Source: a virus | DNA length: 19,044 nt | Direction: 5' to 3' (one strand) | IMG/VR virus record: IMGVR_UViG_3300045988_164095 | Location: 1-19,044 of that record | In this document: positions 1-19,044 of the stretch, one piece after another | How the letters are laid out: the number at the start of each line of letters is the position of its first letter | Position numbering within the stretch: position 1 is the first letter of the stretch | Position numbers and translations under genes: made by a program | The notes under the pieces: model-generated | The model's database searches: none | Seen by the model: the letters and a program-made list of their open reading frames with translations, nothing else | What the model was told of the DNA's origin: nothing

Positions 1-1
1 T

Positions 2-868
2 TTTACTGCTGATTTAAGTGAATTAGCCCTTAATATAGATGGTGTACCTCTTTGTAGTATTATAGGTTCTGCTCAAACATATGCAGATGTAAAGTTAAAT
101 AGTGGAGATTTAAGTAGAAAAGGAGGGTTTTTTAAAACATCTCATTTTGATCTAAATAACCAGGAGATTACTAATCTTAATGAAGCATATGGAAGATGGT
201 CTAGTGAATCTCAATTTTTGGGTCAAACAATACATAGTGCTACTTTATCTAATGTTAAAATACCTACAACTACTAAAGAAGTAAGTGCAAATTATTTATT
301 TATTGGAGTAAAAATAGATAATAATGATTTCTCTGTAATGAATAATTTTCAAAATCTTGTATTAGTAGATCCAAAATGGGCATTTGCAGATACAGCTGAT
401 GGAGCTACTAATATAGATAATATAACGATTAATATTCCATTTAAAGGAGATTGTAATCATATGTTTCATAGAGCATTATATCTAACAACTATTCCAAGTA
501 ATTTTACCTTTACTGGAATTACAGATATAAGCTATATGTTTAGTACTTGTAGTAGATTAACAGCTACACCAGAAATAGATTGCCATCTTGTTACAGATTG
601 TACTAGTTTTGCTGCAAATTGTCCAGAATTAGTAACTGTAGGAGCTTTAAATGGATTAGGAGAGAGTTTAACTAAAGGAGGAGTTCTTTATTTTGCACAA
701 TCTCCAAATTTATCTACAGATTCATTACAAACTATAGCAGAATCTATTGGCACAGCAGTAAGTTCTAATACAAGTATATCATTCAAATCTACTGCATATG
801 ATAAATTAACAGATGAACAGAAATCATTAATCGCTTCAAAGAATTGGAGCATAAATCGAGTTGCATAA
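2..868 (+). CDS. Tail fibre / receptor-binding protein, C-terminal part (5' end lies outside the window), with BspA/DUF285-like leucine-rich repeats
   Basis: The frame is open from base 2, so the TTG at 218 in the ORF track is not the true start. Repeat units such as ISYMFSTCSRLTATPEID and CTSFAANCPELVTV resemble DUF285/BspA-type LRRs. The C-terminus LTDEQKSLIASKNWSI is paralogous to the end of CDS 1765..2736. TAA stop. Confidence 0.6.
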   Translation, partial: FTADLSELALNIDGVPLCSIIGSAQTYADVKLNSGDLSRKGGFFKTSHFDLNNQEITNLNEAYGRWSSESQFLGQTIHSATLSNVKIPTTTKEVSANYLFIGVKIDNNDFSVMNNFQNLVLVDPKWAFADTADGATNIDNITINIPFKGDCNHMFHRALYLTTIPSNFTFTGITDISYMFSTCSRLTATPEIDCHLVTDCTSFAANCPELVTVGALNGLGESLTKGGVLYFAQSPNLSTDSLQTIAESIGTAVSSNTSISFKSTAYDKLTDEQKSLIASKNWSINRVA

Positions 869-870
869 TT

Positions 871-1107
871 ATGAAAATTGAAATTAAAGAAAAATATAAA
901 GTAGTTAGTCCAGAAGAAGGTTATGTACTTACTAACTATAAAGAAGGAATGGATATTAAATTATACAGTTCATTTACTGAATGTATCTGTCCTTTAAGTT
1001 GCGATTTAGAGCATCTATCAGAAGTCTCTTTAGATAAGGATGCTGAATATAAAGAATTAGCTATTAAAGCTTCTAAAGAGTATGAGGAATCAATAAAAGT
1101 TAGATAA
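871..1107 (+). CDS. Hypothetical protein (78 aa)
   Basis: ATG at 871 lies 2 nt after the upstream TAA, and the ORF-track start at 844 is an alternative TTG. The gene is tightly packed between neighbours and ends in TAA. Confidence 0.55.
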   Translation: MKIEIKEKYKVVSPEEGYVLTNYKEGMDIKLYSSFTECICPLSCDLEHLSEVSLDKDAEYKELAIKASKEYEESIKVR

Positions 1108-1109
1108 TT

Positions 1110-1763
1110 ATGATTATACTTAAGAATACTAAAAATACACAAACTTTTTATGTAAGTAAGAAATGTGGTATTGAACCTGGACAACTTCCTGTTGGTTCTT
1201 ATACTAAGATTGAAGCAGATGAAAGATTTCAACCTAAAGGTAATTACATTTCTGAGGAGAAAGCAGAAGAGTTAATTGATACTAAAGTAACAGAAAGTAT
1301 TGAAGATCAAGTTCCTCCTTTAGTAGATCAATCTATAGATGCTAAACTTGTTCCAATTAATACTGAGATTACTAATCTTAAAGGGGAAGTTGAGGAGTTA
1401 GAAACTTCTAAGATGGAAGTATTCCAAGCTAATCAACCTCTATCTTTACATAGAAATGGAGAAGGTTTGCAACTATCTGTAGATTTAAGTAATTATGCAA
1501 CTAAAGCAGAAATTCCTGATACTAGTGATTTTGCTACTAAAGAAGAGCTTACAGCTGTAGAGAATAAGATTCCTGATGTATCTGGATTAGCTACGAAAGA
1601 TGAAGTTGCACTTAAAGCAGATAAAAGTGAGTTATCAAACTATGTAACTACAGATGCATATAATACAAAGATGACAGAGTTAGATGGAGAAATCTCAGCA
1701 ATTCAAGCTCAGATTGGTAATATTTCAACTACTCTTGATACAATTAATGGTGAGGTAATCTAA
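1110..1763 (+). CDS. Tail-fibre-like coiled-coil protein
   Basis: 217-aa ORF with ATG 2 nt after the upstream stop. It carries repeated ATK(A/E/D)E(I/L/V) units (SNYATKAEIPDTSDFATKEELTAVENKIPDVSGLATKDEVALKADKSEL) typical of fibre shafts and sits between two fibre genes. Confidence 0.55.
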   Translation: MIILKNTKNTQTFYVSKKCGIEPGQLPVGSYTKIEADERFQPKGNYISEEKAEELIDTKVTESIEDQVPPLVDQSIDAKLVPINTEITNLKGEVEELETSKMEVFQANQPLSLHRNGEGLQLSVDLSNYATKAEIPDTSDFATKEELTAVENKIPDVSGLATKDEVALKADKSELSNYVTTDAYNTKMTELDGEISAIQAQIGNISTTLDTINGEVI

Positions 1764-1764
1764 T

Positions 1765-2736
1765 ATGGCAAATACAATTTCTGATAAATTAACGTATCTT
1801 GAAGGTACTAAGAGTGCCATTAAAGATGCTATTGTAGCTAAAGGTGTTGCTGTATCAGATTCCGATACCTTTAGAAGCTATGCAGATAAGATAGGACAGA
1901 TTTCTGGAGGTGGTGGAGGAAAGATTAATTTAAATGATTATGGATTAACATTTGCATATTCTAGTATGACACAAGAGCAATATGATAATATAGAATATTC
2001 TCTTCCAGATAATATAAATCATTGATTTGATGGGGCTAATTTTATATCTACAATAGATATATCAAGTCATATTGATCTGTCTAAAGTATATGATGCTTCA
2101 TATGCCTTTCAAAACACATATAATATATATATTGATAATATAAGAACTAATGTTGGGGATAGTTACGCATTTTCTGGATTTCAAGGCACACTAAATAATT
2201 TAGAATTAATTAATACCTTATCCTCTAGTTGAAATTATGCAGTAAGGACATTCTTTAATGCTTCTACTTTACCAACTACTTTAAAAGTGATAAATGAAGC
2301 TGATACTGGTGTATCAGTTTTACAATTTTTCTTTTATTCTGTTAGCAGTAATGTTCCTGAAATTGAAGCTAGTAATGGACAACTGTCTTTATATAATTAC
2401 TTTAGTTCATATAATGAGACTGTTACAACAGTAGGAAAAATTAAATTAAATAATTGCATATTAACAGGAGATTTAAGTAAAACTGCAATATGTGCAGTTT
2501 CTAATAATATTGTTACTTATTTTGGAGGTGTTGAAGGGGCCGATAAAAGTATGAATTTAGCAAATTTTAGAGTACTAAATAGCCAATCAGTAACTGATAT
2601 TATTACAAATGTTAGTGATTTAACTGGAAAAGATACCAAAACTTTAACTTTTTATACGGATGTTTATAATGCACTTACTGAGGAACAGAAATCATTAGCT
2701 GCATCTAAAAACTGAACTTTAGCAAGTTCAAAATAA
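1765..2736 (+). CDS. Tail fibre / receptor-binding protein (323 aa, three in-frame TGA)
   Basis: ORF-track pieces 1765..2025 and 2287..2715 are in the same frame, and the stretch between them has no TAA or TAG. In-frame TGA codons are at 2023, 2230 and 2713, and the true stop is TAA at 2734. The N-terminus MANTISDKLTYLEGTKSAIKDAIVAKGVAVSDSDTFRSYADKIGQI is a widespread phage tail-fibre N-terminal motif. The C-terminus LTEEQKSLAASKN-TGA-TL is paralogous to 2..868. Confidence 0.7.
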
Positions 2737-2737
2737 T

Positions 2738-2787
2738 TGTCAGTTTTTATTTTTTCTTAGTACTTTGAGTGAGTAAAAAACTTGACA
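2738..2787 (+). repeat. Copy 1 of a 50-bp quasi-palindromic intergenic element (invariant 20-mer AGTGAGTAAAAAACTTGACA at 2768..2787)
   Basis: TGTCAGTTTTTATTTTTTCTTAGTACTTTGAGTGAGTAAAAAACTTGACA. It aligns without gaps to 10191..10240 and 16041..16090. The arms TGTCAGTTTTT and AAAAACTTGACA are inverted repeats. It starts 2 nt after the TAA of the upstream gene. Confidence 0.9.
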
Positions 2788-2813
2788 TTAAAGGAGGCTT
2801 AGGTCTCCTTTAA
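2788..2813 (+). terminator. Intrinsic-terminator-like hairpin
   Basis: The 9-bp stem TTAAAGGAG/CTCCTTTAA has an 8-nt loop and is followed by TTATTTTAAT. Confidence 0.6.
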
Positions 2814-2859
2814 TTATTTTAATACATTAGTAAATTGGTTTATATTTTAAGAAAAAGAT

Positions 2860-2888
2860 ATGTAAAAGTAATGTAAAACTATGTAAAA
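2860..2888 (+). repeat. Three direct repeats of ATGTAAAA directly upstream of the 2890 start codon
   Basis: ATGTAAAA occurs at 2860, 2871 and 2881 (spacing 11 and 10 nt), followed by the gene ATG at 2890. Confidence 0.8.
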
Positions 2889-2889
2889 T

Positions 2890-3282
2890 ATGAACTACAG
2901 TTTAATTCTTCAAAATACAACTACTAAAGAAGTTTATACATTTGATCTTGAAAATCAGAATTATTCTGAGAATATCTACTATAAGTTTGATATTACACTT
3001 CAAGAAGGAATGAGAGACGGTGAATATCAATATATTTTATTTGAAAATCCTAATAAGTATGATATAATCATTGATACTAATAATATTTATAGAAGTGAAT
3101 TGTATGGTAATCCTGTAATATTAGTTACATATTCCAATACTCTCACAAATGGAACAGAGATACTTGTAGCTGGTACTCCCATAAGCATACTAAGCTCAGG
3201 TTTAATGAGGGTAGGTAATTATGATAATAATAAATACCAATATGACTATCAATCAAAATACACAGCTTATGAAAGAAAATAA
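2890..3282 (+). CDS. Hypothetical protein (130 aa), probably virion-associated by position
   Basis: Intact ORF with ATG start and TAA stop, first gene after element copy 1 and directly upstream of the portal gene. Confidence 0.55.
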   Translation: MNYSLILQNTTTKEVYTFDLENQNYSENIYYKFDITLQEGMRDGEYQYILFENPNKYDIIIDTNNIYRSELYGNPVILVTYSNTLTNGTEILVAGTPISILSSGLMRVGNYDNNKYQYDYQSKYTAYERK

Positions 3283-3292
3283 AAGTAAAATA

Positions 3293-4360
3293 ATGATGTC
3301 AGCCATAGATCCTTTCATTCAATCTAACATCGTTCTTCCAACGGAAACAAAGAAAAGAGGTTCTGATATGATAATGTGAGGAGAAGATAATAAATATCCA
3401 TTATATCTATGGGATTTATATTTAAATGTTGCCACTCTCCAATCCATTATTAATGGTTCTGCTGACTTTATTGTTGGTAACGATGTTAAATGTAATGCTC
3501 CAGGATTTGAAGTAGTTGTAAACAAGAAAGGTGAAACAATAGTTGATATAATGAGAAAAATCACTATTGATAAGATGATATTCGGAGGTTATGCTATCCA
3601 AGTAATTAGAGATATGCTTGGAAGAGTTGCAGAGATCTATCATATTGATTTTATGAATGTAAGGTCAAGCGAAAAGAATGATATATTATATTATGCAACT
3701 GATTGGACAGCTTGGTCTGTAAAAGCTATAAAATATCCAAAATTTGGAGCTGGGGATGAAAATCCAGCTAGTATATTTTATAATAAAGGTTATATAACAA
3801 GAGGAGTATATCCTATTCCTGTTTATGGAGCTGCTATTTTATCTTGCGAAACTGAGAAAAATATTAATGAATTCCATTTAAATAACATCAATAATGGATT
3901 TATGGGTAATCTTATTATTAACTTTAATAATGGGGAACCTACAGATGAAATTAGAGAGGAGATTGAGAGGAATATTAATGAGAAGTTCTCTGGTTATCAG
4001 AATGCTGGCAGAATATTGATTTCATATAATGCAGATGAGGCAAATAAGACTACTATTGAAAGATTAGATTCTGATGATTTTGATGAGAAATATCAATCAT
4101 TATCTGAGAGAACCAGAGATCAAATATTCTGTGCCTTCAGAGCTAATCCTTCGTTGTTCGGTTTAAACTATAGCTCAGGATTTAATGAAAATGAGTTTAA
4201 TGAAGCATTTAAGCTATATAATCGTACTTTTGTACGCCCAATACAATCAGAAATTTGTGACTCATTTGATAAAATCTTCGGCATTAAGAATAGTATTACT
4301 ATTGAACCATTTAGTTTAACTCCAAAAGGAATGTCAGACAATGCAGAAAATGTTGAATAA
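3293..4360 (+). CDS. Portal protein (355 aa, one in-frame TGA at 3377)
   Basis: ATG at 3293 is in frame with ORF-track 3551..4360, and only a TGA (MIM-TGA-GEDNKYP) interrupts the frame. The length and sequence (YPLYLWDLY, SERTRDQIFCAFRANPSLFG) recall HK97/PBSX-type portals (Phage_portal family). Confidence 0.7.
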
Positions 4361-5003
4361 TTATACAGTGTACTGCCATAAGAATATAGCTGATAATAAA
4401 TTATATTTTGGAATAACATCACTTACTTTAAATAATAGATGGGGAACTAAAGGTCAAGGTTACAAGAATAATCTTTATTTTAGCAGAGCAATTAAAAAAT
4501 ATGGTTGAGATAATTTTGAGCATATTATAATTAGAGATAATCTTCCAGAAGCTTGTGCTAAGACTTTAGAAAAGATTCTGATTTATAAGTATAATACTAG
4601 AAATCCAAAATATGGGTATAATTTAACTGATGGAGGAGACGGTACTTGTGGATATTCTTTTTCACAAGATTATAAAGATAGTCTTAGAATTATAAGATCA
4701 GGAGAAAATAACTCATTTTATGGTAAACAGCATTCAGATGAAAGCAAGCGTAAAATGAGGGAGGCAAGATTAGGCAAAACTCCTTGAAATAAAGGTATGA
4801 AACTCTCAGATAAAGAAAAACAACTAATTTCAGAACGTCAGTGCAAAAAAGTATATAAGTATGATTTAGATGGTAATTTTATTTGTGAGTATAAATCAGC
4901 TAAGGAAGCTGGAGAGAAGAATAATGTAGATTCTTCTAGTATATCTAGATCTTGTAGAAAAAATAAACCCTGCAAAAATTATAAATATTATTATGGAATA
5001 TAG
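4350..5003 (+). CDS. GIY-YIG homing endonuclease (217 aa, in-frame TGA at 4506 and 4785)
   Basis: The N-terminus YTVYCHKN..NKLYFGIT is the GIY..YIG motif. It also has AIKKYG-TGA-DNFEH, YGYNLTDGGDG and a NUMOD-like GKTP-TGA-NKG, plus a C-terminal YDLDGNFICEYKSAKEA DNA-binding module. The gene overlaps the portal 3' end by 11 nt and the next gene's start by 11 nt. TAG stop. Confidence 0.85.
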
Positions 5004-5670
5004 AAATGTACTATTAATATCTGAAGATTATATAAAATCAGAATCTAATCTAGACAATAATGTTTCTGGTAAATATCTTCAGTCAGCAATTAAACTTGCA
5101 CAAGATATTGAGCTTCAGTCATTAATTGGAACTAAGCTCTTAGAAAAGATTCAGAAATTAGTAATTGATTGAAAAGATCCAAATAAACCAGTTCATCCAA
5201 TAGAACCTCCTATTTATGATCCTACTTCAATAGATGACCCAGAAAATCATAGATATAAAGAATTGCTAGATTACTATATTCAGCCTTATTTACTTTATCA
5301 AGTATTAAGTGAGATTACTATACCCATCTCATTTAAGCTGAGTAATTTTGGGGTTATGAGGACTGATGATGAGAAAGATTTAACTTCTGATATTAGCCAA
5401 GTTAATCTTATTAAGAAATATTATAGAGATAAAGCAGATTTCTTTAAAACAAGATTACAAAATTGGGTAATTACATATTATAATGATTTTCCTGAATTGT
5501 ATTCTTATAAACCTCTTAAAGATATGTATCCAAATATGTATTCAAGTTCATCTTGCACTATTTGGTTAGGTGGAGCTAGAGGTAAAGGTTGGAGATATAA
5601 TTCTTGTGAAGGTCCTCTGCAAAGAGCTTATGATTTCCCTTCAAGTGATAACAATAAAAAGAGTAAGTAA
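4993..5670 (+). CDS. Putative head-tail connector/adaptor-like structural protein (225 aa, in-frame TGA at 5170)
   Basis: ATG at 4993 is in frame with ORF-track 5263..5670. The N-terminus ISEDYIKSESNLDNNVSGKYLQSAIKLAQDIELQSLIG resembles gp6-like connector N-termini. The functional call is weak. Confidence 0.4.
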
Positions 5671-5671
5671 G

Positions 5672-6097
5672 ATGACGTATTTTGAATTAATAAACAATTT
5701 AAAAGCTTGTGCTCTTGAAGAACCCAATATTAATTTTGTAGGAAGTAAGGATATATATGAACTTAATAGTATCCCAACTATTGAATATAATGTATTTTAT
5801 ATAACTCCAAATACATTTAATATGGATGAGGATACTATTACTTACTCTTTAAATCTCTATTTTATAGCAAGATGGGATGAGACTGATAATAATCAGCTTG
5901 AAGAGCAATCAGCTGGAATATTAGCATTAACTAATATAATTAACCGATTTAATAACCAATATCCAGAAGTTGATATTTCTTATCCTTTAATTTTTACTCC
6001 ATTTTATCAGAAGTTCAAAGATATTTGTACTGGAGTATTTGTTAGAGTTGATTTAGCTGTAGACAACACTCTGGGTACTTGTTCTGATAATATGTAA
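5672..6097 (+). CDS. Hypothetical structural-module protein (141 aa)
   Basis: ATG at 5672 lies 2 nt after the upstream TAA, and the ORF-track start at 5570 is an upstream alternative start inside the previous gene. TAA stop overlaps the next ATG as TAATG. Confidence 0.55.
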   Translation: MTYFELINNLKACALEEPNINFVGSKDIYELNSIPTIEYNVFYITPNTFNMDEDTITYSLNLYFIARWDETDNNQLEEQSAGILALTNIINRFNNQYPEVDISYPLIFTPFYQKFKDICTGVFVRVDLAVDNTLGTCSDNM

Positions 6098-6750
6098 TGG
6101 AAAATAAATTAAACTGGTTTGGAAAGGTATTAGAATGAGTAGATAAATATGGACTGTGGAAAATAATTAAAGGTGGATTTGGATTTATATTTATTTCTTA
6201 TGTAATAATTATAAGTACTAATCCAGGAATAATATATGATAAAGTTGTAAGTTATATAGAAACAGTTCATAATACTAATCAAGTAATACGACAAGAAGCA
6301 GATCTTAAGGTTAGATATATTCTTAAAGATCTTTTAAATGATACGAATGCAGATAGAGCTTGAGTTATTGAGTATCATAATGGCACTTCAGGATTAGGAG
6401 GACTTCCATTCACTTATGGAATTATGAATAGTGAAGAAACAGAACCTGGAGTTGCTCCAGTTTCAAGTCATTATAAAGACTTCCTATTATCTGATTATTT
6501 ATTTATATTAGAAACATCTAAAAAAGGAGGATGATTTGGAGATGTTGAAGATATAAAGGAATTAGATAGAAGAATGTACTATACATTTAAATCTAATGAT
6601 GTTAATAAGATTGCAATATTCTATTTAAAGTCAGAAGATAGAGATATTGGAGTTTTAGGATTATCTTATTGTGATAATGAGATGCCAGTTGATACTTGAG
6701 TAAAACTAAGAGATGCAGGAATTAAAGTAAGTATAATTTTAAATAAATAA
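6097..6750 (+). CDS. Membrane-anchored protein (217 aa, four in-frame TGA), first gene of the putative lysis cassette
   Basis: This gene is absent from the ORF track because of TGA codons at 6136, 6361, 6532 and 6697. Read with TGA=Trp it is one continuous frame from a TAATG start to TAA at 6748. It has an N-terminal hydrophobic helix GGFGFIFISYVIIISTNPGII. Confidence 0.6.
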
Positions 6751-6753
6751 GTT

Positions 6754-6915
6754 ATGAAATATTGGATGAAATATTTAATAGCAATAGTAATTATAATCTT
6801 AGTCTTTTTAATGGTAAAAGTAATTCCATTTTGGATTACATTAGTACTCATAGCACTTGGTGCAGGATGTCATTTATTTTACCGTTATACTATGCTTAAA
6901 GATATTATTAAATAA
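6754..6915 (+). CDS. Holin candidate (53 aa, two predicted transmembrane helices)
   Basis: MKYWMKYLIAIVIIILVFLMVKVIPFWITLVLIALGAGCHLFYRYTMLKDIIK has two hydrophobic helices and a charged C-terminus. Its stop overlaps the endolysin ATG as TAATG. It is too short to appear in the ORF track. Confidence 0.5.
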   Translation: MKYWMKYLIAIVIIILVFLMVKVIPFWITLVLIALGAGCHLFYRYTMLKDIIK

Positions 6916-7367
6916 TGAAATATTTTACTATTAGTGAATTAACAAGATCTGATACAGCTTCTATTAAGAAGATAGATAATACTCCAAATAAAGAGATTAC
7001 TGAACACCTTATAGAGTTAGTCGAGAAACTTTTAGACCCAATCAGAGAGAGATGGGCAAAGTATTGTGATGACAATCAGCTTGGTAACGCAGGCATCAGG
7101 ATTTCCTCTGGTTTTAGAAATAAGGAGCTTAATAAAGCAGTAGGAGGATCTTCAACTTCTGCTCATTTAACAGGGTATGCAGCAGATATATCTCCAATTA
7201 ATGGTAATATGAAAGTATTCCAAAGTTGGATTGCTGAAGCTATTGAAGAATTTGATTTCGACCAGTTGATATATGAAAGGCCTAGGAATGGTATAGCAAG
7301 TTGAATACACTTGGGATTAAAGAATAAAGACGGGATGCAAAGACGACAGAAATTTACTATTATATAA
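6915..7367 (+). CDS. Peptidase M15 (VanY/M15A-like) peptidoglycan hydrolase, endolysin (150 aa, in-frame TGA at 7302)
   Basis: The motif SGFRNKELNKAVGGSSTSAHLTGYAADI matches the SxHxxGxAxD signature. The terminal His is recovered only by reading through TGA (GIAS-TGA-IHLGLK). TAA stop overlaps the next ATG. Confidence 0.8.
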
Positions 7368-7960
7368 TGTTTTACTATTGTTATAAAATAATTTTAACTG
7401 CAGGTACATTAAGAGGCAAGTATTATATTGGGAAAAGGATTTATAGAGGTAAAGACATAAATAAAGATCCATATAAAGGATCAGGAAGGATTATTACTAA
7501 TTATTACAAAAGATTCCCTAATGCATACCAAAAGATTATTTTGGCAACTTGCACTAATGCAGATGAATTATCTAAATTAGAATACAAACTAATTGGAGAT
7601 AAATGAGACACTGATCCTATGTGTTTAAATTTGAAACCTGGAGGAGAAGGAGGCAATTACGGAGTCAAATTTAATTCTGAATGAAAGAAGAAACTGTCTA
7701 ATTCTAATAAGGGAAAGAAACATAATTGCCCAGAATCTTGAAGAGTTAAAGTAGATGCTCATAACAAACAAAGATGTCGTAAAGTAGCTCAGTATGATTT
7801 AGATGGTAATTTTATTCAAGAGTATGAAAGTTGCACTGAAGCAGCCAAATCTGTAGGAACTGATAGAGGAGCTATTAGTAGAGTATGTGGTGGATTAGCA
7901 AATACAGCTAAAGGATTCAAGTGAAGATATGTTAATAAAAAAGAAAAGGAGGGCAAATAA
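7367..7960 (+). CDS. GIY-YIG homing endonuclease (197 aa, in-frame TGA at 7604, 7682, 7739 and 7922)
   Basis: N-terminal YCYKI...GKYYIGKR motif, then NLKPGGEGG and a C-terminal YDLDGNFIQEYESCTEAA...GFK-TGA-RYV module shared with 4350..5003. TAA stop lies inside a terminator hairpin. Confidence 0.8.
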
Positions 7961-7970
7961 CCCTCCTTTT
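7944..7970. terminator. Bidirectional intrinsic terminator between convergent gene blocks
   Basis: The 10-bp stem AAAAGGAGGG/CCCTCCTTTT has a 7-nt loop, with an A-tract upstream and a T-tract downstream. It sits between the plus-strand gene ending at 7960 and the minus-strand gene ending at 7974. Confidence 0.8.
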
Positions 7971-7973
7971 TGT

Positions 7974-8114
7974 TTATTCCATTATCTCAAATAATTTCTC
8001 ATCTTTAGGTATTAATTCTCCAGTTTGTAAATCTACTAAGAATTTACTATTTTCGGGAATTACATAAACGTAATTTACTCCATTTAAGCATAATTTATAT
8101 GTAAAGTACTTCAT
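7974..8114 (-). CDS. Hypothetical small protein (46 aa)
   Basis: MKYFTYKLCLNGVNYVYVIPENSKFLVDLQTGELIPKDEKLFEIME. Its ATG lies 2 nt from the stop of the upstream micro-ORF, and its TAA sits just before the terminator. It is below the ORF-track length cutoff. Confidence 0.4.
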   Translation of the reverse strand: MKYFTYKLCLNGVNYVYVIPENSKFLVDLQTGELIPKDEKLFEIME

Positions 8115-8115
8115 A

Positions 8116-8256
8116 TTAGTCAATATATGTTGCGTTAGGAATCTCTGGTTTGGGTGTTTCTTTTACTTCTTCCCAAACTAAACCTCTATTCTGGTTTTCT
8201 AGTTGAACTATTCTATATTCTAGTTCTTCAAGCTTTTTAAATAAATAATCATCCAT
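8116..8256 (-). CDS. Hypothetical small coiled-coil protein (46 aa)
   Basis: MDDYLFKKLEELEYRIVQLENQNRGLVWEEVKETPKPEIPNATYID, packed tightly with its neighbours. Confidence 0.4.
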   Translation of the reverse strand: MDDYLFKKLEELEYRIVQLENQNRGLVWEEVKETPKPEIPNATYID

Positions 8257-8258
8257 AA

Positions 8259-8420
8259 TTAATCAAATTTAGAAATAAACATATAATCTTTATCTTTTAA
8301 TACTTTATCTATAATATCACCAAATCTTTTAGTAGCCTCTTTACATTCGAGCATTCATTTATCCAATTCTTTAATATACTCTTCTGTTTGTTTAATTGTT
8401 TCTTTAGTATCACTTTCCAT
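8259..8420 (-). CDS. Hypothetical small protein (53 aa, one in-frame TGA at 8355..8357)
   Basis: MESDTKETIKQTEEYIKELDK-TGA-MLECKEATKRFGDIIDKVLKDKDYMFISKFD. It starts 19 nt downstream of the helicase stop. Confidence 0.35.
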
Positions 8421-8438
8421 ATCACAAATATAATATTT

Positions 8439-10160
8439 TTATTTATTAAATACAAATTTTTTATTAATAATTACATAACCTTCAGTTTGTTTACCATTTA
8501 CTCTTTTCTGGCATTTTTTAACTTCATAATATTTATCAATTTCTGTTGCTTTTGGAGTAATAGTAATATCACTAATTTCATAAGCTTCTTTAACAAACTT
8601 TTTAATATCAGCGTTAGAATACCACATTCCAAGAGTAATTGATTGATTTAACTTCTTAGCTGCTTTATTATCTGCACTTTTATTTGATTTCTTTAATAGA
8701 GCATCTTTAATATCCGAAATGCAATATTTCAAGCTTGCCATCTTTTCGAATCCTAATTTACTAATAGCTTCTGGTAACCAAGGATATTTAATAATAGCAT
8801 CATTTAAGAGTGGAGTATTCAGTTTAAATTTATTTTCCCATTCTGTTCTAACTTCTTTAATTAGTTCTTTAAATGGTTTATTATCAGATTCAAAATCAAT
8901 CTTAATAGAGTTGTCTTCACATTCTACTACTTTTTTAAATCCGTTCTTTATATATTCTTTATTAAGATTCGTTCTAATAGAATATAAACCTCTTGTCACT
9001 TTAAAGTTAAAAATATCTACCTTAGCCATATTTGGATCAAATGTAAATGTAAAATCATCATTTACTTGGATATAAGTATCAGATGTAAATTCTTTAAGTT
9101 TCTTTCTTGCAACTTCAGGCATTGCATTGTAAGCATCTACAGCAATCTTAGTTTCCTCAATATTCTGGATATTCTTCTTTTTAAAGTCTTCATAACTAAT
9201 ATCTGCATATCTTGTTGCTGAGTAAAGATGAGTTATCCAGTTTAAATATTTACTATTTCTAATTCTACCAGCAATCTGTTGAATAGAAGTTGAAATGTCA
9301 AGAAGAGTTTGTGCTTTTTGAGCATCACTTACTACTACAATTCTTCCATTTTCATCATAAATATCAGAACCTTCAAATACTGTAGAAGTTAATAAATTTA
9401 TTTTCTTAGGTTCATCTAATACTGTAGAATTATGAATTGATAATTTGGTTTTATTGTTTTTGGAATATATAACTCTGGTATTCTCTTCTGTAAGTTTAGC
9501 TTTCTGAATAAGATTCTTTATAAAGTCTACAGAATTTACAAATATATAAACATTACCTTCGACTTGATTATTAAGAACAGCATTAATTAATTTAATAGTT
9601 GAAGCTTCAACATTCTTACATTTAACGGCTTGTACCTTAGTTTCAATAACATCATCCCATTCTTGTTTTACTAATTCTAAATCTTTTAATTCATCTAATA
9701 CAAACTCTTCTTCAAGAGGAGTAGCAGTCATAAATGTAAAATCTTTAAATAATTTATAGTTCTCTAAAACAGGCTTAATAGCATCCTTTCTAAAGCTATA
9801 CTGATTAAATAGTATATGATATTCATCTACTAATAAACTATATTCTTTAGTATTAACTGCAGAAATAACTTTTGGAAGTGAGTTATATGTAACAATAATT
9901 TTAGGGCATTTAACACTATCTACGTAATCTTTAATCTCTTTAATAGTAACTCCAGCATAAACTCCAAATATCTTCTCAGTACGTCTTTCATTTGGATATT
10001 GTTGAAGTTTATTTTCAACTAAGCTAGTAAATGGAACACAAATAACATAAGGCTTATTACATTCAATTGCCATTGAAGTTCCTCCACATCCAACTTTTCC
10101 TTTATCAAATAAACAGTTAGTTGGCAACTCATTAATCAAATTGTTTAAATATGTTTTCAT
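8439..10160 (-). CDS. Superfamily-2 DExH-box helicase (573 aa)
   Basis: Motif I-like KVGCGGTS, motif II LLVDEYH, motif III FMTATP and motif VI QIAGRIRN. It has no in-frame TGA (five Trp, all TGG) and a TAA stop. Confidence 0.8.
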   Translation of the reverse strand: MKTYLNNLINELPTNCLFDKGKVGCGGTSMAIECNKPYVICVPFTSLVENKLQQYPNERRTEKIFGVYAGVTIKEIKDYVDSVKCPKIIVTYNSLPKVISAVNTKEYSLLVDEYHILFNQYSFRKDAIKPVLENYKLFKDFTFMTATPLEEEFVLDELKDLELVKQEWDDVIETKVQAVKCKNVEASTIKLINAVLNNQVEGNVYIFVNSVDFIKNLIQKAKLTEENTRVIYSKNNKTKLSIHNSTVLDEPKKINLLTSTVFEGSDIYDENGRIVVVSDAQKAQTLLDISTSIQQIAGRIRNSKYLNWITHLYSATRYADISYEDFKKKNIQNIEETKIAVDAYNAMPEVARKKLKEFTSDTYIQVNDDFTFTFDPNMAKVDIFNFKVTRGLYSIRTNLNKEYIKNGFKKVVECEDNSIKIDFESDNKPFKELIKEVRTEWENKFKLNTPLLNDAIIKYPWLPEAISKLGFEKMASLKYCISDIKDALLKKSNKSADNKAAKKLNQSITLGMWYSNADIKKFVKEAYEISDITITPKATEIDKYYEVKKCQKRVNGKQTEGYVIINKKFVFNK

Positions 10161-10190
10161 AATTTTAATAATTTAAATAGTTAAAGTTTT

Positions 10191-10240
10191 TGTCAATATT
10201 TTTATTTTCTTACTACTAAAAGTGAGTAAAAAACTTGACA
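10191..10240 (+). repeat. Copy 2 of the 50-bp element (invariant 20-mer at 10221..10240)
   Basis: TGTCAATATTTTTATTTTCTTACTACTAAAAGTGAGTAAAAAACTTGACA. It has the same plus-strand orientation as copies 1 and 3 although both flanking genes are on the minus strand. Confidence 0.9.
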
Positions 10241-10256
10241 GTAAGATTCAAAAAGT

Positions 10257-10275
10257 GGCAGGATTTTCACCTGCC
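10257..10275 (-). terminator. Terminator-like hairpin downstream of minus-strand ORF 10290..10445
   Basis: The stem GGCAGG/CCTGCC has a 7-nt loop. On the minus strand it is followed by ACTTTTTG, and on the plus strand it has no T-tail. Confidence 0.5.
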
Positions 10276-10289
10276 TAGAAGTAATAGAA

Positions 10290-10445
10290 TTACTTATTTT
10301 TACTAAAATAAGCTGCAATTGTAGGAGAGTTAGCTAATAAGTTAGCAAATTGTTCATCAGAACAAGTAATTGAATTCTCCATAGTGCTCTTAATTGTATT
10401 ATCTTCAATAATAATTGTTCCATTGTTTTTAATCGAATTTTTCAT
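10290..10445 (-). CDS. Hypothetical small protein (51 aa)
   Basis: MKNSIKNNGTIIIEDNTIKSTMENSITCSDEQFANLLANSPTIAAYFSKNK lies about 40 nt downstream of a consensus Bacteroides-type promoter and is followed by a hairpin. Confidence 0.45.
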   Translation of the reverse strand: MKNSIKNNGTIIIEDNTIKSTMENSITCSDEQFANLLANSPTIAAYFSKNK

Positions 10446-10486
10446 AGTCTTTAAAATTTTAATTATAATAATCTATTTTGATAGTA

Positions 10487-10518
10487 CAAATATACAACAT
10501 TTTTATTTAAAATCCAAA
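10487..10518 (-). promoter_or_regulatory. Bacteroides-type promoter (-33 TTTG, 20-nt spacer, -7 TATATTTG)
   Basis: The minus strand reads TTTG gattttaaataaaaatgttg TATATTTG tactat, upstream of the ATG at 10445. Confidence 0.6.
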
Positions 10519-10567
10519 TAATTCGGGTATTATTTTTAATAAAAAATTATTTTTTTTCTTTACACTA

Positions 10568-10598
10568 CAAATATAATAATAAATTTTTATTCTACAAA
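10568..10598 (-). promoter_or_regulatory. Second, tandem Bacteroides-type promoter (-33 TTTG, 19-nt spacer, -7 TATATTTG)
   Basis: The minus strand reads TTTG tagaataaaaatttattat TATATTTG tagtgt. Its -33 box lies inside the last codons of CDS 10587..11072. Confidence 0.5.
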
Positions 10599-11072
10599 AC
10601 TTTTCTTGATTTTTCTTACCCAAAGTTTTGTTAATTTTTTGCCATTCTCTTTTTCGTATCTTTGATTAGCATATTTTATTCAGTCTCAATTTAGTGCATT
10701 TAATTGAATTGCAGCTCTATTTAATGATACTCCAGATAAGCACAATTCTACTAATTTATCTATATTCTCATTATATCATTCTTTTTTGCTTTGTTTATTT
10801 ATTTTTATATTATTTGCACTCTTAAAATCTGCTAATAGCTCTACAATTAATTCATCTGGAAGTTTTAACCATTCTGAATTACTCTTAGTTTTATATGCTC
10901 TATATTTATCTCTATAATAATTTTCATCATCTCTATTTCCTTCTTTTGCTATAAAAAATTCTATCATCTCATTTGGAATAGTATTTTTATAAGCAGTTAG
11001 TCTGCCACTTATATTAGTAGTGTAACCAACTTTAATAAAATTCGTTTTAGTTAATTTAATTACGTAAATCAT
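10587..11072 (-). CDS. T5orf172 (GIY-YIG-like, MUG113) domain protein with C-terminal helix-turn-helix (161 aa, three in-frame TGA)
   Basis: The N-terminus IYVIKLTKTNFIKVGYTTNISGRLTAYK...SEWLKLP matches the T5orf172 pattern. The ORF-track stop at 10776..10778 is TGA. Read-through adds IDKLVELCLSGVSLNRAAIQLNALN-TGA-D-TGA-IKYANQRY... (HTH-like) up to TAA at 10587. Confidence 0.7.
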
Positions 11073-11148
11073 ATTGTTTTTATTAATATATAATAAAAAT
11101 ACAAATAGTAATATTTTTTTGAAAATAATAAAAATAATACCTAAAAAA

Positions 11149-11180
11149 TTTGGAAATTGAATAAAAATGTATTATCTTTG
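11149..11180 (+). promoter_or_regulatory. Bacteroides-type promoter (-33 TTTG, 20-nt spacer, -7 TATCTTTG)
   Basis: TTTG gaaattgaataaaaatgtat TATCTTTG tagtac lies in the divergent intergenic region, 45 nt upstream of the ATG at 11225. Confidence 0.6.
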
Positions 11181-11224
11181 TAGTACAATAATAAACAAGT
11201 ATTAACATATTAAATAATAAAATT

Positions 11225-11464
11225 ATGAAAAAAATAAATAAAATTTTAGTTGGTCTTTTAATTGCATCTTCAATTGTTGCAGGTTTTAGAGTAAATGAAG
11301 TCTATCAGGAAAGACAACATAAAACATTTGAATTAAGATTAGAAAGAGCAGAATTAAAACATAAATTAGATTCAGTAATGTGGGTTAATCCAGCAAGTGA
11401 AGAAGTATCTAATTTATATGAAGAATATTGTGATTTAACACTTAAAATTAATAATATAAAATAA
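11225..11464 (+). CDS. Small membrane-anchored protein (79 aa)
   Basis: It has an N-terminal hydrophobic segment ILVGLLIASSIVAGF, and its TAA overlaps the next ATG as TAATG. Confidence 0.55.
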   Translation: MKKINKILVGLLIASSIVAGFRVNEVYQERQHKTFELRLERAELKHKLDSVMWVNPASEEVSNLYEEYCDLTLKINNIK

Positions 11465-11901
11465 TGAAAACAGATATAAGAAGCTTAGTCTTTACAAAGA
11501 ATCTATTTAAAGAGAAATTTAATATAGATATAGAATGATGTAAAGACGATTACTCCAGATATGATGGAACATTTAATTGGAATGGAATTGATTATATAAT
11601 TGAAGTTAAAAGGAGAAGATTTAATTCTAATAAATATCCAACCACTATTATTAATAGGGATAAATTTGATATGCTATCAAGAAATAATTCTATATTAGTA
11701 ATAATATTTGATGATGGAGTATATATATTTAAAGATATAAAACAAGCCTTTATAAAGGATTCTATGAAATATGGTTGTTCTACAACAGATTTTGGAGGAA
11801 CTTATGGCTATTCATTAAAAACAGAGTTGTCTTTAAAGAAAGCCATTAAGATAGATGTAAATACAGAATTTAGTAATTATATAGCAAATGATAGCCTATA
11901 A
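11464..11901 (+). CDS. Putative PD-(D/E)XK-fold nuclease (145 aa, in-frame TGA at 11536)
   Basis: ATG at 11464 is in frame with ORF-track 11671..11901. The segment YDGTF...IDYIIEVKRR fits a D...(D/E)xK nuclease core. The functional call is tentative. Confidence 0.4.
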
Positions 11902-12382
11902 AAGAATACTTAATTTTGAAAACTACCAAATTGGAACTGATGGCTCAATATGAAGTTTAAGAGCATCAGTTCCAAAGAGGTTAAAACCTCAAGTAAAAAC
12001 TAATGGGTACTTTACAGTAACATTATATAATAAAAATTTGAAAAAGAAGTGTTATATACATAGATTAGTAGCTGAAACTTTTATATCTAATCCGAATAAC
12101 TATCCTTGTATAAATCATAAGGATGAAAATAAATCAAATAATAATGTAAGTAATTTAGAATGGTGTACTTATAATTATAATAATAATTATGGAACTCATA
12201 ATCTGCGAGCTGGATATAGTCATAAGAAACCAATACTGCAATTACTAAATGGAATAGTTATTAAAAGATGGGATTCAACAATAGATGCTGAGAGAGAACT
12301 AAATATACAATCTAGAAATATTGTAAAGGTTCTTAAAGGGCAGCGAAAAACAGCAGGAGGATATATGTGAACATATGAGTAA
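11888..12382 (+). CDS. HNH homing endonuclease with NUMOD4-like N-terminus (164 aa, in-frame TGA at 11951 and 12368)
   Basis: It has FENYQIGTDGSI-TGA-S (NUMOD4-like), HRLVAETFISNPNNYPCINHKDENKSNNNVSNLEW (HNH_3-like) and a C-terminal KGQRKTAGGYM-TGA-TYE. The true stop is TAA at 12380. Confidence 0.8.
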
Positions 12383-12683
12383 TAACGAAATTGTAGAAAA
12401 GTACTATCCATTTATTATGGAACTTAAGCAAAAATTTGGTGCAGATGATGACTGTGTTCAAATGATTTTTGTAGAAATACTAGAGTATTCAAATCCAAAA
12501 TTAAATCAGCTTGATAGCAAAAATGAATTGAAATTTTGGATTACAAGATTATTTAAGAATTATTGGTTTAGTAAAACAAGTAGATATTACTATACCTATA
12601 AGAAATATTATGAGATTGTTAAAGAACCACTTGAACAACAAAATGACGAATTGGAGGATTGATTAAATGAAACGGAAGATTAA
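12375..12683 (+). CDS. Sigma-70-family region-2-like protein (102 aa, in-frame TGA at 12660)
   Basis: ADDDCVQMIFVEILEY and FWITRLFKNYWFSKTSR resemble sigma regions 2.1 to 2.4 of ECF-type factors. No region 4 is present in this frame. Confidence 0.5.
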
Positions 12684-12912
12684 TATTGACGATTTACTTA
12701 CTGAGTATGAAATAGACTATAGTATGTTTACAAATATGGATGATAGACTATTAAGTATATATCCAAAATGACTTGAGCTTAATAAGGCAGATAAGACAGT
12801 AATCATATTATATGCTGAATATCACAGTTATAGAGAAGTGGGAAGAATATTAGGAATTAGTCATACTACAATTCAAAGATTTATTAAACAAATAAGAGAG
12901 AGATTATGTTAG
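12667..12912 (+). CDS. Sigma-70-family region-4-like HTH protein (81 aa, in-frame TGA at 12769)
   Basis: DKTVIILYAEYHSYREVGRILGISHTTIQRFIKQIRERL matches a region 4.2 helix-turn-helix. The gene starts inside the last 17 nt of the region-2 ORF in the +1 frame. TAG stop. Confidence 0.55.
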
Positions 12913-13235
12913 AATTATTTATAATAGCAGTAATAATAGTCTTTATAATTGATTTATCTGGGGCTTTGGATAGTTTTAAACATAGTATTTGAAAAAGACT
13001 ATTTAAAGGTATGCCTTATAAAGGAGATTGAAGACTAAAACCTTTAGATTGCAGTTTATGTATGACTTGGTGAATTGGATTAATATATATTCTTATTACA
13101 AGTCAATTTTCAATTTTAATGGTTGGATATATTGCACTATTAGCATTTATGACTCCAATTATTAAAGATATTATGATATTATTAAAAGATGCATCTACTA
13201 AGCTGATAGATGTTATATACAAACTTATTGATTAA
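12906..13235 (+). CDS. Membrane protein (109 aa, three in-frame TGA)
   Basis: This gene is absent from the ORF track. Hydrophobic segments are LELFIIAVIIVFII, WIGLIYILITSQFSILMVGYIALLAF. It contains LDCSLCMT-TGG-TGA-IG, with adjacent TGG and TGA codons. TAA at 13233. Confidence 0.55.
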
Positions 13236-13324
13236 AAATTATATTTTATGGAAACAGAAGTTATTTATCACTACAAGAATGGAAAGTTAATTTCTATATT
13301 TACTTATACTAAAAAGCGCTAATT

Positions 13325-13660
13325 ATGAAACAATTAACAGAAGAGCAGTTTAAATATTTAAGAGGATTTGAAGATAGATTTGTAACGGCAACTAAGTCTA
13401 ATTATTGCAGAAATGTACAAAAGCAGGATGTAATTAAGCTTAAAGAGATTTATGAATGTTTAATTGAACAAGAATATAGAATGAGCGTAGCTTGTGCTAC
13501 TTGTATACTTAATCTTATAAAGAGGATTGCCCCAATCTATTTTGAATATCAAGAAAAACTAAAGGAAAATGAAAGTAAAGAATCAGGAACTGCCGAAGAA
13601 AATAGGGAGACCGAAAAAGGAAGAAGTAAAAGAGGATCAAATAGACGAACAAAAAACTAA
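13325..13660 (+). CDS. Hypothetical protein (111 aa)
   Basis: Intact ORF whose last 92 nt overlap the next gene in another frame, so the 3' extent is uncertain. Confidence 0.45.
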   Translation: MKQLTEEQFKYLRGFEDRFVTATKSNYCRNVQKQDVIKLKEIYECLIEQEYRMSVACATCILNLIKRIAPIYFEYQEKLKENESKESGTAEENRETEKGRSKRGSNRRTKN

Positions 13661-14021
13661 ATATCTTTATGCAGCAAGATTATTTAATAAAGGGTGGTCC
13701 AGAAATAAAGTAAGTGAGGAACTTCAAACTAAATATGGAGTTGGGCAAACTACTGCTGCTAAATATATTAGAGAAGCTTATAAGATTATTGCAGATAAAA
13801 ACGATAATCTTATAAAGAATTTAAGACATATACAATTAACAAGATTGGAAACATTGTTGGATATTGCTATTAGTAAAAATGATGTAAGATCTGCTACTGA
13901 GGTTATTAAAACAATAAATTCTATGTTTGGATTAAATCAACCAGAAATTCAAGTTAATATTCAAAATAATGAATGCCAATTTAAATTTGGAGATCCTATT
14001 ATAAATGACAAGGATATATAA
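13569..14021 (+). CDS. Putative terminase small subunit (150 aa)
   Basis: It has an N-terminal basic segment KKIGRPKK, then an HTH-like GWSRNKVSEELQTKYGVGQTTAAKYIREA. It lies directly upstream of and overlaps the large terminase gene. Confidence 0.5.
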   Translation: MKVKNQELPKKIGRPKKEEVKEDQIDEQKTKYLYAARLFNKGWSRNKVSEELQTKYGVGQTTAAKYIREAYKIIADKNDNLIKNLRHIQLTRLETLLDIAISKNDVRSATEVIKTINSMFGLNQPEIQVNIQNNECQFKFGDPIINDKDI

Positions 14022-15252
14022 AGGATATAGGCCATTTATGTACCAATATAAGGTTCATATAGCTATGGCAGATGCTTATAGATCTGGAAGGATATTTACA
14101 ATTAAAGCTAAACGACAAGTAGGTAAATCTTTCTTAGCTGAAAATGAATTATTACGATTTGCAATTAACTATCCAAAAACAGTCAATTGTATAGTAGAAC
14201 CTACTCTTGGACAATCAAGAAAAGTGTTTAAAGAAATAGTTAATGCTATAGCTGAAGCAGATATTCTTAAACGTAAGAATGAAACTTTGCTTGAATTAGA
14301 GTTTAATAATGGCAGTTCTATATTATTTAGATCTGGAGAACAAATGGATTCGTTACGAGGATTCTCTGTAAGTGGATTACTTGTATTAGATGAGGCTGCT
14401 TACTTAAAAGATGAAGTATTTGAAATTATTAAACCTACTACTGATGTGTGGTCTGCTCCAATATTAATTATTAGTACTCCAAGGTTCCGAGAGGGTTTCT
14501 TTTATGACTGCTTTACTAAAGGGTTAGATCCGAAATATGACAAGTTCTATAAATCATTTGATTGAGCTTTAGAAGATACATCTATGCTTTTAGATAAAGA
14601 GAAGTTAGAGATGTATCGACTTACAACCTCAAAAAATAAATTTAGAACCGAATATTTAGGGGAATTTGCAGATGATGATGGATGTTTATTTAATAATATA
14701 GCTAATTGCATAATTGAGAAAAAACCAGATTATCAGAGTCTTTATATAGGAATAGACTGGGCTACTGGAAGTGGTAAAGACTATACTTGTGTTACTGCTT
14801 TAAATGAATCTGGGCAAATGGTCTTTATAAAGTATTTTAACGATAAAACTCCAACAGAGCAAGTTGATTTATTAACAAATATACTAACTGAGTATCAAGG
14901 ATTTATAAAGATTGTGCAAGTTGAACAAAACTCAATTGGTAGTGTCTTCTATGATATGTTAATTCGGAAGAATCCGAAAATCAGGATTATACGATTCTTA
15001 ACTACTAATAAGAGTAAGGCAGATATAGTTAATAAGCTTCAAGCTGCTTTGGAGAATGAAAAGATAGGATTATTAAAAGATGATAAACTTTTAAATGAGT
15101 TAAGACTATATGAAGCTTCATATAATCCAAAAACTGGAAATGTTAGTTATAATGCTCCATCTGGATTTAATGATGATACAGTAATTTCATTAATGCTAGC
15201 CTATGACTCATTAAATACAAACAAAGGACATTATAATATTAAAATTAAATAG
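14005..15252 (+). CDS. terL: Terminase large subunit (415 aa, in-frame TGA at 14563)
   Basis: ORF-track pieces 14005..14565 and 14584..15252 share one frame. Walker A is AKRQVGKS and Walker B is LLVLDEAAY. Nuclease-domain acidic motifs are YIGIDWA and GFNDDTVISL. The TGA falls in KSFD-TGA-ALED. TAG stop. Confidence 0.85.
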
Positions 15253-15253
15253 T

Positions 15254-15895
15254 ATGATAAAATCTTGGAATGAAATGAATTTAGCTCATTATAGAAAACT
15301 ATTGGATGTAATTAGAAAAGAATGAGAAAATGAATTAGATATGAATTTAGCTATGGTATCTGTACTTAGTGATATTTCTTTAGAAGAAATTCAAAATATG
15401 GAGCTGAATAAATTACAAGAATTAATTAACAATCTTAAATTCGTAGAGAGTACATATAAACCTAAAACTCCAGAAACTAAATATATTATTGGAGACAGGG
15501 AATATAAAGTCTTTTTTAATGTTAATAAGATGACTGCAAGTCAATACATAGACTTCCAGAATTTTTATAAGAAGTATGATGATTATATGCCAAATCTAGC
15601 TGCTTGCTTTTTATTACCAGAAGGTAAGAAGTATGGAGAAGATTATGATCCTTTGGATGAAGCAGAGTTTTTGAGTAATCTTCTAACCATTGATGTATTT
15701 TCAGATATAATGTTTTTTTTTGTAAACTTATTGCGACTATCAACTCTGAGTACCCTTCACTCTTCGGAAAGAGAGATGAAGAAGAAATTGAAGAAAACAA
15801 AGAACAAATTAGAAAGGAGAAAGATCCTAAAGAGCTTAATTCAGGCGAGGAGATTAATACTTTTACTCAAAAATGAAGCTGAATTATCTGAATAG
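15254..15895 (+). CDS. Hypothetical protein, zero-frame product (213 aa, in-frame TGA at 15323)
   Basis: ATG at 15254 is in frame with ORF-track 15341..15895. A T9 run lies at 15713..15721. The zero-frame tail after the run is low-complexity and K/R-rich, ending at TAG 15893. Confidence 0.5.
15713..15721 (+). other. T9 homopolymer: candidate -1 ribosomal frameshift or transcriptional slippage site
   Basis: Zero-frame codons are atg ttt ttt ttt gta. A -1 shift enters the frame that stays open to 16038. Confidence 0.45.
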
Positions 15896-16038
15896 ATAAA
15901 GTAAGTGAGGTTACTAAATTTAATTGGCATCAAGTTTATGATATGCAAATTAAAGAGTTCTTAAATACAATTTGTTATGTTATAGATAAAGCTAATGAAG
16001 AAAATAGACAAATTGAAGAATGAAAACGAAAACATTAA
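15721..16038 (+). CDS. -1 frame extension of gene 15254 (105 codons, four in-frame TGA), with no start codon of its own
   Basis: This frame is open from 15679 to TAA at 16036, and its first ATG is not until 15943. Its translation is CKLIATINSEYPSLFGKRDEEEIEENKEQIRKEKDPKELNSGEEINTFTQKWSWIIWIDKVSEVTKFNWHQVYDMQIKEFLNTICYVIDKANEENRQIEEWKRKH. It ends 3 nt before element copy 3, mirroring the stop-to-element spacing at copy 1. Confidence 0.45.
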
Positions 16039-16040
16039 AA

Positions 16041-16090
16041 TGTCAGTTTTTATTTATTTTAACTACTAAAAGTGAGTAAAAAACTTGACA
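16041..16090 (+). repeat. Copy 3 of the 50-bp element (invariant 20-mer at 16071..16090)
   Basis: TGTCAGTTTTTATTTATTTTAACTACTAAAAGTGAGTAAAAAACTTGACA. Confidence 0.9.
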
Positions 16091-16093
16091 CTT

Positions 16094-16118
16094 AAATAGG
16101 GAGTAAATCTCCCTATTT
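16094..16118 (+). terminator. Intrinsic-terminator-like hairpin
   Basis: The 10-bp stem AAATAGGGAG/CTCCCTATTT has a 5-nt loop and is followed by GTGTTT. Confidence 0.6.
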
Positions 16119-16160
16119 GTGTTTAGATACCAACCTATAAATTAATATATTTTAACAAAA

Positions 16161-16649
16161 ATGAATATTCAAGAACTAAATTTTCCAAATTTAAATGAGT
16201 TATTAAGACGTTGAGGAGAACTCATAATTTCTTTATATAGACAGGAATTGGTTCAAACAAGGACTGATGATACTGGATCATTAGGTAATAGTTTAAATTA
16301 CATTGTTGAGACCCAAAATGGGGATTATGAAGTTAATGTTAGTTTATTAGATTATTGGAAATACGTTGAAGAAGGCAGACATTCTGGTAAGTTCCCTCCA
16401 CTTAATGATATAAAGAGTTGGATTAAAACTAAGCCAATTATTCCCAGACCTTATAATGGTAAGTTACCAACAATAGATCAGCTTACATATTTAATTGGAA
16501 GAAAGATACATCTTCAAGGAATTCAAGGTAAACATCCATTATCAAATACTATAGAATATATAGAAAATAACTATATGGAGCTTCTTGATGATGCTATAAC
16601 TAAAGATCTTCAAGGACAAGTAGATTATTATTTATTTAAAAACTTTTAA
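16161..16649 (+). CDS. HK97 gp10-like head-tail joining / tail-completion protein (162 aa, in-frame TGA at 16212)
   Basis: ATG at 16161 is in frame with ORF-track 16248..16649. YWKYVEEGRHSGKFPP resembles the (Y/F)VE(F/E)G core of the HK97-gp10 family. The functional call is moderate. Confidence 0.5.
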
Positions 16650-16651
16650 AA

Positions 16652-18832
16652 ATGGCATTTATACCAAGTAAATTAGGAATATATAATGCATCAAGGAGTT
16701 TTCCTGTTAAATGGAATAATCCTGGGTGGGGAATTACTGGAGAATATGATTATTGGACTTGGGGAGATGATTATACTGAAGAAGGGCCTTTAGAGGTAAC
16801 TATACAAGAGCCTAGTACTTCTGGATGTACAATACAATTTTTATCTCCCACAACAATAACTACTGATTCTTCTACTGTATTTCATTTTTATCCTAGAGGT
16901 CTTACTACTGCTTTATTAATGGAAGATTTACCAATTAATTTACATAGTAAATCTCCTGGATTCTATCCTGCTAATGGTAGTATTAATGTACCAAATACTG
17001 GTGGAGAATATACAGTAGAGTATATATTAAATAGATCAGATATTATTAAATGAGATGCAGCAGTTGTTAATGCTACAGCTTTAGTTAATATAGAAGTTCT
17101 GGATTGGGATTCTTGCTCTATTAAGTTTAAATTTACAGTAAGAGCTAATACTCAATGGAATACAGATTTAATTGGAACTATTCAATTAGGAGCTTATTAT
17201 GACACTAATAAGTTTATTAGTTATAGTTACGGCTTTAAAATTGAAAAAAGTAATACTCCAGAAGATTTAAAGTTAGTAGTAACTCCTTCATCTGGAACTT
17301 ATGGAGCATCTGCTTTTGTTACTGAAGAATTCCATTTAAGTACAACTAAAGCAGAAGAAACAATTACCTCATTTAATGTTACCTGCCCTCAAGCTAGTAA
17401 TATTAAAAAGGATATTGTTGATAACTATTTTGTATTAACTGTTCCAGAGAATAAAACTACTAATAATTTGGAGTTTAGTGCAATGGTTACTGCAACAACT
17501 TCTGGGGGTTATAACCTTGAAGCTACAGTTCCAATTAAACAAGCTGCAACATCTTTAATGATTCCTAATACTAATTATGAAGTAAGTTGAACTGCATCTA
17601 CATTAAATATAATTGGTACAGGCTCAAATAACTTAGATGATGTTGTATTTAGTATTCCTGTAGGTTGGATTAGTGGACAGAAGATAACTGTGAATCCTCA
17701 AGGTGTAGCAACTATTAGTTTGAACATTGCAGAAAATTCAGGTTTATCTTCTAGACAAGCAACTATTGGAGTATCTGTTATAAAGAATAGTTCAAGTATT
17801 ATTAATTTATCTATTAATATTACACAATCTGTTAAATCTGATATATTTCCTATTTGAAAAGATTATGTTTGGGAAGAGATTATTAGTTCAGATTTTATTG
17901 AATATCATTTAGATTATGCAGGGGATATGGTCTATGCTGGAAAAGCTTATAAATATCCTGAAACAGATAGAGTAGAGTTTTTATTAAATAATGTAGCTGA
18001 AAATTATCTATCTAATGGAATTATATTTAATACATCAAAAACAATAGTATCACCAGAATATTTAAAACCATTTACATTAATAACTTCATCTGGAAATGAA
18101 AAGCCAATTACTTTTTTCAATGATTGGAGTTATAAAGACAGAGATCTAACTAAAGGCACTATGTTAAGTGATCCTATTACTGGTTTAGTTGATCCAAGGC
18201 AGTATTTAGTATCAAGTTGAATTCTACCAACTGGAACTGGAGTTATTAATAGATTCTTTTATATAGATGGAGTACAATCTGCTATGGATATTAGTTTAAA
18301 TTCTGGAATTAATGGATATACATATACAGAAGATTTAAGTAATAAATTATGGCCTTGTGGAAGTTATTTAATAGTAGGATTTGTAGAAGGTGGAAACATT
18401 AGTGATAGACAGATTAGATATGATATAGATACTACAGGTAAAGATTATGTGTTATATTATACTAATTCAGCAGGTGGATGAGATTCATTACTTGTTGAGG
18501 GTAATGTTAAAAAGAATGATGATATTAAATCTGAAACATATACTCGTAAGGTATTAAATACATCACAAGAGTTTGCAAGAAATAAGTATTTGAATACTAT
18601 AACTTCAAGCTGGATTCTTTATACTGGTTATTTAAATGATATTCAAGCTTCTAAGATGTTTAATCTAATTGAGAGTACCAAAGTATATTTGCATAATCTT
18701 AAAGATAATACTATCACTCCAGTATTGATTACAGATACAAATTGTGAATATAAAACTTATACTAATCAAGGTAAAAACAAGTTCTATTATACAATTAATG
18801 TAGAAGCTTCTCAAGATACTTATCGTAAATAA
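16652..18832 (+). CDS. Large virion structural protein (726 aa, five in-frame TGA) with BACON/Ig-like repeats, probably tail or baseplate
   Basis: ORF-track pieces 16652, 17927, 18284 and 18590 are all in one frame. I translated 17054..17926 codon by codon and found no TAA or TAG. In-frame TGA codons are at 17051, 17588, 17855, 18218 and 18479. The segment S-TGA-TASTLNIIGTG...VGWISGQKITVNPQGVATISLNIAENSGLSSRQATIGVSV fits a BACON-like pattern. Confidence 0.65.
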
Positions 18833-18834
18833 TT

Positions 18835-19044
18835 ATGAGAAAGAATATTAAACTATTTATTGCAAATAAAGAGGTTGACTGTAGTGAGGGAATTAGTCTT
18901 CCTATGACATATACTGTTGAGGATTTCCAAAACCCCACTATAGTCAAGAACTCGTTTAGTAAAACGATTTCTATACCTGGCACAAAGAATAATAATAAGA
19001 TTTTTGGAGAGATTTATAAGTTAGATAGATTTCTCCATATAAAA
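18835..19044 (+). CDS. Virion structural protein, N-terminal part (3' end lies outside the window)
   Basis: ATG lies 2 nt after the upstream TAA, and the frame is open to the window end (MRKNIKLFIANKEVDCSEGISLPMTYTVEDFQNPTIVKNSFSKTISIPGTKNNNKIFG...). Confidence 0.5.
   Translation, partial: MRKNIKLFIANKEVDCSEGISLPMTYTVEDFQNPTIVKNSFSKTISIPGTKNNNKIFGEIYKLDRFLHIK

Follow-up and report, generated by a model that had tools for sequence, protein, structure and literature searches.

The window, by which we mean the whole 19,044-nt stretch of IMG/VR record IMGVR_UViG_3300045988_164095 that was analysed, covers about two thirds of the ~30.5-kb genome of a tailed phage and has a GC content of 28% and about 30 genes. 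IMG sample 3300045988 comprises co-assembled human faecal samples, and the lineage is common across human faecal metagenomes. Of the blocks of the collection searched, 53 index the exact protein sequence of the phage helicase; the longest contig carrying it measures 20–50 kb in 40 of these and exceeds that range in none, and the contigs are 29–33 kb long among the ten matches listed. Based on these contig sizes and the faecal origin of the sample, this is a free phage of the human gut.

A stop-to-stop scan in which only TAA and TAG were counted as stops gave a tightly packed gene set. The left part begins with a partial gene (2..868), the C-terminus of which is paralogous to that of a 323-aa tail-fibre-like protein (1765..2736, + strand; TGA at 2023, 2230 and 2713; repeat D3). 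Further genes on the same strand encode a portal protein (3293..4360; TGA 3377; Pfam Phage_portal), a GIY-YIG/NUMOD3 homing-endonuclease-like protein identified by Pfam (4341..5003; TGA 4506 and 4785), a DUF6712 protein (4993..5670; TGA 5170), and a 217-aa membrane-anchored protein (6097..6750; TGA 6136, 6361, 6532 and 6697) that is not seen under translation table 11. A 53-aa holin-like protein with two hydrophobic stretches (6754..6915, +; two TGG, no TGA) is encoded directly upstream of a Pfam Peptidase_M15_3 protein, the presumed endolysin (6915..7367, +; TGA 7302), which is followed by a NUMOD1 endonuclease-like gene (7367..7960, +; TGA 7604, 7682, 7739 and 7922).

The minus strand encodes an SF2 (DExH) helicase (8439..10160; five TGG, no TGA), identified from an AlphaFold model (pLDDT 82) for which Foldseek returned SF2 helicases, among them the HSV-1 origin-binding protein, and which is probably a replication protein. 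Downstream of it lies a 53-aa ORF (8259..8420, −; TGA 8355, kept in 20 of 20 unique relatives), and on the same strand is a T5orf172/MUG113-domain gene (10587..11072, −; TGA 10776, 10686 and 10680) present in only some relatives. A block of five small genes (11464..13235, +) comprises the second gene of a rightward operon (11464..11901; TGA 11536), an HNH endonuclease (11888..12382; TGA 11951 and 12368), a further gene (12375..12683; TGA 12660), an HTH/sigma-70 region 4-like gene (12667..12912; TGA 12769), and a membrane protein (12906..13235; TGA 12990, 13029 and 13071). The remaining genes, also on the plus strand, encode the large terminase, TerL (14005..15252; TGA 14563, which is crossed by a Pfam Terminase_6N match), a protein with a conserved −1 frameshift extension to 16038 (15254..15895; TGA 15323), a 162-aa protein (16161..16649; TGA 16212), and a 726-aa structural protein (16652..18832; TGA 17051, 17588, 17855, 18218 and 18479).

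TGA as a tryptophan codon

The original prediction held that TGA is a sense codon for tryptophan throughout the phage and counted 36 in-frame occurrences in 18 genes. The recount reproduced these numbers: 17 ORFs of 60 aa or longer hold 35 of the TGA codons, and the 53-aa ORF at 8259..8420 holds the thirty-sixth; the −1 frame at 15721..16038, preceded by a conserved T9 slippery run (15712..15720), adds four (15874, 15880, 15889 and 16021), for a total of 40. TAA and TAG are the sole terminators, and in most genes TGA specifies tryptophan. The 26 complete gene models end in TAA (22) or TAG (4; at 5001, 12910, 15250 and 15893) and never in TGA, again as predicted, and ORFs of at least 100 aa cover 0.67 of the window under table 11 versus 0.90 when TGA is read as sense; the control in which TAG is read as sense reaches just 0.72. 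Table 11 yields the fragments originally listed for the tail-fibre-like (1765 and 2287), portal (3551), TerL (14005 and 14584) and 726-aa proteins (16652, 17927, 18284 and 18590), and at 6097..6750, 12667..12912 and 12906..13235 table 11 gives no ORF of 60 aa or longer. Pfam domain matches run across TGA codons, and the base following TGA (+4 context) is distributed like that following TGG. The TGA-bearing genes (18 of about 30) lie on both strands, and late genes are not their sole carriers.

That the amino acid is tryptophan is virtually certain from codon exchange and from homologue columns. Across about 90 related contigs, positions that are TGA in the window are occupied by TGA (446), TGG (177), TAT (25) or GGN (1), and positions that are TGG in the window by TGG (803) or TGA (144); the portal codon at 3377 is TGG in three relatives and TGA in two. 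Non-tryptophan replacements at TGA positions in close relatives are mostly tyrosine or phenylalanine, and glycine codons are near zero. In standard-code homologues of the M15 peptidase tryptophan is near-invariant at the TGA column, and codon 56 of the GIY-YIG gene (motif KYGWDNF) corresponds to tryptophan in 144 of 150 representative homologues. Many M15 peptidase entries in databases are only 127 or 129 aa long, truncations of the kind that table-11 gene calling would yield, and the one that was aligned (P0140, 129 aa) stops precisely at the TGA. Two standard-code relatives, L034 and L035, have tryptophan at TGA columns of TerL and the 726-aa protein; in all, TGA columns in standard-code relatives hold tryptophan (five), phenylalanine and tyrosine (three each), leucine (two), histidine, arginine and glycine. 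Counting TGA raises tryptophan content from 0.79% (TGG only) to 1.40%.

The motifs quoted in the original prediction, and its paralogous pair of fibre C-termini with TGG at 845 and TGA at 2713, are all present in the translations. Its statement that TGA falls at conserved tryptophans holds for the M15 peptidase and for codon 56 of the GIY-YIG gene, and a few of its other examples need correction: GKTP-TGA-NKG aligns with tryptophan in just 9 of 147 distant homologues, GFK-TGA-RYV belongs to the NUMOD1 endonuclease-like gene (7367..7960) rather than to the HNH gene, and the two TGA positions in the HNH gene align with tyrosine and phenylalanine of I-HmuI, and so are aromatic only.

ORF statistics do not separate code 4 from code 25, in which TGA encodes glycine, as in Absconditabacteria, Gracilibacteria and their phages, and the low GC content and a gut or oral habitat are compatible with the latter. 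The glycine reading is nevertheless effectively refuted, with a negligible probability, by the 177 and 144 exchanges between TGA and TGG against two between TGA and GGN, by the conservation of tryptophan at TGA columns of standard-code homologues, and by the mainly aromatic character of the other replacements. We give equally little credence to TGA as a true stop, which would make the split ORFs pseudogenes, artefacts of assembly or rare read-through products. Table-11 gene callers do give fragment models for related contigs (L080, L083 and L086). However, identical in-frame TGA positions are kept in dozens of ~30-kb genomes that were assembled independently and come from different samples, and the codons flanking TGA are conserved at the protein level. 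A true stop would break TerL, the portal and the 726-aa structural protein, all of them essential, and the last of these could not be produced through five successive low-efficiency read-throughs, so this reading too is effectively refuted.

Decoding of TGA and the probable host

The original prediction proposed a search for a tRNA with anticodon UCA and for release-factor genes. ARAGORN detected no tRNA in the window or in 83 scanned loci of the TGA lineage, which jointly cover the whole genome, and Rfam detected none in the window (E up to 5) or in L001 and L043 (E up to 1); as a positive control, Rfam recovered the tRNA of the TAG-recoded relative L097 at 54 bits. Among the subset of proteins scanned, none showed a release-factor or Trp-tRNA-synthetase domain. 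The TGA-bearing genes would rely on an efficient UGA-to-Trp decoding activity, and as the phage has no tRNA of its own, candidates for its source are a phage protein inactivating RF2, which would let host tRNA-Trp read UGA, or a suppressor that the host or a different element provides.

TGA makes up 0.43 of the tryptophan codons in the window and 0.36 of those in the population, an under-use by comparison with other NNR codon pairs, in which the A-ending codon has a share of 0.70 to 0.99. The helicase avoids TGA almost wholly: across the population it has one TGA versus 149 TGG codons, and none of its five columns, versus 46 of 71 others, reaches a TGA share of 0.1 or more (Fisher p = 0.008; permutation p = 1e-4). 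In a standard-code host, the helicase would have to be produced under host rules, which would explain why it is kept almost free of TGA. However, the homologous helicase of the L100 prophage itself contains three TGA codons, so a rule that early genes are kept in the standard code would not be general.

Four matches to the Bacteroidota-type promoter consensus (TTTG-N17-23-TAnnTTTG) were found in the window: two (10487..10598, −) directed to the helicase operon, a third (8425..8456, −) with ORF 8259..8420 just behind it, and one (11149..11180, +) for the rightward operon beginning at 11225. Their number by itself is modestly above chance (1.24 expected; 7 of 200 shuffles reach four), and their weight comes from position and conservation, as each of the four heads an operon, points in the right direction and is kept in every relative examined. 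TGA codons also occur behind the 8425..8456 promoter and in gene 11464..11901, on both strands, an arrangement that counts against a standard-code host. No Shine-Dalgarno enrichment was detected upstream of the genes. The nearest cellular homologues of the M15 peptidase are on Bacteroidales-type contigs, adjoining Mfa fimbrillin and HU-HIG genes, and members of the helicase family are also present in elements that bear Bacteroidota-type integrases and have BACON-domain neighbours, in a TAG-recoded prophage, and in L100, a TGA-to-Trp prophage in the 4.37-Mb chromosome of a Bacteroidaceae MAG. Neither a CRISPR spacer match nor an integrated copy of the lineage was found. We infer that the host is probably a standard-code bacterium, and likely a member of the cell-walled, standard-code Bacteroidota; the phage would then be of the "alternatively coded" kind, and not a mere copy of a table-4 host.

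The principal alternative, which we regard as possible though rather unlikely, is a host that natively uses code 4 (Mycoplasmatales or an unrecognised cell-walled gut bacterium) and reads TGA with tRNA-Trp(UCA), the phage simply mirroring its code. Such a host would suit a ~30.5-kb genome that has no tRNA and in which neither release-factor nor Trp-tRNA-synthetase domains were seen in the proteins scanned, the presence of TGA in most genes on both strands, even directly behind presumed early promoters, and the facts that TGA never terminates and matches TGG in its +4 context. The GC content of 28% is also near the Mycoplasmatales mean of 27%, and code-4 lineages continue to be discovered in the gut (Parks et al., bioRxiv 10.64898/2025.12.01.691617). 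Conversely, the holin-like gene and M15 peptidase imply peptidoglycan, which wall-less Mollicutes do not have; Bacteroidota-type promoters without a Shine-Dalgarno signal point away from such a host, and Bacteroidota are absent from the known code-4 phyla (bioRxiv 10.64898/2025.12.01.691617). A TGA share of 0.36 to 0.43, far under the A-bias of other codon pairs, the near-total avoidance of TGA by the helicase, and relatives that are standard-code or TAG-recoded with their own tRNA(CUA) are also at odds with a native code 4. Together, the evidence suggests phage-side recoding in a standard-code host rather than a table-4 host, and we consider it moderately probable that this is a TGA=Trp phage without a tRNA whose recoding is phage-side in a standard-code Bacteroidota host.

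Comparison with known recoded phages

Stop-codon recoding of this sort is already known, and the absence of a suppressor tRNA is the unusual part. Borges et al. (bioRxiv 10.1101/2021.08.26.457843) described alternatively coded (stop-codon-recoded) gut phages, among which the small-genome clades Garnet, Amethyst and Topaz (22–34 kb) come nearest in size to the window phage. Like those phages, it is a low-GC gut phage that reads TGA as tryptophan with a predicted standard-code host, has TAG-recoded, TGA-recoded and standard-code members among its relatives (the TAG-recoded one with tRNA(CUA)), and avoids the recoded stop in a replication gene. A TGA suppressor tRNA is detectable in only 35% of the code-4 genomes of Borges et al. 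(bioRxiv 10.1101/2021.08.26.457843); in contrast to the surveyed phages, the window phage is tRNA-free even by sensitive covariance search across the whole genome, its TGA codons are spread through most genes with no late-block limit, and its holin lacks TGA, unlike the recoding bias reported for lysis genes.

Recoded crAss-like phages, in which suppressor tRNAs are usual, have larger genomes of about 100 kb. Those analysed by Borges et al. measure about 105 kb and have predicted Bacteroidetes hosts (bioRxiv 10.1101/2021.08.26.457843). They resemble the window phage in these hosts and in a reassignment limited to part of the genome: according to the Mgcod preprint, opal or amber reassignment occupies genome blocks with the standard code elsewhere (bioRxiv 10.1101/2022.06.29.495998).

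The hosts of Mycoplasma and Spiroplasma phages natively use code 4 and lack peptidoglycan. These phages also read TGA as tryptophan without a phage tRNA and have low GC; the window phage differs from them in its holin-like gene and M15 peptidase, in its promoters of the Bacteroidota type, and in a TGA usage well removed from mutational equilibrium. The rumen MAG contig JAEEVN010000017.1 (L097) is a syntenic relative with a similar core arrangement, with homologues, at 26–52% identity, of the portal, the DUF6712 protein, the M15 peptidase, the helicase (52%) and TerL, and with a GC content of 29% and TAnnTTTG-type promoters, whereas it recodes TAG and encodes tRNA(CUA) just upstream of the helicase, where the window has none. 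L100 (OY764215.1, Bacteroidaceae MAG) resembles the window phage in having TGA at tryptophan positions, including the invariant helicase W168, and no suppressor tRNA in the ~14 kb of prophage seen; it differs in being integrated with a serine recombinase, in its HK97-type structural module, and in carrying TGA inside the helicase, its sole homologue of a window protein.

TGA as a tryptophan codon

When TAA and TAG are taken as the sole stops, the window (19,044 nt, GC 28%) resolves into closely packed genes, predominantly on the + strand. Under these rules 35 in-frame TGA codons are spread over 17 ORFs (60 aa or longer), and a 53-aa ORF (8259..8420(-)) holds one more, which agrees with the 36 TGA codons in 18 genes counted in the original prediction; the -1 frame at 15721..16038 adds those at 15874, 15880, 15889, and 16021, for the predicted total of 40. 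The table-11 fragments quoted in that prediction were matched exactly by the table-11 ORF list of the window, and the three genes said to appear only when TGA is read through (6097..6750, 12667..12912, and 12906..13235) are without any table-11 ORF of at least 60 aa. TGA is never a terminator, as had been claimed: the 26 complete gene models stop at TAA (22) or TAG (4). The comparison of coding density proposed at that stage gave a share of the window in ORFs of at least 100 aa of 0.67 under table 11 vs 0.90 with TGA as sense, and just 0.72 in a control in which TAG was made sense. The fragments bridged by in-frame TGA codons form full-length proteins with complete domains, and Pfam matches run across the TGA codons of the terminase (Terminase_6N, residues 37-231, crossing codon 187), the GIY-YIG protein (residues 8-86, crossing codon 56), and the HNH gene product (NUMOD4, residues 5-47, crossing codon 22).

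The identity of the residue was addressed by gathering ~90 related contigs, using TerL and portal scans plus exact-protein lookup, and mapping every Trp-type codon of the window onto them. Window TGA codons corresponded to TGA (446), TGG (177), TAT (25), and a Gly codon (1), and window TGG codons to TGG (803) and TGA (144). Such free exchange between TGA and TGG, with Tyr/Phe the next most common, is the pattern expected of synonymous Trp codons. It also excludes code 25, in which TGA would encode Gly as in phages of Absconditabacteria and Gracilibacteria, since the TGA columns in homologues are almost never Gly/GGN. In the standard-code relatives L034, L035, L036, L078, and L079, these columns contain W (5), F (3), Y (3), L (2), and single instances of H, R, and G.

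The original prediction also placed TGA codons at conserved Trp positions, which is borne out for two columns and fails for others. In the M15 peptidase, the TGA column (S-W-IHL) is nearly invariant for Trp among distant standard-code homologues; table-11 calling truncated one database entry for this peptidase (P0140, 129 aa) precisely at the TGA codon, and lengths of 127 or 129 aa recur among many others. A PDB sequence search with the peptidase gave an alignment that stops short of this column. In the GIY-YIG protein, the column at codon 56 (motif KYGWDNF) is Trp in 144 of 150 representatives. Conversely, Trp is not conserved at GKTP-TGA-NKG (codon 149 of the GIY-YIG gene), the residues aligned with the two HNH positions are Tyr and Phe in I-HmuI, and GFK-TGA-RYV, which had been assigned to the HNH gene, belongs to the NUMOD1 gene (7367..7960). 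Counting TGA raises the Trp content of the window from 0.79% (TGG only) to 1.40%, and no +4 read-through context was found around the TGA codons. Based on the exchange with TGG in relatives and the Trp at the M15 and GIY-YIG columns, it is nearly certain that TGA is read as Trp across the window, as first proposed.

Genome, population, and regulatory elements

The helicase of the window, a 573-aa SF2 DExH protein, is indexed in identical form in 53 blocks of the assembly collection; the longest contig was 20-50 kb in 40 of the 53 blocks and longer in none. The ten places listed for it are contigs of 29-33 kb from many samples, none of them within a host contig. Most IMG/VR relatives come from IMG sample 3300045988, which is a human faecal co-assembly. 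From the size of the carrying contigs and their faecal origin, we infer a free phage with a genome of ~30.5 kb, widely distributed in the human gut. The phage population is mosaic, with homing-endonuclease genes gained and lost among relatives. Public pipelines are split in their treatment of these contigs, some calling them in code 4 and others fragmenting them. Table-11 annotation breaks this abundant gut phage into fragments, and public databases hold many truncated versions of its endolysin (127 or 129 aa); code 4 is advised for annotation pipelines that meet this lineage.

Neither megablast of the window against phage records nor an Rfam scan at gathering thresholds gave a match, and PHROGs returned matches solely to families of unknown function. 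A TerL search of GTDB genomes detected no relative, and hence no integrated copy that could name the host. Separately, a relative of the window phage is contained in a contig of 148,631 nt (IMGVR_UViG_3300045988_175865; L028/L071). In this contig the portal is preceded by 10 kb that encode large collagen-like tail-fibre proteins in code 4 throughout and contain no host junction. A walk beyond the 10 kb by exact pattern added only 349 bases, and the idea of a prophage in a host contig was set aside. The contig may be a larger phage, a concatemer, or a chimera.

A run of nine T residues (15712..15720) is identical across 31 unique relatives, including those with different flanks. Downstream of it, the -1 frame (15721..16038) is open and conserved at the protein level, with TGA/TGG swaps among relatives. 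Judged by sequence, the run looks like a programmed -1 frameshift site that would yield an extended version of the protein from the 15254 gene; the original prediction had drawn on the extension just for its total of 40 TGA codons. A 63-nt intergenic repeat (TGTCA...AAAAAACTTGACA) occurs in direct orientation at 2735..2797, 10188..10250, and 16038..16100. It folds into a long AU-rich hairpin, and behind every copy lies a GC-richer hairpin whose sequence varies, with a U-rich run next in two of the three (z-scores -3 to -5). Repeat D1 was rejected as a tRNA, since its fold consists of an AU-rich hairpin and a second hairpin resembling a terminator; the 63-nt repeat is not tRNA-like and is probably a terminator or a late regulatory element. 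A sequence that looks similar (containing AAAAACTTGAC) was seen after the 893-aa gene of L028.

Host and decoding of UGA

The promoter consensus known from the Bacteroides literature, TTTG-N17-23-TAnnTTTG, is matched four times in the window (1.24 expected), at 8425..8456(-), 10487..10518(-), 10568..10598(-), and 11149..11180(+). All four are correctly oriented at operon starts and delimit a divergent early region around 10160..11225, and promoter conservation was 7/7, 17/17, and 17/17 unique relatives. There is no Shine-Dalgarno enrichment upstream of the window genes; a missing Shine-Dalgarno signal is typical of Bacteroidota. A conserved holin-like ORF (6754..6915; 53 aa, two hydrophobic stretches) lies directly upstream of the Peptidase_M15_3 gene (6915..7367), and the pair indicates a host with peptidoglycan. 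The nearest cellular M15 homologues (52% identity) adjoin genes for Mfa-type fimbrillin, HU-HIG, and contractile injection systems. Members of the helicase family (window gene at 8439..10160(-)) are carried by elements that have Arm-DNA-bind_5 integrases and neighbours with BACON domains, and also by a prophage that is TAG-recoded and has tRNA-Thr as its integration site.

When GTDB was scanned with the alignment of the helicase, a further prophage emerged (L100; OY764215.1, 1..14500), of low GC (24-36%), beside tRNA-His and with a serine recombinase, in the chromosome (4.37 Mb) of a Bacteroidaceae MAG. In L100, TGA occupies Trp positions in the genes for TerL, portal, capsid, and helicase, including the invariant W168, and the adjacent host CapA-like gene terminates with TGA followed by TAA. 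L100 serves as a direct precedent for a TGA-recoded phage in a Bacteroidaceae host.

The search for a UCA tRNA and release-factor genes suggested with the original prediction disclosed neither. ARAGORN reported zero tRNAs in the window and 83 TGA-lineage loci, which jointly span the whole genome, and Rfam at permissive thresholds also gave zero; the same Rfam run detected the tRNA of L097, a TAG-recoded rumen relative, at 54 bits, which indicates that the method works. Neither a release factor nor a tRNA synthetase turned up in Pfam searches of 20 of the ~30 window proteins or in precomputed Pfam annotation of whole related contigs. A cryptic tRNA was considered for the 426-nt gap that precedes the helicase and corresponds to the tRNA site of L097; the gap is taken up by two promoters, a terminator, a repeat hairpin, and an accessory ORF of 51 aa, with no tRNA among them. 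This ORF (10290..10445(-)), located between the early promoters and the terminator, is present in the window and in one related contig (L085). It is replaced by ~35 nt in most relatives, so that it cannot be a general decoding factor.

Several independent, indirect lines (the promoters, the missing Shine-Dalgarno signal, the lysis genes, the Bacteroidales-type gene relatives, and L100) point to a cell-walled, standard-code member of Bacteroidota as the probable host, and an alternatively coded phage in such a host ranks as the likeliest setting, held with the same reasonable but incomplete confidence. A phage of wall-less Mycoplasmatales would not be expected to carry a peptidoglycan-lysis cassette, yet the holin-like ORF and Peptidase_M15_3 are present and conserved. 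The main rival, a host that natively uses code 4, is distinctly less probable than the Bacteroidota setting; such a host may be a cell-walled bacterium of the human gut, as yet unrecognised, that uses code 4. With a standard-code Bacteroidota host, this 30-kb phage, which lacks genes for a tRNA, release factor, or synthetase, might cause UGA to be read as Trp via a phage protein, a proposal that we advance tentatively and hold to be rather doubtful. For example, a phage inhibitor of RF2 would allow the host tRNA-Trp(CCA) to decode UGA. If true, this would represent a tRNA-independent genetic-code switch, for which the candidates are only ~15 uncharacterised genes.

Comparison with other recoded phages

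Relatives of the window phage use three codes. L077 is TGA-recoded, with a portal 62% identical to that of the window, and L034, L035, and L036 use the standard code, with TerL 32-43% identical. L097 has the portal, DUF6712, M15 peptidase, helicase, and TerL in common with the window (26-52% identity) and is TAG-recoded, not TGA-recoded; it encodes an 88-nt tRNA with anticodon CUA (7259..7346) immediately upstream of the helicase and behind a TAnnTTTG promoter. L097 (JAEEVN010000017.1) is assigned to a 'Bacillales bacterium' rumen MAG, and is probably a misbinned phage contig.

Among Trp codons, TGA has a share of 0.43 (window) or 0.36 (population), compared with 0.70 to 0.99 for the A-ending codon in each of the other NNR pairs; TGA is thus held well under mutational expectation. 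Four homing-endonuclease-like genes, making up ~12% of the window, show the highest TGA shares (0.60 to 0.77): GIY-YIG (4341..5003), NUMOD1 (7367..7960), T5orf172 (10587..11072(-)), and HNH (11888..12382). At least some of these are variably present (e.g., T5orf172), and other relatives have extra HNH genes.

The overall finding is solid. Stop-codon recoding is already established in gut phages, so that the main claim enlarges a known group and brings no new principle. The lack of a tRNA in so small a genome is the sole feature that could lead somewhere new. As a small, abundant, tRNA-free lineage with signs of a standard-code Bacteroidota host, this phage offers a compact test system for how recoded phages without a suppressor tRNA (the majority) get their recoded codons translated.

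In the survey of alternatively coded gut phages by Borges et al. (bioRxiv 10.1101/2021.08.26.457843), a suppressor tRNA was present in only 35% of code-4 genomes, so that this feature, not found in the whole window lineage, is not strictly class-defining. The same study reported that genes needing expression under host rules avoid recoded stops, and the helicase resembles these in being nearly TGA-free, with one TGA vs 149 TGG in 32 unique alleles. Columns with a TGA share of at least 0.1 number 0/5 in the helicase vs 46/71 in the other genes (Fisher p = 0.008, permutation p = 1e-4). The pattern of early-gene avoidance and structural/lysis enrichment is not clean: in 20/20 relatives the ORF directly following the 8425..8456 promoter contains TGA, a TGA also occurs in the rightward operon, in its second gene, the holin-like ORF has zero, and the helicase of L100, unlike that of the window, is itself TGA-recoded. 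A TAG-recoded prophage at tRNA-Thr, with 13 in-frame TAG codons in TerL and an intact helicase homologue, was observed in 132-kb contigs of a Bacteroidetes MAG (L090/L099), and resembles the Garnet prophage of Borges et al. Relatives under the standard code, a further feature of the phages in that survey, are present here as L034, L035, and L036.

Follow-up and report, generated by a model that had tools for sequence, protein, structure and literature searches.

The question raised by this locus is what a short quasi-palindromic element is that occurs three times in a phage window of 19,044 nucleotides (the whole stretch of DNA analysed). The initial annotation had described three 50-nt copies aligning without gaps, with a shared 20-mer and a T-rich, variable left part, and both the coordinates (Table 1) and a 20-mer search agree with it: AGTGAGTAAAAAACTTGACA was found exactly at 2768, 10221 and 16071, always on the plus strand, the chance expectation was 0 (200 shuffles gave 0), and no further match was detected in the window when up to three mismatches were allowed. 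A covariance model of the family recovered precisely these three copies (63–73 bits), and no Rfam family matched the element. The sharing of one strand by all three window copies has a chance probability of 0.25, taken alone. Copy 1 begins 1 nt past the stop of a tail-fibre-like ORF (1765-2736, code 4) and is followed by the operon from 2890, with the portal and subsequent genes; copy 2 precedes a helicase-like gene by 30 nt and lies on the strand opposite to that gene; and copy 3 begins 2 nt past the stop codon at 16036-16038 (code 4) of an ORF ending at 16038, and is followed by a neck/tail-completion-like gene at 16161. The earlier description of a functional-looking quasi-palindrome placed where gene blocks begin or end holds.

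Table 1. Copies of the element and the features beside them in the window.
Feature	Position	Strand	Details
Element copy 1 (type 1)	2738..2787	+	Covariance-model match 2735-2788, 69 bits; RNA MFE -10.7, z -1.9; left arm TGTCAG, T-rich arm, loop CTTAGTAC, box TGAGTAAAAAA, right arm CTTGACA
GC hairpin with T-run, directly after copy 1	2787..2814	+	12 pairs, tail TATTTTAATA; intrinsic-terminator-like
SF2 helicase-like gene, 573 aa	8439..10160	-	In-frame TGA absent
Element copy 2 (type 2)	10191..10240	+	63 bits; RNA MFE -12.1, z -3.5
GC hairpin, 16 nt from copy 2	10257..10275	-	GGCAGGTGAAAATCCTGCC ACTTTTTG, T-run on minus strand
Element copy 3 (type 3)	16041..16090	+	72.6 bits; RNA MFE -13.1, z -3.5
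GC hairpin with T-rich tail, after copy 3	16094..16118	+	AAATAGGGAG/CTCCCTATTT; terminator-like

A 20-mer search of related phages yielded further copies in about 60 contigs of ~30 kb which read TGA as Trp, with 4-5 copies per genome, the fourth and sometimes a fifth lying outside the window region in whole genomes. The 20-mer, at first called invariant, is so in the three window copies and not in the relatives, where positions 1-2, the length of the A-run (5 or 6) and the TTGACA end vary; the uniform orientation likewise stands for the window (3/3) and not for the relatives, about half of which have the type-3 site flipped, with an extra copy also found on the other strand. Type 3 is the most variable site, being normal, flipped, degenerate, lost or never present; the type 1 site is also occupied in relatives, and four sites stay filled despite diverged flanks, with the box unchanged. 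With copy numbers from 3 to 5, one site flipped and one lost precisely, the copies behave as redundant sites. Right-arm-only copies (type 4A and that of L103) were also observed, which fits the expectation for a protein recognition box. Across 185,579 species' representative genomes, an 18-mer gave 25 scattered single matches and was repeated in none of them.

In place of the stem of about 11 bp with a 27-nt loop first proposed, RNA folding gave a stem of 16-20 bp, including G.U pairs, and a loop of ~8 nt. Six versions of the outer stem were observed, each with matched arms (TGTCAA/TTGACA, TGTAAC/GTTACA, TGTCTA/TAGACA, TGTGAGA/TCTTCACA, TGCTGG/CCAGCA and GAGGG/CCCTC), and one genome can hold several of them; where the TTGACA end becomes GTTACA, TAGACA, TTCACA, CCAGCA or CCCTC in relatives, the left end follows each time. 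Over 29 variants, 91% of the outer-stem cells are paired, against 15–62% in slid controls, and 23 cells changed on both sides, compared with 7.3 ± 2.3 in shuffles, 0 of 500 of which reached 23; pairing over all 20 pairs of the stem amounts to 81%. The compensatory changes are significant, and the pairing is under selection. The constant parts are the box (T)GAGTAAAAA and the loop motif YTAC, with TGAGTAAAAA and the loop (T)AC unchanged in the variant comparison. Computed with DNA energies, folding is weak (-5.3 to -6.3 kcal/mol, z -1.1 to -1.8) and does not differ in stability between the strands, whereas under RNA parameters the box-bearing strand reaches a mean of -12.5 versus -7.8 for its opposite and folds better in 26 of the 29 variants, since TGAGT has its G residues opposite U.

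The hairpins reported earlier after copies 1 and 3 were seen there, and another accompanies copy 2, which is terminator-like for the small minus-strand genes at its right. At the type-3 junction, the copy-3 hairpin occurs without the element in L103 and the element without the hairpin in L102; the GC hairpins are terminator modules distinct from the element, and those by copies 1-3 would be ordinary terminators that occupy, together with it, the little non-coding DNA available.

The element is tied to the helicase gene, the sole replication-type gene of the phage. The structure model of the 573-aa protein (pLDDT 82.9) has SF2 helicase cores as its fold matches; in a viral structure library, giant-virus and herpesvirus 'replication origin-binding proteins' account for many of the best matches, and a PDB fold search places the HSV-1 OBP-oriS complex (9hgi) at rank 11, with DEAD-box, Mfd, RecQ and SNF2 proteins scoring equally well. 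This likeness to origin-binding proteins is weakened since the fold match depends on the generic SF2 core. Palindromes of like build (outer stem, T-run, loop with TATA(T)AC/G, A-run, outer stem) were found upstream of helicase homologues in L103, L134, L136, L138, L166, L171 and L175, and where the helicases are only 41–56% identical the palindrome is found 12-55 nt ahead of the start of the helicase gene. The element is carried by L134, whose portal is only 50% identical to that of the window, and both helicase and element copies are absent from L106 (portal 72%) and L109, the only two helicase-less lineages in this comparison of presence and absence; in the L106 lineage the helicase is replaced by a replication-initiation O-like protein with iterons on its flanks. 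Copy 2, by the 573-aa gene, appears to be ancestral, and the helicase is a candidate protein partner of the element.

Several explanations were weighed against these observations. The initial annotation had suggested a late promoter of sigma-70 type, with the terminal TTGACA as its -35, a split sigma factor as its reader and transcripts starting inside or after the hairpin and so bypassing the terminator, which the comparative data from relatives contradict and which we regard as extremely unlikely. TTGACA is under-represented in the rest of the window (5 matches against 10.8 ± 3.4 expected, 4 of the 5 within elements), the fourth genomic copy continues as TTGACA-N17-TATAAT or N16-TATATA in some relatives, and transcription beginning about 30 nt past TTGACA would do so just beyond the hairpins of copies 1 and 3. 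However, no part of the element varies more than TTGACA, which covaries with the left arm; no -10-like hexamer stands 16-18 nt past it at copies 1-3, and the spacing to any -10 is not fixed; the next ATG follows the element by 3 nt (L102) or 20 nt (L064); sister lineages keep the sigma-like ORF pair and lack the element; the element and its following hairpin are separable; early promoters fit the Bacteroidota TTTG...TAnnTTTG and not TTGACA/TATAAT; and sigma-70-like matches number 96 in the window versus 131 in its shuffles. As for the proposed reader, two ORFs match an ECF sigma profile, one ORF in each half, which weakly supports their identity as a 'split sigma'. The same match would favour a promoter within the element, in which the left arm TGTnnn is -35-like, the loop (G/C/A)TAC is an ECF-type -10, the reader is the split ECF-like sigma, and transcripts start in or near the TGAGTAAAAA box with a conserved leader. 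The left arm is 16-18 nt from the loop motif throughout all versions, the TGTAAC arm equals the -35 element of known ECF promoters (B. subtilis SigX/SigW), and 7 of 8 site classes have the canonical orientation facing an operon downstream, among them copy 2 (towards 11225 onward), the L064 minus-strand copy and L134. Hairpin geometry alone yields such constant spacing, however, and the supposed -35 varies freely, with a covarying partner at +12 to +18 that the model leaves unexplained; conservation would be highest in a transcribed leader and not in the recognition elements, transcripts from copies 1 and 3 would run directly into terminators, the lineages with the sigma pair have no element, and the flipped type-3 copy faces the upstream gene, leaving this promoter improbable. 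Slightly more doubtful still is a selfish or neutral palindromic repeat (REP, REPIN or MITE-like) that fills spare intergenic DNA and is functionless for the phage. The element is small, palindromic, multi-copy and always intergenic, is polymorphic in presence and orientation at orthologous junctions, differs between filled and empty type-3 sites by a segment with TTAAA-like flanking repeats, and coincides with mosaic breakpoints (L020); T4-type PeSL ('promoter-early stem-loop') cassettes, REP/REPIN and Correia-type repeats are likewise short repeated intergenic palindromes at module boundaries that coincide with mosaic breakpoints. Unlike these, its termini are the most variable part and its interior the most conserved, the opposite of a transposase-recognised element; no transposase, RAYT-like gene or other mobilising enzyme was found in the phage, the 18-mer is not a repeat in the genomes searched, the same four sites are occupied with an unaltered box, and the element is bound to the helicase gene family, with the helicase-adjacent copy kept over deep divergence. 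An operator, with the arms as half-sites for a dimeric repressor or activator on double-stranded DNA, is very improbable: the inverted-repeat architecture, the intergenic position at operon boundaries and the near-perfect palindromes of the distant lineages L138 and L171 suit it, but unlike arms within one genome (e.g. L064, L103) would be unreadable by one protein even as each copy keeps its own arms complementary, and the arms lie about 38 bp apart, just one of them bearing the conserved box. Mycobacteriophage stoperators and SAS/ESAS repeats are also short, asymmetric, intergenic, mostly in one orientation and many per genome; they are bound by protein as duplexes of 13-17 bp and are free of any pairing constraint, unlike the element, whose pairing covaries.

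Two of the alternatives named alongside the late promoter, an RNA stem-loop and a strand-specific DNA site, remain the best candidates. As a transcribed stem-loop, the element would be an mRNA hairpin of 16-20 bp at the end of a transcription unit or between cistrons, which we consider possible if on balance unlikely; it might be a site of RNase III-type processing or of stability, or a hairpin bound by a phage factor, possibly the SF2 protein, which would thereby control read-through of the downstream terminator in a nut-like manner. The RNA folds of the box strand are significant (z -3.5, -3.5 and -7.0), one-sided changes of U-A to U.G or U.G to C-G keep the pairing in RNA only, and a variable stem base under a constant upper stem and loop is typical of protein-bound RNA hairpins. 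In most site classes the element starts 0-2 nt past a stop codon, in L102 it occupies the entire gap from stop to ATG and must be transcribed there, and the order of element and terminator (copies 1 and 3), or of pseudo-copy and hairpin (type 4A), is the one that an antitermination signal needs. Conserved stem-loops between the cistrons of long phage transcripts are known from T7 RNase III hairpins, lambda nut and HK022 put, with the nut and put sites placed ahead of the terminators that they override. Unlike nut and put, the element has no boxA/boxB similarity and no Rfam match; unlike all of these, two of its site classes are antisense to local genes and it is dispensable at a junction. The box strand runs antisense to the neighbouring genes at type 2, the apparently ancestral copy (in L134 too), and at the flipped type-3 copy, no plus-strand promoter able to transcribe copy 2 was found, element and terminator do not depend on each other and a junction works with neither, and an RNA model offers no reason for the joint loss of element and helicase module.

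The reading that we tentatively prefer, at clearly less than an even chance, is that of a hairpin-forming, origin-like recognition site for the 573-aa helicase. The element would be an imperfect-palindrome fold-back cis-signal of the phage replication module, with a founding copy immediately upstream of the UL9/origin-binding-protein-like SF2 helicase gene and a later spread to three or four more intergenic sites in the phage lineage. Once the AT-rich DNA has opened, the hairpin may form from a single strand; its base could vary provided that pairing is kept, and its upper part would display the constant box and YTAC loop. In action this may be likened to herpesvirus oriS with UL9, or to the two SPP1 origins. 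The initiator of herpesvirus oriS/oriL is the UL9 origin-binding protein, an SF2 helicase with an extra C-terminal domain; the helicase here also has an SF2 core and an extra C-terminal domain, with a putative initiator role, and the element resembles those origins as a palindrome of ~45-50 bp with an AT-rich centre, refoldable into a hairpin with a recognition box, in several copies per genome, the founding one between divergently arranged genes. It differs from them in having no sequence similarity, 4-5 copies in 30 kb, variable outer arms and a box on one arm; copies in one genome differ in their outer arms, which rules these out as constant 'Box I/II'-type binding sites. Bacillus phage SPP1 (oriL/oriR) and T4 likewise have more than one origin-type site per genome, one of them by or within the initiator gene, with others in the late regions; their origins use G38P-bound direct repeats, or R-loops with a promoter plus an unwinding element, unlike the covarying hairpins here. 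Against an origin stand the 4-5 origins within 30 kb, which would be unusual, the weak DNA-parameter hairpins that show no strand difference beside an RNA fold that is strongly strand-biased, and the placement of the dispersed copies 0-2 nt past stop codons and, at two window sites, directly before terminators, which suits an RNA 3'-end or intercistronic signal. The copies are more likely to be replication-start or RNA-boundary signals of these phages than promoters; for the origin-like site, we infer that the helicase, as initiator, would recognise and bind the folded element and load there, which would make the copies origin-like or helicase-loading sites with a putative role in replication.

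The element was observed in the window as three plus-strand copies of 50 nt, which align without gaps and share the 20-mer AGTGAGTAAAAAACTTGACA, in agreement with the initial annotation. No further match to the 20-mer was found in the window even at three mismatches (200 shuffles also gave none), and the covariance model of the family matched exactly copies 1–3. The 20-mer had been described as invariant, and among the window copies it is, but in relatives its first two bases vary, its A-run contains 5 or 6 residues, and the base preceding TTGACA is C, T or G. The coordinates of the elements and other features are collected in the table.

Features of the window and of the related contig stretch L106
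Feature	Position (strand)	Remark
Element copy 1	2738–2787 (+)	20-mer from 2768
Element copy 2	10191–10240 (+)	20-mer from 10221
Element copy 3	16041–16090 (+)	20-mer from 16071
GC hairpin after copy 1	2787–2814	
GC hairpin after copy 2	10257–10275	T-run on minus strand
GC hairpin after copy 3	16094–16118	
SF2 helicase-like ORF	8439–10160 (−)	573 aa
Sigma-like ORF, first	12375–12683	102 aa
Sigma-like ORF, second	12667–12912	81 aa, different frame
TTTG-N17-22-TAnnTTTG match	8425–8456 (−)	pointing at genes
TTTG-N17-22-TAnnTTTG match	10487–10518 (−)	pointing at genes
TTTG-N17-22-TAnnTTTG match	10568–10598 (−)	pointing at genes
TTTG-N17-22-TAnnTTTG match	11149–11180 (+)	pointing at genes
TATATT start context	upstream of 16161 and 6915	in relatives upstream of protease and T5orf172 genes
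Tandem ATGTAAAA units	2860–2889	three units, just before ATG at 2890
Terminator-like hairpin	7943–7971	bidirectional, 11 pairs, a T-run on each strand
Homing-endonuclease-type genes (two GIY-YIG, one HNH, one T5orf172)	4341–5003, 7367–7960, 11888–12382, 10587–11072 (−)	
Genes with TGA codons (examples)	4341–5003, 6915–7367, 16652–18832	
Overlapping open frame	15679–16038	other phase than ORF 15254–15895; stop 16036–16038
Iterons	L106:6813–6954	20 bp
Non-coding segment	L106:7090–7560	about 450 nt

Differential conservation was observed for the different parts of the element. The 'TTGACA' end exists in several versions, each with its own matching left arm: TGTCAA or TGTCAG with CTTGACA in the window and most relatives, TGTAAC with GTTACA in a second group of relatives, and, among related phage contig stretches, TGTCTA with TAGACA in L064, L017 and L067, TGTGAGA with TCTTCACA in L102, TGCTGG with CCAGCA in L103 and GAGGG with CCCTC in L134, and several versions can coexist in one genome. 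When 29 distinct variants are aligned, pairing at the six outer pairs amounts to 91%, dropping to 15–62% when the partner column was slid as a control, and changes on both sides were counted in 23 cells versus 7.3 ± 2.3 in shuffles, none of 500 shuffles reaching 23, so that the outer stem covaries in relatives. A 20-pair stem model is 81% paired, and the invariant columns are TGAGTAAAAA and the loop (T)AC. Judged from this alignment, the selected features are the pairing at the base of the hairpin and the sequence of its upper part, and because the arms covary, the likeness of the 3' end to a −35 consensus is incidental. Copies of the right arm only, seen at the type-4A sites (a pseudo-copy with a hairpin) and twice in the helicase-proximal region of L103, suggest that the box, the constant part of this arm, may be a recognition sequence able to act alone. 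RNA folding of the plus-strand copies predicts stems of 16–20 bp with three or four G·U pairs, U standing opposite the G residues of TGAGT. For copies 1, 2 and 3 the minimum free energies are −10.7, −12.1 and −13.1 kcal/mol (z −1.9, −3.5 and −3.5), one relative's copy reaching −18.8 (z −7.0). As RNA the box-bearing strand averages −12.5 versus −7.8 for its complement and is the better one in 26 of 29 variants, whereas with DNA parameters both strands are equally weak (about −5 to −6 kcal/mol, z about −1 to −1.8). A cruciform in duplex DNA is unlikely, with loops of 8–27 nt and these DNA energies.

The 20-mer was found in 38 stretches of IMG/VR contigs of about 30 kb, and TerL- and helicase-anchored searches with contig look-ups gave about 70 further loci. 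A fourth copy lies outside the window, with a tape-measure-like gene on one side and genes for prohead protease, scaffold and capsid on the other (near-complete relative, contig 140557), and some genomes carry a fifth on the opposite strand, in the gap that separates the helicase stop codon from the following minus-strand gene, which places elements at every gene-block boundary. Where the plus-strand late block meets the minus-strand helicase block, the window has a strong bidirectional terminator-like hairpin with no adjoining element. The copies had been said to keep always the same orientation; this does not extend to the relatives, about half of which carry the copy at the type-3 site (that of copy 3) inverted between unchanged flanks, with the arm-mismatch base on the swapped side, as would result from an inversion that crossed over within the outer 6 bp. 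In L103 the type-3 copy is missing, with flanks about 97% identical to those of filled sites; TTAAA-like repeats bracket the missing segment, as a target-site duplication would, but fit deletion by slippage equally, and the other sites show no duplication. At the type-1 site (that of copy 1), comparison of L020 with L005 and the window revealed a junction lying precisely at the element, with the upstream flank from one variant and the downstream hairpin from a second, indicating putative recombination at the element repeats. No counterpart was found in the distant TerL relatives L097–L099 (32–43% identity), no DNA relative among GenBank phages (TerL is below 30% identical to that of cultured phages), no Rfam family or GenBank phage to which the element belongs, and no description of it by literature searches. 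When an 18-mer was used to look for host repeats or prophages in representative genomes covering 185,579 species, it yielded 25 single matches dispersed over unrelated phyla, consistent with chance. One IMG/VR contig (3300045988_175865; stretches L011, L091 and L130) of 148,631 bp corresponds to about five genomes of about 29.7 kb, contains at least one full phage copy, and is probably a concatemeric or strain-collapsed assembly, not a host contig.

The helicase-like ORF starts 30 nt from copy 2, which is upstream of it and has its box-bearing strand antisense to that gene. A protein search returned 756 homologues of the helicase, and helicases 41–56% identical to it have a like-built palindrome (variable outer stem, T-run, loop with TATA(T)AC/G, A-run, outer stem) 12–55 nt upstream of their start codon, as in L134, L136, L138, L166, L171 and L175; at this distance the palindrome is present in the window clade and L103 as well. 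L134, whose portal is 50% identical to that of the window, has the element, its TCAGTAAAAAAA box oriented to the helicase gene as in the window, and a second copy elsewhere, whereas L106, with a portal 72% identical, and L109 contain neither the helicase nor any copy of the element. Hence, on the basis of these two helicase-less lineages, the element follows the helicase and not the structural genes. L106 encodes instead an O-like or DnaD-like replication-initiation protein (PHROG 270, E 1e-8), next to which iterons of the form ACCC(T/A)ATTTTGAGTAC(C/T)ACC were observed. The same stretch has a non-coding segment with G+C above its surroundings downstream of an early-type promoter, in which neither an Rfam match nor a tRNA was found and which may be a structured RNA of no known family. 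The structure model of the 573-aa protein (pLDDT 82.9) comprises an SF2 two-RecA core and a C-terminal domain. Its fold matches in the PDB are many SF2 enzymes, the HSV-1 origin-binding protein on oriS ranking eleventh, and those in a viral structure library are one unnamed full-length homologue followed by many 'replication origin-binding proteins' of giant viruses and herpesviruses, with Bacteroidota-phage DNA helicases also among the top matches. The match to origin-binding proteins covers the generic SF2 core, and no sequence-level match was found in Pfam, PHROGs or the PDB. The arrangement known from UL9 and oriS, an AT-rich palindrome adjoining the initiator gene and conserved with it, is present here and missing where another initiator stands in place of the helicase.

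The window is phage DNA in which TGA is read as tryptophan: ORFs under translation table 4 are much longer than under table 11, TGA falls at conserved Trp or aromatic positions (KYG[w]DNF, with Tyr in a standard-code homologue), and 35 in-frame TGA stand beside 44 TGG codons, none of the TGA in the helicase-like gene. Searches for a suppressor tRNA came up empty in the window and in about 90% of related genomes; for recoded phages, a preprint reports such tRNAs as detectable in 35% of code-4 phages only (10.1101/2021.08.26.457843). The genes include those for portal, TerL and an M15 peptidase, GIY-YIG, HNH and T5orf172 homing-type genes, and a small sigma-like ORF pair. The homing-type genes, T5orf172 included, are present or absent among relatives and interrupt otherwise contiguous regions. 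An open frame conserved in relatives overlaps the 3' part of ORF 15254–15895 and, by analogy with tail assembly chaperones, may be a programmed frameshift extension.

The GC hairpins after the three elements all have the GC stem and U-tract of intrinsic terminators, and from the T-run of the copy-2 hairpin the small minus-strand genes would end there. The element itself was rejected as an intrinsic terminator (A/U-rich stem, no T-run after it), and an attenuator in which its 3' arm pairs with the terminator was rejected by inspection, no complementarity being seen. Four states were observed at the junction after the TerL block, namely a stop/start overlap TAATG (L106, L109), a terminator only (L103), an element only (L102) and both (window), and the neighbouring terminator-like hairpins appear independent of the element. 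The start context TATATT(T/A)(T/A)A..AAAA-ATG recurs at the first gene of several blocks, TATATT lying 8–12 nt before the ATG, and may include a −7/−10-like box giving near-leaderless mRNAs. Spacings of about 9, 25, 39, 55 and 65 nt between element and TATATT, without helical phasing, led to rejection of an activator site at fixed distance from a core promoter. The tandem ATGTAAAA units, each a start codon followed at once by a stop codon, are spaced by 10–11 nt and conserved with variation in relatives.

The initial annotation had proposed a late promoter, perhaps read by the split sigma factor, with transcripts starting a few nt past TTGACA, and several observations speak against such a promoter with TTGACA as its −35 box. 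The end is replaced by GTTACA, TAGACA, TTCACA, TTAACA or CCAGCA in covariation with the left arm, the hexamer versions sometimes differing even within one genome; no −10-like hexamer is found 16–18 nt past TTGACA at copies 1–3, where this position falls inside the GC hairpins (CTCCTT, TCTCCC, GCAGGA), and among element sites only the fourth genomic one has such a hexamer at 16–18 bp; and the next ATG follows after 3 nt in L102 and 20 nt in L064 and L017, leaving no room for a transcription start. The type-3 inversion also counts against it, as does the sigma-like pair, which is kept in L106–L111 where the element is absent. This pair consists of two small overlapping ORFs matching complementary halves of an ECF sigma profile, the 102-aa ORF positions 4–104 of TIGR02937 (E 8e-4) and the 81-aa ORF positions 117–161 of 165 (E 2e-5), with Pfam Sigma70_r4_2 barely above cut-off; 'sigma factor' is also the name given in one public record, the homologues invariably come as two ORFs, of about 100 and 81–89 aa, and the pair may be either a split or a frameshifted sigma. 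Furthermore, the early region has four matches to TTTG-N17-22-TAnnTTTG versus 1.26 expected, all on strands consistent with the genes and conserved in L082, L096, L102 and L106; this is presumably the Bacteroidota housekeeping promoter consensus, and the matches imply a probable Bacteroidota host. The phage genes have no Shine-Dalgarno sequences, and a distant relative is a prophage beside a tyrosine integrase in a contig of Lentimicrobium (Bacteroidota); both points, with the early promoters, would also count against a sigma-70-type TTGACA promoter, which is now scarcely credible. A promoter inside the element, with the left arm as −35, the loop YTAC as ECF-type −10 and the box as leader, fits the orientation in 7 of 8 site classes and is improbable, since it leaves the covariation, the conservation pattern and the terminators directly downstream unexplained, and its reading by the phage's split sigma fails on co-occurrence in L106–L111. 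A sigma-54 promoter was rejected by eye (GG and GC dinucleotides absent).

The comparison establishes a hairpin-forming cis element with a pairing constraint, a constant box and loop and a tie to the replication helicase module, similar in kind to palindromic viral origins with SF2 initiators, to phage intercistronic hairpins and to PeSL- or REP-type boundary repeats. The function ranked highest, tentatively and with less than even confidence, is an origin-like or helicase-loading site recognised after refolding, which would account for the helicase link, for the founding copy's conserved orientation with respect to that gene, for boxes that stand alone and for a redundancy seen as variable copy number, one flip and one loss; the many copies, the weak folding as DNA and a fold match that is generic count against it. 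In a more specific form, the SF2 helicase would recognise a refolded hairpin origin in a herpesvirus-like initiation, this origin having been multiplied to 4–5 sites at transcription-unit boundaries; that a TGA-recoded phage, probably of Bacteroidota, uses such an origin in 4–5 copies, its module boundaries serving at once as replication or helicase-loading sites and as recombination joints, seems rather unlikely. The main rival, possible but doubtful, is a stem-loop in the transcript that serves RNA processing, stability or the control of read-through. It best explains the G·U pairs that form only in RNA, the placement immediately behind stop codons and ahead of terminators, and also L102, but leaves unexplained the antisense founding copy, the flipped copy and, unless the SF2 protein is an RNA-binding partner, the helicase dependence. 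Hairpins of the size cut by RNase III-type processing (about two dsRNA turns, polycistronic transcript) are predicted on the sense strand between cistrons at copies 1 and 3, though two-turn stem size alone does not define that family. The nut/put-type order, a signal upstream of a terminator, is likewise seen at copies 1 and 3 and the type-4A pseudo-copy and fails at copy 2 (antisense) and at type 4, L064 and L102 (no terminator after); no boxA/boxB or put signature was matched in Rfam at E ≤ 1 across the window, and nothing at gathering threshold over L103, L106 and L109. A neutral or selfish repeat is more improbable still than a promoter inside the element, since variation is greatest at the termini and the box in the interior does not change, unlike in a MITE- or REP-like repeat, and an operator bound as duplex is very unlikely. 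An IHF site was rejected, as its partial likeness to WATCAANNNNTTR falls in the variable outer arm, and so were tRNA-like hairpins, with no tRNA by ARAGORN in the window or about 90% of related genomes and no UCA anticodon in the loops.

The functions considered here for the element are inferred from sequence comparison among relatives. If the helicase link is true, the module would be a compact bacterial-virus counterpart of herpesvirus UL9–oriS initiation and would explain how DNA synthesis starts in a 30-kb phage with a single replication gene. If instead the RNA stem-loop is the true reading, the element would be a new cis-regulatory structure gating transcription-unit boundaries in Bacteroidota phages, whose gene regulation is, to our knowledge, hardly described. 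For annotation, a perfect TTGACA after an A-tract is no evidence of a promoter, especially where the host uses another consensus, and the element marks the mosaic joints of this phage family.

Follow-up and report, generated by a model that had tools for sequence, protein, structure and literature searches.

A TGA-recoded early control region without a recognisable tRNA supply in a ~31-kb gut phage of a probable Bacteroidota-type host

The window, a stretch of 19,044 nucleotides (positions 1 to 19,044 of IMG/VR virus record IMGVR_UViG_3300045988_164095), carries the divergent early control region and the lysis-cassette end of a ~31-kb tailed phage. This phage, probably a virulent one, occurs widely across human gut metagenomes. 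Its composite genome spans ~31.3 kb (34 genes tabulated), and the packaging, capsid, tail, lysis and replication-initiation modules are all complete. In the collection, 1208 blocks contain the TerS-like protein, and the contigs concerned are almost all ~30 kb long.

Features of the lysis-cassette end and early control region (window coordinates)
Feature	Position	Strand	Basis or remark
53-aa transmembrane, holin-like ORF	6754..6914	+	translation; same 53-aa gene in related contigs
Peptidase M15_3 endolysin, 150 aa	6915..7367	+	Pfam, PHROGs
GIY-YIG/NUMOD1 homing endonuclease, 197 aa	7367..7960	+	Pfam, PHROGs
Bidirectional intrinsic terminator (predicted)	7943..7971	.	separates convergent lysis and leftward units
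Three small leftward ORFs	7974..8420	-	same ORFs in related contigs
49-aa ORF	8123-7974	-	
46-aa ORF	8256-8116	-	
53-aa ORF, one TGA at codon 22	8420-8259	-	
Bacteroidota-type promoter, TTTG-N20-TATATTTG	8425..8456	-	pattern match, strain conservation
573-aa SF2 helicase-like protein with DEYH box	8439..10160	-	weak Helicase_C_2; match annotated DEAD-like helicase
Repeated element TGTCAA-N17-TACTAA..GTGAGTAAAAAACTTGACA with GC hairpin (10257-10275), one copy	10190..10277	+	
51-aa ORF, TGA-free, first gene of leftward early unit	10290..10445	-	
Bacteroidota-type promoter, TTTG-N20-TATATTTG, for 51-aa and 573-aa unit	10487..10518	-	pattern match, strain conservation
Bacteroidota-type promoter, TTTG-N19-TATATTTG	10568..10598	-	pattern match, strain conservation
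T5orf172/MUG113 (GIY-YIG-like) gene, 161 aa, 3 TGA	10587..11072	-	Pfam
Bacteroidota-type promoter, TTTG-N20-TATCTTTG, for rightward operon	11149..11180	+	pattern match, strain conservation
79-aa protein, N-terminal membrane anchor, operon's first gene, TGA-free	11225..11464	+	
145-aa protein	11464..11901	+	D-x12-E-x-K motif by eye only
HNH/NUMOD homing endonuclease, 164 aa	11888..12382	+	Pfam, PHROGs
102-aa helical protein, putative N-terminal (sigma region-2-like) half of split sigma-like factor	12375..12683	+	remote homology, fold match
81-aa HTH protein, putative C-terminal (sigma region-4-like) half	12667..12912	+	Pfam
109-aa membrane protein, TGA codons 29, 42, 56	12906..13235	+	

The holin-like ORF (2 TGG, 0 TGA) lies directly 5′ of the endolysin, whose identification as an M15 peptidoglycan hydrolase in a sequence-only reading of the window is upheld by Pfam (Peptidase_M15_3, 53 bits against a cutoff of 23.2) and by a PHROG endolysin family (2.8e-29). 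Together the two genes imply peptidoglycan, which rules out Mollicutes as hosts. The GIY-YIG/NUMOD1 endonuclease (4 TGA, 0 TGG) is missing or shortened in some strains; the T5orf172 gene is absent from several and is therefore probably mobile. The 573-aa protein is a candidate replication protein, and the GC hairpin of the repeated element scores as a terminator on the - strand.

Table 11 breaks the window into fragments: summed ORFs of at least 80 aa amount to 4315 aa, compared with 4711 aa under table 15 and 6806 aa under table 4, and table 4 gives a tiled map of abutting genes. The single TGA of the endolysin, codon 130 (7302-7304), falls in a conserved W-x-H motif, stands opposite an invariant Trp in an alignment of four homologues and is kept in 17/17 strains. 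Exchange between TGA and TGG dominates the variation among 19 strains: where an in-frame TGA is replaced, it is mainly by TGG (65 cells, with TGG to TGA in 33 more), and never by a Gly codon. Every one of the 34 tabulated genes of the composite genome has TAA or TAG as its stop codon. TGA is a sense codon read as Trp; the tiling, the alignment and the polymorphism all bear out the earlier proposal that these genes need TGA read-through.

The use of TGA is restrained and uneven. Across the 34 tabulated genes Trp is encoded by 49 TGA and 66 TGG codons (43% TGA), whereas the other A/G codon pairs are 70-96% A-ending; the corresponding figure is 87% in the Mycoplasma phage phiMFV1, a native table-4 control, and 76% in a crAss-like phage that we call phage B (Fisher p=4e-7 for phage B against this phage). 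TGA is found in 22/34 genes, promoter-proximal ones included, and is fixed across strains, and its presence in the rightward operon confirms that it is not confined to late genes. The 51-aa and 573-aa early operon is nevertheless TGA-free, as are the most highly expressed late genes, so that the pattern on the composite genome is neither late-only nor uniform. The capsid module has 0 TGA and 10 TGG (1/48 over five strains); the helicase-like gene has 0 TGA and 5 TGG and is TGA-free in 18/18 strains. TGA usage in capsid and helicase genes differs from that in the remaining genes at p=1.3e-4. No in-frame TGA occurs in TerL of distant relatives (42-43% identical).

The genes of the rightward operon overlap or abut, and terminator prediction gives none across 11225-13235. 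Each of its TGA sites is covered by 13-19 strains and nearly all are invariant; the positions listed by the sequence-only reading stand. The 145-aa ORF, with TGA codon 25 (11536-11538) fixed in 19/19 strains, had been called a nuclease, for which Pfam, PHROGs and a PDB sequence search gave no confirmation. In the HNH enzyme the TGAs are codons 22 and 161, the latter being the W of a conserved GGYMW motif. Both of the next two ORFs had been called sigma factors. For the 81-aa ORF this is sustained by Pfam (HTH_50, 31.9 bits; Sigma70_r4_2, 26.5 bits against a cutoff of 25.7), and its match in the fused relatives P0091 and P0221 is to their C-terminal part. The 102-aa ORF, however, has no Pfam match and nothing in PDB by sequence or fold, leaving remote homology and a fold match, and the sigma assignment of the pair is accordingly a remote one. 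TGA codon 35 of the HTH ORF (12769-12771) precedes HTH residues 37-80 and is fixed in 17/17 strains; the TGA of the 102-aa ORF is codon 96 (12660-12662), 4 nt 5′ of the next ATG, and is TGG in one strain. The HTH half would need TGA decoding, and in its absence the N-terminal half would still be made almost in full, an arrangement compatible with a sigma checkpoint.

The pattern TTTG-N19/20-TAnnTTTG, a -33 TTTG and a -7 TAnnTTTG box, has four matches in the window, one more than previously counted, all within 8425-11180; the rest of the composite genome has none. Chance predicts 0.39 matches over the whole window (none of 200 shuffles yields four), 0.04 for intergenic DNA (0/2000 dinucleotide shuffles yield four) and 0.64 in 200-nt block shuffles (maximum 4 over 200 shuffles), so the predicted host-type promoters withstand the comparison with shuffled sequence. 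Strains show about 20 spacer variants, and both boxes are kept in all. Enrichment is shared with Bacteroides phage BF10P2 (6 matches vs 0.5 expected), but not with a Mycoplasma phage (1 vs 0.4); canonical sigma-70 sites are rarer than chance would give (29 vs 50.8). The -7 box of the promoter at 8425..8456 ends 4 nt ahead of the ATG at 8420, and its transcript could therefore lack a leader. The promoter at 10568..10598, in tandem with that at 10487..10518, extends into the 3′ end of the T5orf172 gene, and the ATG at 11225 is 44 nt downstream of the promoter at 11149..11180. A Shine-Dalgarno core of at least 4 nt precedes 6/34 genes, vs 17% of internal ATGs; this is no enrichment, as the reported near-absence of such sequences would have it, and A stands at -3 in 27/34 genes (79%). 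Bacillota rely on Shine-Dalgarno pairing, and its absence is incompatible with a Bacillota host.

Relatives point in the same direction as promoters and starts. Portal homologues were found only in Nonlabens and Bacteroides phages, and the best endolysin E-values are to Bacteroides phages, with crAss-like phages matched too; a scan of 185,579 GTDB species representatives returned no TerL relatives. Strain L027 has 2260 bp in common, at 98.8% identity, with the tail-fibre gene of phage B, a ~168-kb TGA-recoded member of the Crassvirales with crAss-type TerL and portal; the window's own strain has only a 36-bp match to this segment. The identity indicates that a strain of this phage and phage B exchanged tail-fibre DNA recently, and phage B, although unrelated, probably has the same host. 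A walled, Bacteroidota-type host, as first proposed, is thus supported by promoters with conserved boxes, the BF10P2 control, the lack of Shine-Dalgarno sequences, A at -3, portal and endolysin relatives, and tail-fibre exchange, as well as by the sub-threshold BACON matches given below.

The source of the decoder is not apparent in the phage. The search for a suppressor tRNA-Trp(UCA) came back empty: ARAGORN finds no tRNA gene in any sequence covering the genome, and Rfam none at E<=1 and none at gathering score. Since the recognisable genes also include no release factor or tRNA synthetase, the decoder comes from outside them. Natural read-through cannot account for this: the 1119-aa protein carries 10 TGAs, and decoding must therefore be efficient. 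The proposal of a phage-specific code gains from the under-use of TGA and its exclusion from capsid and leftward early genes, but loses in that the TerL scan of GTDB species representatives yielded no host and that there is no tRNA able to perform the switch. From under-use, exclusion and the missing tRNA together we consider the code likely to be phage-specific, with UGA decoding probably supplied in trans and limiting.

The following course of events may be envisaged. Host RNA polymerase with a Bacteroidota primary sigma factor would start at the four promoters, and translation would begin without Shine-Dalgarno pairing, in Bacteroidota-like fashion. The leftward unit could be produced immediately, as could the first gene, alone, of the rightward operon; completion of the 145-aa protein, the HTH sigma-like half and the membrane protein would require UGA to be read as Trp. 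The decoder might come from the host, from a co-infecting recoded phage or from an unrecognised phage protein. The host itself would use the standard code. Decoding would be costly or limiting, with TGA under-used and kept out of capsid and helicase genes. That this is a phage of a walled Bacteroidota host, reading TGA as Trp through a costly or limiting decoder from outside its recognisable genes, we regard as fairly likely. The pattern fits a class of gut phages described in the literature, recoded but infecting hosts with the standard code; of the table-4 phages in that class, only 15-35% show a suppressor tRNA that can be detected. The kind of phage is already known; the codon layout is unusual, and what is new is the genome-wide lack of tRNA, the 43% TGA and the TGA-free capsid module and leftward early operon.

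A different possibility, which we hold to be unlikely, is that UGA=Trp decoding is a trait of the host, native under table 4 or due to a resident suppressor, which the phage simply shares, with neither switch nor checkpoint. A ~31-kb genome devoid of decoding genes and the fixed TGAs in 22/34 genes would agree with this, as would the neutral TGA frequency of phage B, an unrelated recoded phage. The frequency of 43%, the exclusion of TGA from capsid module and 573-aa gene across strains, and the peptidoglycan implied by the lysis genes all speak against it. So do promoters, starts and relatives, which point to Bacteroidota, a phylum in which no table-4 lineage is known. Published table-4 phages of cultured hosts mostly infect Mycoplasma or Spiroplasma, which favours a native code; a Sup-TCA tRNA is encoded by some opal-recoded zeta crAss-like phages themselves, suggesting that their hosts supply none. 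As counterpoints to the main reading we note that, with no phage tRNA and with promoter-proximal TGAs fixed, a native UGA=Trp host would be simplest, that a second TGA-recoded phage, probably of the same host, could make recoding a host property, and that the 10 TGAs of the 1119-aa protein call for efficient decoding.

Quite unlikely, too, is supply of the suppressor tRNA by a co-infecting or resident TGA-recoded phage such as phage B, TGA genes being expressed only with the helper. The shared fibre segment means that an L027-type strain and phage B must have met in one cell; chimeric 193-198-kb scaffolds, co-assemblies of the two phages, occur in two samples, Sup-TCA tRNAs do exist in zeta crAss-like phages, and the genes needed most abundantly avoid TGA. 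Dependence on a helper is, however, at odds with the complete modules of the phage and its occurrence as ~30-kb contigs; moreover, the ~23-33 kb of phage B examined contain no suppressor tRNA, and the window's strain does not have the shared segment.

It is very improbable that the promoter-like sites are repeats, phage-specific regulatory ones or AT-rich ones arisen by chance, in a phage whose host lies outside Bacteroidota: TAnnTTTG by itself is not enriched (33 vs 31), early intergenic DNA is ~21-26% GC, block shuffles can reach four, and CRISPR-based predictions for some opal-recoded zeta crAss-like phages name Holdemanella or Faecalibacillus (Table 1 of the published work), but each of the four lies between genes or at a gene end, faces a gene 30-45 nt from the start codon and keeps its boxes while spacers vary, and a Bacteroides phage shows equal enrichment, in keeping with starts and relatives.

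The BACON-like repeats earlier assigned to the large structural protein reduce to one sub-threshold match in the 726-aa protein (16 bits against a cutoff of 25, E=0.012). BACON_2 matches the C-terminus of the next protein, mostly outside the window, at E=0.001, and sub-threshold BACON and viral-BACON are the top Pfam matches in these two structural proteins.

TGA encodes tryptophan in this phage (translation table 4). Under table 11 the window falls apart into short ORFs; once TGA is read as sense rather than stop, ORFs of 80 aa or more add up to 6806 aa instead of 4315 aa, and table 4 yields abutting, tiled full-length genes in which TerL (415 aa), the portal and the endolysin are restored. 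The same genes are called on related contigs annotated with table 4. Stop codons are TAA or TAG in all 34 genes tabulated for a composite genome of 31,290 bp, assembled from the window and two overlapping loci. As to the amino acid, codon 130 of the endolysin, a TGA, aligns with a Trp that is invariant in four phage endolysins (Bacteroides phage BF10P2, crAss-like phage cr114_1, Moraxella phage Mcat5 and Achromobacter phage ART). Across 19 strains, TGA sites that vary mostly carry TGG instead (65 cells) and TGG sites occasionally carry TGA (33 cells): such exchanges make up 98 of 145 variant cells, and the others hold codons for Tyr, Cys, Ser, Leu or Phe. Reading TGA as Gly (table 25) is rejected by the Trp column of the endolysin alignment and by the fact that no variant cell in the 19 strains holds a Gly codon. 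Table 15 (TAG as sense) adds nearly no ORF length and was likewise rejected.

The table-4 genes comprise tail-fibre-like proteins, the portal, a DUF6712 protein and the M15 endolysin; a leftward block with a 573-aa helicase-like protein (for which a PDB search gave no match), small ORFs and T5orf172; and a rightward block of small genes followed by a TerS-like protein, TerL and large structural proteins. Searches for exact copies of its proteins assign the window to a phage of about 30–33 kb that is present in hundreds of assemblies from human gut samples: three of its proteins were found in 53, 206 and 1208 collection blocks, the last figure being that of the TerS-like protein, and the contigs carrying them are nearly all 20–50 kb in length. 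In IMG/VR, close relatives are represented by 33 loci, with TerL identity of 80% or more. No integrase was found among the domain matches. The phage sequence is already in public catalogues. A megablast search with the entire window found nothing in 50,697 phage records. A tblastn search with the MCP also gave no match, and one with TerL gave only matches below 30% identity, to Thermus, halovirus and jumbo phages, which are uninformative on the host. In distant TerL relatives on three IMG/VR contigs (L066, L067 and L068; TerL 32–43% identical, G+C 34–50%) there are no in-frame TGA codons, even in those that are 42–43% identical, which indicates that recoding is derived within this lineage of ∼28% G+C.

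The phage probably belongs to the recoded gut phages whose hosts are standard-code Bacteroidota or Firmicutes. Recoded gut phages of standard-code hosts, including the small clades Garnet, Amethyst and Topaz with genomes of 22–34 kb, were described by Borges et al. (2021/2022), and table-4 vOTUs by Cook et al. (2024); a suppressor tRNA was detectable in 35% and 15% of table-4 phages, so that most are without a detectable one. The window phage shares with these the use of TGA for Trp, an animal or human gut source, standard-code relatives and the usual lack of a suppressor tRNA; its host, too, is predicted to be a standard-code member of the Bacteroidota or Firmicutes. It differs from them in that recoding spares the capsid module and a holin-like gene but reaches a regulatory operon close to a promoter. 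Two other groups invite comparison. The opal-recoded zeta crAss-like phages (Crassvirales, for instance Lera and ct1yV3) also read TGA as Trp, in the human gut and in Bacteroidota hosts, but have genomes of 155–190 kb with 20–30 tRNAs, Sup-TCA often among them, and their own RNA polymerase, whereas the window phage has 31 kb and no tRNA. Phages of Mycoplasma and Spiroplasma, such as phiMFV1, use TGA for Trp genome-wide, need no suppressor tRNA and are, like the window phage, low in G+C.

A native table-4 (Mollicutes) host is the alternative that these last phages bring to mind. Such a phage would be expected to use TGA over TGG as freely as A over G elsewhere, and phiMFV1 does so: TGA makes up 87% of its Trp codons, in line with other A-ending codons. 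In the composite genome TGA accounts for 49 of 115 Trp codons (43%), whereas the other A/G pairs are 70–96% A-ending, and whole modules are TGA-free. In addition the phage, unlike those of Mycoplasma and Spiroplasma, carries a peptidoglycan hydrolase gene and Bacteroidota-type promoters. The hydrolase is an M15 endolysin: Peptidase M15_3 scores 53.4 bits against a Pfam cutoff of 23.2, and the alignment shows conserved SAHxxGxAxD and WxH columns, the H..D and W-x-H residues being metal-site motifs. Taken with the lack of tRNA genes and the TGA-free TerL of distant relatives, the pattern of use suggests that TGA is a derived, costly codon rather than the code of the host at large.

The promoters are four sites (see table) that meet the pattern of the primary sigma factor of Bacteroidota and are predicted promoters on that ground; the consensus, as reportedly established by Bayley et al. 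(2000) and Chen et al. (2007), is TTTG at −33 and TAnnTTTG at −7, some 19–21 nt apart. The sequence-only reading had proposed such promoters, and the proposal stands up to shuffling: against the four matches, 0.39 are expected over the whole window (four reached in 0 of 200 shuffles), 0.04 in intergenic DNA alone (0 of 2000 shuffles) and 0.64 under local block shuffles (maximum four). No further match occurs in the composite genome, and all four lie within a 2.8-kb divergent region, pointing toward genes. Since TAnnTTTG by itself is not enriched, the signal resides in the bipartite arrangement. Related strains present about 20 variants of the spacer with both boxes kept, which is what selection on a −33/−7 promoter would predict. 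A Bacteroides fragilis phage, taken as positive control, gave 6 matches (0.5 expected) and a Mycoplasma phage 1 (0.4 expected), and canonical TTGACA/TATAAT sites are depleted in the window phage (29 against 50.8 expected). At the leftward promoter at 8456–8425, which shares nucleotides with the stop codon of the 573-aa gene, the −7 box ends 4 nt ahead of the ATG of a 53-aa ORF; the transcript may be leaderless.

Translation signals point the same way. Shine–Dalgarno (SD) cores of at least 4 nt precede 6 of 34 genes, as often as they precede internal ATGs (17%), and 27 of the 34 have A at −3; lack of SD enrichment together with A at −3 is the pattern of Bacteroidota and is unlike that of Bacillota. 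Portal relatives among the 50,697 phage records are confined to Nonlabens phages, a Bacteroides phage and one unannotated faecal contig; the best E-values for the endolysin are to Bacteroides phages, with crAss-like and Proteobacteria phages also matching. The BACON-like repeats reported earlier for the large structural protein come down to one sub-threshold domain in each of two proteins: BACON in the 726-aa protein (16 bits, E=0.012) and BACON_2 at the C-terminus of the 1119-aa protein (19.4 bits, E=0.001), both against a cutoff of 25, although BACON or viral BACON is the top Pfam match in each.

Positions of features in the window (unless another locus is named) and TGA codons of the genes in the early operon behind the promoter at 11149
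Feature	Position	Strand	Remark
Predicted promoter, TTTG-N19/20-TAnnTTTG	8456–8425	−	
Predicted promoter, TTTG-N19/20-TAnnTTTG	10518–10487	−	
Predicted promoter, TTTG-N19/20-TAnnTTTG	10598–10568	−	
Predicted promoter, TTTG-N19/20-TAnnTTTG	11149–11180	+	
Repeated element	∼2737–2815	+	
Repeated element	∼10190–10277	+	
Repeated element	∼16040–16120	+	
Repeated element, fourth copy	outside window, related locus L012, ∼2250		upstream of protease/scaffold/MCP module
79-aa gene			first in operon; TGA-free
145-aa ORF			TGA codon 25
HNH endonuclease			TGA codons 22, 161
102-aa ORF			TGA codon 96
81-aa HTH ORF			TGA codon 35, ahead of HTH
Membrane protein			three TGAs
Homing-type gene	4341–5003		
Homing-type gene	7367–7960		
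Homing-type gene	10587–11072		
Homing-type gene	11888–12382		
Holin-like 53-aa ORF	6754–6914		directly upstream of endolysin
Terminator hairpin	7943–7971		bidirectional
Tail-fibre-like protein	218–868		
Tail-fibre-like protein	1765–2736		
Tail-fibre-like protein, third paralogue	outside window, related locus L011, 5040–5993		

A further indication of the host comes from a second phage. A TerL scan of GTDB species representatives found no prophage or binned copy. Two long scaffolds, ENA ZHON19-1 scaffold_31 (L025; 198,436 bp) and LIJU14-1 scaffold_39 (L026; 193,455 bp), could have been a prophage in a host chromosome, but this is rejected: the flank is a TGA-recoded crAss-like phage of about 164–171 kb (phage B), whose TerL and portal are of crAss type and one of whose proteins is labelled ‘Crassvirales sp.’ by NCBI. 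The join lies inside a tail-fibre segment of 2260 bp that is 98.8% identical between phage B and a strain of the window phage (L027), and in one of the scaffolds a 100-N gap adjoins it. Given the crAss-like flank, the join in a shared tail-fibre repeat and the gap, both scaffolds are chimeras. The near-identical segment itself, common to a strain of the window phage and to a phage of the zeta crAss-like kind, implies recent recombination between the two and hence that they meet in the same cells: two unrelated phages, both recoded, have lately exchanged a host-recognition module. Every Crassvirales phage in culture has a Bacteroidota host, and the exchange points to a Bacteroidota host common to both.

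The layout of TGA in the genome is unusual. The capsid module (protease, scaffold, MCP and a 174-aa gene) has no TGA and 10 TGG codons; in five strains differing by 15% the counts are 1 and 48. The leftward unit behind the tandem promoters (51 aa and 573 aa) has no TGA either, and the 573-aa gene retains five TGG and no TGA in 18 strains. Lysis genes have been reported as heavily recoded in other recoded phages, whereas the transmembrane, holin-like ORF of 53 aa carries two TGG and no TGA here. The homing endonucleases are rich in TGA (11 of 16 Trp codons). In phage B, late genes use TGA for 76% of Trp codons, equal to its other A/G pairs and above the 43% of the window phage (p=4e-7).

It had been proposed that promoter-proximal genes already need TGA to be decoded. 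For the rightward arm this is borne out: its genes overlap or abut, terminator prediction finds no terminator in the operon, and nearly all of its TGA codons are fixed in every strain covering the site, codon 96 of the 102-aa ORF being TGG in one strain. For the leftward arm, TGA-free as it is, the proposal fails. TGA is thus not concentrated in late structural and lysis genes: capsid and holin-like genes and one early arm are free of it, while a regulatory early operon carries it at fixed sites. Such a layout is at odds with a simple rule that late genes are recoded, and suggests that decoding capacity is limiting. A nuclease identity for the 145-aa ORF was looked for and none was found.

Within the same operon, the 102-aa and 81-aa ORFs can be read, with moderate confidence, as a split and very divergent sigma-like factor. 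The 81-aa ORF passes the Pfam cutoff for Sigma70_r4_2 narrowly (26.5 bits; cutoff 25.7) and scores higher with HTH_50 (31.9), which leaves the type of its HTH ambiguous. For the 102-aa ORF, neither it nor its close family has a Pfam match, and the PDB returned none by sequence, profile or fold. Its AlphaFold model (pLDDT 80; above 94 over most of residues 1–60) matches phage proteins of 160–180 aa in BFVD (probability 0.85–1.0, TM 0.55–0.66), three of which are named sigma-70 region 2, RpoE or sigma-70 family. A profile search of 1.84 billion proteins gave 365 relatives; among 45 sampled, the leading families were Sigma70_r2 (3) and r4_2 (2). Alignment by hhalign to an approximate sequence of E. 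coli RpoE is collinear (E=0.018), and in two relatives, P0091 (156 aa) and P0221 (179 aa), both ORFs are joined into one protein without a change of order.

In all strains of the window phage the two are overlapping ORFs in different frames, so that regions 2 and 4 are not on one polypeptide. A programmed frameshift joining them finds no support: the second ATG is immediately preceded, in its own frame, by TAA, and no slippery site is evident in the 17 nt that the ORFs share. Sigma factors in two pieces are known in phage T4 (gp55 and gp33) and in Bacillus subtilis (SigO–RsoA), where, as proposed here, region-2-like and region-4-like functions are divided between two small polypeptides encoded side by side; the present pair is without sequence relationship to either, and corresponds to the two parts of what is a single protein in P0091 and P0221.

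The TGA at codon 96 of the 102-aa ORF precedes the start codon of the 81-aa ORF by 4 nt (12650–12670). For this reason the standard code would shorten the N-terminal half by no more than 7 residues, at its end, whereas the HTH half would be cut off after 34 aa. Truncation of the one and near-completeness of the other fit the idea, put forward in the sequence-only reading, that synthesis of a sigma factor may be a checkpoint dependent on the switch of code. Read with the standard code, this TGA and the ATG after it would form an ordinary stop–start junction. An SD core of 5 nt or more precedes just three genes; two of these are the ORFs in question (AGGAGG, GGAGG), and each of their cores lies within upstream coding sequence.

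The phage is also unusual in having no recognisable gene for decoding UGA and in being linked by recombination to a crAss-like phage that is itself recoded. Genes that change the code are frequent but not universal in phages of this class. The suppressor tRNA that the earlier reading had suggested looking for is absent, as is any tRNA, across the phage genome (ARAGORN; Rfam at gathering score and at E≤1), the last threshold also serving to reject a non-canonical tRNA; no release factor or tRNA synthetase appears among Pfam or PHROG annotations or in the gene tables. One scheme, which we consider improbable, is that a tRNA-less phage imposes UGA=Trp on a standard-code Bacteroidota cell by way of a protein or of a borrowed suppressor, and gates late transcription by this means. 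Candidate proteins would be an inhibitor of RF2 or an enzyme acting on the anticodon of host tRNA-Trp so as to retarget it, in either case encoded among the TGA-free early ORFs; alternatively, the suppressor would be borrowed from a co-infecting recoded crAss-like phage. The gate would be the fixed TGA before the HTH in the HTH half of the split sigma-like factor, holding back late transcription, and transcription from four repeated phage-specific elements at late-module boundaries would begin only once UGA decoding was in place.

These elements, of ∼50 nt, have the form TGTCA(G/A)-N17-TAC(T/A)(T/A)(T/A)...GAGTAAAAAACTTGACA followed by a GC hairpin; written out further, they read TGTCA(G/A)-N17-TAC(T/A)(T/A)(T/A)..(G/T)TGAGTAAAAAACTTGACA, with a T-run after the GC hairpin and with inverted repeats as the two ends. 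Each boundary of the late modules has a copy, and all strains conserve the element. It may serve as a promoter specific to the phage, as a binding site for a protein, or as a terminator or processing unit; the sigma-like pair could have it as target.

Most table-4 gut phages that have been predicted are without a suppressor tRNA, which raises the questions of how they decode TGA and of whether recoding times lysis. With its ∼31 kb, the window phage makes a compact test case, being very common and tRNA-less, with one early unit free of TGA, another early operon with fixed TGAs, capsid genes free of TGA, and a split sigma-like factor whose DNA-binding half is predicted to depend on TGA decoding. 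The shared Bacteroidota host suggested by the tail-fibre exchange provides a setting for both questions.

Other features of the genome deserve mention. The terminator hairpin is strong (11 bp, with T-runs on both sides) and lies at the meeting point of two convergent groups, the lysis genes (rightward) and the small ORFs (leftward). The four homing-type genes (two GIY-YIG/NUMOD, one HNH, one T5orf172) vary in presence and absence among strains that are otherwise 95–99% identical, and further copies of homing genes are found at other sites in other strains. The three tail-fibre-like paralogues have a common C-terminal module, ...LTDEQKSLIASKNW..., and the paralogue outside the window shows a weak match to BspA-type LRR_5 (E=2.9e-4).

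Follow-up and report, generated by a model that had tools for sequence, protein, structure and literature searches.

A putative two-subunit ECF-like sigma factor encoded by overlapping phage genes

Gene layout, neighborhood and genetic code

The window analyzed here, i.e. the whole 19,044-nucleotide stretch of IMG/VR virus record IMGVR_UViG_3300045988_164095, from an uncultured gut phage, carries two short overlapping genes, hereafter ORF1 and ORF2, that resemble the N-terminal part and the C-terminal part of a sigma factor (Table 1). Relative to ORF1, ORF2 is read in the +1 frame, which is shut by a TAA (12664-12666) immediately 5' of the ORF2 ATG; the initial annotation had described the same two ORFs in different frames, with the same overlap and the same stop before the ATG, and both the sequence and the code-4 ORF listing agree with it. 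The HNH homing endonuclease gene that it had placed immediately upstream, overlapping ORF1, is likewise confirmed by its ORF and by its PHROG match. Loci L012, L014-L017 and L026 lack this gene at this position, their upstream gene adjoining ORF1 directly, and P0001 is an internal-deletion remnant of it; the HNH gene is a facultative mobile insertion that lies outside the sigma system. On the downstream side, the pair heads a long rightward block composed of the membrane-protein gene, the small and large terminase genes and the structural genes, and the small membrane protein is syntenic with the sigma-2/sigma-4 pair, a homologue of it following the pair even in L036, a distant locus. Beside ORF1/ORF2 there is no evident anti-sigma gene.

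Table 1. The sigma-like gene pair and adjoining features (positions in the window)
Feature	Coordinates	Strand	Details
HNH homing endonuclease gene	11888..12382	+	164 aa; overlaps ORF1 by 8 nt; PHROG HNH endonuclease, E = 2.3e-39
ORF1 (sigma-2-like)	12375..12683	+	ATG 12375, TAA 12681-12683; 102 aa; code-4 ORF listing
ORF1 domains			sigma-2-like, ~residues 1-80; acidic tail, residues 82-102, putative first part of the sigma-2/sigma-4 linker
Shine-Dalgarno sequence of ORF2, GGAGGA	12653..12658	+	lies in the 3' end of ORF1 and precedes the ORF2 ATG by 8 nt; direct reading
ORF1 in-frame TGA (Trp96)	12660..12662	+	
ORF1/ORF2 overlap	12667..12683	+	17 nt, ATGAAACGGAAGATTAA; predicted translational-coupling site
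ORF2 (sigma-4-like HTH)	12667..12912	+	ATG 12667, TAG 12910-12912; 81 aa
ORF2 domains			HTH, residues 37-80 (nt 12775-12906); N-terminal 36 residues, putative end of the linker
ORF2 in-frame TGA (Trp35)	12769..12771	+	
Small membrane-protein gene	12906..13235	+	109 aa; overlaps the ORF2 end by 7 nt; code-4 ORF listing

A cognate promoter was sought by means of intergenic repeats, spacer footprinting and Rfam, and none was identified. The sole repeated intergenic element in the window, present in three copies, folds into a long hairpin rich in A and U with a terminator-like hairpin behind it, a layout closer to a hairpin-terminator combination than to an ECF promoter; the footprinted spacer (13236-13324) is absent from diverged relatives, and Rfam returned no match.

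What do the in-frame TGA codons of the pair signify? The window contains 35 in-frame TGA versus 45 TGG codons, and TGA is not the stop codon of any of its 26 genes. The ORF1 TGA is replaced by TGG in L018-L023, and codon 35 of ORF2 is TGA in 24 loci and TGG in six. TGA encodes tryptophan, as part of ordinary genome-wide code-4 usage that is neither regulatory nor peculiar to the sigma genes, and the initial suggestion that TGA-dependent translation would be an unusual feature of this pair has to be dropped. TGA-dependent regulation of ORF2 was rejected, and a code-4 host preferred, because neither a tRNA nor a suppressor tRNA was found in the window or in related loci.

Megablast of the whole window against GenBank phages gave no match, and tblastn against the same phages with ORF1, with ORF2, with a distant split homologue and with a fused homologue yielded no usable result. 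Since the large terminase shares no more than 29% identity with its counterpart in any cultured phage, no annotated relative is available for guidance.

Sigma-like sequence and structure in the two halves and in single-chain relatives

ORF2, read from the outset as a region-4.2 helix-turn-helix (HTH), bears this out: it passes the Pfam Sigma70_r4_2 cut-off (26.5 bits versus 25.7; E = 5e-6), and its residues 37-80 align with positions 117-161, in the C-terminal half, of the sigma70-ECF model TIGR02937 (E = 2.4e-5, 24 bits). It also matches Pfam HTH_50 (E = 1.1e-7), HTH_23 and HTH_38, and close homologues are named ‘RNA polymerase specialized sigma subunit’ by JGI. When the ORF2 family was aligned by hhalign with the C-terminus of the single-chain relatives described below, the probability reached 96.3% (E = 1.9e-9).

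The relationship of ORF1 to sigma region 2, claimed in the initial annotation, stands in part. Residues 4-94 align with positions 4-104 of the 165 in TIGR02937, i.e. with its N-terminal half (E = 8.2e-4, 19 bits), and this model leads five NCBIfam matches, every one of them to a sigma family; in hhalign, the ORF1 family matches the N-terminus of the single-chain relatives with a probability of 99.7% (E = 3e-25). ORF1 has no match in Pfam, Sigma70_r2 included, so that of the two domain searches that had been recommended, Sigma70_r4_2 was positive for ORF2 and Sigma70_r2 negative for ORF1. One relative, P0147, carries a weak precomputed Sigma70_r2 match. Two ORF1-only profiles (A1 and A3) retrieved spurious matches and no sigma factor from PDB sequences. 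The AF2 model of ORF1 is a helical bundle (block-mean pLDDT 87-96 over residues 1-60) for which Foldseek found nothing significant in the PDB, sigma-28 appearing at E = 9.6 only, and in BFVD it matches nothing but uncharacterized proteins from phages, 160-232 aa long and probably fused relatives. The N-terminal domain bears a signature motif of its own, W..R..KN.WFSKTSRYYY.YKK, and, judged by these profile searches, its ‘region 2’ assignment would be one of remote homology, below every curated cut-off. In the source databases, such N-terminal halves have no Pfam domain and are named ‘hypothetical protein’ at most.

A conceptual ORF1-ORF2 fusion spans positions 4-161 of 165 in TIGR02937 (E = 3.7e-10, 39.7 bits), and all of these sigma-model scores, that of the fusion as well as those of the halves (19 and 24 bits), are lower than the NCBI curated TIGR02937 cut-off of 42.9 bits. 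Does a natural counterpart of this fusion exist? The initial annotation had proposed looking for one in related phages, and the answer is yes. An exhaustive search with the ORF1 profile returned 481 representatives (E <= 1e-3), mostly of ~100 aa, and among the best 150 of these 481, 16 are of single-chain size (156-245 aa), at least 13 of the 16 having a C-terminal domain behind an acidic linker and carrying both halves. TIGR02937 is matched by 14 of 15 single-chain members (best E = 7.3e-11), and fused relatives also match PHROG sigma-factor families, phrog_1740 at 1.4e-9. Among 119 standalone members of ~100 aa, TIGR02937 is matched by 14 and Sig70_bacteroi1 by 11; the recurrent matches of this set are sigma families only, bar one unrelated family found in two members. 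In the AF2 model of the single-chain relative P0167 (pLDDT 85), residues 85-100 form a disordered linker, and the model aligns over its whole length with ECF sigma factors from holoenzyme structures. Its PDB matches listed are sigma factors or sigma-containing RNA polymerase complexes, mostly ECF, with the exception of two integrative models, from the titles of which the matched chain cannot be told; the top four have a probability of 1.00 over ~170 aligned columns. Split and single-chain forms interleave within the family and share an identical domain order. Most members of this large and hitherto undescribed phage family have the split, others a single gene, and the remark in the initial annotation that two-subunit sigma factors are rare does not apply within the family.

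The conserved junction and competing explanations

The same two ORFs with the same 17-nt overlap recur in 30 of 30 close loci, and the overlap ends in GAAGATTAA in 26 of 26 IMG/VR loci, including loci in which the ORF1 protein is only 67-75% identical. All 35 informative related loci retain the split, with the two genes side by side in a constant order and either overlapping or abutting; L035, an 871-nt low-coverage contig that gives the context of P0249, was left out as uninformative. It persists in L031-L034, which have 46-59% GC, the standard code and a differing junction geometry, as well as in L036 (32% GC), and among such distant relatives the junction ranges from a 17- to 47-nt +1 overlap through a 4-nt ATGA overlap in the other frame (L033) to a 1-nt gap (L036). 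The Shine-Dalgarno sequence of ORF2 is GGAGGA in most of the 26 IMG/VR loci, with TGAGGA in L010, AGAGGA in L018-L023 and only GAAGAAA in L024-L026. Among close relatives, ORF1 and ORF2 alleles undergo recombination separately from each other. Purifying selection acts on both ORFs, the dN/dS being 0.12-0.22 for pairs with diverged sequence (0.12-0.18 for ORF1), and the two-ORF arrangement is more than chance because of the shared 17-nt overlap in the 30 close loci and these dN/dS values.

Apart from the bare fact of the frame change, nothing speaks for an assembly or sequencing indel or for a decaying pseudogene, an explanation that retains practically no probability: dozens of contigs, assembled independently and stemming from different samples and sources, show the identical structure, the exact ORF2 sequence occurs on 501 contigs, and dN/dS is well below 1 for both ORFs. 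The population data refute it, and the same independent contigs dispose of an indel that would restore a single frame, the finding that the initial annotation had named as fatal to the split. Could ribosomes instead undergo a programmed +1 frameshift within the 17-nt overlap, generating a single-chain sigma of ~178 aa, alone or beside the halves? The +1 position of ORF2 in the window and in most relatives, the strong conservation of the overlap and its ending among close relatives, and the full-length sigma70-ECF match of the conceptual fusion made at the overlap would all fit such a scheme. However, the ORF2 ATG is conserved with GGAGGA at the standard distance, the +1 frame is closed directly 5' of this ATG, no known +1 shift motif is present, GAU-UAA allows no re-pairing, and the Shine-Dalgarno-like sequence is located ~22 nt upstream of the stop; moreover, the genes meet in the other frame in L033 and are separated by a gap in L036. 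With the junction and the frame relation varying among relatives, the junction is therefore not a conserved recoding site, and we consider frameshifting extremely improbable. Two coupled polypeptides, the reading favored in the initial annotation, agree with the ORF2 start having its own Shine-Dalgarno sequence and ATG, with the split in 35 loci and with the lack of a conserved shift site. It is also very unlikely that the two genes serve independent functions, with ORF2 as an ordinary small HTH regulator and ORF1 as an unrelated helical protein, for example a modulator binding RNA polymerase or sigma. The generic HTH_50, HTH_23 and HTH_38 matches of ORF2 and the only marginal sigma-likeness of ORF1 taken alone would allow for this, but the genes stay together, in constant order and overlapping or abutting, in 35 of 35 informative loci from very different phages, and the halves are covalently joined in that same order in the interleaved single-chain relatives.

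A more credible candidate would be a sigma-derived protein pair that leaves the host primary sigma in place and cooperates with it as a transcription activator and/or antiterminator; RinA, ArpU, LtrC and GafY/GafZ provide precedents. Sigma-fold phage proteins can work as activators instead of true sigma factors, which counts against the sigma reading. The location of ORF1/ORF2 just upstream of the terminase genes is shared with RinA-type late activators (PMC3152322), and it is the only thing that RinA, ArpU and LtrC have in common with the pair; neither ORF matches a RinA-, ArpU- or LtrC-named family in Pfam, NCBIfam or PHROG at the thresholds used. The activator of gene transfer agents offers a parallel to the sigma family described here, in that a phage-like late-gene regulator exists either as one protein (GafA in Rhodobacter) or as two adjacent genes (GafY/GafZ in Caulobacter) (PMC11150451). 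GafY acts via host RpoD, with GafY/GafZ employing RpoD domains 3-4 and GafYZ anti-terminating (PMC11150451), and the system is not reported as a sigma replacement; its putative likeness to ORF1/ORF2 is one of gene organization. Three conserved hairpin copies, each just upstream of a terminator-like hairpin, would suit antitermination, and the sigma-model scores stay under curated cut-offs. On the other hand, the PHROG family ‘anti-termination protein Q-like’ is matched by one fused relative only, the halves and the fused relatives match full-length sigma70-ECF models with the core-binding sigma-2 part included, and the model of a fused relative aligns end to end with holoenzyme-derived ECF sigma factors. 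On balance, an activator or antiterminator seems unlikely, though not far-fetched.

A two-polypeptide sigma model and its precedents

In our opinion, ORF1 and ORF2 probably make up an ECF-type (group 4-like) sigma factor between them, each supplying one half; its gene would be cut in the flexible sigma-2/sigma-4 linker and its product made as two polypeptides that would redirect the host polymerase to phage promoters; a split ECF-like sigma function is the most likely one for this pair. The computations show homology of each ORF to one half of the sigma70-ECF model as well as to relatives with a single chain, conservation of the split, purifying selection on the ORFs, and no conserved frameshift site; RNA polymerase binding, association of the halves, promoter identity and timing are inferred. 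One mRNA would give rise to two polypeptides, the ribosome either ending at the ORF1 TAA and then re-initiating, or beginning anew at the GGAGGA-ATG that the 3' end of ORF1 contains, and such coupled translation would supply the ORF1 and ORF2 products in roughly matched amounts. By analogy with ECF sigma factors, ORF1 may bind the host RNA polymerase at the beta-prime clamp helices and recognize a -10-like element, and the HTH of ORF2 may bind at the beta flap tip and recognize a -35-like element; the linker would be left as two stumps, namely the acidic ORF1 tail and the first 36 residues of ORF2. The pair could in this way redirect the host core polymerase to phage promoters, and its likely targets are the packaging and structural (late) genes, because it sits at the head of the long rightward block.

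How does this putative factor compare with known systems? Like the ECF (group 4) sigma factors, such as E. coli sigma-E, M. tuberculosis sigma-H and sigma-L, and B. subtilis SigW, the pair combines a sigma-2-like bundle, an acidic flexible linker and a sigma-4 HTH within ~180 aa; each ORF matches the corresponding TIGR02937 half, and a single-chain relative aligns structurally. Unlike them, it has its domains on separate polypeptides, its similarity is remote and below curated cut-offs, its N-terminal domain has its own motif, and no anti-sigma gene is evident next to it. An ECF sigma factor carries both domains on one linked polypeptide, whereas here they are found on two ORFs in different frames; as far as sequence can tell, sigma-2-like and sigma-4-like domains appear on separate, overlapping genes that are predicted to be coupled, with one sigma70-ECF half each, as in a two-subunit factor.

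The nearest precedents of a split sigma are SigO-RsoA and gp55/gp33 of T4. In B. subtilis SigO-RsoA (YvrI-YvrHa), as in ORF1/ORF2, the functions of sigma-2 and of sigma-4 are placed on two polypeptides, which are co-expressed (PMC7826278, citing MacLellan et al. 2009). SigO-RsoA is cellular and ORF1/ORF2 phage-encoded; the latter family, in contrast to SigO-RsoA, has many single-chain members interleaved with split ones, and no SigO- or RsoA-named family is present among the NCBIfam matches (E <= 10). In the SigO-RsoA gene order the region-4 protein comes first, whereas ORF1 and ORF2 are collinear with an intact sigma gene and overlap. In T4, the sigma-2-like gp55 and gp33, a separate beta-flap-binding protein, jointly replace the sigma factor, their genes are not known to be adjacent, and the late system needs the sliding clamp. 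T4 gp33 does not bind DNA, unlike what would be expected of ORF2 with its sigma-4-type HTH, and no gp55- or gp33-named family was matched by either ORF in Pfam and PHROG at E <= 10, a search in which the HMMER filters drop most matches above E ~0.1. The phrase ‘split sigma’ is reportedly used in a paper on late transcription of phage Mu. Among single-chain late regulators of phages, Xpf of PBSX (‘positive control sigma-like factor’) and PHROG sigma-factor families 1740, 351 and 1190 resemble the pair in being small sigma-like proteins, and the Xpf gene sits just upstream of terminase genes; NF005385 is weakly matched by ORF2 (E = 0.015) and by two of 15 fused relatives (E = 0.004). Unlike the two-gene ORF1/ORF2, these regulators are single polypeptides, and the similarity is weak.

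To our knowledge, sigma factors are nearly always single chains. The proposed pair would extend the two-subunit sigma, for which SigO-RsoA is the one well-studied cellular case, to viruses, and synthetic AND-gate circuits would gain from it split-sigma parts that are both compact and orthogonal. Recognizing the N-terminal halves would improve the annotation of many uncultured gut phages and help to predict their late promoters. It is quite possible, albeit somewhat less likely than not, that the phages harbor a large ECF-like sigma family in which single-chain and two-chain forms have been interconverted repeatedly in evolution. The sigma-2/sigma-4 linker of ECF factors threads the active-site cleft and RNA exit channel of the polymerase and is thought to aid initiation and promoter escape; hundreds of phage lineages cut within this linker, along with close single-chain relatives, would make a ready test of what covalent linkage contributes. 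If such interconversion has indeed taken place, the covalent linker, the ECF counterpart of the sigma finger, would be dispensable in nature, and phages could also reassort their -10-reading and -35-reading modules independently.

Layout and decoding of the gene pair

The window (G+C 28%) carries the sigma-2-like ORF1 and the sigma-4-like HTH gene ORF2 with a 17-nt overlap, and a TAA at 12664-12666 shuts the ORF2 frame directly before the ORF2 ATG. When the window is read with translation table 4, ORFs that are fragmented under table 11 join into a compact phage gene map, and the coordinates and overlaps given for ORF1, ORF2 and the HNH gene in the initial annotation all agree with the sequence and the table-4 ORF list. 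That annotation had also held that a phage-encoded two-subunit sigma factor with TGA-dependent translation would be unusual. In-frame codons across the window comprise 35 TGA and 45 TGG, TGA is distributed over most genes, and TAA or TAG closes 26 of 26 genes, with no TGA stops. The ORF1 TGA at 12660-12662 is replaced by TGG in L018-L023 (six of the related IMG/VR loci L001-L026), and at the ORF2 codon 12769-12771, 24 of the related loci have TGA and the other 6 have TGG. TGA is therefore tryptophan by ordinary code-4 usage, presumably common to phage and host, and not a device special to the pair. Neither the window nor the related loci examined contain a tRNA gene.

Coordinates of the features discussed (window positions unless a contig is named)
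Feature	Position	Strand	Remarks
ORF1	12375..12683	+	102 aa
ORF2	12667..12912	+	81 aa; +1 frame relative to ORF1
GGAGGA	12653-12658	+	8 nt 5' of the ORF2 ATG, from sequence
HNH endonuclease	11888..12382	+	PHROG match, E 2e-39; 8-nt overlap with ORF1
Small membrane protein	12906-13235; L036 3074-3394		directly 3' of the pair; motif PYK...PLDCSLC
NUMOD-type endonuclease-like genes	4341-5003, 7367-7960		Pfam matches on the corresponding genes of contig L027
573-aa gene	8439-10160	-	Walker A-like motif, by reading of the sequence
Three-copy intergenic element (~63 nt)	2735-2797, 10188-10250, 16038-16100	all +	each with ~40 nt downstream

Sigma-factor homology of the two products

ORF2 matches Pfam HTH_50 (1e-7) and lies above the Pfam Sigma70_r4_2 cut-off (26.5 bits vs 25.7). 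ORF1 matched nothing in Pfam and no sigma factor among PDB sequences, and its AF2 model of five helices (pLDDT 79) found no significant match among PDB folds. In NCBIfam, however, all five of its matches are sigma-factor families, the best being the 165-position sigma70-ECF model TIGR02937 (E 8.2e-4, residues 4-94 on model positions 4-104); ORF2 falls on positions 117-161 (E 2.4e-5), so that the two products match complementary halves of a single sigma model. A conceptual ORF1-ORF2 fusion spans positions 4-161 (E 3.7e-10) at 39.7 bits, slightly below the curated cut-off of 42.9 bits.

When the profile of the ORF1 family (alignment A1) was searched exhaustively, 481 cluster representatives came up at E <= 1e-3, mostly of ~100 aa. 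Is the gene fused elsewhere, as the initial annotation had asked? Among the best 150 of the 481, 16 proteins are 156-245 aa long, and at least 13 of these carry an ORF1-like domain, an acidic linker and then a C-terminal HTH with the pattern L..Y.......L....GIS..T, as in ORF2. The N-terminus of these single-chain relatives aligns with the ORF1 family (hhalign probability 99.7%, E 3e-25) and the C-terminus with the ORF2 family (alignment A4; 96.3%, E 1.9e-9); 14 of 15 single-chain proteins match TIGR02937 over nearly the full model length (best E 7.3e-11), and some match PHROG sigma-factor families (1.4e-9). For the AF2 model of the single-chain P0167 (pLDDT 85, disorder confined to linker 85-100), the 50 PDB matches listed are sigma factors, mostly ECF, or RNA polymerase complexes that contain one (among them M. 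tuberculosis sigma-H and sigma-L, Bartonella RpoE, E. coli sigma-E, AlgU and SigW), apart from two integrative models whose titles do not name the matched chain; the best four matches have a probability of 1.00 across ~170 columns. Among 119 standalone ~100-aa proteins, TIGR02937 was matched by 14 and Sig70_bacteroi1 by 11, a single non-sigma family recurred (in two members), and for one standalone member the precomputed Pfam matches include a weak one to Sigma70_r2. Because the single-chain relatives tied to ORF1 are sigma-like, its assignment as a sigma-2 protein is well supported by transitive homology, although it passes no curated threshold on its own. The proposed region-4 identity of ORF2 was borne out in Pfam, and region 2 in ORF1 finds its support in NCBIfam and in the relatives.

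One chain or two

An artefactual split, such as the sequencing indel considered initially, is unlikely, as 26 of 26 IMG/VR loci and 4 further contigs have both ORFs, overlapping by an identical 17 nt, also where ORF1 identity falls to 67-78%. Both ORFs are under purifying selection (dN/dS 0.12-0.22 where dS ~1). The ORF2 homologues found all measure 81-88 aa, bar a few shorter fragments, and those of ORF1 98-102 aa, except for the 157-aa P0001, an HNH-ORF1 fusion in which an internally deleted HNH remnant reads into ORF1. Fusion by frameshifting would require a +1 shift within the overlap. The distant contigs L031-L034 (46-59% G+C) and L036 (32% G+C), all of standard code, keep the same pair in the same order, and their junctions differ: the +1 overlaps, as called, span 41-47 nt, L033 has a 4-nt ATGA overlap with the other frame relation, and L036 has a 1-nt gap. 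Since junction geometry varies in this way, a conserved programmed frameshift is very unlikely, and a frameshift fusion of the pair is unlikely; the products are two translationally coupled polypeptides, the reading preferred from the outset.

By hhalign coordinates, the break point maps within the acidic linker that is disordered in the single-chain relatives. By N-domain identity, split proteins are intermingled with single-chain ones, the 191-aa P0275 being nearest to the 93-aa P0147 (verified as split in L036), which suggests that fission or fusion happened repeatedly. Among the close relatives L001-L026, alleles of ORF1 and ORF2 reassort independently (L004, ORF1 100% and ORF2 90% identical; L014, 85% and 99%). 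These loci show almost no variation in the ORF1 tail or at the 17-nt junction. ORF2 variants of 81, 84, 85 and 88 aa diverge directly after the HTH recognition helix and may reflect differing promoter specificities.

Genomic setting and proposed role

The HNH gene and the pair are followed by the gene for the small membrane protein, a putative small-terminase gene (by position; it matched no family), the large-terminase gene (PHROG terminase large subunit, E 2e-36) and genes for structural proteins. Presence of the HNH gene is facultative: in L012, L014-L017 and L026 it is not at this site, and an upstream 145-aa gene directly adjoins ORF1. A 44%-identical HNH is located downstream of ORF2 in L012 and L026. 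With the two NUMOD-type genes, which are 85% identical to each other over 48 nt (4848-4895 / 7781-7828), this 30-kb genome has at least three homing-endonuclease-type genes. The membrane-protein gene also follows the pair in L036, a three-gene synteny; an anti-sigma-like partner is one possibility for its product. The 573-aa protein had no PHROG match at E <= 0.001, its homologues in L027 and L028 have no Pfam match recorded, and none of its 5 Trp codons is TGA, a count not significant alone. The genome seems circularly permuted relative to the ~30-kb IMG/VR contigs, and the same phage also turns up on longer contigs (148 kb and 193 kb, behind L009 and L027), where it could be integrated in host DNA as a prophage or could have been concatenated during assembly. 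GenBank cultured or annotated phages include no BLAST-detectable relative.

Intergenic repeats searched for a cognate promoter yielded the three-copy element alone, and no promoter could be assigned. The element, with RNA folding z-scores of -2.8 to -5.8, forms a long AU-rich hairpin (TGTCAGTTTTTA...TAAAAAACTTGACA) ahead of a GC-richer, terminator-like one, followed by a T-run in copies 1 and 3 and by none in copy 2, which is located between two minus-strand genes. It had no Rfam match; its exact 20-mer AGTGAGTAAAAAACTTGACA, also present in L004, L005, L014, L016, L022 and L027, is probably the conserved 20-mer of the initial annotation. Possible roles are those of promoter, terminator, put-like antiterminator or small RNA.

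The best-supported reading is that the pair forms a two-subunit ECF-like sigma factor. Beyond the fold and homology results, ORF1 would be the core-binding, -10-reading module and ORF2 the flap-binding, -35-reading module; coupling would supply matched amounts of the two, which would associate and jointly steer the RNA polymerase of the host towards promoters on the phage genome, probably those of late genes. The main rival is a sigma-derived activator or antiterminator acting together with the host sigma, for which GafY/GafZ, set beside single-chain GafA in gene transfer agents, offer a precedent (PMC11150451). Independent functions for ORF1 and ORF2 are unlikely; the two domains recur side by side in split and single-chain forms.

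For the two-subunit sigma factor, the domains and the principle are already known. B. subtilis SigO-RsoA is a natural split sigma factor, given as an example of split domains in an ECF classification paper that also points out that its survey missed phage ECF-like factors (PMC7826278). T4 gp55/gp33 are a functional analogue, with no gp55- or gp33-named family among the Pfam or PHROG matches of either ORF at E <= 10. Searches of the literature on split, bipartite or two-subunit sigma factors yielded no phage-encoded sigma-2/sigma-4 gene pair. The part that appears to be undescribed is the existence of a large phage family where split genes are in the majority and alternate with single-chain ones, a finding of moderate to high interest to transcription and phage specialists, subject to biochemical confirmation.
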